A program made the position numbers and the translations under genes. Of a DNA stretch of 64,000 nt, positions 1 to 64,000 are shown piece by piece. Position 1 is the stretch's first letter. The number at the start of each line of letters is the position of its first letter. The stretch is from a bacterium (GTDB lineage: Bacteria; Patescibacteriota; Microgenomatia; Daviesbacterales; UBA10151). The notes below the pieces were generated by a model. It had not been told where the DNA came from. It was given only the letters and a program-made list of their open reading frames with translations, and did no database searches. The stretch spans positions 1 to 64,000 of the forward strand of contig JAJYNW010000006.1 in the NCBI GenBank assembly GCA_021786105.1, given 5' to 3'.

Positions 1-125
1 AGGAGAAGTACGGGCCTATCAGGAAAGGAGAAACAAAGAAAAAGCCACCATTAACTGGCAATTTACCAGTGCAATGGCTAAGAAGAAGTTTAACTTACAT
101 TAAAATTAAAGTAAAGAGGTACTAG
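1..125 (+). mobile_element. IS630-family element, right end (transposase C-terminus 2..103, runs off window)
   Basis: Frame from nt 2 reads GEVRAYQERRNKEKATINWQFTSAMAKKKF, matching the IS630 'RN...INWxFT' tail; stop 101-103; followed by ...GAGGTACTAG, an IS630-like terminus. Confidence 0.7.
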
Positions 126-155
126 TTGGCGGTTTTTCACCTAACGCATATGGAG

Positions 156-590
156 TTAGATAAACGGGGTAATCATTTCAGCAACATCTTCCGGCAGATC
201 CGAGATAATATCCTCTGCTTCCCCCAAGCTGATGTGTTTCTGAAGCGCCATCAAGACCGCGCTGACTACATCTTCTATGTTATCTTCCATGGAAAAGGGG
301 AATTGTCTTCTGATTTCCTGCAGGAATTCTTCCTTATTCATTTTTATGGGAACTTTGGCCGGATTCCAGCCATCATAATACATACCCCGTATCAGCATGG
401 GTAGTTGGGCGCCCAACTGGACTGCTTCTTCAACCGGCAGCCTATCCCTTAGCGTATGCAAGACTGCCCTAAGGGCAGCATAAGATTGATTCCGCCGGTT
501 TTCCCAGCCAAAAGTCTTTTCAATTTCTTTCAAAAGCTCATTGGTTTTTTGGATCGTATTATTAAATTCTTCAAATCCGCTTCCATCCAT
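156..590 (-). CDS. DUF2267 family protein
   Basis: ALRAVLHTLRDRLPVEEAVQLGAQLPMLIRGMYYDGW signature. Confidence 0.9.
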   Translation of the reverse strand: MDGSGFEEFNNTIQKTNELLKEIEKTFGWENRRNQSYAALRAVLHTLRDRLPVEEAVQLGAQLPMLIRGMYYDGWNPAKVPIKMNKEEFLQEIRRQFPFSMEDNIEDVVSAVLMALQKHISLGEAEDIISDLPEDVAEMITPFI

Positions 591-623
591 AAATTTATGC
601 TACATCAGGTTGTTTAAAGCCGG

Positions 624-652
624 GTTACAAACAGAAAAGAATTTTGTAAGAA
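624..652 (-). promoter_or_regulatory. TTCTTAC-type direct-repeat box upstream of DUF2267
   Basis: TTCTTAC-aaaa-TTCTTTT-ctgt-TTGTAAC; -10 TAGCAT at 597-602. Confidence 0.7.
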
Positions 653-657
653 AGAGT

Positions 658-2847
658 TTAAGTGGGAGAAGGGGTTGATGAAGTTGTGGGAGCGGGGGAG
701 ATTTCTAGGGTGGTTGTTGGTGAAGTGATCGGGGTTACTGATGGGGTGATTATTATATAGGTTGTGCCTGATGAGGTCGGAGTCGGAGGAGAAGCGGGTG
801 AGACAGCGGCGGAAGGGGTAGCCGTGTTTGTCAGGCAGTTTTTTAAGGGTTCGGTACCTTTGACAAAATATTCAAAGGCGGCAGAACTGGTGGCAATTTT
901 GGAAACAGGATTTGAGCCGCAAGTAGGGATTTTAACTATGCCTTCAGGCGGGGTAAATTGCTCAATAGGGGTTCCTTTTAAAAATTTCTCCATCAGATCC
1001 TGCCAAATTGGCGCAGCCCCTAAGGATCCAGCCACCCCATCCATTGGTTCGTTATAATTATTTCCTACCCATACCCCTACTACTAAACTGGGGGTATAGC
1101 CGATAGTCCAAGCATCTTTAAATTCCTCAGCTGTGCCGGTTTTGACGGCGGCAGGCCGGGAAATATTTAAAGCAGTGCCAAAAACTTCAGCCCGGGCTTT
1201 ATTGTCGGACAGAATTGAGGAGATTAAAAAGGTATATTTTTCATCAACTACCCGGGTGGGATTAGGCTGATATTTATAAATCAAATTACCCTTTTTGTCG
1301 GCAATCTCCAAAATTAAAGTCGGTTCGTTTCTATAGCCTTTGTTGGCAAATACCGCATAGGCGTTAGTCAGCTCTAATAGTTTAACCTCGCCTGTTCCTA
1401 GCACTAAGGCTAAGCCGTAGTTCTCCGGATCGCCCAGAGTAGTGATTCCTAAATTCTTGGCTGAATCCAGTGCATCCGGTACCCCGATTTTTTGCAGGAC
1501 CGAAACAGCCGGGATATTTAAAGAATTAGATAGCGCTCTCCTGACTGTCACCGGTCCCCGGTATCTTCGATCGTAGTCGACAGGTCGGTAATAAGCGTTT
1601 GGATCATTGGCTAAGTTGTAAAGAGCCGCGGCACGGGTGGGAAATCTGGCAAAAAATTTCTTTTCATCAAAGTTGGCAAATCTGGTCGGTTCATCCTGCA
1701 GTATTGTGGCAGGGGTAAGAAAATTTTCTTCAAAAGCCCGGATATAAACAATTGGTTTGAAGGCGGAACCTGGTGAGCGAAGCGAGACAGCAATATTAAC
1801 TTTGCCAAAACTGCTATTATTCCAGTCTTTGCTGCCGACTAAAGCTTTAACTTCAGAGGTTTTTGGATCCATGACAACGGCTGAGCCGTTGGAGACATTA
1901 TTAAACCTGAGGTTTTCTACTTGTCTGGCCACTGATTTTTCGGCATACTTTTGCCAATCTAAATCCAAAGTGGTTTTAACCTTAAAGCCGGACCGGGCCA
2001 CTACCTCTTCACCATATTGCTTGATTAGCTGGTCCCTGACCATTAGGGCAAAGTGGGGGGCGGTAGCGTTAAGATCGTTTTGGTGAGGGTCAAGCCCAAT
2101 ATCCTCCTTTAGGGCTTCGTCTTTTTGTTCAGGGGTAATATATTTTTGTTCCACCATTTTGTCTAAAACCAGTGCCTGTATTCTTTTGGCTTCGGTTAGA
2201 TCCCCGTTTAATAAAGAAAGCCGTGAGGGGGCCGGTAAGACGGCGGCTAAAATGGCGCTTTGGGCCAGGTTTAAATCTTTGGCGTGTTTGTTGAAGTAAA
2301 TATCGGCTGCTTCTTCTACTCCAAAAGAGCCTTCGCCAAAGTAGACGGAGTTTAAGTACATTTCTAAAATCTGGTTTTTGGTATATCTTCTTTCCAGTTC
2401 CTGCGACAAAACTATTTCCTGGGCTTTTCTCAAAAAATCCTTTCTGGGATTAAGCAGGGAATTTTTAACCAGTTGCTGGGTGATGGTGGAGGCTCCGTAC
2501 GTCAGCTGTTTTCCCTGAATATCCTCAAAAAAAGCCCGGATCATGGCGGTGATGGAAAAACCGGGATGGGAATAAAAATCCTTATCTTCCATGGCGATAA
2601 TGGCCTGTTGGGTAACTTTGGGGATATTAGACAAAGGCACCTCTTTTTTCAGCTTAGCGTCATAAAAAGTAAAAAAGAGGCGGCTTTTAGAATCAAATAG
2701 TTTAATCCCCTGATCATTATGATTGATTAAGGTTTCTCTGGGGGCTAAGTCTGAAGCAAAATGAATATAGGTTAGTATGGGTATGAGGCAAAGGAAAATG
2801 GTTACAGCAAAAAAAGCCACCAAAAGGTCGCGGCGCAGCCAAGTCAT
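658..2847 (-). CDS. Class A penicillin-binding protein (PBP1A family)
   Basis: N-terminal TM; GT51 motifs EDKDF, GASTITQQL; transpeptidase SAFK, SLN, KTG; Pro/Thr/Ser tail. Confidence 0.95.
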   Translation of the reverse strand: MTWLRRDLLVAFFAVTIFLCLIPILTYIHFASDLAPRETLINHNDQGIKLFDSKSRLFFTFYDAKLKKEVPLSNIPKVTQQAIIAMEDKDFYSHPGFSITAMIRAFFEDIQGKQLTYGASTITQQLVKNSLLNPRKDFLRKAQEIVLSQELERRYTKNQILEMYLNSVYFGEGSFGVEEAADIYFNKHAKDLNLAQSAILAAVLPAPSRLSLLNGDLTEAKRIQALVLDKMVEQKYITPEQKDEALKEDIGLDPHQNDLNATAPHFALMVRDQLIKQYGEEVVARSGFKVKTTLDLDWQKYAEKSVARQVENLRFNNVSNGSAVVMDPKTSEVKALVGSKDWNNSSFGKVNIAVSLRSPGSAFKPIVYIRAFEENFLTPATILQDEPTRFANFDEKKFFARFPTRAAALYNLANDPNAYYRPVDYDRRYRGPVTVRRALSNSLNIPAVSVLQKIGVPDALDSAKNLGITTLGDPENYGLALVLGTGEVKLLELTNAYAVFANKGYRNEPTLILEIADKKGNLIYKYQPNPTRVVDEKYTFLISSILSDNKARAEVFGTALNISRPAAVKTGTAEEFKDAWTIGYTPSLVVGVWVGNNYNEPMDGVAGSLGAAPIWQDLMEKFLKGTPIEQFTPPEGIVKIPTCGSNPVSKIATSSAAFEYFVKGTEPLKNCLTNTATPSAAVSPASPPTPTSSGTTYIIITPSVTPITSPTTTLEISPAPTTSSTPSPT

Positions 2848-2880
2848 AGTTAAAGCTTAATTAAGTTTTGTGGAAAGAAC

Positions 2881-2909
2881 GTGAGAATTATTAGAGAAGT
2901 ATGTAAGAA
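2881..2909 (-). promoter_or_regulatory. Triple TTCTTAC-type box upstream of PBP
   Basis: TTCTTAC-atac-TTCTCTA-ataa-TTCTCAC; -10 TAAGCT at 2854-2859. Confidence 0.7.
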
Positions 2910-2918
2910 TGGGAGGAG

Positions 2919-3992
2919 TTAGCCAAAATATTTCCAGGAATCATATTTAGTTTGAAGTTGGTCCTTGGTGACATTAACCGGTGGCAAACCGGCAGATTTT
3001 TCAAACCCAAAATCCAGGAGTTCTGCTGCCCACATATCTCTTTCTAAAACTCCCGGAGCGCCTAATACCACAGCTAATAATCTTTTGCCGCCTCTTTCGG
3101 AAAATACCACTGTGCAGTTGCCAGCTTTTTCCGTATTGCCAATTTTGACGCCCGCTACACCCGGATATACATCCAGTAATCCATTCCAGTTGTAAAGATC
3201 TGCCTGTTTGTGAGTACTTGTCGCCGGATAGAACTGGTAATCCTTGGTTACAATTTCCCTAAAAGTCGGATAATTTTTTAAGGCATAATTTGCCAGGATG
3301 GCTAAATCTTCCACGCTGCTGAAGTGAGTATCAGCATCAAACCCCTGCGGGTTATCAAAGTGGGTATTTTTTAGCCCTAAAACTTCAGCTTTAATATTCA
3401 TGGCTTTTATAAAAGTGCCGTTACCGTATTTTTGGTCAATATTATCTTTGAAAACTTGAGCCACATCATTGGCTGAAGTTAACAGCATGGCATTTAGCAG
3501 TTCGTTCCGACTCCACTTTTGTCCCGGCACGACCCCCATCCGGGTAGGCTGGACATTGGCCGCGTTTTGAGAGACGGTGAATTGGTCATTAGGGCTGGCC
3601 AAATCCATCACCACCACCGCGGTCATCATTTTAGTCAGAGAGGCCATCGGCAGTCTTTGATTAAGATTTTTTCCGGCGATTACCTGGCCGGTATCAGCAT
3701 CAACCACCGCATAGGCAGAAGCCTGGTTAAAATCAGCGGAAGTATCAACTGGAGTTTGGACATTGGCTTCCTTGATTTGAAAATTATTGGCAGTTTGGGC
3801 CAGCTTGGCACGGATATCATTAAACCGGTCAACGGTAATGGCCGGCTTAACCAGCGGTTGGGTGGCTGCTTGCTGGTGGGCCTTGATGGATTGGATAAAG
3901 GTCATGGCGAAACCGAAAACCAGCGCGACCACAAAAGGTTTCCAGCTGTGTGAAAGTATTTTGATGATAGGTTTTAAGTTATCCATATTCAT
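2919..3992 (-). CDS. D-alanyl-D-alanine carboxypeptidase (peptidase S11)
   Basis: PMASLTK, SAN and KIG (KTG variant) motifs; N-terminal TM. Confidence 0.9.
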   Translation of the reverse strand: MNMDNLKPIIKILSHSWKPFVVALVFGFAMTFIQSIKAHQQAATQPLVKPAITVDRFNDIRAKLAQTANNFQIKEANVQTPVDTSADFNQASAYAVVDADTGQVIAGKNLNQRLPMASLTKMMTAVVVMDLASPNDQFTVSQNAANVQPTRMGVVPGQKWSRNELLNAMLLTSANDVAQVFKDNIDQKYGNGTFIKAMNIKAEVLGLKNTHFDNPQGFDADTHFSSVEDLAILANYALKNYPTFREIVTKDYQFYPATSTHKQADLYNWNGLLDVYPGVAGVKIGNTEKAGNCTVVFSERGGKRLLAVVLGAPGVLERDMWAAELLDFGFEKSAGLPPVNVTKDQLQTKYDSWKYFG

Positions 3993-5302
3993 TAGATATT
4001 ATTCACCGCCTTGTTGGTCAAATCAGCGCTGGCCAACTGTTTCGGGCCGAATTTTTGTTCCAGCAAATTCCATAGTTCGGGCTTGCCGTCATCGTTGCCC
4101 AAAGCCCAAATGCCGACTCCGCCTAATCCTTTCTGTTTGGCAAAGTCATATTTAATGCCTAGGGATTTAGTATCTTCCATAAAGACCATTCTCCAGGTGT
4201 CTGTATTGGCGATATGGTAAGCAAAATAGCCGACTTTTCCGTCATCATCCCAGCCATTAATTACCTGGTCTACTCCGTTTAAAACCGAATTCCATGAATT
4301 GGCCACCAGAGAATAAGGTTCTGATTCCCCAGCACCCTTCCAGGAGGTTTGGGCTTTAACAGCCGGCTGATCGACCACATAGTTATACCCGTAATAAGGT
4401 ACGCCCAAAATTAATTTATTGGCAGGCATTAATCTGAGGAAGTCATTAACTGAGGTGGAGATATCATACCAATATTTTCCGTCCTGATATCCATATAAAG
4501 GAGCGGTCGGAATGGCATTGTCTGATCCGGCATTGGCAAAATCATAAGCCATCATAAAAATGCCGTCAGACATTTTACCCAAGGCGCCGATGTCATAAAT
4601 TTTCGGATCTTTAACAGCGGTGGCATATACGGAAACCGTCACTTTTGAACCAGGTACTTCTTGATGCATTCGGTTGGTTAAATCGGTTACAAACTGGGTA
4701 AAACGGTCCCGGTAATATTGGCCCGGATCGCCCTCGAATTCAAAATCTACGTTAATTCCGTCAATACCCCGTTGTTTGACTAACCCGACAGCCTGATCAA
4801 TGGCTGTTCTTTGGGCATTTGTGTCATCCATCAGTTGGGTAATCGAGCCATTATCCATTTGAGTTAAGGTTAAAACTACCCTGGTGTTATTTGAATGGGC
4901 CTTCCTGAAAAGATCTGTGGCCTGACTGCTGGCAAAAGTGTTGTAGCCGGGCGAATCCTTGACCAAATTGCCGTCGCTACCAACTTCAACTCCAAAATAT
5001 GCCAGCGTGGTTAAAACCTTAAAATCGATATTGGATAGTTTATTGATGTTCCAGTATGGAGCGAAACCAAAAACTTCGCTGGAATCCTTGACAGGGGTTA
5101 TGTGGGCTAAGGGCGCCTGAGTCGATGCTGGGGCCGGTGCTTGGGCAAGGACTGGTTTTGGGTTGGACGTTTTACCGCTGACTAAGATGGCGGCAATCAA
5201 AGTTAGGTACACGAAAATTACCAAACTTTGTTTGGCCTCCTGGAAAATTTGGGAAAAGAGGTTTTTAACCTCCTCATATGATGTGGACAGTAAATTCATC
5301 AT
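3992..5302 (-). CDS. Glycoside hydrolase family 18, membrane-anchored
   Basis: DGINVDFE catalytic motif, MAYD, KLILGVPYYG, GGVGIWALG. Confidence 0.9.
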   Translation of the reverse strand: MMNLLSTSYEEVKNLFSQIFQEAKQSLVIFVYLTLIAAILVSGKTSNPKPVLAQAPAPASTQAPLAHITPVKDSSEVFGFAPYWNINKLSNIDFKVLTTLAYFGVEVGSDGNLVKDSPGYNTFASSQATDLFRKAHSNNTRVVLTLTQMDNGSITQLMDDTNAQRTAIDQAVGLVKQRGIDGINVDFEFEGDPGQYYRDRFTQFVTDLTNRMHQEVPGSKVTVSVYATAVKDPKIYDIGALGKMSDGIFMMAYDFANAGSDNAIPTAPLYGYQDGKYWYDISTSVNDFLRLMPANKLILGVPYYGYNYVVDQPAVKAQTSWKGAGESEPYSLVANSWNSVLNGVDQVINGWDDDGKVGYFAYHIANTDTWRMVFMEDTKSLGIKYDFAKQKGLGGVGIWALGNDDGKPELWNLLEQKFGPKQLASADLTNKAVNNI

Positions 5303-5450
5303 AAGTTTAAAAAACTTTACACATTGTCGCTTTGATTAACTACGAAGAATCTAAAAAGCTTTTTGTCCGACCTTCGTGATTAATCAAGGTGGCAATGCGG
5401 AATACTGTACTAATGAAGTAAAAAAAGGTTCTTCTGAACCTGAAGTGCGT

Positions 5451-5479
5451 ATGTTAACAGAGATGTAAAGTCTTGTCAA
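5451..5479 (-). promoter_or_regulatory. Sigma70-type promoter of the GH18-dacA operon
   Basis: TTGACA-17 nt-TAACAT with extended TG. Confidence 0.65.
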
Positions 5480-5500
5480 TAAACCTATAGAATGCAATAT

Positions 5501-5713
5501 TTAGAGGGAAATTGTGGAGGTTTGAGGAGTTTCCCTAGTTTCTTCACTATTTTTCGGGCTGTTTCCTGCTTGCGACTTCATGAAGTCAATAAAGACTAGG
5601 CCGAGAACTATTAAAGCAGTTATAAGAGTTAAGAAGATTATCAGAACTTTGTTGTCAAAGTTTTCCTTTAAAGCCGGTGATTTGAGTAGTGGAGTATTTA
5701 TTAAAATATTCAT
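5501..5713 (-). CDS. Small single-pass membrane protein
   Basis: One hydrophobic helix; ATGA overlap with upstream gene. Confidence 0.6.
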   Translation of the reverse strand: MNILINTPLLKSPALKENFDNKVLIIFLTLITALIVLGLVFIDFMKSQAGNSPKNSEETRETPQTSTISL

Positions 5714-5961
5714 GTTTTGCCAAAAGCCCTTTCGATAAACATTAAAAACAATGCGCCTAAAGCTGCAACGGCAATGGAGGGGAAGTTAAATCCGGAAATC
5801 CCGATGCCAAAAACTAAATTACCTAAAATTCCGCCTAATATGGCCCCTAAGATAGCTAAAATTACGGAACCCAAAACGCCTCCTCTTGAAGGATAAGGGT
5901 CAATTAGGTTAGCAATTACTCCGATAATAAGTCCGAAAATGATCCATAAAGGAATATTCAT
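5710..5961 (-). CDS. GlsB/YeaQ/YmgE family stress-response membrane protein
   Basis: WIIFGLIIGVIA...ILGAILGG pattern. Confidence 0.9.
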   Translation of the reverse strand: MNIPLWIIFGLIIGVIANLIDPYPSRGGVLGSVILAILGAILGGILGNLVFGIGISGFNFPSIAVAALGALFLMFIERAFGKT

Positions 5962-6002
5962 ACTATATACAAATGATACTTTTTGAAAATTAAAACCGAC
6001 AC

Positions 6003-6043
6003 AAAAAGAGGTAAGAAGTCAGCAAGAATCTTACCTCTTTTTT
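6003..6043. terminator. Hairpin with A/T tails, overlapping a TTCTTAC box (6011-6028)
   Basis: AAAAAGAGGTAAGA / TCTTACCTCTTTTT inverted repeat just after the 6057..6218 ORF. Confidence 0.6.
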
Positions 6044-6056
6044 AAACATTTATCCC

Positions 6057-6218
6057 TTACCTCTCACCCTCCATGTCCTCCATATAATAGGGATTGTCCT
6101 CGTTTTTATTTGTCCTTCCTCTTCCTATATCATGATAAGCTGGTTGTTCTTTCTTCATCCCCTGATTCTTTCTGCCGGTTTTGGAAGACTTTGATTGCTT
6201 GCCTTTTTTCATCGCCAT
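6057..6218 (-). CDS. 53-aa hydrophilic protein not in the ORF track (MAMKKGKQSKSSKTGRKNQGM...EGER)
   Basis: Strong SD GGAGAGGGGGTGA, -10 TAAACT at 6249-6254, TTATTAC boxes at 6287-6304, downstream hairpin. Confidence 0.7.
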   Translation of the reverse strand: MAMKKGKQSKSSKTGRKNQGMKKEQPAYHDIGRGRTNKNEDNPYYMEDMEGER

Positions 6219-6375
6219 GCTAATCACCCCCTCTCCTGTTCATTTGGTAGTTTACTTTTCTTCATTAATGAAAATGTGCTTTTTTTGTAATAACTTTGTA
6301 ATAAAGACCCCTTTTCTATTGAACAATAAAATTGATGTATATATAATTCGAATACTCGGAAATATTTCTTAAATT

Positions 6376-7047
6376 ATGGTGAGTAAAGTATTAATTGTTG
6401 AAGACGACACAGGTTTGCAGAAATATTTAAAAGAACTTTTGTTAAATAATGAATATTCTCCCCAAGCGGTTTCTGACGGTATATCTGCCATAAATTTCAT
6501 CTCCAAATCCGCCCCGGATTTAGTTATTCTGGATTTAGGGTTGCCTAATATGAGCGGCGAGTCGGTTTGTCAGGAAATCAGGAAGGATCACCCGGAAGTG
6601 CCGGTTATTATTTTGACTGCCCGGGACGGCATGTCTGATATTGTGCAGGGGTTGAATTTGGGGGCAGATGACTATATTACCAAACCATTTGTGGCTGATG
6701 AATTGTTGGCTCGGATTAAAGCCCGGCTGCGCCGTACCGGCGAGCCGGAAAGCAAACTAAGGATTTCCGACTTGGAGCTTGATAGGAAAACATTTGAGGT
6801 TAAAAGAGAGAGTAAAAGCATTCAGCTGACTCCCCAGGAGTTTAAATTACTGGAATATTTAATGCATAATAAAGGCCGGATTTTGACCAGAGAAATGATT
6901 CTTAACAGGGTTTGGCTGTATTCTCAGGATATTGAAACCAGAGTGGTGGATGTATATATGGGATATTTGCGGAAAAAGATTGACGGCGGATATAAGAAAA
7001 AGCTTCTTCACTCGGTCAGGGGTTTTGGGTACATGATTAAAGATTAG
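6376..7047 (+). CDS. OmpR/PhoB-family response regulator
   Basis: VEDD, ILDLGLP, GADDYITKPF receiver motifs; winged helix LTPQEF...SVRGFGY. Confidence 0.95.
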   Translation: MVSKVLIVEDDTGLQKYLKELLLNNEYSPQAVSDGISAINFISKSAPDLVILDLGLPNMSGESVCQEIRKDHPEVPVIILTARDGMSDIVQGLNLGADDYITKPFVADELLARIKARLRRTGEPESKLRISDLELDRKTFEVKRESKSIQLTPQEFKLLEYLMHNKGRILTREMILNRVWLYSQDIETRVVDVYMGYLRKKIDGGYKKKLLHSVRGFGYMIKD

Positions 7048-8212
7048 GGTTTAACAGTTTAAGCTTGGGTAGCTTTACTTCAACAGTAGTGCCCTTATTT
7101 TCTTTAGATCTGATGTTAATGATACCGCGGTGCTGGGCTACAATATTTTTGGCTAAAAAGAGTCCCACCCCCATGCCTTCTCCGCTGTGATTTCCGCCCC
7201 GGTAAAACATTTGGCAAACTCTCGGCAGGTCTTTTTTAGATATCCCTTTACCCTGATCCTTAACCTGGCAAATCACATAACCGGATTTATGTTTCAGGGA
7301 GATGACGATACTTTTATCCAAAGGAGAAAATTTGGCGGCATTGTCCAGCAAATTAAGAATTGTTTGCAGTAATTTATTGTAGTCACCGATAATCCTATCG
7401 TGGCCGGGCATTAATTTGTTTTCCATTAAAATTTTATTATGAGGACGGATAAAGCGAAAATCTAAGAGTGCCTTGTCTACGATCTCTTTTAAATAACATT
7501 CCTCCCAGACATAGCGAAATTTGCCGGTTCTAATTCGGTCTATTTCCAGTAGCTCATTAACCAGCTGGCCCAGTCTGTAGCTTTCCCAGGACAATTCTTC
7601 AATCCACCTTGATTCAGGAGTATTAGTTTCTGCCAGTTTAGAATAGAGGAGCTGGGTATAGCCGTTGATGGTGGTCAATGGCGTTTTTAGCTCATGGGCA
7701 GCCATGGAAATAAACAGATCCCTGGTTTCCATGGCCTTTTGGGCTTGGAATTGGAGTTGGGCTTTGCGGATGGTTAATACAACCAGGGGGGCAAACAGTT
7801 TCAACATATCCTTCTCTTTTTCCGAAAAAAATTTATTCTTCAAAGACATAAAGGAAATTACCCCGATAGGTTTGATACGGTCGGATAGAGGTAGGATGAT
7901 AACCGAATGGATCTTTGTTTCTTTGATTTCCGGGTGATGCCGGAATATCTGTTTGGCGTTTAAAATAACCGGTTCCCGTGCCTTTAGAGCCCGGTACATA
8001 AAATCCCTTTTGCGTGGTTTAATTTTACAAAAAACCGGTGCAGAAGCGTAAGCTTTTTTCAATTCTTTATTATCAAGCAATAAAATTGAGCCAAAATCTG
8101 TCTGGGTAAGTTTAATCCCTTCTTCCACAATCTGCCTGTAGGTATCCGGCAAGCTTAAAGGCGACAAGAATTTGAGTCCTGATTGGTAAATTGCTTCCAG
8201 GGTATTGTCCAC
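7037..8212 (-). CDS. Cytoplasmic GAF-domain sensor histidine kinase
   Basis: HELKTPL H-box, NLLDNAAKF, DQGKG, GMGVGL; no TM; convergent with the regulator. Confidence 0.92.
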   Translation of the reverse strand: MDNTLEAIYQSGLKFLSPLSLPDTYRQIVEEGIKLTQTDFGSILLLDNKELKKAYASAPVFCKIKPRKRDFMYRALKAREPVILNAKQIFRHHPEIKETKIHSVIILPLSDRIKPIGVISFMSLKNKFFSEKEKDMLKLFAPLVVLTIRKAQLQFQAQKAMETRDLFISMAAHELKTPLTTINGYTQLLYSKLAETNTPESRWIEELSWESYRLGQLVNELLEIDRIRTGKFRYVWEECYLKEIVDKALLDFRFIRPHNKILMENKLMPGHDRIIGDYNKLLQTILNLLDNAAKFSPLDKSIVISLKHKSGYVICQVKDQGKGISKKDLPRVCQMFYRGGNHSGEGMGVGLFLAKNIVAQHRGIINIRSKENKGTTVEVKLPKLKLLNPNL

Positions 8213-8323
8213 AGTCTATTTTCCGATTAAGACTACTATATATTTATATGGATTTCAGTGGATAATCTAACAATATTCATTTAGGACTTGTAGAAAGTCT
8301 GTTTTTTGTTATGTTACTATACT

Positions 8324-9393
8324 ATGAGATTCGCTGAAGGCGAAATGATGCCAGCCATAATTTCTGTTGGTATGGCAACAGGGGATAGACTTGTTACAAA
8401 CACCGATGTTGATGTTTGCCTGGGGAAAAAAATTGGGTTCACGAATAGAGTAATGAATGGGGTTGGTATTGAACAAAGATTTTGGGTAAAAGAGGGGCAG
8501 GCAACTTCTGATTTATGTGTTGGAGCGCTTCGACAGGCAATAGATTCCGCTGGAATAGTGTCTGCTGATATCACCAGCTTGCTTGTAGCTACATCTTCTC
8601 CTGATATGCAGGCAGTCTCTACGGCCGCAGTAATTCAAAAGAAACTGGCTTTGTCTAACCGGATTCTTGCAAGTAATAATAGTGATGCTTGTCCGGGGTT
8701 TATTTTTGGGTTACATAGGGCTTTTACAGGTTTAACAAGTCCTCTTGGAGAAAAAGGTTATTATGGAGTAATTGGCGGGGAAGTAATGAGCCCGGTAATA
8801 GGTAAAGATGATGAGTTTTCTCATGAAAAGAGAAGAAGAGAATCGATTGCTATTCTAGTCGGAGATGCTGCAGGTGCAGTAATTGCTAAAATGGTTACTC
8901 CGGATAAAGAAGCACCAACAAATATGGGTTTTGCTTTTGGAGCAGACGGGGAATATGCAGACGAATTGGGGGTTGAGGCGGGAGGAAGTAAATTACCGAT
9001 AAATTTAACAGTCGTTCAGGAGGGAAGGCTTATCTTCATATGGACGGAAAGGCAATATTTAAGCAGGCCGTAAGAAGGATGTCAGAGGTGGCAAAAGAGG
9101 CTTTAGCCAGGGCAGAGGTTCCGATAGAAGAAATTGATTTTTTTGTACCACACCAGGCAAACGGAAAAATAATTAAAGCGGTAGCAGAAAGTTTAGGAGT
9201 TGCGATGGAAAAAGTAATTGTTATCATCAATAAGTACGGAAATACTTTATCTTCATCGATCCCAATTGCTTTATGCGAAGCTGTTAATAGCGGAAAAATT
9301 CGCCGTAATCATATGATTGCTACGGCTTCTTTCGGAGCAGGGATAGCATTTGGTGCTGCAGTCCTTCCTATGGTGGGTTTACCTAAATCTTAA
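8324..9393 (+). pseudogene. fabH: 3-oxoacyl-ACP synthase III (FabH-like), split by a 1-nt frameshift near 9030
   Basis: First frame has GIEQRFW, VATSSPD, DACPGF, GDAAGA; second has MDGKAIF, PHQAN, YGNT, FGAG. Confidence 0.8.
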
Positions 9394-17900: not shown

Positions 17901-19435
17901 TGATTGAAATTCTGCCTATCAGATTACTAACTCCGGAGGATGCCCGGATATTCGGCAGCCTCAACGTGGCTTTGGCAAAGCTGTCAAGGTTCGGACTTGC
18001 TGTCGGAAACGGAATAGTAATTACCCCTCCGCAATTTAAGCTAAGAGTGGTTTTGGAGCATTTTGACTTTGGGACAAAAGAGGTTTTTGAGCAAACCCTG
18101 ACTCTTGTCAAAAAAGAAATAAATTCGATTCCACTGCCAGAGGTTTTAATCAAAGAAACCGGTAAACAGCAACAATTTTTATTAAATGGAGAAAGGATTA
18201 AGTCGGTTAAGGGTTTATGGTTGGTTTTGCTGCATGTTTGGTTTGAGCAGATTAAAGGCCGGCTTTGGGACAGCGGTTTTTATCAAAGTATTACAGAAGA
18301 TTTAGATCCGCAGGCGGTAATTTTTGTTAAAAAACTGGAAAGTTTAGGGTTTGCTCACTTTGATCCTTTGCAGGATGATGTGGAGATTTCAGTCAATCAT
18401 GGGAAATTACACCCAAACGACCAAAAGAAAATATTTGATATGGTTCAGCTGGCCAATAAAAAATTGTTTATTCCTCACCGGTATGAATGGATTTTAGACG
18501 GAGGCGTAAAGTTGGTGGGTGTAAAGCCTTATGCTTTTCCCGCTATCATTCCTGATTCTTTTTCTGTCATTGCGAGGAGCGGAGCAACGAAGCAATCTTC
18601 AACGGAGCGGGAGGATTGCCACGCTATCGCTCGCGATGACAAAAAAATTTCTGCTGTTAAAGTTTTTTTTGAATTATCTAAGGGATTTGCCGCTCAAGAA
18701 AATATTGACGGAATATACCTGGATTCGGGAAAAATCTTTGATTTAAACAAACCCCGGGAATCATTTGAGGAGTTGGTTTTGAAACTGGTGGGGTCTGCCA
18801 ATGATTTCCCCGGTTCCCCCATACTTTTTAAACTGGCTGACAAATCAGAAGGCATGGGTAAAGTGCGCGGAACTTTACGGTTGCTTCACCAAAGCAGTCT
18901 GTTTGAACCGCTGACGGAGGCTTTAGATTTTGTCCGTCACAAAAAGGGATTTACCAATATCCATATAGTTATTCCTTTTGTCAGAGGAGTGAATGAGTTG
19001 TTGCAAATCAAAAGGGAGCTGGCGGTTAAGAAATTGGCCCGGAAAAATTCTTTGGGACTTTGGATGGAGGTAAGTACACCGGAAAATATCGTGAATCTGG
19101 AGGATTATTTATTGGCCGGGATTGACGGGGTAGTTTTAAACTTGGATGAACTAATTTCTTACCTGAATGGTTTTAATTCAGCGGAAGGGGAATTGGCTTT
19201 TTATAAACAAGAGGTGGAAGGGTTATTAAAGTTTTTGGAAGACGGGATCAGGTTGCTGCATAAATCAAAAATCCCTTTTATAGCTTATGGCAGTTTAGCC
19301 CTTTATCCAAAAGTGTTGGAATTTTTGGTGGAAAAAGGAGTTTGGGGGATTGTGGTGGAAAGGTATGATGCCCACTCGGCCAAGGATTTATTAAATCAAA
19401 CCGAAAGAAGAATAGTTTTAAGAAAAACGGAATAA
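17900..19435 (+). CDS. Divergent PEP synthase / PEP-utilising enzyme-like protein
   Basis: N-terminus resembles PPDK_N start; IPFVR and MEVSTPEN of the TIM barrel. Confidence 0.65.
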   Translation: MIEILPIRLLTPEDARIFGSLNVALAKLSRFGLAVGNGIVITPPQFKLRVVLEHFDFGTKEVFEQTLTLVKKEINSIPLPEVLIKETGKQQQFLLNGERIKSVKGLWLVLLHVWFEQIKGRLWDSGFYQSITEDLDPQAVIFVKKLESLGFAHFDPLQDDVEISVNHGKLHPNDQKKIFDMVQLANKKLFIPHRYEWILDGGVKLVGVKPYAFPAIIPDSFSVIARSGATKQSSTEREDCHAIARDDKKISAVKVFFELSKGFAAQENIDGIYLDSGKIFDLNKPRESFEELVLKLVGSANDFPGSPILFKLADKSEGMGKVRGTLRLLHQSSLFEPLTEALDFVRHKKGFTNIHIVIPFVRGVNELLQIKRELAVKKLARKNSLGLWMEVSTPENIVNLEDYLLAGIDGVVLNLDELISYLNGFNSAEGELAFYKQEVEGLLKFLEDGIRLLHKSKIPFIAYGSLALYPKVLEFLVEKGVWGIVVERYDAHSAKDLLNQTERRIVLRKTE

Positions 19436-20092
19436 TAAGATGTATTCCCCTTTGGGGTTTTTGAGGGTTTCCAGCCATTTTGATATTAATTTTGATTCTA
19501 CGCTTTGGTGGATTTTGGTTAACTCATGGGCTAAAACTATTTCAATATCCCCAAAAACTTGTCTTATATCCTCTAAAGTTCTTAACAATTTGTGGGGTGA
19601 AATAAAAAATATATAAGTAGCTTTTAGATTCCCATTATGCTCGCGGTCGAGAATGTTTTGGAAAAGATTGATTCTGTGCCCTGGTTTTTCTGAGGGGTAG
19701 CCTAAGAATATGAATTTATCTGGTGGCAAGCCAGATAGGGTGAGGGCTGTAATAACAGAAGAAGGGCCAGGTAAGGAATCAACCTGGATGTCTTGTTGTA
19801 AGCATTCCCTGACTAATTTATAACCAGGATCAGAAATTAAGGGAGTGCCGGCATCAGAAACTAAGGCCAGATTTTCTTCTGCTTTTAGTCTGTCTATTAT
19901 GGAAGGAAAAACTTTCGCTTCATTGTAGTCGTTTAAAATGATTAAGGGTTTTTGGATATGATAGTGGTTTAATAACAGTGAAGTCCTTCTGGTGTCTTCA
20001 CAAATTATTCCGTCAACTGACTCAAGGGTTTCCAAAGCCCTTAAAGTAATATCTTTTAAATTGCCAATCGGTGTTGGTACAATGAATAACAT
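19418..20092 (-). CDS. rsmI: 16S rRNA (C1402-2'-O) methyltransferase
   Basis: MLFIVPTPIGNLKDIT, CEDTR, SDAGTPLISDPG, ELTKIH. Confidence 0.95.
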   Translation of the reverse strand: MLFIVPTPIGNLKDITLRALETLESVDGIICEDTRRTSLLLNHYHIQKPLIILNDYNEAKVFPSIIDRLKAEENLALVSDAGTPLISDPGYKLVRECLQQDIQVDSLPGPSSVITALTLSGLPPDKFIFLGYPSEKPGHRINLFQNILDREHNGNLKATYIFFISPHKLLRTLEDIRQVFGDIEIVLAHELTKIHQSVESKLISKWLETLKNPKGEYILLFRFS

Positions 20093-20699
20093 GCTTGAAA
20101 GCATAGCAAATTGGGTGATAAATGTCATCTCGACCATGGGTTATCCTGGCATTGTCCTAACTATGGCCATTGAGTCGGCTTTAATTCCTCTTCCTTCGGA
20201 AATCATTATGCCTTTTTCCGGTTTTTTAGCATCTGTCGGTAAATTTGATTTGAATCTGGTAGCTTTAATGGGAGCTATTGGTAATGTAACCGGATCCTTG
20301 GTGGCTTATGGTATTGGTTACTATGGCCATGAAAAATTAGTCAGGAGGTTTATCAGGAAATTTGGGAAATGGATTCTGGTTTCGGAAAAGGAACTGGATG
20401 AGACTGAGAAATTACTCAATAAATATAATGGTTTAGTAGTTTTAGGGAGTAGGGTAATTCCGGGAGTCAGGACGGTAATTTCTTTGCCCTGTGGGTTTGC
20501 GAAGCTTCCTTTAGGCAGGTTTATTGCGTTAACATTTATTGGCTCATTGATTTGGTCATACCTATTGGCTTGGATTGGGTTTACTTTGGGCCAAAACTGG
20601 CAGGCCCTTGGTCCGTACTTTCATAAACTGGATGCAGTAATAGTGGTGTTAATTATTGGTGCAATCGGCTTCTATATTTACCACAAAATTAAGAAATAA
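20091..20699 (+). CDS. dedA: DedA family membrane protein
   Basis: ESALIPLPSE, RVIPGVRTVISLPCG. Confidence 0.92.
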   Translation: MLESIANWVINVISTMGYPGIVLTMAIESALIPLPSEIIMPFSGFLASVGKFDLNLVALMGAIGNVTGSLVAYGIGYYGHEKLVRRFIRKFGKWILVSEKELDETEKLLNKYNGLVVLGSRVIPGVRTVISLPCGFAKLPLGRFIALTFIGSLIWSYLLAWIGFTLGQNWQALGPYFHKLDAVIVVLIIGAIGFYIYHKIKK

Positions 20700-20793
20700 A
20701 TTTATCTTTTAGAATTCTTACTAACTTCTTACTTTATTGTTATTTTTTAGATATAGAGTGATGTTGATAATAAATATTGACAAGGAGGAAGAT

Positions 20794-21000
20794 ATGACTC
20801 AAACTAAAATTAAAGGACTTAAAATGGATAAAGCAAAGATAATGAAGGATTTATTTGGGGGTTTAAAAACTTCTGCAGAACCTTTTAAGCTAGAAGGAAA
20901 TACGGTTAGTAAAGAAAAATTTAGAGAGTTAGCTGGAGAAGTAAAAGAAATATTGAAAGATGAAGAATGTGAACGGAGCTCCTCCTTATTCTCAGTTTGA
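20794..21000 (+). CDS. Small protein, candidate antitoxin
   Basis: SD AAGGAGG; overlaps the start of a PIN gene; TTCTTAC boxes at 20704-20732. Confidence 0.55.
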   Translation: MTQTKIKGLKMDKAKIMKDLFGGLKTSAEPFKLEGNTVSKEKFRELAGEVKEILKDEECERSSSLFSV

Positions 21001-21516
21001 TTTTATTGAACTGTATCATATTTTTTTAGATACCAATGTTTTTATTGATGCATCAAAAACCCGGATCCGTTCTTAGATCTTTTTGATTATTTAAAACAAA
21101 AAGATAATTTAATACTTACTACTAGCAGCGTTGCGCTGGAGTTTTTAAGAGGCAGTAGATCTGTAAAAGAATTCGAGAAGAAGAAAAACTTCATGCTTAG
21201 TCTCATGAATTACAGTATTTATACTATACCTAAAGATGCAGAAGATTGCGCTTTAGAGCTTGCATTAGTTTATCAGTTAGCTGGCGGTAATATTGATATT
21301 ACAGATTTTTATCTTGCTGCATTACTGAAGAATTTTAAATTAGGTAGAAAGATTTTAGTAATAAGCAAAGATCACAGAGCTTTCCCTACAAGTATTTATG
21401 ATAGAAAAGAAACTTTTATAGTAGAAAACGAAACCGACGTACAAGTCTTTGGATTTTATAGTTTTAATGAAAACAAATACCAAAAGGTTCTTGATAAGAT
21501 AATTGTAGTGAAATGA
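20960..21516 (+). pseudogene. PIN-domain (VapC-like) nuclease, frameshifted at A5 run 21055-21059
   Basis: IFLDTNVFIDA in the first frame; ALEFLRG and DITDFYLAA in the -1 frame. Confidence 0.75.
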
Positions 21517-21525
21517 TATTACAAA

Positions 21526-22143
21526 TTATTGAAACCTGCGGATCACACCGACGCATTTGCCCTGGATTTTGACATCAGTGGCATAAATGGGGGACATGGC
21601 GGCATTGGCTGGTTCTAATCTGATCCGGTCTTTTTCCTTGAAAAATCTTTTTAAGGTGGCTAAGCCATTATCCAAAAGCGCCACCACGATATCGCCATCC
21701 CGGGCAGTATTTTGTTCTTCAATGATGACATAATCACCGTCCAAAATCCCATCTTCAATCATAGAGTTGCCTTTAACCTGCAAAACATAAGAACGCTTTT
21801 TGCCGGAAATCATATTGGGAGCAACTTTAACAGTGGCATCAGGATCAGTAAAAGGCAGAATTGGTGAACCGGCGGCAATAAAGCCCAGAACCGGCAGTTC
21901 AATCCCTTTCAAAGAAGAAGAGATTTTTTGGTCTAAAACTTCAATGCCCCGGACTGCCCCTTCAAATCTTTTAATCACGCCTTTTTGGGCTAAAGCCTGC
22001 AGGTGTTCGTGAACCGTAGCCAAGGAGGAAACGCCAATGGCTTCGGCAATTTCTCCTAAGGTAGGCGAGTAGCTGTATTTATCAATGTATTGCTTGATAA
22101 AATCCAGGATTTGCTTTTGGCGGCGGTAAAGGGTTATTGGCAT
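21526..22143 (-). CDS. lexA: SOS repressor LexA
   Basis: HTH SPTLGEIA; IAAG cleavage site; GNSM and TLK catalytic dyad. Confidence 0.97.
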   Translation of the reverse strand: MPITLYRRQKQILDFIKQYIDKYSYSPTLGEIAEAIGVSSLATVHEHLQALAQKGVIKRFEGAVRGIEVLDQKISSSLKGIELPVLGFIAAGSPILPFTDPDATVKVAPNMISGKKRSYVLQVKGNSMIEDGILDGDYVIIEEQNTARDGDIVVALLDNGLATLKRFFKEKDRIRLEPANAAMSPIYATDVKIQGKCVGVIRRFQ

Positions 22144-22155
22144 ATAATCAAATTA

Positions 22156-22170
22156 CCAAGAAAACCCGAA
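22156..22170 (-). promoter_or_regulatory. Candidate LexA box in the lexA promoter spacer
   Basis: TTCGGGTTTTCTTGG between TTGACA and TAATTT. Confidence 0.7.
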
Positions 22171-22559
22171 GGTGTCAATACTGCAGTTTAAGGTCTGTGC
22201 CCGATGATGAGGTTGCTAAGAAGCAAATTGTTGGTGTTTTTCTTGGAAACTTTGGAAATATCCAGTTTTGGCTCATCAATGGGAGCTGTCCAAAGGGTAA
22301 ATAAGGCACCGAAGATTGAATCCTCAAAGATTTGTTTAATTTTAGGACTAAGTTTGACCCTGCTCATCTGCTCTTACTCAGTTGAAGGGTAGGTCCAAGA
22401 AATTTTAGGCAGATATATATTTAAATTTTGATCTCCTGGTTATTCTTGGTAATCTCTGGCAGGAAATCCTATCAGGTATTTTCCTACCCTCAAACCTGAG
22501 CTTGAACGTATTCTAAACTTTGAAAATAAGAAGAAGAATAAAATAATGTAATAATTATG

Positions 22560-23831
22560 TCAGAACATATATTGGTGGTTGCGGGAGTGCAGCAGGGCAG
22601 GGATCATTTTTGAATCAAGGTGATTGATTTTATCAATCAGGCTAAAGTCTTTTGGATCGGAAAATGGGATCTGTATGCGTTCCCCGATATCTTTATTCCA
22701 GAATCTGAACCATCTTTTTTCCGGCATGCCCAGGCTGGCAAATAAATGCGGGAAAAATTTATCTCCGATGATGTATATAACATCATCCCGGATTTCCTGA
22801 ACTTGCGGGGAAAGTAAATTATGGTGACCGGAATCTAGAAGATGGAATTCTTCCTTCACGATCTCCCTTTGTATGCGATCAAGCTTTATTTCTCCCCTAT
22901 CGTCAAGTTCCAGTATTAACCAGGCATTTTGCCGGGCGCTTTCAGTGGCTGTATAAAGGGTGCCAAAGCTTATAGGGTAATCTGCCATTTTCTGAAGCGC
23001 TTCCTCGGTTACTTCTATATTCATATCTTGATCCAGCCATTGACCGATTTCTTTCGGTGTGGCATCCGGAGGTAACTTCGATCTTTTACTTAACCTGCGG
23101 GCTTCTGATTTGGCATCGGTCAGCAGCGCATAAACAGTGACATTCTTTGGATTCTCGGAACAAAGATGTTTTATGAGAGTGAAGCCCCGGTTGGATCCTA
23201 AGTAAGAATAACCGTTTGATGTTCTTGAGGTAACATCTGAAACGCCGGAAGCGGTCATGGCGGGGAAATCAAGTGCCGTAATGCCAATATGGTTTCTGTC
23301 TATGGTCGGCATCAGACTGCCTGGTTGCATTCCGTTTTTGGCTATTTCAACGGCCGGGAATCCAACATTGGTGATGATGTCAAAATCATCAGGAGACCAC
23401 CTGCCCAGTTCTTTGGATTCTACCAGATTAGATCCTTCTGCTGTCCGGATCATATTGATAAAAAGCAGCCGGTAATAAACGAGCACTTGCCGAGAGTTTC
23501 TTGAACCGGGATAGGGTACAATCCAGTCTTGATTATCGACTTCTTCCATAGATGGTTCCATAAGAGCGTAGATAAAATTGTTCATGAACTGATTTAAGGT
23601 ATCGGTTTTTCCCCAGGCTGGGGCGCCGATAGAAACAACAAAGTTCATTTTTCCGCGGGGAGGTGTTTGGACCCGGTTAAAGAGATCCTGAAAGAGTTCG
23701 GTAAATTGCGGGTCAGATCTTCCTTCCTTATTAGTAAAAGGTTTCAAGTAGTTCAGGATTTCTGCTCCCGGAGACATATCCCATATAGCATACATGGCCG
23801 GTGTTTGCTCCGGGCGGAAGCCATAGTTCAT
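22560..23831 (-). CDS. Hypothetical protein with a Walker A-like motif
   Basis: VVSIGAPAWGKT; ATGA-coupled to the kinase. Confidence 0.65.
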   Translation of the reverse strand: MNYGFRPEQTPAMYAIWDMSPGAEILNYLKPFTNKEGRSDPQFTELFQDLFNRVQTPPRGKMNFVVSIGAPAWGKTDTLNQFMNNFIYALMEPSMEEVDNQDWIVPYPGSRNSRQVLVYYRLLFINMIRTAEGSNLVESKELGRWSPDDFDIITNVGFPAVEIAKNGMQPGSLMPTIDRNHIGITALDFPAMTASGVSDVTSRTSNGYSYLGSNRGFTLIKHLCSENPKNVTVYALLTDAKSEARRLSKRSKLPPDATPKEIGQWLDQDMNIEVTEEALQKMADYPISFGTLYTATESARQNAWLILELDDRGEIKLDRIQREIVKEEFHLLDSGHHNLLSPQVQEIRDDVIYIIGDKFFPHLFASLGMPEKRWFRFWNKDIGERIQIPFSDPKDFSLIDKINHLDSKMIPALLHSRNHQYMF

Positions 23832-24988
23832 ATTTTTGCTTTTGCTAATTGTACTTCTACCAAAGTTCCTTTGCCAGGATGTGATTTAATTTTAATTGAG
23901 CCTCGGTGTTTTTCAATAATACTTTTACACAAGAATAATCCCAGCCCCATTCCTTTAGAGGTGTCGTCCTCCTTTTTGTAGTAGCCTTCAAAGACCTTTG
24001 GTAAATCTTTTTTGCTAATTCCTTTACCCTGATCAATAACCCGCAAAACATAATTATGAGGTTTGGAGTCCAGGCGGATGGTGATCTGGGTATCCGGTGA
24101 GGAAAATTTAGCCGCATTCTCCAAAAGATTGTTAAGAACTTGTAATAGTTTGTCAAAATCCCCAATAATTTTATCATTTGGATTGTTAAGGAGATCTTCA
24201 AATATAATTTTTCTGTCCGGGTAGTTTAATTTAATTTTTTGAATTGCCATGTAGATAATTTCTTTCAAAGAACATTCCCTAAAAACGTACTGCAGTTCTC
24301 CTGACTTAATACGCTCGATTTCCAAAAGTTCTTTAATTAAAAGAGTCAGATGATAACTTTCCGCATGCAGAAATTTAATCCATTTTGCTTCTGTGTTATT
24401 TCTTCCACTGCTTTTGGTATTTAGAAGCTGAGTGTAGCCAAAAATAGTGGCTACAGGGGTACGTAGCTCGTGTGCTGCCAAAGAAATAAACAAATCTCTG
24501 TTTTTCAAAGCTTTCCTTGTCTCATCATAAAGCTGCGTCTTTCTGATTGCCATAGAGGCCATGGAGGCAAACAGGCTTAAGATTTTTAGCTTATCATTAT
24601 TAAAATGCTTCTCTTTACATGATAATACAGTTAAGACTCCAATAGACTTCTTGTGGTATGACAAAGGAATAATCATGGTAGATTTCATCCCTGCAGCTTC
24701 TAGCTGGGGATGAATTTTAACCATCTTTTCTATTTTAGTGATTAAAGGTTTATGGCTTGTATAAGCTTGATATACAAAACCTTTTTTACGTTGTTTAAAA
24801 GAATATAAGACAGCAGATGTAGCATATACTCTTTTAAGCTTTTTTCCTTGCTTTAAGAATATAGAAGCATCATCAGCCTGCACTAATTTTTTGGCCTCTT
24901 TGCCTACTATTGCATAAGTTTCCTCCGGGGTTAGCGGTTCCAGAAGCTTTAATCCTGATTTATAGATTTCCTCAAGAATATTTTCCAT
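23828..24988 (-). CDS. Cytoplasmic GAF-domain histidine kinase, paralog of 7037..8212
   Basis: HELRTP, NLLENAAKF, DQGKG, GMGLGL; MENILEEIYKSG aligns with MDNTLEAIYQSG. Confidence 0.92.
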   Translation of the reverse strand: MENILEEIYKSGLKLLEPLTPEETYAIVGKEAKKLVQADDASIFLKQGKKLKRVYATSAVLYSFKQRKKGFVYQAYTSHKPLITKIEKMVKIHPQLEAAGMKSTMIIPLSYHKKSIGVLTVLSCKEKHFNNDKLKILSLFASMASMAIRKTQLYDETRKALKNRDLFISLAAHELRTPVATIFGYTQLLNTKSSGRNNTEAKWIKFLHAESYHLTLLIKELLEIERIKSGELQYVFRECSLKEIIYMAIQKIKLNYPDRKIIFEDLLNNPNDKIIGDFDKLLQVLNNLLENAAKFSSPDTQITIRLDSKPHNYVLRVIDQGKGISKKDLPKVFEGYYKKEDDTSKGMGLGLFLCKSIIEKHRGSIKIKSHPGKGTLVEVQLAKAKI

Positions 24989-25052
24989 GGAGTGCTCGCT
25001 GAAGGAATAATAATAACAGGTCTTGAGGTTATTGCAATACAAAAACCTAATC

Positions 25053-25081
25053 TTCTTACATATTTCTTACTGAATTCTTAT
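25053..25081 (+). promoter_or_regulatory. Triple TTCTTAC box
   Basis: TTCTTAC-atat-TTCTTAC-tgaa-TTCTTAT. Confidence 0.75.
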
Positions 25082-25150
25082 AGGATTTTGTAGTATCTCT
25101 CTTTATTGTTGTTTCATAAGGAACCTAGCCCAAGTGGTTAGGTTTTTATT

Positions 25151-25945
25151 ATGCCGGAAGGCGAACTAAGAGAATTACCAAAGTTAGGGATTGATTTTGA
25201 TGGGACGATGGTGAATGTCATCGGTCCTTTTGTGCTTTGGTTGCGGTCAACTTATCCCAATAAGTTTACTAAAGCCCAGTATTTAAATAAAAATCCTGAT
25301 GCCTCAGACCAGAAACAGCGTGATTACTCGGAGGTCAGGAGAGTTTTCATGACGGATCCTAAACGCATACCGGACCTGTCTTTTTACCGGGGAGTTTTGC
25401 AAGCTCTGCCGTTATTGAAGAGAGATTTCTCCGAAATCTATATCAATTCTTTAAGGTGGACGGACCCGGATCCCGAAAAAGACCAAGAATCTTCCATAAG
25501 AGGACTTTTAAGAGAGAATCATAGCTCTGAATATATCTCGGGAATTCTTTTAAGGAAAACCAGGGATGACAGAAAATGGGAGGTTAAGCTGGAGAATACA
25601 CAAGAGTTCGGTATCAGCTATATGGTGGAAGATGATTCAAAGATAGCGCTGCGTCTTGCAAAATACCTGGAAGGAATTGTTTTGATTAGGAGACCCTGGA
25701 ATAAACACGAACCTAATAATCCGGGCTATGACCTTGCTAACCGCGAAAATTTAATAATATGCAGGGGGCTTTGGGATTTTGCGATGGGGGTTTATTTAGC
25801 CGGTTCTGTGGAAGAGTTTTTTGTAGAACATGCAGAAGGTTTAAAAGATCCCGTAAATCTTTATACTGTTTACCAGGCGCCGGTTCCCGCAGAAACGTGG
25901 ATATCCCTCACCGTATCCAGAGAGTTAGTTTCCTCATCTTCTTAG
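25151..25945 (+). CDS. HAD-superfamily protein, 5'(3')-deoxyribonucleotidase-like
   Basis: GIDFDGT, MVEDD, RPWN. Confidence 0.75.
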   Translation: MPEGELRELPKLGIDFDGTMVNVIGPFVLWLRSTYPNKFTKAQYLNKNPDASDQKQRDYSEVRRVFMTDPKRIPDLSFYRGVLQALPLLKRDFSEIYINSLRWTDPDPEKDQESSIRGLLRENHSSEYISGILLRKTRDDRKWEVKLENTQEFGISYMVEDDSKIALRLAKYLEGIVLIRRPWNKHEPNNPGYDLANRENLIICRGLWDFAMGVYLAGSVEEFFVEHAEGLKDPVNLYTVYQAPVPAETWISLTVSRELVSSSS

Positions 25946-26187
25946 TTTAGATATCTTGTAGTATTAATCAATTTTTTGTTACATGAATTGTTAAAAACAA
26001 AGGGTTGACAAGATCTAAAAAAGGGCTTATAAAAGAAATTGTAAGGTTTTTTTGAATTTTTCCTGCCCCGATATCAATGAATTCTCAATCTTTAAATATT
26101 AATAATCAAAATTATTCAGACCAGCTGTTTAGAGCTGGTTTTTTATTGGAAAAAACATTTAAATTCTAGGGAAAGGGGGTGAAAAAA

Positions 26188-26778
26188 ATGGGAAAAATAA
26201 TTTCAGGTTTATTAGGTTTGGTAATGGTAGTGGCAGTAGTTTCCGGCACAGCTTATGCTGTATTTTCAGATCAAGTACAAGTAAGTGGTGTAACTTTGTC
26301 TACCGGTAATGCTGATTTACAAATTTGGGATGGAGATGGATGGCAAGAGAGTCTGTCATCAGCACTATTTACCGGTAACACTTACCCGGGTTGGCAGCAA
26401 GGTCAATATTTTGCTTTGCAAAATAATAGCGCTTCAAACATCGGATTGGATGTTACCGCTAGATTGACCAGTGCACCGTCCGGTAACTGGGGATTGCTCA
26501 GCCCGATAGTCCAGGTAGCAGTGGTTCAGTATGATAGTCAAGCTGCTGCATTGGCTGCTGTTGCCGCCAACAACCCCGGTCTTGGTGGAGTAGATGCTAG
26601 TACAGGATGGCAGACTTTAGCCGCATGGAATGCAAGTCCGATAGCTATTAGTACTAATTTGTTGAAGGGTGCACAGGGTGATTTTGTGATTTGGGGAAAG
26701 ATTCCCTCAGATGCAGGTAACTCTATTGCAAACCAGTCGCTTACGACTGATTGGGTGTTAATCGGTACTCAGCATTAA
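26188..26778 (+). CDS. TasA/camelysin-like protein with SipW-type signal peptide
   Basis: GTAYA|VFSDQVQVSGVTLSTGNADL; PG motif; followed by sipW (alternative start 26179). Confidence 0.8.
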   Translation: MGKIISGLLGLVMVVAVVSGTAYAVFSDQVQVSGVTLSTGNADLQIWDGDGWQESLSSALFTGNTYPGWQQGQYFALQNNSASNIGLDVTARLTSAPSGNWGLLSPIVQVAVVQYDSQAAALAAVAANNPGLGGVDASTGWQTLAAWNASPIAISTNLLKGAQGDFVIWGKIPSDAGNSIANQSLTTDWVLIGTQH

Positions 26779-26844
26779 TAAAGGTTTGAGTGCTTACTGA
26801 TGGCATAAGGCAACTTGTGCTGTCAGATAAGGATTTAACTTTTT

Positions 26845-28872
26845 ATGAAGAAAACTTTAAAAAAGATTAATTTAGTATGGAAGAAAGTTGAAAAACCTGC
26901 AAAAATTGCCGGGAAGATTTTAGAGTGGGGAGTTTTTGCTGTTTTGGTTTTAATCTTTACCGTAGTGTTATCACCGCTTCTGCCGACTAAAAAATATGTT
27001 TCTACTTATATTGTGTCTTCCGGTTCAATGGAGCCAACAATCAAAACCGGCTCAATCGCTTTTATTCAGCCGATAAAAGCAGATCAGGTTAAAGAAGGAG
27101 ATATTGTTACTTTTACCCAACCAACAGATTCGACAAAAATTATCCTGCACCGGATTTTTAAAGCAGAAAACCAGAATGGAAATTTAAGTTTTCAAACCAA
27201 GGGTGACTATAATAATGGCCCGGATATGTGGAACGTCCCTTCCACTTTAATGCAGGGGAAATATATTGCAGCCGTTCCTTATTTAGGGTATCCGGCCATG
27301 CTAATGAAAACTCCAAAAGGTTTTGCTATAATAGTCGGCATTCCTGCCCTGCTCCTGCTCTTCCTGCAAATTAAAAAAATAAAGGAGGGTATTGAAGAAG
27401 AAGTCCAGAAAAGAACTGAGAGAGCTTTAAAGAAAGCAAAGCCTGTTAAAACTGACCTTTTAAGTATTTTGATGGCGGTAACCTTACTTTCTATACTTAC
27501 TGGTTACAGCAGTATGAAATCAGTATCAGCTCTTTTTGTGTCTAAGGTAATGGTCAGCGGAGTTTCCATTTCCGTTAAGGATTTTGTGCCTCCGCCGGTC
27601 CCAGCCTTACTTTTGCCAGAGAATAATTCCAGCAGAAACACTAATGGGATGGTGATGGATTGGACTGATGTTTCTGATTATAAAGATATGCACAATCCGG
27701 TTTATTATATTTACCAAAGCGCTTACGATCCAGATTTTAAATCTGTTGCTTATACTTCCGCGCATCTTGCTGTTTCCCAAATTCCCGCTCCAGGAACTCC
27801 TAATGGAATTTATTATTGGCATGTTAAGGCTTGCGACTCCATCGATAATTGTTCGGCCTGGTCAGATGCATGGAAGGTAACTGTGGACAATACTCCTGCA
27901 CCTTCACTTACCCCCACAGCTACACCAAGTGCTACCCCAACTCCAACACCTTCCCCCACACCATCCCCTTCTCCTAGCGTGGTTATCAATGAAGTGATGT
28001 GGATGGGGTCGACTAAATCTGTGGCTGATGAATGGCTGGAGCTTCGTAATATGACTGATCATGAAATTGATCTTTCTAGCTGGCAAATTGAAAATGCAGT
28101 TTCCGGAGAGGGTGGCCATTTAGAAATTCCTGCACATAAAGTTATTCCGGCAAATGGATATTTCCTAATTTCCAACTACGAAGATGATGAGACTCATTCA
28201 GCTTTAAATGGGAGTTTACATATAGATTACCAGACAACAAGCATAAATTTTGAAAATGATTATAGGGAAAATGGGGCTTTGATTCTTAAAGACAAAGATA
28301 AAAATGTGATAGATTCAACCCCGGATCCAGTTTCTGGTAATTGGCCGGTGGGAAATGATGCTGGTTCAACCGGTTTGCATCAGTCCATGGAAAGAAATAA
28401 TATTCCCGGAGATGGGAGGTTGGTCAGTAGTTGGCATGCCTGCACTGATTCAGCTTGCCAAAGCACGGATTACTGGACTGTGAGTGGGGATAATTATGGA
28501 ACTCCCAGGGCTTTAAATCATTCTGACAATGATCCAAGTACGACACCAACACCAACTCCTACTCCCACGCCCGCCCCAACACCAACTCCGACACCATCGA
28601 CAACAATCAATCCGGTTCCTGAATCGTCACCGTCAGCAAATTTAGGTTCCTCATCCGAGCCGGAACCTGAAGCATCTTTATCTCCGGCTCCTTCGTCTGC
28701 TCCTGAACCAAGCATGACACCGGTTCCTTCAGCGAGTCCGTCACCAACGCCGTCAGCAGAACCTGCCTCGAGTCCGGAGCCCTCTCCCACCCCTTCACCG
28801 TCACCTGTAACTGGATCTGTTTCAACTCCGGAGCCATCGCCGTCTGCAACTCCTGCCCCCAAACGAAAATGA
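26845..28872 (+). CDS. sipW: SipW-type signal peptidase I fused to Ig-like and lamin-tail domains with Pro/Ser/Thr tail
   Basis: SGSMEP, GDIVTF, HR, TKGDYN, PYLG; VVINEVMW...DEWLELRN lamin-tail motif. Confidence 0.85.
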   Translation: MKKTLKKINLVWKKVEKPAKIAGKILEWGVFAVLVLIFTVVLSPLLPTKKYVSTYIVSSGSMEPTIKTGSIAFIQPIKADQVKEGDIVTFTQPTDSTKIILHRIFKAENQNGNLSFQTKGDYNNGPDMWNVPSTLMQGKYIAAVPYLGYPAMLMKTPKGFAIIVGIPALLLLFLQIKKIKEGIEEEVQKRTERALKKAKPVKTDLLSILMAVTLLSILTGYSSMKSVSALFVSKVMVSGVSISVKDFVPPPVPALLLPENNSSRNTNGMVMDWTDVSDYKDMHNPVYYIYQSAYDPDFKSVAYTSAHLAVSQIPAPGTPNGIYYWHVKACDSIDNCSAWSDAWKVTVDNTPAPSLTPTATPSATPTPTPSPTPSPSPSVVINEVMWMGSTKSVADEWLELRNMTDHEIDLSSWQIENAVSGEGGHLEIPAHKVIPANGYFLISNYEDDETHSALNGSLHIDYQTTSINFENDYRENGALILKDKDKNVIDSTPDPVSGNWPVGNDAGSTGLHQSMERNNIPGDGRLVSSWHACTDSACQSTDYWTVSGDNYGTPRALNHSDNDPSTTPTPTPTPTPAPTPTPTPSTTINPVPESSPSANLGSSSEPEPEASLSPAPSSAPEPSMTPVPSASPSPTPSAEPASSPEPSPTPSPSPVTGSVSTPEPSPSATPAPKRK

Positions 28873-29987
28873 AAAAAATACTTAAAGTTTTAATATTGGT
28901 TTTGATAGGTTTTTCCTTTTTTCCGGCTTTGGCAAGGGCAGCAGACTTGAATATCGATTGCAATTCTTCTGACTGCACCAAAACCGGGCTGGAACCTATT
29001 TTCAGTACTGCTCTTGATGGAGTCTGGCATCCTGGAAGGATTATTACCAAGACGATTAATTTGAAAAATTCGGGAGCAGATACTAGTGAAATGGCTATTA
29101 AGGGAACAAGGGTGGGTGAGGCTGGTGCTTTAGAGCAAGTGATGAATGTCAGTTTGTCGGCGCCGGAAGGGCCGGTAATCTGGGCCGGCAGTTTGGCTGA
29201 TTTTTATGCCCAGGACGTAATCAGGATGGGTGTTTTTGAGCCGGGTAAGGATTTGGATTATAACTTTACAGTCGGTATGGACTACGGGGCGGGTAACGAT
29301 TACCAGAATTTGCAGGCAACTATGGATCTTTCCGTAGGTTTTTGGACTGAACCACCTTCCAGCCCCACTCCGTCTCCGGCCTCAACTTCCAACGGCAACG
29401 GGAGTAGAGATGTATTGGGGGCAGGAGTCAGTGCTCCTTCTTGTAATGATGCCAAGCCGGCAACTCCTAATCTACTTTCAGCTGTAGTTACCGGTCCGAA
29501 CCAGGTTACTTTAAACTGGTCTAAAGCTGATGGTAGTGTCAGCTATTACCTGGTGGCTTATGGGCTGGAATCCGGGAAGATGCTTTATGGCAATCCTAAT
29601 GTGGGGGGTGCAGATACCACTTCTTATACGGTTAATGATTTATCCGGCGGAACAACTTATTATTTTAAAGTCAGGGCCGGTAACGGTTGCACCCCGGGAG
29701 AGCTTTCCAACGAATTATCAGCCACCCCAGGAGGCCAGGCAGTAACCGGTACTCCGGCAGGCTTTTTGCCGGGTGTTTTAGGAGTGACAAACGAAGAAGC
29801 AGTGCCTTCGTCAGAGCCGGAGAGTTCCCAATCAGGTATTTTAGGTGCTGAAACATCACCAAAACCGAAAGAGGCTGTAATAGTGGGAGGTTTTATGGGT
29901 AAACTGGGTTGGTTTGTTTTAGGACCTGTGGCATTATTTGTTTTTCTTTTCGGACGCAAGCTTTTAGGTAAAAGATTTCCGTTTTAG
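28869..29987 (+). CDS. Exported protein: TasA-like domain, fibronectin III domain, C-terminal TM
   Basis: WHPG...INLKNSG; VTLNW...YTVNDLSGGTTYYFKVRAGN. Confidence 0.8.
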   Translation: MKKILKVLILVLIGFSFFPALARAADLNIDCNSSDCTKTGLEPIFSTALDGVWHPGRIITKTINLKNSGADTSEMAIKGTRVGEAGALEQVMNVSLSAPEGPVIWAGSLADFYAQDVIRMGVFEPGKDLDYNFTVGMDYGAGNDYQNLQATMDLSVGFWTEPPSSPTPSPASTSNGNGSRDVLGAGVSAPSCNDAKPATPNLLSAVVTGPNQVTLNWSKADGSVSYYLVAYGLESGKMLYGNPNVGGADTTSYTVNDLSGGTTYYFKVRAGNGCTPGELSNELSATPGGQAVTGTPAGFLPGVLGVTNEEAVPSSEPESSQSGILGAETSPKPKEAVIVGGFMGKLGWFVLGPVALFVFLFGRKLLGKRFPF

Positions 29988-30054
29988 CTACTGTATTTTC
30001 GGGTCTTCTTCGTGTTAAAATTGGCATTAACGATACAATGTTTAAATCGTTTAT

Positions 30055-30135
30055 GTCATCCTGAGCGAGCGAAGTGAGCCGAAGGGACTCTGTCATGTTT
30101 CGAGATTGCTTCGTCACTTCGTTTCTCGCAATGAC
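30055..30135. repeat. GTCAT...ATGAC palindromic REP-like element in the uvrB leader
   Basis: GTCATCCTGAGCGAGCGAAG...GAGATTGCTTCG...CTCGCAATGAC. Confidence 0.8.
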
Positions 30136-30143
30136 TGGAAAAT

Positions 30144-32117
30144 ATGGCAAATTTCAAAATTATTTCCGATTTTAAGCCTACCGGCGATCAGCCGCAGGCA
30201 ATAGACAAGCTGGCAACTGGCATTAATGCCGGAAAAGAAAACCAGGTTCTGTTAGGTGTAACCGGTTCCGGTAAAACCTTTTCCATGGCTAATGTTATTC
30301 AAAAAGTACAAAGGCCGACTTTAATTATTTCCCACAATAAAACTTTGGCCGGACAACTGGCCCAAGAATTTAGATCCATTTTTCCCAACAATGCCGTGGA
30401 ATATTTTGTGTCTTATTACGATTATTATCAACCGGAGGCGTATATTCCCCAATCCGATACTTACATTGAGAAGGAAACGCAAATTAATGAGGAAATTGAA
30501 AAATTAAGGCTGTCAACTACTGCCTCTTTGTTGAGTCGCCGGGATGTCGTGGTGGTGGCCTCGGTTTCCTGCATCTATAACTTGGGTTCTCCCGTCGAAT
30601 ACGGCCAGGCGATTTTGGAAATCGGCCGCGGTATGAAGGCCGGTATGCAGCAGGTAATGAAAATCCTGCAAAAGATGTATTATGACCGGAATGATATTGA
30701 GTTCAAGCGGGGTACTTACCGGGTCCGCGGTGATACTTTGGATATTTTTCCTTCTTATATGGATCAAGGTTACAGGTTACAGTTTTTAGGTGACAGAGTA
30801 GAAAAAATAAGCCAACTGGAAGTTGTAACAGGAAATACTACGGAAACACAAGGCACGCAGACTGTTTATCCAGCTAAGCATTACATTACTCCGGAGCAAA
30901 GGATTGTGCCCGGGATAAAACAAATTGAGATTGATTTGGAAAACCGGCTTAAGCAGCTAAAATCCAGCGGAAAGTTAGTGGAAGCGCAAAGGTTAGAACA
31001 AAGGACTCATTATGATTTGGAAATGATCCGGCAGTTTGGTTATTGTAACGGAATTGAGAATTACTCGCGCTATTTTGACGGCCGGGAGCCGGGCGACGCA
31101 CCATTTACCTTAATGGATTACTTTCCCAAGGATTTCCTGCTGATTGTTGATGAGTCACACATTACCATTCCGCAAATTAGGGGGATGTATAATGGAGACC
31201 GTTCCCGTAAAGAAACTTTGATTGATTTTGGTTTCCGGCTGCCGTCGGCTTTGGATAACCGGCCGCTTAAGTTCGACGAATTCCAACGAAGAATTAACCA
31301 GGTTGTTTATGTGTCCGCCACGCCGGATGAGTACGAATTGTCGTTGACTGGTCAAGACGGAGTGGTCGAGCAATTGGTCAGGCCCACCGGGATTTTGGAT
31401 CCGGAAATTTCTGTGAGACCAATTCAGGGACAAATTGAGGATTTGATTGGGGAAATTAAAATCCGGGTGGAAAAGGGTGAGCGGACTTTGGTGACCACTT
31501 TAACCAAAAGGACAGCAGAAGATTTAGCAGAATATATGCATGATAAAGGAATTAAAGTGCACTATCTTCATTCTGATGTGGCCACTTTGGAAAGAGGAGA
31601 TATTTTGCAGTCGTTACGGCTGGGGGAGTATGACGTGATTGTGGGAATTAACCTTTTGCGGGAAGGATTGGATTTGCCGGAAGTTTCTTTGGTGGCTATT
31701 TTGGATGCGGATAAGGAAGGATTTTTAAGATCGAGAACTTCTTTAATTCAGACCATGGGACGGGCTGCAAGGCATGTTAAAGGGCAGGTAATCATGTATG
31801 CGGATAATGTGACCAAGTCCATGAAAGCAGCCATGGATGAGGTAGAAAGAAGAAGGAAATATCAGCAGGAATATAACAAAAAACATAACATTACCCCCAA
31901 AAGTATTGAAAAAGCTTTGCGGGAAAGATTGATTGAAAAAGTAGAGGAGTTGGAGGAAGAATTAGGTAAAAAAGATTTGACCATTGATGATATTCCGGTA
32001 AAAGAACGGAAAAAGATGCTGGAAAACCTGGAGGCTCAAATGAAGCAAGCAGCAGAAATTTTGGACTTTGAAGAAGCAGCCAGAATAAGGGATCAAATTA
32101 AAGAACTGACCATCTAA
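30144..32117 (+). CDS. uvrB: Excinuclease ABC subunit B
   Basis: GVTGSGKT, YYDYYQPEAY, DESH, UVR tail. Confidence 0.98.
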   Translation: MANFKIISDFKPTGDQPQAIDKLATGINAGKENQVLLGVTGSGKTFSMANVIQKVQRPTLIISHNKTLAGQLAQEFRSIFPNNAVEYFVSYYDYYQPEAYIPQSDTYIEKETQINEEIEKLRLSTTASLLSRRDVVVVASVSCIYNLGSPVEYGQAILEIGRGMKAGMQQVMKILQKMYYDRNDIEFKRGTYRVRGDTLDIFPSYMDQGYRLQFLGDRVEKISQLEVVTGNTTETQGTQTVYPAKHYITPEQRIVPGIKQIEIDLENRLKQLKSSGKLVEAQRLEQRTHYDLEMIRQFGYCNGIENYSRYFDGREPGDAPFTLMDYFPKDFLLIVDESHITIPQIRGMYNGDRSRKETLIDFGFRLPSALDNRPLKFDEFQRRINQVVYVSATPDEYELSLTGQDGVVEQLVRPTGILDPEISVRPIQGQIEDLIGEIKIRVEKGERTLVTTLTKRTAEDLAEYMHDKGIKVHYLHSDVATLERGDILQSLRLGEYDVIVGINLLREGLDLPEVSLVAILDADKEGFLRSRTSLIQTMGRAARHVKGQVIMYADNVTKSMKAAMDEVERRRKYQQEYNKKHNITPKSIEKALRERLIEKVEELEEELGKKDLTIDDIPVKERKKMLENLEAQMKQAAEILDFEEAARIRDQIKELTI

Positions 32118-32192
32118 CCCCTTTAAAAGTCTTGCAAAATAGTTTAAAATAGGTGCTTACTTTTCGGGAAAAATTCGTCCCCAAAATTTTTT

Positions 32193-35132
32193 ATGGCTAT
32201 AGATAAGATTACTATTAAAGGTGCTCGTGAGCATAATTTAAAAAATATTGACTTGGAAATTCCTAAAAACAAGCTGGTGGTTTTGGTGGGCATTTCCGGT
32301 TCAGGTAAATCTTCTTTAGCTTTTGATACATTGTATGCGGAAGGCCAAAGGCGGTATGTGGAATCTTTATCTTCCTATGCCCGGCAATTTTTAGGCGTAA
32401 TGGATAAGCCGGATGTGGATATGATTGAAGGCTTGTCTCCGGCCATTTCCATTGATCAAAAAGGCGTTTCTCACAACCCCCGTTCTACAGTTGGTACTAC
32501 CACGGAGATCTATGATTATATGAGGCTATTGTTTGCCCGGGTTGGTCACCCCCATTGTCCGGTTTGCGGCCGGGAAGTTTCCAAAATGTCAGTGGAACAG
32601 ATTGCAGAAAAGGTGACGCAACTTCGTCATCCTGAACTCGTTTCAGGATCTGATAAAGAGATTCCGAAACAAGTTCGGAATGACAAAAGAGGTCGGAGGA
32701 TAATGATTTTGGCTCCGGTGGTTAAAGACCGAAAAGGGGAATATAGCCAAATGTTTGAGGATTTTAGGAAAAAAGGATTTTCCAAAGTTAGGGTTGACGG
32801 GCAAGTCAGGGATTTATCAGATGATTTTGTTTTGATTAAAACTAATAAACATACGATTGATTTGGTGATAGATCGGTTAGTTCTGGATACAAAAAGTGCA
32901 CAAGATCAAACTTTGTACTCAAGATTATCCCAAAGTATTGAAACAGCGCTCAAATTTGGTGAAGGAGCCGTGATTGTTTCTGATGTTTTGGATGCTGCTT
33001 TGGAATTCCCTCCAAATCCCAAGAAAATGGAAGATCATCTTTATTCAGAAAGGTTTGCTTGTCCGGTAGACAATATTTCTCTGCCGGAAATTGAACCAAG
33101 ATTATTGTCTTTTAATTCTCCGCATGGCGCTTGCCCGAAATGTTTAGGCTTGGGAACGCTTTTAGAGATAGATGAAACCACTATTTTAAATCCGATTTTA
33201 TCAATTGCTGAAGGCGGAATATTGCCCTGGTCAAAACTGGTTACCAACGACACCTGGTTTACCAGGCTGATTGAGGCGGTCGGAAAAAAATATGGCTTTG
33301 ATGTGAATACCAGATTGGGAAATTTGACAGCTGAAGCCTGGCAAGTTTTGCTTCACGGGGCTCCAGACGAAGAATTTAAGGTGGAAGGCAGGAACAGGCA
33401 AGGCAAGTGGACGCATTTTTACTCAGAATTTACCGGGCTGGTGATTTACCTAAAAGAAAGATACGAAACCTCGGAATCGGATTTTGTCAAAGCAGAAATT
33501 GAAAAGTACATGGTGAAAGAAACCTGCCCGAAGTGTAAGGGCGCCAGGTTAAAAGATGAGGCTTTATCAATCACTATTAATGAATTAAATATTGCCGAGG
33601 TAACCAGTCAGTCGATCATTCAGACTTTGGAGTGGATAAAAACCATTAAACTCTCCGACAGGGAAGCTCAAATTGCCGCCCCGATTTTGAAAGAAATTAT
33701 TTCCCGGCTGCAGTTTTTAGTTGATGTCGGTTTGGATTATTTAACTTTGGATCGGGCTGCCATGACTTTGGCAGGCGGTGAGTCGCAAAGGATTAGACTG
33801 GCTTCCCAAATCGGGTCCGGGTTATCCGGAGTTTTATATGTTTTGGACGAACCGTCAATTGGTTTGCACCAGCGAGACAATTCAAGGCTGATTGAGACGT
33901 TAAAAAAACTCAAGAATCTGGGTAATACGGTGGTTGTTAATGAGCATGACGGAGAAACTATGGAAGCGGCTGATATGCTGATTGAGATTGGACCGGGAGC
34001 CGGAGAGCACGGAGGTAATATTGTTTTTGCTGGTACCCCGGATGAAATGAAAAAAAGTTCAGTTTCTTTGACCGGACAATATTTGTCAGGCAGGAAAAAA
34101 GTTGAAGTAGCAGATGATCTAAAACGAGCACCGGTGGAAATGGGTCATCTTAAAGTGCTGGGTGCAGCTGAGCATAATCTGAAAAATATTGATGTCTCTT
34201 TCCCTCTGGGGAAGTTCGTTACTGTGACTGGTGTATCCGGTTCCGGCAAGTCAACTTTGATTCACGATATTTTATATAAAGCTATGGCGCAAAAGATTTA
34301 CCGGTCCCGGGAAAGGGCAGGTTTGCATAAGAGGATTGAGGGGACGGAATACATAGATAAGGTAGTTTTGGTAGATCAATCGCCAATTGGCCGGACTCCC
34401 CGTTCAAATCCAGCTACCTACACCGGAGCTTTTACCCACATCAGGGAATTATTTGCTCAATCTCCTGAGGCTAAAATCAGAGGCTATGGCCCGGGCCGGT
34501 TTTCTTTTAATGTGAAAGGCGGCAGGTGTGAGGTTTGCGAGGGAGAAGGACAGCTGAAGATTGAAATGCAGTTTTTGCCGGATGTGTATGTGACTTGTGA
34601 GTCGTGTAACGGAGCCAGGTACAACCGGGAAGCTTTAGAGATTCGTTTTAAAGATAAAAATATCTCCGAGGTACTAAATATGACCGTGGAAGAGAGCCTG
34701 AGATTTTTTGAAAATATTCCTCAAATTAAAAATAAGCTGCAGGTGTTGTTTGATGTGGGCTTGGGCTACATTAAACTGGGTCAGCCGGCGCCCACTCTTT
34801 CCGGAGGTGAAGCCCAAAGGATTAAGCTTTCTTCGGAATTATCCAAAAGAGCAACCGGCCGAACTCTCTATATTCTGGATGAGCCCACTACAGGATTGCA
34901 TTTTGCTGATATTGAAAGGCTGTTGAATATTTTAAGGAAGCTGGTTAATTTTGGTAACACAGTGGTTATCATTGAACATAATCTGGATGTGATTAAAAAT
35001 ACAGATTGGATAATAGATTTAGGGCCGGAAGGCGGGGATAAAGGCGGGCAAATTATTGCTGAAGGTACTCCGGCTCAGCTTTGTAAAATCAAGGATTCTT
35101 ATACCGGCCAATACCTGGCAAAGATGTTGTAA
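32193..35132 (+). CDS. uvrA: Excinuclease ABC subunit A
   Basis: Two ABC domains (GSGKS, LSGGE, LDEP) and Zn fingers. Confidence 0.98.
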   Translation: MAIDKITIKGAREHNLKNIDLEIPKNKLVVLVGISGSGKSSLAFDTLYAEGQRRYVESLSSYARQFLGVMDKPDVDMIEGLSPAISIDQKGVSHNPRSTVGTTTEIYDYMRLLFARVGHPHCPVCGREVSKMSVEQIAEKVTQLRHPELVSGSDKEIPKQVRNDKRGRRIMILAPVVKDRKGEYSQMFEDFRKKGFSKVRVDGQVRDLSDDFVLIKTNKHTIDLVIDRLVLDTKSAQDQTLYSRLSQSIETALKFGEGAVIVSDVLDAALEFPPNPKKMEDHLYSERFACPVDNISLPEIEPRLLSFNSPHGACPKCLGLGTLLEIDETTILNPILSIAEGGILPWSKLVTNDTWFTRLIEAVGKKYGFDVNTRLGNLTAEAWQVLLHGAPDEEFKVEGRNRQGKWTHFYSEFTGLVIYLKERYETSESDFVKAEIEKYMVKETCPKCKGARLKDEALSITINELNIAEVTSQSIIQTLEWIKTIKLSDREAQIAAPILKEIISRLQFLVDVGLDYLTLDRAAMTLAGGESQRIRLASQIGSGLSGVLYVLDEPSIGLHQRDNSRLIETLKKLKNLGNTVVVNEHDGETMEAADMLIEIGPGAGEHGGNIVFAGTPDEMKKSSVSLTGQYLSGRKKVEVADDLKRAPVEMGHLKVLGAAEHNLKNIDVSFPLGKFVTVTGVSGSGKSTLIHDILYKAMAQKIYRSRERAGLHKRIEGTEYIDKVVLVDQSPIGRTPRSNPATYTGAFTHIRELFAQSPEAKIRGYGPGRFSFNVKGGRCEVCEGEGQLKIEMQFLPDVYVTCESCNGARYNREALEIRFKDKNISEVLNMTVEESLRFFENIPQIKNKLQVLFDVGLGYIKLGQPAPTLSGGEAQRIKLSSELSKRATGRTLYILDEPTTGLHFADIERLLNILRKLVNFGNTVVIIEHNLDVIKNTDWIIDLGPEGGDKGGQIIAEGTPAQLCKIKDSYTGQYLAKML

Positions 35133-35156
35133 AGAGATTTTTGCTACAATGAAATA

Positions 35157-37073
35157 ATGGTTAAAAGAGTTTTAGTGCTAATCGTCTTCCTGTTCTGCCT
35201 CATCTTGCCGCAAAAAGTGTCTGCTGCAGAGCTTCCAACTGGTAAGGCTGGATTTGCTACTGCTTATGATGTTTTGTACGACGTGGATGACAGCGGAATA
35301 ACCGCTGTTACTGAAAAAATCACCCTCAAAAATTTAACTTCGGAATACTATGCCAATCAATTTAAATTAACCATTGGAGCCACCCAAATTTCCGATATTA
35401 ATGCTTCTGATCCTGGCGGACCGTTGGAGGTGACTCAACAGCAACAGGCCACCACCACTACTATCGGAGTGAAATTCAACCAGCAGGTAGCAGGATTAGG
35501 GAAGAGCCTGTCTTGGACTATCTCGTTTAAATCCAAGGATTTTGCGGAAAAATCCGGTAAGGTTTGGGAAATCAGAACCCCGAAAATTTCTTCCACCTCA
35601 AATATGGAATCCTACAACCTGACTTTATCTGTACCGCAGAGCTTCGGTGAGCCTTCTTTAATCAGCCCGCTTCCCAAGAGCCAAACCATTTCTATGGGTA
35701 AAATATTTTTGACTTTTGATAAAAGCCAGCTGGAATCTTCCGGCATCTCTGCCAATTTTGGTGCAAATCAGCTGTTTGATTTTGACCTGACATATCACCT
35801 AAAAAATGACAATTGGATGCCGATTCTGACTAGTGTGGCCTTGCCTCCTGATACGTCTTTTCAGGATGTGATTTACCAAAGAATTGAGCCTAAGCCGCTT
35901 AATGTGACGGTGGATAATGACGGTAATTATTTAGCTTGGTTTTGGTTAAACCGCGGCCAGAAAACGGATGTAAAAGTTTTTGGCTCGGCAAAGCTTTATA
36001 CAAATTCTAAAGTAAAACATCCTTTTTTGGATGACACCTTACGGAGGAAATATACTGAATCTGCTAAATACTGGGAAAAGGATAACCCGCAAATTTTGGC
36101 TAAATTAAATGAAATTCTGGGCAGTAACCCGGCGGTGGATACGGAAACTAAAGCTAAGCTGATTTTTCAGTTTGTGGTGGATTACTTAAGATACGACCCC
36201 TCGAGATTGAAAGACAGTAACACGGAAAGGTTGGGCGCTGTGACAGCTTTGGCCAACCCAAATTCGGCAGTCTGTATGGAGTTTACTGATTTATTTATTG
36301 CGCTGGCCCGGGCAGCCGGCATACCGAGCCGGGAATTGGATGGGTACGCTTATACTGCCAATTCCACCTTGCGGCCACTTTCTTTGACCAAGGATATTCT
36401 TCATACCTGGCCGGAGTATTGGGATGACAGACGCGGCTGGGTTATGGTAGATCCAACCTGGGCCAATACTACCGGCGGAGTTGATTATTTTAGCAAATTA
36501 GATTTAAATCACTTTGTTTTTGCAGTAAAAGGTTTTTCCTCTACCGATCCTATCCCGGCTGGTTCTTACAAATCCGGTGATCAGGATTCCCATGATGTGA
36601 AAGTGACTTTATCCGAGAATGATTTTTTAGGTAAACCGCAGATTGATGTTCAAATTGATATCCCAAATCCGATGCTGTCCGGTCTTCCCGGAGTAATAAA
36701 ATTAAAAGTTACCAATACCGGTAATGCCGTTTATCCGTCAGCCCCATTGGCTGTAAAGGCTGATAAGCTCTTAATACTTGATTCAGCGGACCAAAGTTCC
36801 GGTTTAATCCCGCCTTTTGGTACAGCCGAGTTTAGTTTTAATACCCGGACTAAATCCCTATTTGATACTTACAATGACCAAATTTCCGTGACTGTCGGCG
36901 GACAGAAATTTACCAAAGACATTGTAGTCAAACCCTTAATATTATTCCAGGGAACACCATTTATAATAGCTTCGGTTGGAGTATTGATGGTGCTAATTTA
37001 CATATCAGTTTTAGGCGTCCACATCCATCAGAAAAGGAAGGCCAAGGGTAAGAAAAAGCACGTTAGAAAGTAG
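35157..37073 (+). CDS. Exported transglutaminase-like protein
   Basis: AVCMEF, HTWPEY, WVMVDPTW triad; N- and C-terminal TM. Confidence 0.88.
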   Translation: MVKRVLVLIVFLFCLILPQKVSAAELPTGKAGFATAYDVLYDVDDSGITAVTEKITLKNLTSEYYANQFKLTIGATQISDINASDPGGPLEVTQQQQATTTTIGVKFNQQVAGLGKSLSWTISFKSKDFAEKSGKVWEIRTPKISSTSNMESYNLTLSVPQSFGEPSLISPLPKSQTISMGKIFLTFDKSQLESSGISANFGANQLFDFDLTYHLKNDNWMPILTSVALPPDTSFQDVIYQRIEPKPLNVTVDNDGNYLAWFWLNRGQKTDVKVFGSAKLYTNSKVKHPFLDDTLRRKYTESAKYWEKDNPQILAKLNEILGSNPAVDTETKAKLIFQFVVDYLRYDPSRLKDSNTERLGAVTALANPNSAVCMEFTDLFIALARAAGIPSRELDGYAYTANSTLRPLSLTKDILHTWPEYWDDRRGWVMVDPTWANTTGGVDYFSKLDLNHFVFAVKGFSSTDPIPAGSYKSGDQDSHDVKVTLSENDFLGKPQIDVQIDIPNPMLSGLPGVIKLKVTNTGNAVYPSAPLAVKADKLLILDSADQSSGLIPPFGTAEFSFNTRTKSLFDTYNDQISVTVGGQKFTKDIVVKPLILFQGTPFIIASVGVLMVLIYISVLGVHIHQKRKAKGKKKHVRK

Positions 37074-37080
37074 CAGGCGG

Positions 37081-38448
37081 ATGAGGTATACTACGCGTCC
37101 TATGATACCTGTCTTCATTGATAGATCCCAAATCCCGCACCAACCTGGTGTTTATATTTACAAAGATAACCGCGGGAGAATTTTATATGTCGGAAAAGCG
37201 ATAGATTTATACCACCGGGTGGCATCTTACTTTCACGCTTCGAGTCAGGAGGAGAGTCCCAAAACAAAAGCTTTGGTGGAACGGATAGCAGGAGTGAAAA
37301 CTATTGTGGTGGAATCAGAATTGGAGGCCCTGATTTTAGAGGCTAACCTGATCCAGAAATATCTACCGCCGTTTAATATCAGGCTGACGGATGAGAATGA
37401 TTATTTATATATTGCCGTAACTGACGAAGATTTCCCCAAAATTATCACTGCTAGAAAAAAAGACCTGCCTGCCGGCAGGCAAGGTCTTGGTAAGGAAAAA
37501 AAGTATTGGGGCCCTTTCCCTTCCAGTCGGACTGTTAGGGAAACTTTGAAATCTCTGAGGAGAGTCTTCCCCTGGTGTTCGAATTTCCAATCCCGGTTTG
37601 TCGATTCAAAACCAAACCGGGATCGGAAACGTAGGCCGTGTTTTTACTACCATATTGGCTTGTGTCCGGGCGTGTGTGCCGGATTGGTGACTAAGGAAGA
37701 CTACGCTAAGATTATCAGCAGATTCTCAAAATTTATGGATGGGAAAAAAGAGGAATTGGTTTCCCAACTGACTAAGGAAATGTTGTCAGCGTCTGAGAAC
37801 CGCCGGTTTGAAGAAGCTGCCAAAATCAAAAAAATCCTGGGGGGAATTGTTTACATGACTCAACCCAACCGAACCAAACTTTATTTGGAAAACCCGAATT
37901 TTTTAGAAGATGAAAGACGGTTGGCTCTGGAGGAACTTAAAAAAGAATTAAGCTTGGAAAAGTTGCCGCGTAGGGTTGAAGGATATGATATTTCCAATAT
38001 TTCCGGTCAGGAAGCCACAGGATCCATGGTAGTTTTGACCCACGGCGAGATTGATAAATCCCAATACAGGAAATTTAAAATCAATATTTCGGGTAAACCG
38101 AATGATGTGGGGATGCATCGGGAGATGATGAGAAGAAGGTTGCGGCATAAAGAATGGCCAATGCCTGATTTAATTCTAATTGACGGAGGTCGGGGGCAAG
38201 TGCGGGGAGTTTGCTCAGAACTGCAATCTGTTAACTGCCGAATACCAATTTTTGGTTTGGCTAAGCGGATGGAATGGCTATATCCGCCAGAGGGTGAGAT
38301 TTTGAAATTATCAAAAAAAAGCCCGGCCCTAAAATTATTGCAAAAGCTGCGGGACGAGGCTCACCGGTTTGCCGTCACTTACCACCGGAAATTACATGGT
38401 AGAATATTATTAGGTATCCCTTCGACAAGCTTAGGGAATATTCGGTGA
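37081..38448 (+). CDS. uvrC: Excinuclease ABC subunit C, lacking C-terminal HhH
   Basis: PGVY, LYVGKA, YDISN, IDGG, RDEAHRFA. Confidence 0.92.
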   Translation: MRYTTRPMIPVFIDRSQIPHQPGVYIYKDNRGRILYVGKAIDLYHRVASYFHASSQEESPKTKALVERIAGVKTIVVESELEALILEANLIQKYLPPFNIRLTDENDYLYIAVTDEDFPKIITARKKDLPAGRQGLGKEKKYWGPFPSSRTVRETLKSLRRVFPWCSNFQSRFVDSKPNRDRKRRPCFYYHIGLCPGVCAGLVTKEDYAKIISRFSKFMDGKKEELVSQLTKEMLSASENRRFEEAAKIKKILGGIVYMTQPNRTKLYLENPNFLEDERRLALEELKKELSLEKLPRRVEGYDISNISGQEATGSMVVLTHGEIDKSQYRKFKINISGKPNDVGMHREMMRRRLRHKEWPMPDLILIDGGRGQVRGVCSELQSVNCRIPIFGLAKRMEWLYPPEGEILKLSKKSPALKLLQKLRDEAHRFAVTYHRKLHGRILLGIPSTSLGNIR

Positions 38449-38876
38449 GCAAAGTCGAACCGTTACCTCCAAACATGAGGACTATGCTCCGTTATTTTTT
38501 AATTAATTTGGTTTCCTTGTGGTTGGCTACCAGATTAATCCCGGGTTTGACTTATACCGGTGGAGCAAAAAGCTTGATTTTGGGCGGCTTGGCGTTTATG
38601 GCGATTAATTTCCTGCTGGTGCCGCTTTTAAAGATTTTATTTCTGCCGCTTAATCTGTTAACCTTGGGGTTGTTTGCCTGGATTACTAATGTTTTGGCCT
38701 TGTTTGCTTTGACCACAATAGTGTCTGATTTCCGGCTGACGCCTTACACCTTTGCCGGATTAAATTACAATGGTTTTATATTGCCGGCGTATGATTTGTC
38801 GCCCTTTTTGGTGGCGGTAGTTGCTTCTTTTATAATTGGGATTATTACCCACTTCCTCCAGTGGCTCAGTCATTAA
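38445..38876 (+). CDS. 4-TM phage-holin-family (YvlD-like) membrane protein
   Basis: PLLKILFLPLNLLTLGLF; real start may be ~38475. Confidence 0.85.
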   Translation: MSKVEPLPPNMRTMLRYFLINLVSLWLATRLIPGLTYTGGAKSLILGGLAFMAINFLLVPLLKILFLPLNLLTLGLFAWITNVLALFALTTIVSDFRLTPYTFAGLNYNGFILPAYDLSPFLVAVVASFIIGIITHFLQWLSH

Positions 38877-38899
38877 GGTTTGGTGTATAATGCTAAGGC

Positions 38900-39115
38900 A
38901 TGAAGCCGGTAATTTCTGTTATTCAAATTATTTTAGGGATTCTCTTGATAGTGGTTATAATACTGCAGCAAAAAGGCGCCGGTTTGGGATCGAGCTTTGG
39001 CGGGGATCTGTCTTTTTACCGGACTAAAAGGGGAGCTGAAAAGCTGTTGTTTTATGCCACTATTGTCATTGCCGTGGCTTTTATACTGTCTTCTTTGGCC
39101 GGGTTGGTGCTTTAG
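38900..39115 (+). CDS. secG: Preprotein translocase subunit SecG
   Basis: ILQQKGAGLGSSFGG...RGAEK. Confidence 0.92.
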   Translation: MKPVISVIQIILGILLIVVIILQQKGAGLGSSFGGDLSFYRTKRGAEKLLFYATIVIAVAFILSSLAGLVL

Positions 39116-39118
39116 ATT

Positions 39119-40501
39119 ATGAATTTAAAACCTTTCAGGTTGTTCTTGCTGATTATTTTTGAATATCTGAAAAGGAATAAGATTTGGGTAATTGGCGGGA
39201 TAGCTTTTTTAACAGCTTTAGTAATTCTGCAGGTTAAATTTAACCTTCTTCATTCGCAAAATTCGATTAGGGTCGGTTTAATAGGCACTTTTCAGGAGCA
39301 CGATTTGCCGGAAGAACTGACAAAATTGGTTTCGGCTTCCTTAGTGGAGGCCAGCAGTGACGGTAAGCTAAGGTCTAATTTGGTGAAAGGGTGGGAGGTT
39401 AATAATGATGCCACCCAGTTTAAATTCAAATTAAAAGATGATCTTCGCTGGTCTGATAATACCCCAATAAAAACCACTGATTTGGAATTTGCCATTCCCA
39501 ATACCAATGTCTCGTATCCTGATGATAAAACGATTCAGTTCAATTTAAAGGAGTCCTATTCGCCACTACCTTCGCTGCTGATTAAACCTGTCTTTAAAAA
39601 AGGAACGTTGATAGGAACCGGTCCGTATCGGATAACAAAGGTAGAAAAAAGCCGGATTTTTATTACCAAGATTACTTTGCAGTCTGACGATCCTAATTTG
39701 CCCCGGGTCTACATTCGTTTCTACCCCAATGAAAAAGTGGCCGTTACCGGTTTTAGTTTAGGTGAAGTTGAGGTCCTTATGGGTCTTAATGACCCAAAAT
39801 TGATGCCCCAAAGTTCTTTAATTGATGTCAAACAAAAGACGGATTATTCGAAAATCGTCACGATCTTTTTTCAGACCGGCGATACACTCCTCCGGAACCG
39901 GTCGCTGCGCCAGGCTTTGTCTTACCAAATTCCTCAGATTTCCGGTGAAGAGGTGGCTGACAATCCTTATCCGCCGAATTCCTGGGTTTATAACAGTGAT
40001 TCTAAAAAATACCTTTCCAATCCGGAGGAAGCCCAGTCAGCGCTGGAAAGAGCTAAGTCGCAGGTTACGGATGATCAGTTGCATTCGGAGTTAGTGCTGA
40101 CGGCAACTCCAAATCTGGAAGAAGTGGGAAAAATTGTTACTGAGTCCTGGAGGAAATTAGGATTTGATGCTAAACTGCGGATTGAATCCGGTATGCCGCA
40201 AAACTTTCAGGCGCTTTTGATTACCCAAAGTATTCCGGCAGATCCTGATCAGTACTTTCTATGGCATGCAAGTCAAACCAAGACTAATCTGACGAAGTAC
40301 GATTCAAAAAGAGCGGATAAGGATTTGGAAGACGGCAGAAAAATTATTACAGAAGATGACAGGCGTACTAAATACTTTGATTTTCAAAAAACCCTTCTGG
40401 AAGATGCTCCGGCCGCTTTCCTGTATTTCCCCAAATATAATATTGTTTATTTAAAGAAGATCGGTCCGCTGCTGGGTAAACTGTTATCAAAAGAGGGATA
40501 G
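39119..40501 (+). CDS. ABC transporter substrate-binding protein, family 5
   Basis: FKLKDDLRWSD, GTGPY, RQALS, DAPAAFLY. Confidence 0.85.
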   Translation: MNLKPFRLFLLIIFEYLKRNKIWVIGGIAFLTALVILQVKFNLLHSQNSIRVGLIGTFQEHDLPEELTKLVSASLVEASSDGKLRSNLVKGWEVNNDATQFKFKLKDDLRWSDNTPIKTTDLEFAIPNTNVSYPDDKTIQFNLKESYSPLPSLLIKPVFKKGTLIGTGPYRITKVEKSRIFITKITLQSDDPNLPRVYIRFYPNEKVAVTGFSLGEVEVLMGLNDPKLMPQSSLIDVKQKTDYSKIVTIFFQTGDTLLRNRSLRQALSYQIPQISGEEVADNPYPPNSWVYNSDSKKYLSNPEEAQSALERAKSQVTDDQLHSELVLTATPNLEEVGKIVTESWRKLGFDAKLRIESGMPQNFQALLITQSIPADPDQYFLWHASQTKTNLTKYDSKRADKDLEDGRKIITEDDRRTKYFDFQKTLLEDAPAAFLYFPKYNIVYLKKIGPLLGKLLSKEG

Positions 40502-41848
40502 TATTGTGCCGATTCCGGCAGCAGCCATCAAACCGGTAATGATCCAGCCCAAAAATGAAATAGCTGGATGGTTAATCCGGTCGCCCATTAATTTTTTGCT
40601 GCTGCTTAATAACACTATTAAAGCTAAAATTACCGGAGCAATTAAACCGTTAACTACGGCAGAATAGATCAAAGTTTTAATAGCATCTAAACCAATAAAA
40701 TTAAGTGCGAGACCGACTGCCATAGAAATAATAATGACTCCGTAAAAGGCATTGGCTTCTTTAAGTTGGTGGTGAAGACCGTATTGCCAACCCAGGCTTT
40801 CTGATAAGCAGTATGAGGCTGCACCGGCCAAAACAGGTACTGCCAAAAGCCCGGTGCCAATAATTCCCAATGTAAAAAGCAGGTAGGTATAGTCTCCGGC
40901 AATCGGGCGCAAGGCAGCAGCGGCATCGGCCGCGGTGGTGATATTGGTAATGCCGTGACTATAAAGAGTGGCGGCGCAGGCGGCAATGATAAAAAACATC
41001 ACCAGATTTGATAAAAACATTCCTGACCAGACATCGATCCTCATTTTTTTGACATCTTCATCAGAGCAGCCTTTTCTAAGTTCCAATGTGTCTTTGCCTT
41101 TTTTGATATCTTCTTCTACCTCCTGGGATGTTTGCCAGAAGAAGAGGTACGGCGATATGGTGGTACCTAATATGGCGCAGACTAAGATGATTTGATTTTT
41201 GGAAAAGGTAATAGCGGGTATAACTGCGTGGGAAAGCAAGTGCCCCCAATTAATATTTACCATAAAAGCAGAAAGGACATAGGATAAAAGAATTAAAGCC
41301 AGCCATTTTAAGTATTTGGCATATTTTTCATACGGGGTAAATATTTGTAAGCCTAAACTAAAGGCGGTAAATATAAAAACCAACAGCCCGAAATTAATAT
41401 TAGGAAACAACAGCTGGGTGGCTTTGGCCATGGCGCCTAAGTCTGCGCCGATGTTTAAAGTGTTGGCTATTAATAATAATATTGTAGAAAGGTACAGAAT
41501 CCATTTGGGAAAGTGGTCCCGGATATTGCCGGCCAGCCCTTGGCCTGTCACCAGACCGATTCTGGCACACATTTCTTGAACTATGGCCATTAAAGGGAAA
41601 GTCAGAGGGGCGAGCCACAGGAGCTGAAATCCGAATTGGGCTCCGGTTTGTGAATAGGTAGCAATTCCTGATGGGTCGTCATCAGAAGCACCGGTGGTTA
41701 GACCGGGTCCCAAATTATCCCAATATTCTTTGCCTTTTTTGACATGTTTTTGGTTTTTAATCGTTGAACCAACAAGCTGAGATAAGCTAATAGCATGTCC
41801 CAAAAAAATTGCCGGCGATTCAACTAATCTTTCCAGTTTTCTCTCCAT
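40487..41848 (-). CDS. NRAMP-family divalent metal transporter
   Basis: GPGLTTGASDDDPSGI, GTTISPY. Confidence 0.92.
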   Translation of the reverse strand: MERKLERLVESPAIFLGHAISLSQLVGSTIKNQKHVKKGKEYWDNLGPGLTTGASDDDPSGIATYSQTGAQFGFQLLWLAPLTFPLMAIVQEMCARIGLVTGQGLAGNIRDHFPKWILYLSTILLLIANTLNIGADLGAMAKATQLLFPNINFGLLVFIFTAFSLGLQIFTPYEKYAKYLKWLALILLSYVLSAFMVNINWGHLLSHAVIPAITFSKNQIILVCAILGTTISPYLFFWQTSQEVEEDIKKGKDTLELRKGCSDEDVKKMRIDVWSGMFLSNLVMFFIIAACAATLYSHGITNITTAADAAAALRPIAGDYTYLLFTLGIIGTGLLAVPVLAGAASYCLSESLGWQYGLHHQLKEANAFYGVIIISMAVGLALNFIGLDAIKTLIYSAVVNGLIAPVILALIVLLSSSKKLMGDRINHPAISFLGWIITGLMAAAGIGTILSLF

Positions 41849-42158
41849 AGGATTCCCTCCTTAGATTAATCCAGCTGAGTTTTCCTTTAAAAAACGAGCG
41901 TAGGAAGAAAGTGGTTATTCGTTTCTTCTACGCTCTAACAAGTTAAGTGTAGTCCTCGCTTTTAGGGGTTGTCAAGACTGTAAAATGTAAAGCTAAAAGT
42001 GGAAATAGATTTTGGCAATTGACAAGAGTACTCCTTTTGTTTTTAAATAAGCCTCTGAGGTAAAAACATACACCTGCGGAAATAATATTCTTTCTGCCCC
42101 AAATTAATGCTCATACTTCTGTCCGTATGGTTTACCCGCTCAGAAAGGAGGTGAACAT

Positions 42159-42716
42159 ATGAGAAGAATTCTTTTAGCCACTGTAATCGCCACTGCTTCT
42201 CTTTCGGTAGCTGTGATGACAACTTGGGCTGCCTGGACTTCGTCTGTAACAGTCAGTAATAACGTTATTACTACAGGCAGTGTTAGCTTGCAAGTTTCTC
42301 TTACTGGTAACAGTAATGATTATGGATCATCTGTATCCTCAAGCACAGCGATATCCGGTTTAATGCCTACCAATACAAGCAGTAAAGGTACGACATTCTA
42401 TGTAAAAAACAACAGCTCAACCGGGGTTAATTTTAACCTGGGAGCTGTAGGATCAGCTGTTATTTCTGGGAGTCCTGCACCTGCCGATTTAACCAGTCTG
42501 CAGATATCAATTGTCCCGAGTGGAAGCTCAGCTTCAACAATTGATGCTAACTATCATACATTGTCTGCATGGGGATCCAGTCAGACTTTGGGTACTTTGA
42601 GTTCAGGAGCAAGCCAACCATATGATATATATGCCAAGCTTGCTACCACCGCAGCCGATGATTGGCAAGGAAGACAAGTAACCTTTGCCGTTACGGTTAC
42701 CGGTTCACAGATCTAG
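42159..42716 (+). CDS. TasA-like protein with SipW-type signal peptide, locus 2
   Basis: TTWA|AWTSSVTVSNNVITTGSV; SD AGAAAGGAGGTGA. Confidence 0.8.
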   Translation: MRRILLATVIATASLSVAVMTTWAAWTSSVTVSNNVITTGSVSLQVSLTGNSNDYGSSVSSSTAISGLMPTNTSSKGTTFYVKNNSSTGVNFNLGAVGSAVISGSPAPADLTSLQISIVPSGSSASTIDANYHTLSAWGSSQTLGTLSSGASQPYDIYAKLATTAADDWQGRQVTFAVTVTGSQI

Positions 42717-42786
42717 AATTTTTCTAGTCTTTTTGGGAGTCAAAGGGACGCCTTTGGCTCCTTGTAAAGGTTAGAAGTTTAATTAT

Positions 42787-43341
42787 ATGAAGTTGATTTG
42801 GCCAAAACATACAATTTTGTTTACTTTTAAAGTATTAATTTTTTGCCTGGCGGTTTTTATGGCCATATTGTCAGCGTTGGTGTATTTGCCTTTGAAAACA
42901 CCGCTTAAAATGTTTGTAGTTTTATCCGGCAGTATGAACCCGGTAATTCCGGCCGGTTCGATTGTAATGGTTGAGCGTGAGCCGGTCTCGATTCAAAAGG
43001 GAGAGGTGATCACTTTTATCCATCCAAATAAACCACTGGAGTTTGTTACCCACAGAGTTATTAATGTTGAGAGTCAAGGAAATACAGCTGTTTATCAAAC
43101 AAAGGGAGATGCTAATAATATTCCGGATCAGTGGGTGGTAAAAAAAGAGGCTGTTTGGGGTAAAGCCACTTTTGTGGTGCCATTTTTGGGTTATCTAATC
43201 AACTTTGCCAAAACTAAGTTGGGGGTAGTGTTGATAATAGCGTTACCGCTGTTTTTAATAGCTGCCAGCGAAATGACAGTAATTGTTAAAGAAATTAAAC
43301 GCCTTAGGCAGGCAAAGATTAAACTGCCGCAACTGGACTAA
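42787..43341 (+). CDS. sipW: SipW-type signal peptidase I
   Basis: SGSMNP, VTHR, TKGDAN, PFLG. Confidence 0.9.
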   Translation: MKLIWPKHTILFTFKVLIFCLAVFMAILSALVYLPLKTPLKMFVVLSGSMNPVIPAGSIVMVEREPVSIQKGEVITFIHPNKPLEFVTHRVINVESQGNTAVYQTKGDANNIPDQWVVKKEAVWGKATFVVPFLGYLINFAKTKLGVVLIIALPLFLIAASEMTVIVKEIKRLRQAKIKLPQLD

Positions 43342-44042
43342 TGAAAAAAAATAAATCCTTATTTTTAGCAATAATTTTGATTTTGAGTTTTAACGTGCTG
43401 ATGCTGGTGCCAACTACCCGGGCGCTTTTTACAGACAGTATCCAAGTGACAAATAACAATATTTCTACCGGCACCTGGCCGGCACCTACGCCAACCCCAA
43501 CCGCAACTCCGGCTCCCACACCAACACCTACCCCGGCACCAACTGCTACACCAACCCCTGCTCCTACTGCCACTCCGGCACCGACGACGACTCCTAACCC
43601 GAATGCGGTTGATACCAGAATTGATCCTGCTACTGCCACTGCTTCAGCTAGTCAGAACTTTACTGTTAATTTAGTAGTCAGTAACGCCCAAGATACGGGA
43701 GGATTCCAGACAACTATTTCTTATGACCCAAACAAAGTAACTTTTGTCAGCGCAGCTTTGGGTCCATTCCTTACCAGTACCGGTAGAGCTCTTTATGGGA
43801 CATTTGGGCCAATGGTAGATTCTACAGCCGGGACTGTAACCTATGGAGCTAATACCCTCGGCCTTGCTCCGCTTGGACCTAATGGTGAAGGAACTATTGC
43901 CAGCTTTACCTTTACAACTAAATCAGTCGGCCAAAGCAGCTTGAATATTACTGATATGGAGGTTGACCGCCGTTTAGATACAGGTTCGGGTTCAATCCAG
44001 CCTAACGGCCAAATAACAGGAGGAACCGTCACTGCCCAGTGA
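43341..44042 (+). CDS. SipW-substrate protein with Pro/Thr linker and cohesin-like domain
   Basis: TRA|LFTDSIQVTNNNISTGTW; FTVNLVV...GFQTTISYDP...GTIASFTF. Confidence 0.78.
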   Translation: MKKNKSLFLAIILILSFNVLMLVPTTRALFTDSIQVTNNNISTGTWPAPTPTPTATPAPTPTPTPAPTATPTPAPTATPAPTTTPNPNAVDTRIDPATATASASQNFTVNLVVSNAQDTGGFQTTISYDPNKVTFVSAALGPFLTSTGRALYGTFGPMVDSTAGTVTYGANTLGLAPLGPNGEGTIASFTFTTKSVGQSSLNITDMEVDRRLDTGSGSIQPNGQITGGTVTAQ

Positions 44043-44698
44043 AACTTACTTTGAAGTTATTCGTTATAACTATAATGCTGGTTTTTACTCCTTTGCTACT
44101 AACAGGCTTAGTCAAAGCCGCGGATTTGGAAATTAGTTGTTCCGGTTCAGACAAAGATTGTTCAAAATCAACTGATGCTTCCTTGTTTAGCGCAACTGAC
44201 GGGTTGTGGTTTCCCGGAAAAACTGTTTCCAAAATTATCTCTTTAAAAAATGACAGCGGGGCAGATCAAGTAATATCCGTCCAGGGGATCCGAAGAGGCA
44301 GAAGAGACGGCTTGGGGAATGTGTTATACCTGACTTTTGCCAACAACCAAACCAGTCAGATTGTTTGGCAGGGCACTTTAACCAGGCTTGATGCTAATAA
44401 ATTAATTAATCTGGGTAGTCTTGCAGCTGGGGATAGCCTGGAAGTAAAGACGTCTTTAGGGATGTTAAAAACTGCCTCTGCTGACTTCGAAAACCAAAAA
44501 ACTACCTTTGATCTGACTTTTAATTTCCGAAGTGACAGCGAAAAAAATAACAAGACTGAAGAGAGAAAGAATGAGGGCCGGGTTTTGGGGCAATCAACTG
44601 AGGCGACCCCAGAGTCTTCCTGGATTTCAAAAATATTTACAGCCATTCATGGATTTTTCTCAAGAATTTTCAGTGTCTTTAATGTCTTTGCCCGGTGA
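44039..44698 (+). CDS. Exported TasA-like accessory protein, paralog of the 28869 N-terminal domain
   Basis: AADLEISC...DC.K...DGLWFPG aligns with AADLNIDC...DGVWHPG. Confidence 0.78.
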   Translation: MKLTLKLFVITIMLVFTPLLLTGLVKAADLEISCSGSDKDCSKSTDASLFSATDGLWFPGKTVSKIISLKNDSGADQVISVQGIRRGRRDGLGNVLYLTFANNQTSQIVWQGTLTRLDANKLINLGSLAAGDSLEVKTSLGMLKTASADFENQKTTFDLTFNFRSDSEKNNKTEERKNEGRVLGQSTEATPESSWISKIFTAIHGFFSRIFSVFNVFAR

Positions 44699-44746
44699 CA
44701 GCCTGAATTGACATATGCAAGTTACCTATAGTAAACTTTAGAACTT

Positions 44747-45952
44747 ATGTCTATAGAATCTAAATTAAATAAGATAGAAAAACTTCTCCCGGTTAGTCGC
44801 AAGGGTGGAATAAATATAGTTGGTGGAGTATTAATTACTGGTACGGCCTTGTTGATTGCTGCAAATCCGGATGCTGCAGCAGCATTTTTTGCTAAATTGA
44901 GTTCCCCGAGTGCAGTTTCCAGTATTCCTGCCGTTCCTACCCCAGGATTAGGAGCAATGACTGTTTACCAGGTTGAAAATGCCAACCCCACCAATCTTCT
45001 TGTTACATCAATTATTACGGATACTGTGAGCTTTAAAACAGTCATAACTAATACTATTCCTGCATGCAGTACTTCCCAGATCCATCTTAGAGATATTAAT
45101 CAAGTTTCCAGTCCTTTTAACGGAGCAATGACTGTTAGCGCGGATCAACCCATGAATGCAAGAATTGTCGGTTATGATTATCCGCCCGGGGTTGTGGTTA
45201 CTACGACAATAAATCAGCAAGTACAAGCGGTAGATTTTAACGGAGACGGAAAAATAACCAATGCGGATATCCAACCTCCAGCTACCCGTTGGGGAATTGA
45301 CGAATGTAATACTGCTTATGCTTCGCAATATGATATCAGAAACGCAAATGGTGAAAAATATCCTGACGGCAAAATGAAAACTGGAGATATCCAAGCAGTA
45401 TCCACCATGTGGGGTATGACCTACACCCTGCCCATCACTAATACGGCTCAGGCAGCGGCTTTAAAGCGGCCTTTGGCAATGGCGCCACAAGTGGATTTAA
45501 AACTTCAACCGTCAGATATTACTGTTTTGCCTGGAGGGACTTTCACCGTTAGCATTGAAGCGGATAATGTGACTGATCTGGCTGGATTTGAGGCTACACT
45601 GAAATATGACCCTGCGAAATTACAAATGACGGGTACTCTGTTAGGTAAGACAAGCCGACCCATGAAGCAACTAAGCCGTCCAACAGAAGACGGCAACGGT
45701 ATTGTGGTAGAAGGTCATAGTCAGGGGATGCTTCCGGCGGGAGATAATGGCAATGTTGTTTTGGAAACCTTTTCTTTTAAGGCAGGAGGAGCGGGTAGTA
45801 TTGATTTAACACTGAGCGGTGCAGAAGTAAACTCACGCCTTAATGGCGGAATGGGTATTAGGTCTATAACTAATGCCAAGGTTTTAATTTCTGACCTTTT
45901 GCACAGGCTCTATTTGCCTGGGGTATTCCGCTTATCGCCCTCGAAGCCTTAA
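44747..45952 (+). CDS. Exported protein with dockerin-like and cohesin-like domains
   Basis: DFNGDGKITNADI and PDGKMKTGDI loops; FTVSIEA...LAGFEATLKYDP. Confidence 0.72.
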   Translation: MSIESKLNKIEKLLPVSRKGGINIVGGVLITGTALLIAANPDAAAAFFAKLSSPSAVSSIPAVPTPGLGAMTVYQVENANPTNLLVTSIITDTVSFKTVITNTIPACSTSQIHLRDINQVSSPFNGAMTVSADQPMNARIVGYDYPPGVVVTTTINQQVQAVDFNGDGKITNADIQPPATRWGIDECNTAYASQYDIRNANGEKYPDGKMKTGDIQAVSTMWGMTYTLPITNTAQAAALKRPLAMAPQVDLKLQPSDITVLPGGTFTVSIEADNVTDLAGFEATLKYDPAKLQMTGTLLGKTSRPMKQLSRPTEDGNGIVVEGHSQGMLPAGDNGNVVLETFSFKAGGAGSIDLTLSGAEVNSRLNGGMGIRSITNAKVLISDLLHRLYLPGVFRLSPSKP

Positions 45953-46011
45953 GTTGAACTAGTAAAGATCCTCTTTAACTCTTTGAGAGAAACTCAGGTA
46001 TAATCAGACTT

Positions 46012-47424
46012 ATGAGATTAAGAAAGACTAAAATTATTTGTACTATTGGCCCGGCTTCCTGGGATAAATTAGAGCAGCTGATGCAAAATGGCATGGATTT
46101 GGCCCGGTTAAATTTCTCTCACGGTACTCATGAGGAGAAGAAAGAACAAATAGTCAATATCAGAAAGCTTTCCCAAAAATTAAACAAACACGTAGCCGTC
46201 ATTGCTGATCTGCAGGGACCTAAACTAAGACTGGGGACTTTTGAAGGAGAGAAAAGTATTACCCAAGGAGAGATTGTTCATTTGGCCTTAAATCCGGTGG
46301 CCGGGGAAATTCCTATTCAGTTTGATCTTTCCACTTACGTAAAAAAAGGACAGCGGATATTTTTGAACGATGGCTTGGTAGAATTAAAGGTAAGTAAACT
46401 TAAAGGAAAAATTATCGAGGCAGTTGCACAAAATAACGGTTGGGTGGCTGCTAATAAAGGAGTAAATATTCCTGATACTTCATTAGGTAAAGACACTTTT
46501 ACCGAGAAGGATTATGCAGACGCGGAGTTTGCCCTAAAAGAAGGGGTGGATTTTTTAGCGATGTCTTTTGTGCAAAGGGCACAGGATTTGGATGCTTTGA
46601 AGGATTTGATCAAAAAACACAAAAGCAAAGCTAAAGTTATTGCCAAAATTGAGAAAAAAGAAGCAGCCGAAAACCTAAAAGACATTATTCTGGCCTCAGA
46701 TGGGGTTATGGTAGCCAGAGGTGATTTAGCAATTGAAACTTCCGCGGCCAAAGTGCCGATTCTTCAGCAAGAAATAATTTCCCTGGCCCGTCAATTACGA
46801 AAACCAGTGATCATCGCTACCCAAATGTTGGAGTCGATGGTTGGCAATCCCCGGCCTACCCGGGCCGAAGCGTCTGATGTGGCATATGCGGTTTTTAATC
46901 AAGTGGATGCGGTAATGCTGTCTGCAGAATCGGCTATCGGAAAATACCCGGTGGAAGCAGCAGCTACAATGCAGGATATTATTTTTTCCGTAGAAGAGAA
47001 CCCTGATCTTGTACACTCTCTCAACATTGGATGGGAGAATTTGGATAAAGAAGAATTGCAGTTAAATGCTCTTGTTTCTTCTGCAGCTTCACTTGCTCGT
47101 AATATTCAATCTCCGCTTATTGCTGCGGCTACTGAAACAGGCAAGACTGCCCGCTATGTTTCTGCTTTCCGTCCCAACGCTGTGATTGTGGCAGCCGTTG
47201 CTGATGAAACGATCCGAAACCAGCTGATGCTGATTTGGGGAGTACATCCTTTAATTGTGGAGCTTTCTCCTTCCAGTGATATTTATTTAAAAAGAATTAT
47301 TGAAACAATTAAGAAAAAAAGGTTGGCAGAAAAGGGCAGCAAAATAGTGATGATTACCGGTTCAATTACCGGAGTCAGCGGAGCTACGGATACTGTTAAA
47401 ATAGGCCGGATTTGTGGAATTTAA
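46012..47424 (+). CDS. pyk: Pyruvate kinase
   Basis: TKIICTIGPA, RLNFSHG, MVARGDL, ATQMLESM. Confidence 0.97.
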   Translation: MRLRKTKIICTIGPASWDKLEQLMQNGMDLARLNFSHGTHEEKKEQIVNIRKLSQKLNKHVAVIADLQGPKLRLGTFEGEKSITQGEIVHLALNPVAGEIPIQFDLSTYVKKGQRIFLNDGLVELKVSKLKGKIIEAVAQNNGWVAANKGVNIPDTSLGKDTFTEKDYADAEFALKEGVDFLAMSFVQRAQDLDALKDLIKKHKSKAKVIAKIEKKEAAENLKDIILASDGVMVARGDLAIETSAAKVPILQQEIISLARQLRKPVIIATQMLESMVGNPRPTRAEASDVAYAVFNQVDAVMLSAESAIGKYPVEAAATMQDIIFSVEENPDLVHSLNIGWENLDKEELQLNALVSSAASLARNIQSPLIAAATETGKTARYVSAFRPNAVIVAAVADETIRNQLMLIWGVHPLIVELSPSSDIYLKRIIETIKKKRLAEKGSKIVMITGSITGVSGATDTVKIGRICGI

Positions 47425-47573
47425 AACCTCAACTAGGAACCTGGCTGATGGTTTTATCATTTAAGCTCTTCGGAGCTAATGAATTTGGTGTACGTTTCTT
47501 CTCTGCCTTTTTTGGAATACTCATATTAATAACTGTCTATTTTAGCAAGAAGTATTTCGACAGACTTAGGTGA
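47424..47573 (+). pseudogene. Fragment of a GT39/ArnT-like glycosyltransferase
   Basis: KPQLGTWLMVLSFKLFGANEFGVRFFSAFFG, with no upstream part. Confidence 0.6.
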
Positions 47574-47644
47574 TCCAGTGGGTTTTCCGAGGAAGTAAAT
47601 AATTTATCTGCATTATCAAATTCTTGCACTTTTCCATTCATTGC

Positions 47645-48679
47645 TTATTTTTCCTTTAAGATATAGTAAGTCGCTTTGCCTTTACCTTTTCTGCTAATTA
47701 AGTCTAGCTCTATTAATTTCTTAAAATCCAGTGCTCTGGTTGCTTTTGCCCGTTTAGCTAGTTTTGCATAATCACGGTCAGCAATAAATCCTTTTTCTTT
47801 TATAAATTCAAGGATTTTCAGATGGTATGGCTTAAGTTGAGTTTGGGGATTGATTCCAACATCCGGCAAGATTTTTTGGACTCTTAAAAGTTCATCGATA
47901 ATTCCTTCGGTAAAGTACTCAAGCCATGACGTAAAATCAATCTTATCTATTAGTTCATAATAGTTCCCAAATTCACCAACTGTTTGAAAATATTTAGTAA
48001 CATTTTTATTGTAGTAATTCTCAAAGCTAAACAAATTAAAGGTATTAAGTCCCATTTCGGCAAGTAATACTTTTGTAGCAAGACGAGTTGTTCTACCATT
48101 CCCATCCATAAAAGGATGAATAATTACAAGTTGCTTATGAAAGATAGCGGCTAAAATAAGTGGATCAACGGTATCTCTATTTGTATTTACAAATTTAACT
48201 AATTCTTCAATCAAGGTCTTAACATCTTTTGCGTCCGGGGGTAAATAAATAACTTTTCTAGTTCGTGGGTCATTAACCACGACAGGTTTCCATCTTAGCT
48301 TTCCGGATTCAAATTTAGGTAGTAACCCTTCAGTAATTTGTTTTTGAATCTTTAGGATAAGATCAAGTGAAAGTCTAACCTTATTTTCATCAAGCTTTTT
48401 GTTTAAGTCTTGTAATGCTTGGTTATAGTTTAAAACCTCTTTTTCGCTATCTCTAATATGAGCAGGTTTTGATTTGAGGATTTTTTTAACCTCAGTTAAA
48501 GGAAGAGGATTGCCTTCAATACTGGTTGAGGCATATGTTGAAACTGCCCTTGCTGTTTTTTCTAACTCTACTAAGACAACATGGGGAAATCTTCTGTTAT
48601 TTAATTCATTAACCAAAGAATTAATTCTTTTTATATTTGCGAGGAGTTGATCTGTGATTATATATTTCTGATTAAACAT
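47645..48679 (-). CDS. Fic family protein with C-terminal HTH
   Basis: STSIEGN, HPFMDGNGRTTR, ATRALDF...GKGKATYY. Confidence 0.93.
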   Translation of the reverse strand: MFNQKYIITDQLLANIKRINSLVNELNNRRFPHVVLVELEKTARAVSTYASTSIEGNPLPLTEVKKILKSKPAHIRDSEKEVLNYNQALQDLNKKLDENKVRLSLDLILKIQKQITEGLLPKFESGKLRWKPVVVNDPRTRKVIYLPPDAKDVKTLIEELVKFVNTNRDTVDPLILAAIFHKQLVIIHPFMDGNGRTTRLATKVLLAEMGLNTFNLFSFENYYNKNVTKYFQTVGEFGNYYELIDKIDFTSWLEYFTEGIIDELLRVQKILPDVGINPQTQLKPYHLKILEFIKEKGFIADRDYAKLAKRAKATRALDFKKLIELDLISRKGKGKATYYILKEK

Positions 48680-48680
48680 C

Positions 48681-48708
48681 TAGACGTATTATAGACGATT
48701 ATTAGACG
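48681..48708 (-). promoter_or_regulatory. Triple CGTCTA direct repeat over the fic promoter
   Basis: tagacg at 48681, 48692 and 48703; overlaps TATAAT. Confidence 0.65.
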
Positions 48709-48727
48709 ATTCGCAATGAGTAAAACT

Positions 48728-48850
48728 TCGATCCCTGTGGCAAAGACGGTCATCTGTTACCAGTGCCGACATTCGCCCCCTAAAAGTAAGGACTTGTCCT
48801 GAGCGAACGAAGTGAGTCGAAGGATACTTTCACCGCAAGAATCATTCGGT
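48728..48850 (-). ncRNA. Candidate structured RNA, copy 2, with an inserted REP-like element
   Basis: Homologous to 14484-14573; ~32-nt insert at 48793-48824. Confidence 0.55.
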
Positions 48851-49305
48851 AAAAGTATTATATATACTTGGTGTGTAGTACGTTATGTCAAGCATCGTAA
48901 TTTTTTAATAAGGTATGAATGTATGAAAAATAAAAATTATTTAGCTCGATTTGCAAATGCCAGTTCCATTGCCTCATTTATGTTAGGTATTGTTATTGGG
49001 AAACTTGGCTGGAGCAGCAATGCAATAAAGGCTGATCTCCAAAATAAAAATCCAGAGTGTTTTCCGTAAAATACGCGGTATAAATAACTAAGCTTTGATT
49101 AGACCGTTATATCAATCTAATCCCAGTCTGTTTTTAGCACTATCTGGTGAGCTATCTGTACCAATTTTCGAACTTGTATGATGGAATGATAGTTCTTTAT
49201 CAGAAGCTTATTCAACTATTCCCAAGCGTAGAAAAAGAAGGTTTTAGGGTTTTCTATATAATCAATTTATAGTAGGATGGGGGTTGCAGAAAACCGCCAA
49301 ATGAA

Positions 49306-50349
49306 CTAATTACTTGTAGGTGGATATTCCCAGCAAGAAGGTTGCCCATCTGGAACAGCAACCCACTTCTGCCATTTTGGAGATTTCTTTGCTTGATCCA
49401 ATTCTTTCCGGGCTCTTTCTTCTAGTGCTGCCGGAGAGGATCCGTGTTCAACCCTTCGGACAGTCTCATTATATAGAGCTGTTTCTAGTAAAGTTTCACT
49501 ATCTGCTGCTTCTCTTGGAATACTAGCACTGTAAAACTCAAGATTGGTCTGTTTTTGCTCTGTCCAACCGCTAAGAAAATGTTCACCTGGGTAGCCAACA
49601 GAAACCGAGGATATGCATAATTCCTTTCTATCGTTTCCGGAATCTTGTTCTACATTAACTACTGTAATCCGCAAAGCGGTACTGTTTATAGCAGGTTCAT
49701 ATCTTTGTGTTTCTGGATGGCCGGGTGTGTAGTCACCAGAACCAATATTAAGTCTGCCTTCTACTTTAGGAACATACTGCATTCTCACACTAGGGTACTG
49801 ATAAAATAGCTCCAACCCACCCATATCATGTGTCCAGTTATATGCATAATTTTGGTGCGTATAACAAGCTTTTTTACCTGCAATAAAAGTTCGTCCTGCC
49901 GCTCTTCTAATTTCACCTCTGCCTCCCCATATTGTATCCTTGATATATTGCAACCTTTCCGCTACTCTAAATACTTCTAAGATACCATCCGTTTCTTTTC
50001 TTATTAATTCTTGTTGTTCTTCTTGTAGTTTTATTGCTTCTTGACGCCTCAATTTTTCTGATTTTGCAAATGCCTCTGCTGCGGCTGCCGCTTCTGCTGC
50101 TTTCATATTCTCTAGATCAAGCGCTTTCTGTTGATCTGCCGCTAGCCGTCCATCAACAACTGAATTAATTTTATCTGCAAAATTCTCTAATCCCGGTGGA
50201 GGTTGTCCAAATGTTGGTTGACTTGTTATTAGAGTAGGATTTTTTGATGGTTCAGTTATTCCGAAAATTCTTCTTAAAAATCCAGGGAGACAACCTTGAG
50301 GTTCTTGAGGGGCAGTTATACCAGTTTGCTTAGGTGCTTCTGCTGACAT
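49306..50349 (-). CDS. Hypothetical protein with a coiled-coil segment
   Basis: Long ORF; no family recognised. Confidence 0.7.
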   Translation of the reverse strand: MSAEAPKQTGITAPQEPQGCLPGFLRRIFGITEPSKNPTLITSQPTFGQPPPGLENFADKINSVVDGRLAADQQKALDLENMKAAEAAAAAEAFAKSEKLRRQEAIKLQEEQQELIRKETDGILEVFRVAERLQYIKDTIWGGRGEIRRAAGRTFIAGKKACYTHQNYAYNWTHDMGGLELFYQYPSVRMQYVPKVEGRLNIGSGDYTPGHPETQRYEPAINSTALRITVVNVEQDSGNDRKELCISSVSVGYPGEHFLSGWTEQKQTNLEFYSASIPREAADSETLLETALYNETVRRVEHGSSPAALEERARKELDQAKKSPKWQKWVAVPDGQPSCWEYPPTSN

Positions 50350-50390
50350 AACAGCTTGATTTTACCCCTCTAAACCAATAAAGTCAAAAT

Positions 50391-50963
50391 ATGAAGAATT
50401 TTAGCTCTTATTTTATCGGAATCCCTCTACCACAAAAGTATCAACTGGATTTTGAAACTTTACAGGCCGATGTCTCTCAAATCAGTCCTTTATTTAAAAC
50501 AACCCACCCTAAAACTCCCCACATTACTGTTTACTACTTAGATAAACTGCCTCAATCTTCCTTGCCAAAAATAGCAGAAGAAGTTAAGAAACACTTAGAA
50601 ATACTAAAAGAAGCTAAATTAAAAGTAGGTGGTTTTGGGTATTTTGGTAAGGATAAACCAAGAATACTATTTGCAGATGTTAAATATCCACCGGAGTTAC
50701 TGGAATTTAATAAGTTAATTTCCGAAAGCTTATCTGTTTATTCAGCATATGATAGCAGCTTACCATTTCGTCCTCATGTTACAGTAGCCTGGGTAGGAGA
50801 TCCTGATGCTCAATTAGCTTTTAAAGCTAATATGTCAGAATTAAGATCAATAGTTGAAAAAGTTAACTGGACATTTGATGTTACAGAAGTAGTTTTATAT
50901 GGAGTTGATACTACAAAAAAACCAGAGTACCACGAAAGATTAATAACTATTGAAGTTAGATAA
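50391..50963 (+). CDS. 2H phosphoesterase (2'-5' RNA ligase / ThpR-like)
   Basis: HITV and PHVTV motifs. Confidence 0.88.
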   Translation: MKNFSSYFIGIPLPQKYQLDFETLQADVSQISPLFKTTHPKTPHITVYYLDKLPQSSLPKIAEEVKKHLEILKEAKLKVGGFGYFGKDKPRILFADVKYPPELLEFNKLISESLSVYSAYDSSLPFRPHVTVAWVGDPDAQLAFKANMSELRSIVEKVNWTFDVTEVVLYGVDTTKKPEYHERLITIEVR

Positions 50964-51118
50964 ATAACCTTATTTTACTGTTTGGGTTTCGAACTATTTT
51001 ATGCCTAAGAAAAAGAAGAAATTAACTGACATATTATTAACGAACCAGCACTATAACAGCAAAATTAAATCCAGCAGTTGAATTTTTGAAAACCTATAAT
51101 CCAACTCTGGACAAACTG

Positions 51119-51191
51119 TGAGCCGGGTGGGGCTCGAACCCACGACCGAAGGATTAAGAGTCCTTTGCTCTACCAACTGAGCTACCGGCCC
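51119..51191 (-). tRNA. tRNA-Lys (CTT)
   Basis: Full cloverleaf; anticodon arm AAGGA-CTCTTAA-TCCTT; no encoded CCA. Confidence 0.95.
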
Positions 51192-51244
51192 ATACAATCA
51201 TTATCTATCAATTGTTAAACGTACTTCCTGCAAAAAACCTTCGG

Positions 51245-51357
51245 CCTTGCTCTTCCTGGGATGACAATTATTTTAAGCTATCCGCTGATCGCGGATTAAT
51301 TTGTAGTTATCCCGTTTAAGCCGGTTTACGGCTTTAACCCAACTGAGCTACCGGCCC
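51245..51357 (-). other. tRNA-Lys(CTT) 5' copy with 85-nt D-loop insert
   Basis: GGGCCGGTAGCTCAGTTGG-[85 nt]-AGAGCAAGG; extended -10 TGGTAGAAT 9 nt upstream. Confidence 0.85.
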
Positions 51358-51512
51358 AAGGTTTATATTCTACCAATTTACGCACTAAAGCGCTACTTTG
51401 GCGATAATGTAATTTATATACCGCTGAGCTTGTTTGTTTATGATATTCCCAATAAATTGCATTGTCAGGTCCTCTATGTTATATTAGGCCAAATCTGCCC
51501 GCAATAAAGAAT

Positions 51513-51938
51513 ATGGCAGTCGAATGGGATCATGGTAGAAAATCTATTGATGGTAAGGTAGTGTTCAGTGTTCAACATAATTCTGTACTACATCTTGTTT
51601 CATTTCCACAAGCAGTTAAAGAAGAACAAATAAGAGATCTTGTTCAGGAAAGAAAATTACGAGGAGTAACTCCAGATGAATGGGTGGATTTTCTCGCCGA
51701 TCAAAGATTAGAAAAAGCTGATTGTGATATTGCCTTAATGTTCACTGGACAATGGGATGATTCTGAGGCCCGTTTTCCGGCTACTATGGTGTACAGGACT
51801 CATACCAGGGAAATGGAGATGGTTTCCAATTGGTTACGAGTATATTGGGAGCCGGGATATGCTTTTCTCTTTGCCGAAGAATCTCCTGAGCACCATCGAG
51901 TAAGGAGAATCATAGACTCCTCGGAATGGGCAAGATAA
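51513..51938 (+). CDS. Hypothetical protein
   Basis: ORF; start uncertain. Confidence 0.6.
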   Translation: MAVEWDHGRKSIDGKVVFSVQHNSVLHLVSFPQAVKEEQIRDLVQERKLRGVTPDEWVDFLADQRLEKADCDIALMFTGQWDDSEARFPATMVYRTHTREMEMVSNWLRVYWEPGYAFLFAEESPEHHRVRRIIDSSEWAR

Positions 51939-51986
51939 TTATTTATTTTAAACCTCTAAGATACAGAATATGCTAGACTGGCTTTA

Positions 51987-52661
51987 ATGGTCTATTTTAT
52001 TCTTTTCCTAGTTGAGCTAGTTTTTCTCTTCCTTTTATCCCGACAGCTGGTTCAATCACTGGCTCGTGCAATTTATAAAATATCCAAGAGCCACCGGGTA
52101 GTGGTGCATACTTTAGCCATTTTGTTTTTACCAGGCACGATTATTCATGAGCTGGCCCATCTGTTATTTGCCGGCGTGATGCTGGTACCAGTGGGGGAAA
52201 TGAATGTGCTGCCAGAGATTGAAGGTGATGGGGTTAAATTGGGCAGTGTCCAAATAGCCAAAACTGATCCTTTCAGAAGAATGATTATTGGGGTAGCACC
52301 AGTGCTTTTGGGGATGATTTTAATTTTTTCTATTTTTCTTTTGGTAAAATTAGGCGTCTCACCTTGGTGGCAGGCGGCTCTTGCTTTATATTTTCTTTTT
52401 GAAATTGGTAATACCATGTTCTCTTCTAAAAAAGATATTGAAGGCAGTGTTCTGTTTGTAATCCTAATTTTAACTCTAGCATTGGTAATCACAATAGCCT
52501 TATATTTTCTAAATCCGAATATCCTGCAAAACTTCTGGTTGTATTTAAATCAGCTAAATCTTGATTTTGCAGCAAATTTTTTTAAACAAGCCTCTATTTA
52601 TCTAATAATACCGGCTGCTTTAGATTTACTGATGATTTTACTGACTAAGCTTGCTACTTGA
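51987..52661 (+). CDS. Membrane protein with HExxH (putative metalloprotease)
   Basis: PGTIIHELAH, IGVAP, several TMs. Confidence 0.75.
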   Translation: MVYFILFLVELVFLFLLSRQLVQSLARAIYKISKSHRVVVHTLAILFLPGTIIHELAHLLFAGVMLVPVGEMNVLPEIEGDGVKLGSVQIAKTDPFRRMIIGVAPVLLGMILIFSIFLLVKLGVSPWWQAALALYFLFEIGNTMFSSKKDIEGSVLFVILILTLALVITIALYFLNPNILQNFWLYLNQLNLDFAANFFKQASIYLIIPAALDLLMILLTKLAT

Positions 52662-52735
52662 GGCTCATAGTGGTATGATATGCAGACTGCTTATGAACCG
52701 CCATGAGGGGCGGTTTTTTGGTGAGAAAGAAATTT

Positions 52736-54523
52736 ATGACTGATATTAGAAATGTAGCCATTATCGCCCACGTTGATCACGGCAAAACTACTCTGGTAGA
52801 TGCCTTGCTTCGCCAATCCAAAACCAAGCTGGGAAAACAGTTTACCGATAATTCCGAGCTAATAATGGATTCTAATGATTTGGAAAAAGAACGTGGAATC
52901 ACCATTTTCTCCAAAAACGCCTCCGTTAACTGGAAAAATACCAAGATCAATATTATTGATACCCCGGGTCATGCTGATTTTGGCGGGGAAGTGGAACGGG
53001 TCTTAAAAATGGCTGACGGGTGTTTGCTTTTGATTGATGCTAAAGAAGGCCCAATGCCTCAAACCAGATTCGTCTTAAAGAAAGCTTTAGAGATGAAACA
53101 TAAGATTGTTGTAGTTATTAACAAAATTGACAAACCTGATGCGAGGATAAATTATGTTATCAATAAAACTTTTGATCTATTTTTGGAACTTGGTGCTGAT
53201 GAAGAAGCTGCCTATTTTCCGACTATTTACTCTTCCGGAAAACACGGAAAAGCAGGTCTTGAAACTGATCTTTCCAAGATGGATGATATCTCACCGGTTT
53301 TTGATGCCATTTTGGAACATATTCCGGCACCTGTTGATGACATAAATAAACCATTGCAGGTGTTAATTACCAACACAATTTATGACAATTTTAAAGGCAG
53401 GATTGCAACCGGCCGGGTTTATAGCGGCACCGTCAAAGCCGGGCAGGAAATCGCCCACATCAACCGGGATGGCCTAATAAAGAAATTCAGACTAACTTCC
53501 TTAATGGGATTTGAGGGTTTGGAACGGGTGGATATTACCGAAGCGCACGCCGGTGACATTATTGCTCTCTCCGGAATTCCTGATATTACCATTGGCGAAA
53601 CCATTGCCGATCCAGTTAATTCAATCGCTTTGCCGGTTTTAGATATTGAGGAATCAACTGTTAGGATGAGATTTGGAGTTAACACTTCCCCTTTTGCCGG
53701 TCTTGAAGGTGAGTTTAAAACCGCCAGACAGATCCGGGAAAGGTTATATAAGGCTGCTGAGGCTGATGTGGCTTTAAAGGTAGAAGACGGGCCATCAGGC
53801 GACCAAATTGTCAGCGGCCGGGGAGAGCTGCATTTGGCAATTTTAATTGAAAGATTAAGGCGGGAAGGTTATGAATTTGAAGTGGGTAAGCCCCAGGTGA
53901 TTGAGAAAATGGAAAACGGCAAGTTAATGACACCATATGAGAAGGTAGCGATTGAGGTGCCGGAGGAATTATCCGGATCGGTTATGCAAAAAATGGGACT
54001 CAGGCACGCCGAGCTTTTGGACATGAACACTGAGCAGGGGGTAGTGTTTTTGGAATTTTTGGTTGCCACCAAAGAATTTTTTGGTTACAGGTCCCAATTT
54101 ATTACAGACACTAAAGGTTTGGGCATTATCAGCAGCTCCTTTTTTGAATACAGGCCTGATTCCGGCCAAAAGTTTGAGAGGGCCCAAGGTTCATTAGTGG
54201 TTCATGAATCAGGAAATACCAAGTTATATGCTTTAATCGGAGCCCAGGATAGAGGAACTTTGTTTGTAGGACCGGGAGTAAATGTTTACAAAGGGCAGGT
54301 TATTGGTGCAAACAGCAGAGGAGACGATATTAAGATTAATGTTTGCAAAGAAAAGCAGCAAACTAATCACAGATCTTCGGGTGAAGGAACTTCAGAGCAT
54401 TTTAATACTCCAAAGCTGATGAGCTTGGAAAATGCCATTGAATATATTGATGATACAGAATTGGTAGAAATCACCCCCAAAAATATCAGAATTAGGAAAA
54501 TTGATCTAAGCGCTAAAGTTTAG
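52736..54523 (+). CDS. typA: Translational GTPase TypA/BipA
   Basis: AHVDHGKT, DTPGHADFGGEVER, GRGELHL, VEITPKNIRIRK. Confidence 0.97.
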   Translation: MTDIRNVAIIAHVDHGKTTLVDALLRQSKTKLGKQFTDNSELIMDSNDLEKERGITIFSKNASVNWKNTKINIIDTPGHADFGGEVERVLKMADGCLLLIDAKEGPMPQTRFVLKKALEMKHKIVVVINKIDKPDARINYVINKTFDLFLELGADEEAAYFPTIYSSGKHGKAGLETDLSKMDDISPVFDAILEHIPAPVDDINKPLQVLITNTIYDNFKGRIATGRVYSGTVKAGQEIAHINRDGLIKKFRLTSLMGFEGLERVDITEAHAGDIIALSGIPDITIGETIADPVNSIALPVLDIEESTVRMRFGVNTSPFAGLEGEFKTARQIRERLYKAAEADVALKVEDGPSGDQIVSGRGELHLAILIERLRREGYEFEVGKPQVIEKMENGKLMTPYEKVAIEVPEELSGSVMQKMGLRHAELLDMNTEQGVVFLEFLVATKEFFGYRSQFITDTKGLGIISSSFFEYRPDSGQKFERAQGSLVVHESGNTKLYALIGAQDRGTLFVGPGVNVYKGQVIGANSRGDDIKINVCKEKQQTNHRSSGEGTSEHFNTPKLMSLENAIEYIDDTELVEITPKNIRIRKIDLSAKV

Positions 54524-54552
54524 CCTGTAACCTTCCAGGTTGAGGCACGAAT

Positions 54553-54837
54553 TTAGTCCTTGTCTTGGTGTTCCAATTCATCTTTGTGGATTTCTTCATC
54601 AATTCCTAACTCACCTGGATGATCTTCGTCCTGGTTCTCATACAAACCTGCTTCATGGGCATCATCTAAAGTGTCATCATCTGATTCCGGGTCCGGGGTT
54701 GAACCGCTGGTAGTTTGCTCTCCGGTTTTAATATCTTCCGGAACCGCCTTCTCATGTTTTTGCTGATCAGGCTCAAGCCTTTTAGTTCTTCTGGTCTTAA
54801 AATAGATAATCGTTCTTTGATCTTTTCTTTTGGGCAT
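54553..54837 (-). CDS. Small acidic hydrophilic protein
   Basis: SGSTPDPESDDDTL; -10 TAGATT at 54844-54849 and TTCTTAC at 54893-54899. Confidence 0.7.
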   Translation of the reverse strand: MPKRKDQRTIIYFKTRRTKRLEPDQQKHEKAVPEDIKTGEQTTSGSTPDPESDDDTLDDAHEAGLYENQDEDHPGELGIDEEIHKDELEHQDKD

Positions 54838-54911
54838 GTTTACAATCTATATCAGGAATATATCTATTGCAACAAAATAGGGCATTAAATTGGTAAGAAA
54901 ATATTGTGCTG

Positions 54912-54984
54912 CGCCCCTGGAAGGATTTGCACCCTCGACCCTTTCGTCCGAAGCGAAATGCTCTATCTGCTGAGCTACAGGGGC
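54912..54984 (-). tRNA. tRNA-Arg (TCG)
   Basis: Acceptor GCCCCTG/CAGGGGC; anticodon arm TTTCG-CTTCGGA-CGAAA; T-loop TGCAAAT. Confidence 0.9.
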
Positions 54985-55087
54985 TTGAATGTCTAAACGA
55001 CATTCAAGCCGGTCAATATCTTTTTATCGACGAAGTCGAAATATAATCATTGTTTGACCGACACGCCGTCTAGATAGCTATATTCTA

Positions 55088-55906
55088 TCATCTTAGGAGT
55101 TCCAATGCCCCGTAAAGACCGGCATCATCATCCAGCGAGCATTTAGTAATCAGGGGAGCCTGGGGAAAGACGGTTAAGAATCGATTTAAATAGCCTTGAA
55201 CTTTTTCTAAAGGGATAGACCGGGAGACACTGCCGCCCAAAATAAAAATATCCGGTGACCAATGAACTGCTACGTTAGTCAAACCAATTGCCAAATATTT
55301 TGCTATTTCATCCCAAATTTGCGGATCAGTAATATTTTCCCCCTTTTGCCCATATATTTTCTCCAAATACGATCCGCCAACATAAGATTCCCAATGGCCT
55401 TTGCCGCCACAAGTGCAAAGGTTGCCTTCCGGCACAATAATTTGGTGTCCTGGTTCAAAGCCTAAAGAGTTTTTATCGATTTTCCCCGCCACAATTCTGA
55501 CTCCGCCAATGCCGGTGCCAATGTTAATAAAAGCTACGATACCTTTTCCTTGTCCGGTGCCTTTGGCGGCTTCACCTAAGCCTTCGATGGCTGTATCATT
55601 TTCCAGGTAAGCTTGACAACCAAATGCTTTTTCCAGTTCCAGCTTTAGTGGTTTACCCGCCCAACTTGAAGCGTGGGCACTTTTAGCCAAGGCTGTTTTT
55701 TCGTGGTTCAGAACTCCGGCGATGCCTCCTGCAACGCCTTCAATTTTTTCGCCCCCTGAAAGTTCCCCGGTTATTTTTTTTAGTGTTAGGACGCCTTGAC
55801 CAAAATCATCTGGCTTCGAAACTATTTTTGATTCCTTGATGGTTTCTCCGTCCGGAGAAACACCCAACCTCATATTGGTCCCGCCAATATCAAATACAAA
55901 ATACAT
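55088..55906 (-). CDS. ROK family sugar kinase (glucokinase-like)
   Basis: DIGGT, END, GTGIGG, EPGH...CTCG. Confidence 0.93.
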   Translation of the reverse strand: MYFVFDIGGTNMRLGVSPDGETIKESKIVSKPDDFGQGVLTLKKITGELSGGEKIEGVAGGIAGVLNHEKTALAKSAHASSWAGKPLKLELEKAFGCQAYLENDTAIEGLGEAAKGTGQGKGIVAFINIGTGIGGVRIVAGKIDKNSLGFEPGHQIIVPEGNLCTCGGKGHWESYVGGSYLEKIYGQKGENITDPQIWDEIAKYLAIGLTNVAVHWSPDIFILGGSVSRSIPLEKVQGYLNRFLTVFPQAPLITKCSLDDDAGLYGALELLR

Positions 55907-56023
55907 ATTTTGATTCTAGCATACCATAAAAAATCTATCACCCATCTCTTACTGGATTTTAATTCAATCCTAAAATTGCCGGAGTAAGATTTAAGCGTAA
56001 AGGATGAAAAATGAGGTAAGGAG

Positions 56024-56230
56024 GTGAGAATGAATATGATTAAGAAAGGCTTGATTGCGGTAGGCAGCTTGATAACTGCATTTGCATTGACTTTAGGCGT
56101 GGCGATGGCTCAATCACCCTCACCAACGGAAAGCCCAACTATATCACCGAGCCCAACAACAACAGTAAGTCCAACAGCGTCACCTACTGTGCCAACTGGT
56201 GCTCCTGCAACAGGTATGGGTGGACAGTAA
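56024..56230 (+). CDS. Small exported Pro/Ser/Thr-rich protein, candidate sortase substrate
   Basis: Signal peptide; C-terminal PTGAPATGMGG; directly upstream of a sortase. Confidence 0.75.
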   Translation: MRMNMIKKGLIAVGSLITAFALTLGVAMAQSPSPTESPTISPSPTTTVSPTASPTVPTGAPATGMGGQ

Positions 56231-56294
56231 ACCCGTAGGGTGGTAAAATGGCAGGCGTTTTTCGTTCTACGGACACGCCTGCCAGAAATAAGCT

Positions 56295-56939
56295 ATGAAA
56301 AAACTGTCCAATATCCTGGTTATAATAGTTTTTGCTTTGGTGGGGGTCCTGCTTGGTTTGAGATTTATTCCTCAAGCCCGTCAGGTAAATCAAAGCCAAA
56401 GTACGGTCCCAGTGGTTTCCACCAGTGTTCCGCAGCCGGTCCAAGACCAAAACAAGCCGGAACCTGCCGTAAAAGCCGTAGAAGTAAAACCAGCTGCTGA
56501 GCCTCAAACTTTATCCATTCCTAAATTAGGAGTTAATGCCGCTGTTGAATCCGTAGGACAAGACAGATCCGGTAGGATGGATGTGCCAACGGGGGTAGAT
56601 AATGTCGGCTGGTATAGCTTAGGGTACAAGCCTGGAGAAAAAGGAAATGCGGTAATAGACGGACACCTAGATGCAGTAACCGGTGCTCCGGCAGTATTTT
56701 ATTATCTGGACCGGTTGCAGCCTGGTGATCAAGTGATTGTGACTGATAAGAACGGTAAGGACTTAACTTTTGAAGTGACCGTGTCGCAATCATATCCTTT
56801 TGATCAGGTTCCTTTGCAGGAAATCTTTGGGTCCAACGACAAATCAAGGCTCAATTTAATAACTTGTACGGGTGTTTGGAATAGCGGGGCCAGGAATTAT
56901 TCAAACAGGTTAGTGGTTTATGCAGAACTAAAAAGCTAA
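56295..56939 (+). CDS. Class F sortase
   Basis: VGWY, PGEKGNAVIDGH, LITC, R. Confidence 0.9.
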   Translation: MKKLSNILVIIVFALVGVLLGLRFIPQARQVNQSQSTVPVVSTSVPQPVQDQNKPEPAVKAVEVKPAAEPQTLSIPKLGVNAAVESVGQDRSGRMDVPTGVDNVGWYSLGYKPGEKGNAVIDGHLDAVTGAPAVFYYLDRLQPGDQVIVTDKNGKDLTFEVTVSQSYPFDQVPLQEIFGSNDKSRLNLITCTGVWNSGARNYSNRLVVYAELKS

Positions 56940-56991
56940 GGGATTTAGTTTACTTCTTTACACAATCTTTCCCATAAATTATATTTAGGTC

Positions 56992-58008
56992 ATGAAACTT
57001 GGTTATATAGGTTTGGGCAGAATGGGGAAGAATATGGTTTTAAATCTTTTGGGAAAGGGAATTGAAGTGGTGGCTTGGAACAGGTCTCCCCAACCTCGGG
57101 AAGAGTTGAAAAAAGAAGCTGCAGGATTAAAAAGCGGTTCGGAAAATTTGGAAGTTGCTGAGAGTTTGGATGAATTAGTATCAATATTAAGAAATCAAGA
57201 TCGCCACGTCGCTGACACTCTCCCGCTTAGCGGGACTATAGCTCGCGATGACAATATTGTAATTTGGTTGATGGTCACTGCCGGGCCGGCAGTTGATGAA
57301 GTTATTAATCAGCTGGCGGAAAAGCTGGATAAAGGTGATTTAGTAATAGACGGCGGTAATTCCCTTTATACAGATACTTTAAGACGAAACGAAATATTAA
57401 CTAAAAAAGGCATTCATTTCATGGATGCCGGTACTTCCGGCGGAGTAGAAGGCGCAAGAGATGGTGCGTGTATTATGGTAGGCGGGGCTCCGGAGGATTA
57501 TAAGTTGGTAGAGCCTGTTTTGAAGGCAGCTGCCAAGCCTGATGCTTATGCTTATTTGGGCCCAGTGGGAGCAGGTCACTTTGCCAAAACTATTCACAAT
57601 GGGATTGAATACGGCATGATGGAAGCAATTGGTGAGGGGGCGGCAATATTGAAAAGTTCTCCTTTTCCATACGATTTGCGGGAAGTTTTTCGGATTTATA
57701 ACAACAGCTCGATTATTGAATCGAGATTAGTCGGTTGGACTCTAGCAGAATTGAAGAATGATCCTAAGCTGGAAAACATTTCTTCTGTAATAGGTTCAGG
57801 AGGCGGCGCAGGTAAAACTAAAGGTGAGGGCCACTGGACTGTGGAGCTGGCTAAGAGTTTAGAGGTGGATGTGCCCGTGATTGAAGCTTCTGTGGCAGTC
57901 CGGGATAATTCTGATCAAGATAAAGAGGATTCTCCCAATGGTTTTAGGAATAAAGTAGTAGCCGCCATGCGCTGGCAGTTTGGGCGCCACCCAGTTAAAA
58001 AGCATTAA
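56992..58008 (+). CDS. gnd: 6-phosphogluconate dehydrogenase, short form
   Basis: GLGRMG, IDGGNS, SGG, KTIHNGIEYG, QFGRH. Confidence 0.95.
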   Translation: MKLGYIGLGRMGKNMVLNLLGKGIEVVAWNRSPQPREELKKEAAGLKSGSENLEVAESLDELVSILRNQDRHVADTLPLSGTIARDDNIVIWLMVTAGPAVDEVINQLAEKLDKGDLVIDGGNSLYTDTLRRNEILTKKGIHFMDAGTSGGVEGARDGACIMVGGAPEDYKLVEPVLKAAAKPDAYAYLGPVGAGHFAKTIHNGIEYGMMEAIGEGAAILKSSPFPYDLREVFRIYNNSSIIESRLVGWTLAELKNDPKLENISSVIGSGGGAGKTKGEGHWTVELAKSLEVDVPVIEASVAVRDNSDQDKEDSPNGFRNKVVAAMRWQFGRHPVKKH

Positions 58009-58798
58009 TACAATATCCTACCTCGGAGGTAGGAGTGAGGTTACACCTAGGGTTTTAGGTAATTTTCAATCTTCCCCATCAATTAATAAATGCTTTACCG
58101 TTTCTAAGCTCTGTGCGTATTCTACCTGGTCTAACACAAATTGTTCATATTTCTTTTTAGTTTTGAACAAAGATAAGATGATATCATTTGTACAAACCCT
58201 GTCTATTTGTAAGCCAATATAAGCTAGGTAGGATGACCAAGAATAATCTTTTAGGTTTTTAACCAAAAACGATGCAATTGGATTTAAATGAATATATCGA
58301 GAAACATGAATAAGTTGCGTATCAGATTCTATTCTTACAGCTTTAAATTGCCCTTGTAAGAGCGGACCTATTCTATTGTGTTTTGCATTAAAAAATTTTG
58401 TATAACTATTTGAGATTTTATTGATAAACTCAGAAATACCATTTTCTTGGAGCTGTTTTATCAAGAAATGGTAATGATTTGGCATTAAGCAGTAACATAG
58501 AATCTCTACAATCTTTTCATTCTTCTCAAATTTGAAATCCTTAAACCTATTTAGTTGGGAAAATTGTGGTTTAGGTCCTTGGAATTGGTAATAATAAATT
58601 GTTTCCAGGAAGCGATTGTAATCTCTTTTATCTGTAAAGATTGGCAGTTTTGCTACACCACGATTAAAAACATGATAGATTTGATCATTAACAAGTGGGG
58701 TTGTTCGATAGGGCATATAAATAAACTAAACTATATAAACCCCACGTGTCAATACATTTCTACCTCGGAGGTAGGAGTATAATGATACATAGGGTTTT
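58007..58798 (-). mobile_element. RAYT cassette bounded by ~50-bp direct repeats containing a palindrome
   Basis: CTACCTCGGAGGTAGGAGT at ~58018 and ~58760, with shared AATACA and TAGGGTTTT flanks. Confidence 0.75.
58066..58716 (-). CDS. REP-associated tyrosine transposase (Y1 HUH)
   Basis: YHVFNRG, CLMPNHYH, YIHLNP, WSSY. Confidence 0.92.
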   Translation of the reverse strand: MPYRTTPLVNDQIYHVFNRGVAKLPIFTDKRDYNRFLETIYYYQFQGPKPQFSQLNRFKDFKFEKNEKIVEILCYCLMPNHYHFLIKQLQENGISEFINKISNSYTKFFNAKHNRIGPLLQGQFKAVRIESDTQLIHVSRYIHLNPIASFLVKNLKDYSWSSYLAYIGLQIDRVCTNDIILSLFKTKKKYEQFVLDQVEYAQSLETVKHLLIDGED

Positions 58799-58882
58799 GT
58801 GACTCTAAGCTTTTAGGATATACAATAGCGGAGCTTTATATCCTTACTTTCGGAGTTTTTTTATGCCACTGCTTACACCAGG

Positions 58883-59530
58883 TTACAAAAGTTTAGAGAG
58901 AATTTCGGTATGGTTTGAAATTACCGGTGCATCATCAGGAATTCTCGGATCTTTATCTGCTAAATCCCGGCAAAAATAGATAAAGCTGCAACCAGCGCTT
59001 TTGACTGCCAGATAATCGTTATAAGCATCGCCGACATAAACACAATCCTGTATAGGTAGTCCCATCAGCTTAGCGGTTAATAAAATCGGTTCCGGATCCG
59101 GTTTACCATGCTTATACATTTCCCAGGAAACCGTATTATCTTTTAACATTTGTAGGCCAAAAAGATGGTTGTAAATGGAAAGCGCAAAATCCCTGCGGGC
59201 GGAGGTACAAACCCACACATTTACTCCATGTTCCTTAAGTTTTTTATAAGCATCTAAAAAATTTTCAAACAATCCGGCTGCGTGAGTATTTTTATTAACA
59301 TATTCTTCTTTTGCTTGGACAAAACTTTTGCCGTGAGTAGCGAACTTTTCTCCCAGGATCATTTTGGCGGCTGTTTCGTTGGCCATGCCTTTTTGGTTCC
59401 GCAGAAAATCCTGGTTAATATCGATATCGTGGCTTTTGCCGGCTTCCTGCCAGCCTTGTTCATGGAGTTTGGTGGTGGAAATAATGGTTCCATCCAAATC
59501 ATAAATCACACCCTTTTTCTTGATGTCCAC
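58883..59530 (-). CDS. HAD phosphatase, beta-phosphoglucomutase-like
   Basis: DLDGT, KPDPE, VGD. Confidence 0.88.
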   Translation of the reverse strand: MDIKKKGVIYDLDGTIISTTKLHEQGWQEAGKSHDIDINQDFLRNQKGMANETAAKMILGEKFATHGKSFVQAKEEYVNKNTHAAGLFENFLDAYKKLKEHGVNVWVCTSARRDFALSIYNHLFGLQMLKDNTVSWEMYKHGKPDPEPILLTAKLMGLPIQDCVYVGDAYNDYLAVKSAGCSFIYFCRDLADKDPRIPDDAPVISNHTEILSKLL

Positions 59531-59552
59531 ACACCATATAATATACTAAGCG

Positions 59553-59894
59553 ATGGATAATGACAAAACTCTCCTAAAAATAGTCAAAACTTGGAATATT
59601 AAAATGCAGCCGGAATACCGGGGTTTTAGGTGTGCCGATTGCCAAAGGTATTTGCACAAAGCCTGGCATCACTACTTAAATTACGGCGGTTTTAAAACTC
59701 CTGTCCACTTTTGTAATAACTGCCAGAAAAAATTTGGTTCAAAAACTGGAATTCTTAAAATTTTTACCTGTGATAAATGTGGCCGAAATATGTTTAAAAC
59801 TTTTCATATTTGGACCAAAGAAGGTAAAAATTTAGTGGAAATCCATCTTTGTAAAGAGTGTTTTAACAAATCAAATCCGGCAAAAATCCATTGA
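59553..59894 (+). CDS. Small protein with two tandem Zn-finger-like repeats
   Basis: CADC...H...HFCNNC and CDKC...H...HLCKEC. Confidence 0.7.
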   Translation: MDNDKTLLKIVKTWNIKMQPEYRGFRCADCQRYLHKAWHHYLNYGGFKTPVHFCNNCQKKFGSKTGILKIFTCDKCGRNMFKTFHIWTKEGKNLVEIHLCKECFNKSNPAKIH

Positions 59895-61292
59895 GGGTTC
59901 AAGCCATGTTCGGCCATCTTCTTTGATCAGTTTATTTGCTTCTTCTGGTCCCCAAGTTCCAGGTTTATATATGTAAGGGTTGTTTTTGTTTTCAGCGAGC
60001 GGATCAATAAAAGCCCATTGGGTTTCTACTTCCTCAGCGTCATTAAAAAAGGTTTGATCACCCTTCATGGCATCACTCAAAAGTCTTTCATAAGGATCAG
60101 GGATATAGTGGTTGTGCGGGTCAATCCGGTAACAATATTGCATATATTCAGGCTGTAATTTGGTTTCCAGGCCGGGAATTTTGGTGAGAATCTTTAAGAC
60201 TATACCTTCGTTTGGCTGGATCCGGTAAATTAACACATTTGGTTCATCCCCTGAGTTTGATTTAATTAATCTATTCACAGGATTTTTAAAAATGATGGCT
60301 ATTTCTGTAACAGTTTGTTTTAATTTTTTACCGGCTCTGATATAGACCGGTACATTCTTAAAGCGCTCATTATTGATAAAGGTTTTTAAGGCATAAAATG
60401 TATCAGTATTTGAATCTGTTGCTACATTAACTTCCTTCTGATAACCTTCGTATTGGCCATAAACAATCTTTTGGGGTAAAGGGGTCAGGTTTTTTAGAAT
60501 TTTAATTCTTTCTTTGGTTACGGCCTTACTGCTAAGCTCGCTTGGCGCGTCCATAGTGGCAAAAGCCAGCATCTGCAGCTGGTGATTTTGCCCTACGTCT
60601 TTTAAAGCGCCAACTTGATCATAGTAACCGCCTCGTTTGCCGATACCAAAATCCTCACTGGCTAGGATCTGGATATGGTCAATGTGATCTTTGTTAATCA
60701 TGGGTTCAAAGATGTCGTTGGCAAACCTGAAAGTTAAGATATTCTGCAGGGTTTCTTTCCCTAAATAATGATCCAGCCGGTAAATTTGATCTTCAGTAAA
60801 GTATTCCAAAAGCAGTTTATTAAGTTCCTGGGCTGATTTAAGATCGTGGCCGATTGGTTTTTCAATCATTAACCTGACCCAGCCGTCCTGCTGGATATTT
60901 AGCTTATTTTTTTGTAAATTTTCAAAAACTTGAATATAAAGTTCCGGATAGGTAGCCAAATAAAAGATTCGGTTTTTGCGGTCTAAAAGTTTCGTCAATC
61001 TTTCGTATAGGTTTTGATCGTTAATTTGGCCGTTTAAGTATTTAAGTCTTTTATAAAGTTTCTGGAAGACTTGTTCTTTTATTTCATGCTTGTGATGAAT
61101 GTTTTCCAAGTGTAAAACTGAGTGAATGTAGTTTTTAAATTCCATTTCCGACATGGCAGTTCTGGCTATGCCGACAATAGTCATGTTGTCAGGTAAAATC
61201 CCTTTTTCCTCCATATCATAAAGGGCTGGGATGAGTTTAATTTGGGCTAAATTACTGGTGATACCGAAGATGGTTAAGGCAAAGGATTCCAT
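59871..61292 (-). CDS. zwf: Glucose-6-phosphate 1-dehydrogenase
   Basis: EKPIG, RLDHYLGKE, QNH, IQPNEG, YERL. Confidence 0.96.
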   Translation of the reverse strand: MESFALTIFGITSNLAQIKLIPALYDMEEKGILPDNMTIVGIARTAMSEMEFKNYIHSVLHLENIHHKHEIKEQVFQKLYKRLKYLNGQINDQNLYERLTKLLDRKNRIFYLATYPELYIQVFENLQKNKLNIQQDGWVRLMIEKPIGHDLKSAQELNKLLLEYFTEDQIYRLDHYLGKETLQNILTFRFANDIFEPMINKDHIDHIQILASEDFGIGKRGGYYDQVGALKDVGQNHQLQMLAFATMDAPSELSSKAVTKERIKILKNLTPLPQKIVYGQYEGYQKEVNVATDSNTDTFYALKTFINNERFKNVPVYIRAGKKLKQTVTEIAIIFKNPVNRLIKSNSGDEPNVLIYRIQPNEGIVLKILTKIPGLETKLQPEYMQYCYRIDPHNHYIPDPYERLLSDAMKGDQTFFNDAEEVETQWAFIDPLAENKNNPYIYKPGTWGPEEANKLIKEDGRTWLEPSMDFCRI

Positions 61293-61354
61293 TAATGTCC
61301 TACAACATACCACTTTTTTTCTCATAAGTCATCTGATATGTTAGTATACTGTTA

Positions 61355-62371
61355 ATGGATAATTTAGACCCGAAAAATGTGCTTGGTTCAACAGAAATGC
61401 TGGCAGATCAATGCAAACAAATATGGGAGGATGCAAAGAGTTTAGAGTTTCCGGATTCTTATAAAAATTGCCAGAATATTATCCTTTGCGGAATGGGTGG
61501 TTCTGCTTACGGAGGATATGTAGTTTCTTCGCTTTTTAAAGACAGTTTAAAGGCTTCAATTATTTCAAATAATGATTATGGTCTGCCGGCATTTGCCAAT
61601 GAAAATTCCCTAATTTTCCTTTCCAGTTATTCCGGATCAACAGAGGAGGTTTTGTCTTGCGCCCAAAAAGCTCAGGAAAAGAATCTTAAAATCACCGGCA
61701 CAACGAGCGGGGGAAAGTTGGGTGACCTCTTTAAAGATGAAGAAGCGCCTGGTTTAATATTTGATCCTAAATTTAACCCATCTGCTCAACCAAGATTAGG
61801 AACTGGGTATATGGTTTTAGGCTCAATCGGACTGTTAAATAAATTAGGGGTAATTTCTGTTTCGGATGAAGAAGTCTCAAAGGCAATTTCTGAGCTTGAG
61901 GAAAATACTGAAGATATTAAGGCAAAAGCAAAATCCTTGGTGGAAAAGATTAAAGGTTTCATTCCGGTAATAATTTCAGCGGAATTTTTAGCTGGAAATG
62001 CCCACATCATGAGAAACCAGTTTAACGAGACCGCCAAAAGCTTTGCCGCTTATTCTCAGCTTCCGGAATTAAACCATCATTTGATGGAAGGATTAAAAAA
62101 CCCGGCTGACCGGAAGTTATTAATGCTGTTTATTGCTTCGGATATGTATTCAGATAAATTAAAGAAAAGGCTGGAATTGACCAAGGATGTGGTCAATAAA
62201 AATAACGTAAATTATGAAGAGTATGTAGCAGAAGGCAGCTCAAAACTTTCGCAAATGCTCAATGTTTTATCTTTTGGAGGATTCCTGACTTTATACCTGG
62301 CTTTCTTATACGGTGAGGATCCAAGTTTGATTCCATGGGTGGATTATTTTAAGGAACAGTTGGCAAAATAG
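61355..62371 (+). CDS. Bifunctional phosphoglucose/phosphomannose isomerase (SIS)
   Basis: GMGGS, SYSGSTEE, QPR, NETAK, PELNHH. Confidence 0.92.
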   Translation: MDNLDPKNVLGSTEMLADQCKQIWEDAKSLEFPDSYKNCQNIILCGMGGSAYGGYVVSSLFKDSLKASIISNNDYGLPAFANENSLIFLSSYSGSTEEVLSCAQKAQEKNLKITGTTSGGKLGDLFKDEEAPGLIFDPKFNPSAQPRLGTGYMVLGSIGLLNKLGVISVSDEEVSKAISELEENTEDIKAKAKSLVEKIKGFIPVIISAEFLAGNAHIMRNQFNETAKSFAAYSQLPELNHHLMEGLKNPADRKLLMLFIASDMYSDKLKKRLELTKDVVNKNNVNYEEYVAEGSSKLSQMLNVLSFGGFLTLYLAFLYGEDPSLIPWVDYFKEQLAK

Positions 62372-63349
62372 TTAACGTTGGACAAATAGCACTGCCATGG
62401 GAAGACCTCTGCCGGGGCCTAGTTTGTAGCCGCCGTACCACAAAGCTGTGGAACCGCCCTCATCTAAATTCAAAGCCGAATCCATATTTAAAGCTTTCAT
62501 AACCTGAGCCGATTCACCCATCGTGGCATTGTGAACAAAACCAATATAAACCATATTGCCTTTGGCGGCAATGAATCCCCTAGGGCCTTTTTGGCCGAAT
62601 TTTGGTTCATTAGGCGCTTCAGAATAAGCAATGTTACCTCCGGCAACTAAAAGCGGATAATTGGCAATAACGCTGTCTATTCCGGTATCCCGGCCCCACT
62701 CCAAACTGCGGCTGACAAACCTGGCCGAACCCGGGGAGAAAATGGCCGCCGGAATGGTGGAATAAACATTATTATCCGAATTAAAGTAATGCTTGTTTTT
62801 GTTCATCAGCAAAGTATCGAAGGAATTAGTCTTGCCGGCGCAGGAAGGATATTCAGCCGGGCAAAAGAAGGAGCCGTTAATGCCGGCCCAGGCTCCATTC
62901 CGGCTGACATAATCCGCAAGAGGCAAAATCGGGCAATTATTGGCACAATCAGAATCTGAGGCCGTATCCACAATAACTTTTGTGGAATTCATATCAGCGG
63001 CAATAATGGAAACCGGGAAGGTTTGGCCATCGGCACTGACGTTTTGATAGGAATAGCCTGAACCAGGAGGGTTATTGTTGGAAACCGGCTGAGGGGCAAC
63101 GGAGGGTGTGGGTGTGGCAGTTGATTTAGGGGTGGGAATAGAGGTGGGAGCTGGAGTTGGCGTAGGTAATGAGGTGGGAGTGGTGGTAGGTGAGGGGGTA
63201 GAAGTTGGTTGAGTCACCAGGGAAGCCTGCTTTTTTGTAATATTGGTTATTTTGCCGTGGGTGGATTCATAAATTACCGCAGCTGAGATTACTGCAATTA
63301 CGATAATTATGGTAACAGGAATAAATCCTTGTTGATTTAGGAATTTCAT
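62372..63349 (-). CDS. Phosphodiester glycosidase (NAGPA/DUF2233) family exported protein
   Basis: GINGSFF, PR, ALNLDEGGST; QQGF N-terminus and Pro/Thr linker. Confidence 0.82.
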   Translation of the reverse strand: MKFLNQQGFIPVTIIIVIAVISAAVIYESTHGKITNITKKQASLVTQPTSTPSPTTTPTSLPTPTPAPTSIPTPKSTATPTPSVAPQPVSNNNPPGSGYSYQNVSADGQTFPVSIIAADMNSTKVIVDTASDSDCANNCPILPLADYVSRNGAWAGINGSFFCPAEYPSCAGKTNSFDTLLMNKNKHYFNSDNNVYSTIPAAIFSPGSARFVSRSLEWGRDTGIDSVIANYPLLVAGGNIAYSEAPNEPKFGQKGPRGFIAAKGNMVYIGFVHNATMGESAQVMKALNMDSALNLDEGGSTALWYGGYKLGPGRGLPMAVLFVQR

Positions 63350-63399
63350 GGACGGTTTCCCCTTTGTCATCCCGATGAAAATCGGGATCCACATAATAA

Positions 63400-64000
63400 T
63401 TATGTAGATTCCAGATCAAGTCTGGAATGACAGCTGGCTTTCGAATGGTGATTCTGTATAACTTCGGCAATTTGATCAACTGTTTCATCCAGTCTTCCGG
63501 GAACGTTTTCTATCACAAAATCATAGCAATTCTGGTATTCCTGCCAAAACTCCCGATCTTCCTGCATTCTTTTCCTGATTTCCTCTTCAGTCAGCCCGCG
63601 TTTATTCAATCTGTCTAAAATCACGTTGTCATCAACCGTCAGATATATGACTAGAGTTCTTTTTAATAAATCCTCAGCTAATTCCGGTGGAAAAGAATTC
63701 TTAATAAATTGCCTGATTTGACCGGCCCGGGAAGGATCAATCCGCCAAATCAAATCCTGATCTAAACTATCGGTAATTTGTGCTTTTTCGGTACCGTATA
63801 AATTTCCACCGTATTCCACCCATTCAATAAAATCCCCTTTTTCGGCTTTTTGCTTAAAATCAGCCTTGGAAATAAAATTATAATCTACCCCGTTTGCTTC
63901 ACCGTTTCTCAGTGTTCTGGAGGTGGTGGTAACTACTCTTTTGAACTGCGGAAAACGGGCCAAAAGCTTAGCCATAATGGTGTCCTTACCTGAAGCTGTT
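63400..64000 (-). CDS. gmk: Guanylate kinase (5' end outside window)
   Basis: ASGKDT P-loop, TTSR...GEANGVDYNF, YGT. Confidence 0.9.
   Translation of the reverse strand, partial: TASGKDTIMAKLLARFPQFKRVVTTTSRTLRNGEANGVDYNFISKADFKQKAEKGDFIEWVEYGGNLYGTEKAQITDSLDQDLIWRIDPSRAGQIRQFIKNSFPPELAEDLLKRTLVIYLTVDDNVILDRLNKRGLTEEEIRKRMQEDREFWQEYQNCYDFVIENVPGRLDETVDQIAEVIQNHHSKASCHSRLDLEST

What the first reader, a model, noticed from the sequence alone, without database searches (positions are those of the whole stretch)
597..55990. Candidate OmpR-family stress regulon: TTCTTAC boxes at fixed offsets from -10 at nine promoters
Seen: 7-mers with 11-bp period lie 22/33/44 nt from a TAnnnT hexamer at 624-652 (DUF2267), 2881-2909 (PBP), 6011-6028 (GlsB/YeaQ), 6287-6304 (53-aa ORF), 11212-11240, 20704-20732 (antitoxin-PIN), 25053-25081 (HAD, 1 nt off), 54893-54899 (acidic protein) and 55946-55963 (sortase substrate, weaker). 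Established: OmpR/PhoB regulators bind 11-bp-period direct repeats at the -35 region. Inference: the regulator at 6376 and the two soluble GAF kinases activate stress and envelope genes.
Basis: partly seen in the sequence, partly recalled or inferred. Interest (0 to 1): 0.82.

Follow-up and report, generated by a model that had tools for sequence, protein, structure and literature searches.

The report
Response-regulator stress regulon in a CPR bacterium
A small uncultivated bacterium carries about forty promoters built from 11-bp-spaced TTCTTAC repeats in place of a -35 box, and these repeats occur only in relatives that also keep one particular OmpR-type response regulator, so this is a textbook kind of regulon newly mapped in a lineage whose gene regulation is almost unknown.

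Summary
TTCTTAC-like heptamers in 2-4 direct copies at an 11-bp period end 10 bp upstream of a TAnnnT -10 hexamer.

Across the 1.04-Mb genome about 37-40 such promoters exist; a reversed-sequence control gave 0-1. In 18 of 33 top intergenic hits the -10 lies exactly 50 nt from the start of repeat 1 (about 1.1 expected). None of 30 aligned sites has a usable -35. About half put the start codon at +62 to +67, which implies leaderless mRNAs.

The motif tracks the response regulator at 6376-7047:
- In 41 relatives, 19 of 20 genomes with the orthologue have at least 2 pattern hits, against 1 of 21 without it.
- In a 151-genome class sample, genomes with the orthologue average 6.8 hits and those without average 0.46.
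- It does not track the second OmpR-type regulator or a receiver-less Trans_reg_C protein.
- Soluble GAF kinases co-occur with the regulator (18 of 20 against 0 of 21).

Targets include DUF2267, YflT, BON, YeaQ-like and DUF308 proteins, rhomboids, an accessory PBP1A and glycosyltransferases.

Verdict: a new member of a known kind (a PhoB/PhoP-style direct-repeat activator regulon). DNA binding and phosphotransfer are untested.

The parts
6376..7047 (+). OmpR/PhoB-family response regulator (223 aa), the proposed binder of the TTCTTAC repeats
   Evidence: Pfam Response_reg 2.1e-29 and Trans_reg_C 8.4e-26. It scores below every NCBIfam equivalog cut-off: MtrA 214.9 against 300, PhoB 212.9 against 296.2. 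The closest solved structure is M. tuberculosis PhoP, 1.1e-48. Its phyletic profile matches the motif.
7037..8212 (-). Soluble GAF-HisKA-HATPase_c histidine kinase (HK1), convergent with the regulator and overlapping its 3' end
   Evidence: Pfam. There is no hydrophobic 19-aa stretch; the maximum Kyte-Doolittle mean is 1.37. A full-length or partial relative lies within the fetched flank of the regulator orthologue in 4 of 13 other loci (L018, L019, L026, L027). The family co-occurs with the regulator.
23828..25042 (-). Second soluble GAF-HisKA-HATPase_c kinase (HK2, 46% identical to HK1); its upstream end abuts the 25053 repeats
   Evidence: Pfam. Identity to HK1. Maximum hydropathy 1.06. The likely true start is the internal Met at about 24988, judged from the translation.
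597..652 (-). Promoter 1: R1-R4 plus -10 TAGCAT, leading to DUF2267 gene 156-590 (ATG at +62, leaderless geometry)
   Evidence: 37.0 bits. DUF2267 1.1e-34.
2854..2909 (-). Promoter 2: repeats plus -10 TAAGCT, leading to accessory class-A PBP gene 658-2847 (ATG at +62)
   Evidence: 26.5 bits. Transgly and Transpeptidase domains. The site is conserved upstream of orthologues in 8 of 12 loci and is found at 0 of 18 loci of the universal paralogue.
5973..6028 (-). Promoter 3: repeats plus -10 TATCAT, leading to YeaQ/GlsB-like gene 5710-5961 and the 70-aa ORF 5501-5713. R1 and R2 also lie inside a terminator-like hairpin that follows the 53-aa ORF.
   Evidence: 37.8 bits. PRK10457 3.3e-14, below its cut-off. 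Orthologous sites are seen in L016, L018, L019, L025 and L027. The hairpin is read.
6249..6304 (-). Promoter 4: TTATTAC x2 plus -10 TAAACT, leading to a basic 53-56-aa ORF (6057-6227). It is divergent from the regulator gene, 72 nt away.
   Evidence: Pattern hit with only 10.3 bits on the matrix. The same site type lies next to the regulator gene in G006, G009, G011, G012 and G015.
11212..11267 (+). Promoter 5: repeats plus -10 TACAAT, leading to ORF 11294-11983 (no Pfam family)
   Evidence: (23.8 bits).
20704..20759 (+). Promoter 6: repeats (two perfect TTCTTAC) plus -10 TAGAGT, leading to a small ORF ending at 21000. The likely start is ATG 20794, which follows AGGAGG.
   Evidence: (29.3 bits). 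There is no Pfam hit, so 'antitoxin-PIN' is not confirmed.
22510..22565 (-).
   Evidence: 34.2 bits. Fold z-score -4.0. Conserved in relatives. RNAalifold finds 7 of 30 pairs with compensatory changes. No Rfam match at E <= 1.
25053..25096 (+). Promoter 8: three near-perfect repeats (TTCTTAC, TTCTTAC, TTCTTAT), with -10 TAGTAT 1 nt off the +39 register, leading to ORF 25151-25945. It is divergent from HK2.
   Evidence: 29.6 bits on the 33-nt matrix; 11.6 bits on the 56-nt matrix because the -10 is shifted.
54844..54899 (-). Promoter 9: one perfect repeat plus degenerate repeats, -10 TAGATT, leading to acidic 94-aa ORF 54553-54837 (ATG at +62)
   Evidence: 16.4 bits. Composition is 28 D+E residues of 94. 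A tRNA-Arg gene lies just upstream.
55935..55990 (+). Promoter 10: repeats plus -10 TAAGAT, leading to a small secreted Pro/Thr-rich ORF 56024-56230. ORF 56295-56939 follows and carries an LITC motif that I recall as sortase-like.
   Evidence: 33.8 bits. Translations. No Pfam hit for 56024-56230. The sortase reading is from recall and ORF 56295-56939 was not scanned.

Best explanation
**What it is.** The TTCTTAC repeats are most likely the binding sites of the OmpR/PhoB-family response regulator encoded at 6376-7047.

**How it most likely works.**
- One or both cytoplasmic GAF-domain histidine kinases (7037-8212 and 23828-25042) phosphorylate the regulator. This step is inferred.
- Head-to-tail regulator dimers then occupy two to four 11-bp units. 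R1 and R2 are strong sites at about -62 to -45. R3 and R4 are weaker sites at about -40 to -23, ending 10 bp upstream of the -10.
- These promoters have no -35 hexamer. The bound regulator would recruit the primary-sigma RNA polymerase to a TAnnnT -10.
- About half of the transcripts would start at or within 5 nt of the start codon, which makes them leaderless.

**The regulon.** It holds about 37-40 promoters in a 1.04-Mb genome. The genes belong to general-stress and envelope families, and many are themselves accessory genes found only in genomes with the regulator.

**Shown here:** the promoter architecture, its statistics, its conservation, and its co-inheritance with the regulator and the GAF kinases.

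**Inferred:** DNA binding, activation rather than repression, the kinase-regulator pairing, the signal sensed, and the transcription start sites.
For: **1. Architecture**
- There is a spacing peak at 11 bp.
- The -10 sits exactly at +50 in 18 of 33 hits.
- The profile of 30 aligned sites shows R1 to R4 with decaying information, then a 10-bp gap, then TAnnnT.
- 0 of 30 sites match TTGACA at 4 or more of 6 positions with a 16-18 bp spacer. Among all upstream TAnnnT hexamers the figure is 18%.

**2. Only three Trans_reg_C proteins are in the genome** (genome 92% complete).

**3. Phyletic profile in 41 relatives**
- Orthologues of the 6376 regulator (at least 51% identity) are in 19 genomes. G015 adds a twentieth: its regulator gene runs off a contig start, and the N-terminus MVSKILIVED is visible.
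- At least 2 pattern hits occur in 19 of these 20 genomes and in 1 of the 21 others. That one is G019, with 2 hits against 3 for the reversed control.
- Before G015 was reclassified, Fisher's test gave 1.7e-8 and Mann-Whitney 3.2e-7. The genomes are related, so these P values overstate the case.

**4. Class-wide sample of 151 genomes**
- 28 genomes carry the orthologue and total 190 hits (mean 6.8); 20 of the 28 have at least 3.
- The 123 genomes without it total 56 hits (mean 0.46); 2 of the 123 have at least 3. One of those two is five identical copies of a single repeat.

**5. Rival regulators fail the same test**
- Orthologues of the contig-14 regulator occur without the motif in G002, G027, G029, G030, G034, G037, G039 and G040, which have 0-1 hits.
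- The motif is present without that regulator in G003, G006, G009-G012, G016 and G018.
- The receiver-less Trans_reg_C protein is present in the motif-free G002, G007, G013, G017 and G024. It is absent from the motif-rich G003, G006, G014 and G036.

**6. Sites lie beside the regulator gene** in G001, G005, G006, G009, G011, G016, G018, G036 and in several other families.

**7. The DNA-binding region is nearly invariant.** The stretch LTREMILNRVWLYSQDIETRVVDVYMGYLRKKID hardly changes among orthologues down to 54% overall identity, and it differs in the paralogue.

**8. Orthologous promoters keep the repeats while their spacers drift**.

**9. Kinase co-occurrence.** Full-length GAF kinases are in 18 of 20 regulator-positive and 0 of 21 regulator-negative relatives.

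**10. Known precedent.** PhoB binds a 22-bp site of two 7-bp direct repeats, each followed by a 4-bp A/T-rich stretch (PMC4971064, passages read). Streptomyces PhoP uses two to six 11-nt direct-repeat units (PMC3479208, Introduction passage read).
Against: - No binding, expression or transcription-start data exist for this organism.
- The co-occurrence evidence cannot separate the regulator from any other factor inherited with the same accessory gene set.
- The genomes compared are related, and many are incomplete metagenome-assembled genomes.
- Four regulator-positive class genomes have only 1 pattern hit (G094, G102, G105, G133). G020 among the relatives also has 1.
- G127 has 5 hits but no orthologue at E <= 1e-60.
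- No strong site sits in the activating orientation upstream of the regulator gene itself, so the common autoregulation signature is not evident. Its own promoter looks like a sigma-70 promoter, as I read it.
- The kinase lies within the fetched flank of the regulator in only 4 of 13 other loci.
- Gene starts come from a crude longest-ORF caller, so the +62 leaderless geometry is an inference.
- Four of 12 orthologues of the accessory PBP have no site of at least 8 bits within -260 to +40.
Confidence: 0.8

Rival explanations
1. The repeats are bound by another DNA-binding protein that is inherited together with the same accessory gene set. On this reading the 6376 regulator is only a neighbour or a member of the regulon.
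For: The phyletic evidence is correlative. Several targets (DUF2267 and the accessory PBP1A) show the same patchy distribution as the regulator. An unrecognised factor could do the same. Many regulon proteins have no Pfam family.
Against: Head-to-tail heptamers at an 11-bp period ending 10 bp from the -10 are the signature of OmpR/PhoB winged-helix dimers (PMC4971064 and PMC3479208, passages read). The genome holds only three such domains, and two are excluded by their distribution. The regulator's DNA-binding region is nearly invariant wherever the motif is found. Sites cluster next to the regulator gene across families.
Confidence: 0.1
2. The motif belongs to the second OmpR-type regulator (contig 14, L009:2947-3621) or to the receiver-less Trans_reg_C protein on contig 8.
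For: Both carry a Trans_reg_C domain. Five motif sites lie within 12 kb of the contig-14 regulator; one heads the rhomboid gene just upstream of it.
Against: Neither distribution matches the motif. The contig-14 regulator sits with its own kinase and a HlyD/ABC/MacB-FtsX transporter. It scores closest to the CopR/CusR subfamily. It is separated from the rhomboid gene by an opposite-strand ORF and has a TTGGAC-18-TAAAAT promoter.
Confidence: 0.03
3. The repeats are promoter elements read directly by RNA polymerase: an alternative or ECF sigma factor, or an UP-element-like phased T-rich DNA. No activator is involved.
For: Two short sigma-70-family proteins (181 and 201 aa frames) exist besides the 370-aa one. 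The repeats are T-rich and phased with the DNA helix.
Against: The best-conserved repeats lie at about -62 and -51, too far upstream for sigma region 4. The -10 is the primary-sigma type TAnnnT. Close relatives lacking the regulator have background counts only. I did not profile the distribution of the small sigma factors.
Confidence: 0.04
4. It is a classical phosphate-starvation (Pho) regulon and the regulator is the PhoB/PhoP orthologue.
For: The geometry is like a pho box: the box ends 10 bp upstream of the -10 and replaces the -35 (recalled for E. coli). PhoB is the second-best NCBIfam model.
Against: The PhoB equivalog score is 212.9 against a cut-off of 296.2. No PhoU was found, and no PstB reached its cut-off; the best was 141.9 against 343.2 (genome 92% complete). 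No phosphate-uptake or phosphatase family is among the roughly 30 targets scanned, apart from one HAD hydrolase. The kinases are soluble GAF proteins, not PhoR-like membrane kinases.
Confidence: 0.03

Closest known systems
E. coli PhoB and the pho box
   Same: Both use 7-bp direct repeats followed by a 4-bp spacer, an 11-bp unit bound by head-to-tail winged-helix dimers (PMC4971064, passages read). In both, the box takes the place of the -35 hexamer and ends about 10 bp upstream of the -10; the E. coli geometry is recalled. Both are activator-dependent promoters of the primary sigma factor.
   Different: The consensus differs: TTCTTAC here, CTGTCAT for PhoB (recalled). The strongest repeats here are the distal pair at about -62 and -51. 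The regulator fails the PhoB equivalog cut-off. No Pst or PhoU system was found. The kinases are soluble GAF proteins. The targets are stress and envelope genes.
Streptomyces PhoP (11-nt direct-repeat units) and Bacillus subtilis PhoP core binding region
   Same: Both use arrays of two to six weakly conserved 11-nt units, with at least two needed (PMC3479208, Introduction passage read). The B. subtilis four-repeat core between about -60 and -20 (recalled, not checked here) matches the R1-R4 span of -62 to -23.
   Different: The organism, motif sequence and regulon content differ. Nothing links this regulon to phosphate.
Mycobacterium tuberculosis PhoP, MtrA and RegX3 (closest solved structures)
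   Same: These are the best sequence matches among solved structures: PhoP 1.1e-48, MtrA 2.1e-46, RegX3 1.1e-45. The receiver residues align, including D53, T81 and K103.
   Different: The regulator scores below the MtrA equivalog cut-off, 214.9 against 300. The recognition-helix region differs: VDVYMGYLRKK here against VESYVSYLRRK in the PhoP alignment.
General stress regulons driven by alternative sigma factors (for example B. subtilis sigma-B)
   Same: The gene content overlaps by family name: YflT, DUF2267, BON/OsmY-like, YeaQ/GlsB-like and DUF308/HdeD-like. That these families are stress-linked is recalled from annotation, not tested.
   Different: Control here would come from a two-component response regulator acting on primary-sigma promoters, not from a sigma-factor switch.

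Membership tests
OmpR/PhoB family response regulators | N-terminal receiver domain with the phospho-acceptor Asp and the conserved acidic, Thr and Lys residues | tested here: met
   Pfam Response_reg 2.1e-29. E9, D10, D53, T81 and K103 are invariant in the alignment of 11 sequences. D53 aligns with the equivalent Asp of M. tuberculosis PhoP.
OmpR/PhoB family response regulators | C-terminal winged helix-turn-helix (Trans_reg_C) domain | tested here: met
   Pfam Trans_reg_C 8.4e-26, residues 147-220.
OmpR/PhoB family response regulators | Binds tandem direct repeats with a period of about 10-11 bp at or upstream of the -35 | not testable with these tools
   Such repeats exist and co-occur with the gene. 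Physical binding was not and cannot be tested here.
OmpR/PhoB family response regulators | Phosphorylated by a cognate histidine kinase | not testable with these tools
   A convergent GAF-HisKA-HATPase kinase overlaps the gene's 3' end. The kinase family co-occurs with the regulator in 18 of 20 against 0 of 21 genomes. Phosphotransfer is untested.
PhoB / Pho regulon | Regulator reaches the PhoB equivalog score | tested here: not met
   TIGR02154 scores 212.9 against a cut-off of 296.2. NF007546 scores 147 against 471.
PhoB / Pho regulon | Pst transporter and PhoU are present and under the motif | tested here: not met
   No PhoU match. The best PstB-model hit is 141.9 against a cut-off of 343.2. 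The genome is 92% complete, so absence is not proven.
MtrA (MtrAB system) | Regulator reaches the MtrA equivalog score | tested here: not met
   NF040689 scores 214.9 against a cut-off of 300.
Activator-dependent (class II-like) sigma-70 promoters | Recognisable -10, no -35 consensus, and an activator site overlapping the -35 position | tested here: met
   TAnnnT is fixed at +50. 0 of 30 sites match TTGACA at 4 or more of 6 positions. R4 ends 10 bp upstream of the -10. Activity was not measured.
Leaderless mRNAs | Transcription starts at the start codon | tested here: inconclusive
   The start codon is at +62 to +67 in 19 of 36 sites that have an ORF. That places it 6-11 nt after the -10. Genome-wide, TAnnnT starts at -12 in 139 of 1103 crude genes, against about 20-60 at the offsets from -40 to -19. 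There are no transcription-start data.

The most novel reading that the evidence does not exclude
The regulator, its soluble GAF kinases and about 40 target promoters form a self-contained, patchily inherited 'general stress module' of this CPR class. The targets include accessory genes such as an extra PBP1A and DUF2267, and an undescribed structured RNA of about 135 nt. A single OmpR-type regulator acting on -35-less, largely leaderless promoters would do the job that alternative sigma factors do in other bacteria. The module would be gained or lost as a unit.
Probability: 0.35. Interest if true: 0.65.

Novelty: new member of a known kind. Interest (0 to 1): 0.5.

Why it matters
Gene regulation in CPR (Patescibacteria-type) bacteria is almost unstudied because few of them are cultivated. 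My four literature searches on CPR or Patescibacteria regulation and one on the motif turned up no description of such a regulon.

This finding gives a defined motif, a named candidate regulator and kinases. It also gives about 40 predicted target promoters and a clean presence/absence pattern across 151 genomes. The regulator can be expressed in E. coli and tested by DAP-seq or EMSA without growing the organism.

It also indicates that leaderless transcription is common in this genome. And it points to a conserved structured RNA, with no Rfam match, under the same control.

The mechanism itself is textbook, so the value is a first regulatory map for the lineage rather than a new principle.

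Tried and rejected
No earlier findings were seen.
- **Expression data.** The look-up of sequencing runs listed no RNA holder. Read laying was therefore not used, and there is no expression or transcription-start evidence either way.
- **The search for related loci** with the regulator returned mostly distant OmpR-family genes at 35-44% identity. Only two were useful: L027 at 79% and L028 at 54%. I used the genome search for the comparative work instead.
- **Literature.** Searches for a published CPR or Patescibacteria regulon, motif or leaderless promoters found nothing relevant (listings and abstract openings only). The three papers containing 'TTCTTAC' were seen as listings only and look unrelated. 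Supplementary files were not consulted.
- **DUF2267 as a conservation test**. The family is in only 3 of 41 genomes, so it served as a distribution datum rather than a promoter-conservation test.
- **Chance or low-complexity explanation:** rejected by the spacing, reversed-sequence and offset controls.
- **Mobile repeat explanation:** rejected for G000 because the flanks differ between sites. The five hits in G109 are one identical repeated sequence and were not counted as promoters.
- **Terminator-only reading of 6000-6040:** rejected because the same stretch has the full R1-R4 and -10 geometry and is conserved upstream of the YeaQ-like gene in relatives. The hairpin may still act as a terminator.
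- **** was a faulty, empty script. It printed nothing and was not used.
- **Not profiled:** the small sigma factors.

Full report
**Setting**

The window is contig C20:1-64000 of a 1,037,274-bp assembly in 26 contigs, 92% complete, with GC of about 0.40. The small size and the nearest named relative of the regulator suggest a CPR/Patescibacteria-type organism. That relative is a Candidatus Levyibacteriota MAG at 54% identity. This placement is an inference. The 79% hit in the same call is labelled Gammaproteobacteria, which I take to be a mislabel without having checked it.

All nine sites are present where stated. Exact TTCTTAC is only mildly enriched in the window: 18 against 10.4 +/- 3.3, with 1 of 100 shuffles reaching 18. 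The arrangement is what is far from chance.

- Genome-wide, same-strand pairs of heptamers with at most 1 mismatch peak at a spacing of 11 bp. There are 33 pairs there, against 4-17 at each of the other 52 spacings tested.
- I called ORFs crudely: 1105 ORFs covering 91.6% of the genome. I then trained a 33-nt matrix on 633 upstream regions.
- On a whole-genome scan, 20 of 21 hits of at least 20 bits, 33 of 44 of at least 16 bits, and 58 of 140 of at least 12 bits are intergenic.
- The -10 lies outside that matrix, so it is an independent check. TAnnnT starts exactly 50 nt after the first base of repeat 1 in 18 of 33 intergenic hits of at least 16 bits. It starts at +39 in 5, at +51 in 3 and at +61 in 3. 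The background rate is 0.034 per position, giving P = 2.6e-18. Among 82 hits inside my ORF calls, only 6 have it at +50.

**Architecture**

Aligning 30 sites on the -10 gives this layout:

| Element | Positions | Consensus |
|---|---|---|
| R1 | 0-6 | TTCTTAC |
| R2 | 11-17 | TTCTTAC |
| R3 | 22-28 | TT(T/C)TnAC, weaker |
| R4 | 33-39 | nTTTnA, weaker still |
| gap | 40-49 | no conservation |
| -10 | 50-55 | TAnnnT |

- None of the 30 sites matches TTGACA at 4 or more of 6 positions with a 16-18 bp spacer. Among all TAnnnT hexamers in upstream regions, 18% do.
- A 56-nt matrix built from these sites finds 39 hits of at least 16 bits against 0 on the reversed genome, and 43 against 1 at 14 bits. 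It is partly circular because it was trained on 30 of the hits.
- The untrained pattern (R1, R2, 32 N, TAnnnT, at most 2 mismatches) finds 21 hits against 0 for its reversed control.
- After removing overlaps, 40 sites score at least 14 bits, and 36 of them have an ORF of at least 40 aa starting within +57 to +260. In 19 of those 36 the start codon lies at +62 to +67, six of them exactly at +62. That is 6-11 nt after the -10, the geometry of leaderless or nearly leaderless mRNAs.
- This is not special to the regulon. TAnnnT begins at -12 from the start codon in 139 of 1103 crude genes, against about 20-60 at the offsets from -40 to -19.

**Sites in the window**

Ten sites are listed under 'parts'. 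Eight score at least 16 bits on the 56-nt matrix. Two score lower but are credible for other reasons.

- The 25053 site has three near-perfect repeats, but its -10 is 1 nt off register. It scores 29.6 bits on the 33-nt matrix.
- The 6249-6304 site (TTATTAC x2) is weak on the matrix. It recurs next to the regulator gene in G006, G009, G011, G012 and G015.

The window is 6% of the genome and holds 8 of the 37 sites of at least 16 bits. Other clusters lie on contig 6 at 84-99 kb and on contig 14 at 15-28 kb.

**Which protein reads the motif?**

The genome has three Trans_reg_C proteins:
- the regulator at 6376-7047;
- a second receiver-plus-Trans_reg_C regulator on contig 14;
- a 391-aa protein on contig 8 with no receiver domain.

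*Forty-one relatives.*
- Orthologues of the 6376 regulator (at least 51% identity, full length) occur in 19 genomes including G000.
- Their pattern-hit counts are 21, 5, 7, 21, 7, 10, 6, 3, 10, 9, 4, 3, 1, 2, 2, 5, 6, 2 and 24.
- The other 22 genomes have 0-2 hits, the level of the reversed control, except G015 with 12.
- G015 turned out to carry the regulator gene. It is cut by the start of contig C37: the reverse strand of its first 32 bases encodes MVSKILIVED.
- The corrected table is therefore at least 2 hits in 19 of 20 regulator-positive genomes and in 1 of 21 regulator-negative ones. The exception, G019, has 2 hits against 3 in its control.
- The tests (Fisher 1.7e-8, Mann-Whitney 3.2e-7) used the uncorrected table and ignore relatedness.

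*Class-wide sample of 151 genomes.*
- 28 genomes from at least 13 families have the orthologue and together hold 190 hits (mean 6.8). Twenty of the 28 have at least 3.
- The 123 without it hold 56 hits (mean 0.46). Two have at least 3: G109, whose five hits are one identical repeated sequence, and G127.
- One of the 28 (G091) is flagged as unpublished. The result does not depend on it.

*The other two candidates.*
- Orthologues of the contig-14 regulator (at least 58% identity) occur in eight genomes that lack the 6376-type regulator and have 0-1 hits. They were not found in G003, G006, G009-G012, G016 and G018, which have 3-10 hits.
- The contig-8 protein is present in the motif-free G002, G007, G013, G017 and G024. 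It was not found in the motif-rich G003, G006, G011, G014, G018 and G036.
- The contig-14 regulator sits with its own kinase and a HlyD/ABC/MacB-FtsX transporter. It has a TTGGAC-18-TAAAAT promoter.

*Further support.*
- Motif sites lie directly beside the regulator gene in many genomes and families.
- The regulator's DNA-binding region is almost invariant among orthologues, even at 54% overall identity, and differs in the paralogue.
- The YeaQ-like promoter keeps R2, R4 and the -10 across G000, G001, G006, G014 and L027 while its spacers change.
- The accessory PBP1A gene has a site of at least 12 bits in 8 of 12 orthologous loci. The universal PBP1 paralogue has none of at least 8 bits in 18 of 18 loci.

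**Kinases**

Both GAF-HisKA-HATPase_c proteins (7037-8212 and 23828-25042) lack any hydrophobic segment.

- Full-length relatives occur in 18 of the 20 regulator-positive relatives. They were not found in G028, and G036 has a different kinase next to its regulator.
- They occur in 0 of the 21 regulator-negative relatives.
- A relative of the kinase lies within the fetched flank of the regulator orthologue in 4 of 13 other loci.
- The genome has eight HATPase_c hits in all, so the pairing remains an inference.

**Regulon content**

Pfam and NCBIfam name these targets:
- stress-type families: DUF2267, YflT (two), a BON-domain protein, a YeaQ/GlsB-like protein, DUF308, a PEBP protein and a protein with mechanosensitive-channel TM helices;
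- envelope and cell-surface families: class-A PBP, rhomboid (two), PGA_cap, GT9 and GT1/GT4 glycosyltransferases, and a bactofilin-like protein;
- others: a SAM methyltransferase, a HAD hydrolase and a Gmad2 protein;
- many small proteins with no family.

'Stress' rests on family names, not on any test. Several targets are accessory genes:
- DUF2267 is in 3 of 41 relatives, all of them regulator-positive.
- Orthologues of the regulon's PBP1A (at least 54% identity) are in 12 of 41, all regulator-positive once G015 is counted.

**Mechanism and comparison with known systems**

The layout matches what is known for OmpR/PhoB-family activators.

- PhoB dimers bind 22 bp made of two 7-bp direct repeats, each followed by 4 A/T-rich bases (PMC4971064, passages read).
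- Streptomyces PhoP needs at least two and uses up to six 11-nt repeat units (PMC3479208, Introduction passage read).
- I therefore propose two head-to-tail dimers on R1-R2 and R3-R4, with the proximal dimer standing in for the missing -35.
- The regulator is not an orthologue of any characterised one. It falls below every NCBIfam equivalog cut-off.
- This is not a Pho regulon. No PhoU was found, no PstB reached its cut-off, and the targets are unrelated to phosphate.
- Three sigma-70-family genes exist. An ECF-sigma explanation is unlikely, because the -10 is of the primary-sigma type and the best-conserved repeats lie at -62 and -51.

**Verdict**

The mechanism is of a well-known kind. What is new is the motif, the regulon and the lineage. 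Interest is moderate (0.5).

Noticed in passing
window 22368-22503 (-), downstream of the promoter at 22510-22565: A conserved structured RNA of about 135 nt. MFE is -42.7 kcal/mol with z = -4.0. DNA identity is 71-78% in at least 8 relatives, where it often lies next to the GAF kinase or the regulator gene. The RNAalifold consensus has outer stems CUCAG/CUGAG and GGGGGUAGG/CCUACCCYU, and 7 of 30 pairs show compensatory changes. There is no Rfam match at E <= 1. A partial second copy is at G000:C26:40930-41006. It is a candidate new sRNA or leader under the same regulator.
   Followed up: partly
whole genome G000: Leaderless transcription looks common. TAnnnT starts at -12 from the start codon in 139 of 1103 crudely called genes, against about 20-60 at the offsets from -40 to -19.
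   Followed up: partly
window 6000-6042 (-): Repeats R1 and R2 of the YeaQ-like promoter lie inside a 9-bp-stem hairpin, GAGGTAAGA...TCTTACCTC, flanked by A and T runs. It follows the stop of the 53-aa ORF directly. This may be a terminator and an activator site sharing the same bases. A similar hairpin is visible in L027.
   Followed up: partly
window 21526-22143 (-): A LexA gene (LexA_DNA_bind plus Peptidase_S24) lies downstream of the structured RNA and a 59-aa ORF. It has what looks like its own TTGACA-type promoter. Whether read-through from the regulator-dependent promoter reaches it is unknown.
   Followed up: no
window 8306-9393 (+): FabH-like gene appears split. ORF 8306-9073 carries ACP_syn_III and the overlapping ORF 9040-9393 carries ACP_syn_III_C. 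This could be a frameshift, a pseudogene or an assembly error.
   Followed up: no
window 14359-14426 (-): DUF3800-II RNA (Rfam RF02961) at 73.8 bits against a gathering score of 43.2.
   Followed up: no
G000 contig 14, L009:2947-8508: The second two-component system is a CopR/CusR-like regulator plus a 337-aa kinase. It is followed by HlyD, ABC ATPase and MacB/FtsX permease genes, so it probably regulates local efflux.
   Followed up: partly
G000 contig 6 at 84-99 kb and contig 14 at 15-28 kb: Regulon promoters cluster in islands. There are eight sites on contig 6 and five on contig 14, often as divergent pairs, for example C6:98718-98773(-) with 98788-98843(+).
   Followed up: partly
G109 (class sample): Five identical copies of one 56-nt sequence matched the pattern. 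This is a dispersed repeat, not a set of promoters.
   Followed up: no
window 1-10000: Five DNA runs hold at least 0.91 of the sampled words. They come from two studies, and three of the samples may be the source. They are labelled mine drainage and mine tailings metagenomes.
   Followed up: no

Follow-up and report, generated by a model that had tools for sequence, protein, structure and literature searches.

Three open reading frames on the same strand occupy nucleotides 26179 to 29987 of the window, the whole 64,000-nucleotide stretch that we analyzed, and encode proteins of 199, 675 and 372 residues (ORF1, ORF2 and ORF3; Table 1). ORF2 and ORF3 share 4 nt at the stop of the former. A scan of positions 25800 to 30300 for promoters and terminators gave no excess over shuffled sequence (9 versus 8.2 and 5 versus 5.4, respectively). 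The antisense ORFs lying over the Pro/Thr/Ser-rich tail of ORF2 are probably artifacts of composition.

Table 1. Features of the three-gene locus, in window coordinates; an arrow marks a predicted cut.
Feature	Nucleotides	Strand	Residues	Remarks
ORF1, TasA-like major subunit	26179-26778	+		199 aa as listed
ORF2, SipW-type peptidase plus substrate-like module	26845-28872	+		675 aa, single uninterrupted frame
ORF2 SipW/ER-type signal peptidase I domain	26902-27411	+	20-189	TM1 23-48, TM2 158-177
ORF2 basic linker, predicted cytoplasmic	27376-27450	+	178-202	KIKEGIEEEVQKRTERALKKAKPVK; 8 K+R
ORF2 internal signal-peptide-like segment	27451-27531	+	203-229	h-region 203-220; c-region 221-229, ending SVSA
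ORF2 N-terminal strand of predicted released protein	27532-27585	+	230-247	LFVSKVMVSGVSISVKDF; resembles ORF1 donor strand
ORF2 Ig/Fn3-like domain	27592-27879	+	about 250-345	
ORF2 lamin tail domain	27961-28317	+	373-491	PF00932, 50.5 bits versus cut-off of 34.3
ORF2 Pro/Thr/Ser-rich C-terminal tail	28525-28869	+	561-675	
ORF3, TasA-like core plus Fn3 plus membrane anchor	28869-29987	+		372 aa
ORF3 signal peptide, ordinary		+	1-24	ends ALARA↓AD
ORF3 TasA-like core without donor strand	28941-29348	+	about 25-160	
ORF3 Fn3	29466-29723	+	200-285	fn3, 43.7 bits
ORF3 C-terminal membrane helix	29904-29969	+	346-367	helix in AF2 model

ORF1 probably begins, in truth, with the ATG of residue 4 (nt 26188); we found 254 representatives of the family at E ≤ 0.001, and their first residues align to that position. 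The protein consists of a signal peptide (residues 1 to 27, ending AYA↓VF), a putative donor strand (residues 28 to 43, VFSDQVQVSGVTLSTG) and a jelly-roll core (residues 44 to 199). Its AF2 model has a pLDDT of 90.3, with residues 28 to 46 showing no secondary structure at a pLDDT of 60 to 72. A Foldseek search of the PDB returned the TasA fiber (8aur_A) as the top match (E = 9.2e-6, probability 1.0, TM by query 0.50) and archaeal AbpA (7ueg) as the second, with Fim, Pap, Csu and CFA/I pilins among the weaker ones. The best three matches of an ORF1-family profile to PDB sequences were TasA (5of1 and 8aur) and AbpX, at E values of 0.05 to 0.08 that are not significant, and ORF1 scored 14.5 bits against Pfam PF12389 (TasA/camelysin; Peptidase_M73; gathering cut-off, 22.5), aligning over signal-peptide residues 6 to 50 only. 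Judged from the predicted model, the fold of ORF1 is TasA-like, a jelly roll.

ORF3 combines a TasA-like core with an Fn3 domain and a C-terminal membrane helix; the latter two are the parts that the original prediction gave to its Fn3-transmembrane protein. An hhalign comparison of the ORF1 and ORF3 families yielded a probability of 97.9 and an E value of 6e-13 over 107 columns, matching ORF1 residues 63 to 194 with ORF3 residues 45 to 156; by this profile alignment, the N-terminal domain of ORF3 is homologous to the TasA-fold ORF1 family, and the expectation of a TasA-like fold at the locus held for both proteins. A fold search with the whole of ORF3 (VIA) was taken up by Fn3 matches (best Z, 13.7) and so bears on the Fn3 domain alone, and the cognate-signal profile had no match on ORF3.

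The N-terminal part of ORF2 is an ER/archaeal-type signal peptidase I domain, with residues 30 to 178 scoring 114.6 bits against TIGR02228 (curated cut-off, 51.85). Enzymes of this type work by Ser-His rather than Ser-Lys catalysis, and ORF2 carries Ser61 (nt 27025 to 27027) and His102 (nt 27148 to 27150), with Asp121 and Asp127 present too. We compared it within a set of 72 fused proteins, made up of the window protein and 71 database relatives and picked by length (371 to 1182 aa), so that it holds long forms only. The peptidase looks active: Ser61 and Asp121 are kept in 71/72 of these proteins and His102 and Asp127 in all 72, and of the 17 fused loci whose upstream sequence is long enough, 16 contain a cognate-signal TasA-like gene there. 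With a score of 104.3 bits against the Bacillus SipW equivalog NF046067, under its curated cut-off of 190 bits, the enzyme is SipW-like by sequence and no orthologue under that NCBI model.

Behind the peptidase domain, a third hydrophobic segment ends in SVSA and is followed by LFVSKVMVSGVSISV. The preceding basic linker is predicted to stand in for the n-region of a signal peptide; across 71 fused proteins it has a median length of 25 aa and a median of 7 K+R, with K+R of at least 3 in 69 and a net positive charge in 62. The predicted cut falls between nt 27531 and 27532 (P1, Ala229; P1', Leu230), and V-S-A↓L-F has the make-up of a type I site of the TasA kind, with a small P1, a permitted P3, an aromatic P2', a basic n-region and a hydrophobic core. 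Further downstream, the Ig/Fn3-like domain had no Pfam match at E ≤ 0.1. An Atlas structure search led to Ig_Rha78A_N-like clusters (TM by query 0.80 to 0.86) and an Atlas feature search with residues 239 to 350 had a top score of 0.87, both of which we take as leads only. No membrane anchor was seen in the C-terminal tail (residues 561 to 675).

We consider it reasonably probable that ORF2 joins, by natural fusion, a dedicated SipW-type signal peptidase to one of its own substrates, that it is cleaved, that the freed part is TapA-like and that ORF3 is an acceptor-only anchor. The original prediction had made the lamin-tail part a subunit of the fiber. We found no TasA-like domain in it, and a freed protein of this kind could donate a strand but not accept one, so it would not be a polymerizing subunit; we rejected that role, and a TapA-like primer or cap fits better.

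The strand with which the predicted released protein begins is close to the putative donor strand of ORF1, with VFSDQVQVSGVTLSTG of ORF1 and LFVSKVMVSGVSISVK of ORF2 identical at 7 of 16 positions. Across 35 loci, the accessory strand co-varies with the major-subunit strand of its own locus. Over P7' to P17', the mean BLOSUM62 score of accessory against major strand was 17.4 within loci and 9.2 between loci, a result reached by 0 of 5,000 permutations, and the own-locus score was higher than that for the five nearest-kin loci in 24 of the 35 loci and lower in 10 (Wilcoxon p = 0.004). Co-variation was weaker over P1' to P4' (14.5 versus 12.1). Gene conversion, or a peptidase specificity common to both proteins, could also give such co-variation. 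The N-terminus of TapA is described as resembling the TasA donor strand, and TapA has been proposed as the giver of the first strand (PMC9674648, PMC10151520). The lamin-tail protein is TapA-like in that sense, which is one of function and not of sequence family, in having a donor-like N-terminal strand and no TasA fold. A complex prediction for ORF1 residues 44 to 199 with ORF2 residues 239 to 345, a partner that begins nine residues into the strand, gave a score of 0.02 and a mark of 0.32, values that do not bear on strand exchange.

These strand data also bear on an alternative that we regard as unlikely, in which the lamin-tail protein is cleaved but has nothing to do with the fiber, being a SipW-dependent secreted or surface protein whose likeness to ORF1 reflects recognition by the peptidase. 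The missing TasA-like domain and the presence of some co-variation at P1' to P4' are consistent with it, and to our knowledge no function is known for bacterial lamin-tail domains, which we count in its favor. However, the co-variation is stronger at P7' to P17', distant from the scissile bond, and persists when the nearest-kin loci serve as the comparison. The strand in ORF2 also directly precedes a Pro-rich linker, as expected for a free donor strand, and TapA provides a precedent (PMC9674648).

Cleavage itself is suggested by conservation at three positions among the 72 fused proteins, which indicates selection on the internal cleavage site. At P1, 67 have Ala and 4 have Ser (A/S, 71/72); at P3, 71 have I, V, T, A, S, L or G, in keeping with the −3 rule; and at P2', 66 have an aromatic residue (F, Y or W). 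TasA, which is cut by SipW, has Phe at P2' as reported in PMC10269814. The hydrophobic segment and an A↓xF motif occur at the same position in 71/71 peptidase-bearing relatives (70 by threshold and P0055 by eye), in agreement with the original prediction of such a segment, ending SVSA, after the SipW domain. With an iterated profile seeded with the N-terminal signal peptides of stand-alone proteins, all 72 fused proteins outscored each of 432 shuffled or reversed decoys and, by this measure, the segment and motif exceed chance. The window segment scored −1.7 in round 1 and reached 7.2 bits only at round 3 (decoy maximum, 4.5), where profile drift is possible. A check with the model of the SipW-cognate signal peptide, TIGR04088, as originally proposed, gave a divided answer: the TasA-like protein of the second such locus in the window passes the cut-off of 19 with 22.2 bits, ORF1 falls below it with 16.3 bits, and the 61-residue internal segment of ORF2 matched no family at E ≤ 10. 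Among 83 members of the ORF1 family, 19 match TIGR04088 at E ≤ 0.01.

The third segment might instead be a permanent membrane helix, so that an intact 675-residue protein displays its Ig-like and lamin-tail domains tethered to the peptidase. We think this quite unlikely, although the failure of TIGR04088 to match the segment speaks for it and its topology would be identical to that of the cleaved form, because a plain anchor needs neither the A/S at P1, nor the −3-rule residue, nor the aromatic P2' that are so widely kept. Moreover, the same module also occurs as free secreted proteins, with the motif at an N-terminal signal peptide.

The fusion of a SipW-type peptidase with a substrate-like module is real, conserved and common in relatives. 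At the ORF2 junction the DNA shows no stop codon, and no start codon where the two parts meet (Leu195 is TTA), and contigs from four sequencing runs in two studies span it without indels. Three of these runs (X1, X2 and X3), which are possibly the source of this DNA, gave full-length contigs over 26100 to 30000 with 0 differences, and a variant strain (X5) bridged 27349 to 28470 with 7 substitutions and no gaps. We therefore rejected an assembly artifact, one of the two outcomes that the original prediction had named as fatal to it. It is also very improbable that the single frame yields two proteins by internal initiation (at TTG208/ATG209 or ATG224) or that an error joined two genes: in-frame TTG and ATG codons do lie within the hydrophobic segment and adjacent genes often overlap in relatives, but initiation at Met209 would cut away the basic n-region along with some of the h-region, three assemblies agree fully at the junction and the variant strain has no indel there, and the same fused frame is found in 71 database proteins and in the loci of 20 species.

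The question of whether the fusion is conserved, also raised in the original prediction, is answered by those same relatives. The peptidase domain is present in 71 of the 120 homologues listed, and 20 of the 82 SipW ORFs in the loci of 80 species are fused, in a sample that was ranked by match to the fused query and is thus enriched for fusions. A second SipW occurs in 1 of the 20 fused loci. In L017, the closest relative (peptidase domain 58% identical), the two parts are unfused: a 200-aa SipW is overlapped by a 454-aa lamin-tail gene bearing its own N-terminal signal peptide, which suggests that fusion is dispensable for function. In 28 of the 64 unfused cases, the next ORF begins with a cognate signal. 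The second locus of the window has the same two-gene arrangement, its substrate (43341 to 44042) carrying TTRA↓LFTDSIQVTNNNIST directly after a stand-alone 184-aa SipW (TIGR02228, 115.1 bits), so that the parallel drawn with this substrate in the original prediction stands. A type I signal peptidase carrying its own substrate in the same chain, behind an internal signal peptide, is otherwise not known to us, and the literature that we searched, which comprised main texts outside subscription journals, held no description of such a signal peptidase-substrate fusion.

The closest known counterpart is the tapA-sipW-tasA operon of Bacillus subtilis, which likewise has a TasA-fold major subunit (8AUR) with a dedicated signal peptidase of the ER/archaeal type next to it, an accessory N-terminal strand that mimics the major-subunit donor strand, aromatic P2' residues at the cleavage sites and overlapping neighboring genes. 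Unlike in Bacillus, a single polypeptide here contains both the peptidase and the TapA-like accessory, joined via the internal signal peptide; the order is major subunit, peptidase-accessory and anchor; the accessory has Ig-like and lamin-tail domains in place of the V-set Ig fold of TapA; there is a third, membrane-anchored, acceptor-only TasA-like protein; and the thresholds of Pfam Peptidase_M73 and the Bacillus SipW equivalog are missed. In Pyrobaculum calidifontis, the archaeal bundling pili (AbpA/AbpB; 7UEG) are built from a TasA-like jelly-roll subunit with donor strands, and an accessory with distal adhesin-like domains is proposed to supply the first strand (PMC9245690). Our locus would share this pairing, and 7UEG ranks second among the fold matches of ORF1. 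In the available text of PMC9245690, the ABP operon has no dedicated signal peptidase gene nearby, and neither a fusion nor a membrane-anchored acceptor is reported. Chaperone-usher pili (Fim/Pap, with tip adhesin, rod and terminator) share the logic of a donor-only or tip component, a polymerizing shaft and a terminating subunit. They differ in that there is no chaperone, usher or outer membrane here and that the terminator would be a subunit able only to accept a strand and equipped with a membrane helix of its own.

In the reading that we favor, TM1 of ORF2 would run from inside to outside, the catalytic domain would lie outside, TM2 would return and the basic linker would be cytoplasmic, with the third hydrophobic segment running outward again as an internal signal peptide. 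This topology would place SVSA229↓LF230 on the outer face, the same side as the active site. Cleavage, in cis or in trans, would leave the peptidase as a 229-residue membrane protein with three helices and free a soluble protein consisting of an 18-residue strand, the Ig-like domain, the lamin-tail domain and the Pro/Thr tail. By analogy, this protein would be the counterpart of Bacillus TapA, a primer or cap: it could fill the groove of the ORF1 subunit that comes first, thereby priming or capping a TasA-like fiber built by donor-strand exchange. ORF3, tied to the membrane and free of a donor strand, could only accept a strand and would end and anchor the fiber, which may serve in host attachment.

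A bolder version, possible but doubtful, makes the fusion the priming station of a pilus that is sortase free and usher free. Self-cleavage at the membrane would set free a first donor strand with a lamin-tail "tip" attached; this strand would open the first subunit of ORF1; the ORF1 shaft, secreted and trimmed by the same enzyme, would grow at its base; and ORF3 would take the last strand, ending the fiber and tying it to the cell.

If this is true, ultra-small episymbiotic bacteria would obtain a three-part attachment fiber (tip, shaft and base) from just three genes. The fusion acts as a natural "Rosetta stone," revealing which protein a dedicated peptidase serves. The locus would also be a minimal and tractable kit for a TasA-type fiber, with donor-only, polymerizing and acceptor-only parts, suited to asking whether a signal peptidase cuts in cis and how such fibers start and end. 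This three-gene kit occurs widely in Patescibacteria, a group in which surface appendages and host attachment are poorly understood.

The fused locus encodes a TasA-like major subunit (ORF1), a SipW-type peptidase fused to a lamin-tail module (ORF2) and a protein with a TasA-like core, an Fn3 domain and a membrane anchor (ORF3). The N-terminal part of ORF2 is a signal peptidase I domain of the ER/archaeal type (TIGR02228, residues 30-178, 114.6 bits with the cut-off at 51.85), and it scores 104.3 bits with the Bacillus SipW equivalog model NF046067, under the cut-off of 190. A hydropathy scan found three hydrophobic segments (residues 23-48, 158-177 and 203-220), and behind the third lies the internal SVSA string of the original prediction, within YSSMKSVSA229↓L230FVSKVMVSGVSISVKDFVPPPVP (the arrow marks predicted cleavage). 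The DNA of the joint contains no stop codon, and the leucine at the expected start position is encoded by TTA. No TasA-like domain was found in ORF2.

Features of the fused locus, of the second SipW cassette (locus 2) and of other genes in the window
Feature	Position	Strand	Size and notes
ORF1	26179-26778	+	199 aa
ORF2	26845-28872	+	675 aa
Ig-like domain of ORF2	residues about 250-345	+	lead from Atlas alone
Lamin tail domain of ORF2	residues 373-491	+	PF00932, 50.5 bits
Pro/Thr/Ser tail of ORF2	C-terminal	+	115 residues; from sequence
ORF3	28869-29987	+	372 aa; 4-nt overlap with ORF2 stop
Locus 2 TasA-like gene	within 42159-45952		185 aa; TIGR04088 22.2 bits
Locus 2 SipW	within 42159-45952		184 aa; stand-alone
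Locus 2 accessory	within 42159-45952		233 aa; strand, Pro/Thr linker and cohesin
Locus 2 ORF3-like protein	within 42159-45952		219 aa
Locus 2 further protein	within 42159-45952		401 aa; cohesin match, weak dockerin match
LexA-like repressor	21526-22143	-	205 aa; by eye
ORF between LexA-like and histidine-kinase-like genes	22560-23831		423 aa; by eye
Histidine-kinase-like protein	23828-25042	-	404 aa; by eye
uvrB	30144-32117		by eye
uvrA	32193-35132		by eye
Membrane protein parting uvrB/uvrA from uvrC	35157-37073		638 aa; transglutaminase-like core PF01841, 60.9 bits
uvrC	37081-38448		Pfam matches

That the fusion is an assembly artefact, a possibility raised with the original prediction, is ruled out by Logan contigs that span the joint without a gap. 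Contigs from three runs (two studies), which may include the source of the window DNA, cover 26100-30000 whole with zero differences, and a variant strain in a fourth run has a 1122-nt contig (27349-28470) that differs by 7 substitutions and is free of gaps, so that contigs of four runs bridge the joint. At 27077-27082, in the peptidase domain, one low-depth contig (depth about 5) of a variant strain in run X5 has one nucleotide inserted and another deleted 5 nt away, and the reading frame recovers two codons later.

A search for ORF2 homologues (length range, 371-1182 aa) listed 120 proteins, 71 of which have the peptidase domain according to our own HMM. Conservation of the fusion, which had been put forward as a check, was found throughout these 71, all of which have the third hydrophobic segment and, behind it, A↓[LFY]F with a strand-like stretch (70 over our own threshold and one, P0055, by eye). 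When the window's protein is included (72 fused proteins), the predicted cleavage site has Ala at P1 in 67 and Ser there in 4, one of I, V, T, A, S, L or G at P3 in 71, and F, Y or W at P2' in 66. The catalytic residues are kept as well (S61 and D121 in 71/72, H102 and D127 in 72/72). The linker between the peptidase and the internal segment has a median length of 25 aa and a median of 7 Lys plus Arg residues (71 measured), with at least 3 in 69/71, as the positive-inside rule would lead one to expect of a loop in the cytoplasm.

Many of the 49 listed homologues that lack the peptidase domain start with a signal peptide of the same kind, followed by the same domains as ORF2; stand-alone examples are P0047 (...A↓YFVSS...) and P0082 (...S↓FFNN...), which continue with DWTPPPVP..LLSPANNS. 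We built a cognate-signal profile on the N-termini of 18 stand-alone proteins and tested it against 432 decoys. In round 1, the internal segments of 19 of the 72 fused proteins outscored every decoy and lay where expected; that of the window's ORF2, at -1.7 bits, was not among them. It was reached in round 3 (7.2 bits versus a decoy maximum of 4.5), and iteration eventually reached all 72, with the qualification that an iterated profile can drift, although nearly all matches (67 to 69 of about 70 in the last two rounds counted) fell at the expected place. The original prediction had proposed a SipW-cognate HMM as a check: our iterated profile reaches the ORF2 segment, whereas the curated TIGR04088 model gave no match to it. 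The part of ORF2 fused behind the peptidase is thus probably a substrate.

Locus 2, in the same genome, is an unfused version of this cassette. To place both forms more widely, we used public-genome loci of 80 species (the 80 best-ranked of 507 confirmed matches), among which fusions are enriched because the ranking was by a fused query. These best 80 loci hold 82 SipW ORFs, 18 of them fused by profile and 20 by profile or hydrophobic-segment tail. A cognate-signal ORF lies directly after SipW in 28 of the 64 ORFs scored unfused (two of the 64 count as fused under the tail criterion), often overlapping the peptidase stop by 4-59 nt. Within this set, L017 has the peptidase nearest to that of the window (58% identity), and there the pair is split, with SipW at 200 aa and the lamin-tail protein at 454 aa. 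In a tree built from 83 peptidase domains, at least 7 changes are required to explain the fused state, at least 3 of them forced by well-supported branches, and two supported clades hold most of the fused forms. In one Patescibacteria locus (L024, 3825-9926), a SipW gene with a short strand-like tail fused to it (266 aa) and a stand-alone SipW gene (207 aa) are interleaved with several TasA-like genes and two ORF3-like genes with membrane anchors, so that the locus has two cassettes in tandem.

Among related genomes, a SipW-type match over the cut-off occurs in only 10 of 61 (13 matches in all, 7 with frames of at least 273 aa, the window's own included) and in none of the 18 same-genus genomes searched, where both cassettes of the window lack a counterpart. 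The cassettes are therefore patchy, and both have perhaps been acquired.

The family of ORF1 has 254 representatives at E<=0.001. In a Foldseek search, the AF2 model of ORF1 (pLDDT 90.3) came closest to the TasA fibre 8AUR (E 9.2e-6, prob 1.0), with archaeal AbpA (7UEG) second and other donor-strand pilins matching more weakly; the modeled fold thus favors the proposed kinship with TasA over unrelated folds. ORF1 scored under the cut-off for both Pfam Peptidase_M73 and TIGR04088. Alignments of family members start at query residue 4, and Met4 is nearly invariant; the listed GTG start (26179-26190 region) is probably wrong, and the ATG at 26188 is likelier. By hhalign, the N-domain of ORF3 is homologous to the family of ORF1 (prob 97.9, E 6e-13), in an alignment that begins at ORF1 residue 63, past the donor strand. 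The other parts of ORF3 are an ordinary signal peptide (ALARA↓AD), Fn3 and a helix near the C-terminus (346-367). The 80 species' loci contain 80 TasA-like ORFs downstream of SipW, 26 with a cognate signal and 36 with a C-terminal hydrophobic segment, and these counts make ORF3 one of a recurrent class. TasA homologues in Patescibacteria have already been noted by Pfam distribution (PMC9245690); we found no description of a peptidase-substrate fusion in the literature searched.

The predicted released N-terminus of ORF2, LFVSKVMVSGVSISVK, is identical to the mature N-terminus of ORF1, VFSDQVQVSGVTLSTG, at 7 of 16 positions, and the locus 2 pair is likewise similar, in its own way (AWTSSVTVSNNVITTG versus LFTDSIQVTNNNISTG). 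Across 35 loci, the accessory strand is closer to the major-subunit strand of its own locus than to those of other loci, with mean BLOSUM62 scores of 30.7 versus 18.8 over P3'-P16' (0 of 5000 permutations reached 30.7) and 17.4 versus 9.2 over P7'-P17'. Compared with the five nearest-kin loci, the own-locus score was higher in 24/35 and lower in 10/35 (Wilcoxon p 0.004). TapA of Bacillus subtilis has an N-terminus that is similar to the donor strand of TasA and has been proposed to supply the first strand (PMC9674648; PMC10151520). Taken together, the strand likeness, the own-locus score and the TapA precedent suggest that the released part of ORF2 is a TapA-like donor-only primer or cap. In the scheme that we infer, from the cleavage of ORF2 through all binding steps, ORF2 would be cleaved in cis or in trans to release the lamin-tail protein in that role, ORF1 would form the fibre shaft and ORF3 would serve as an acceptor-only membrane anchor.
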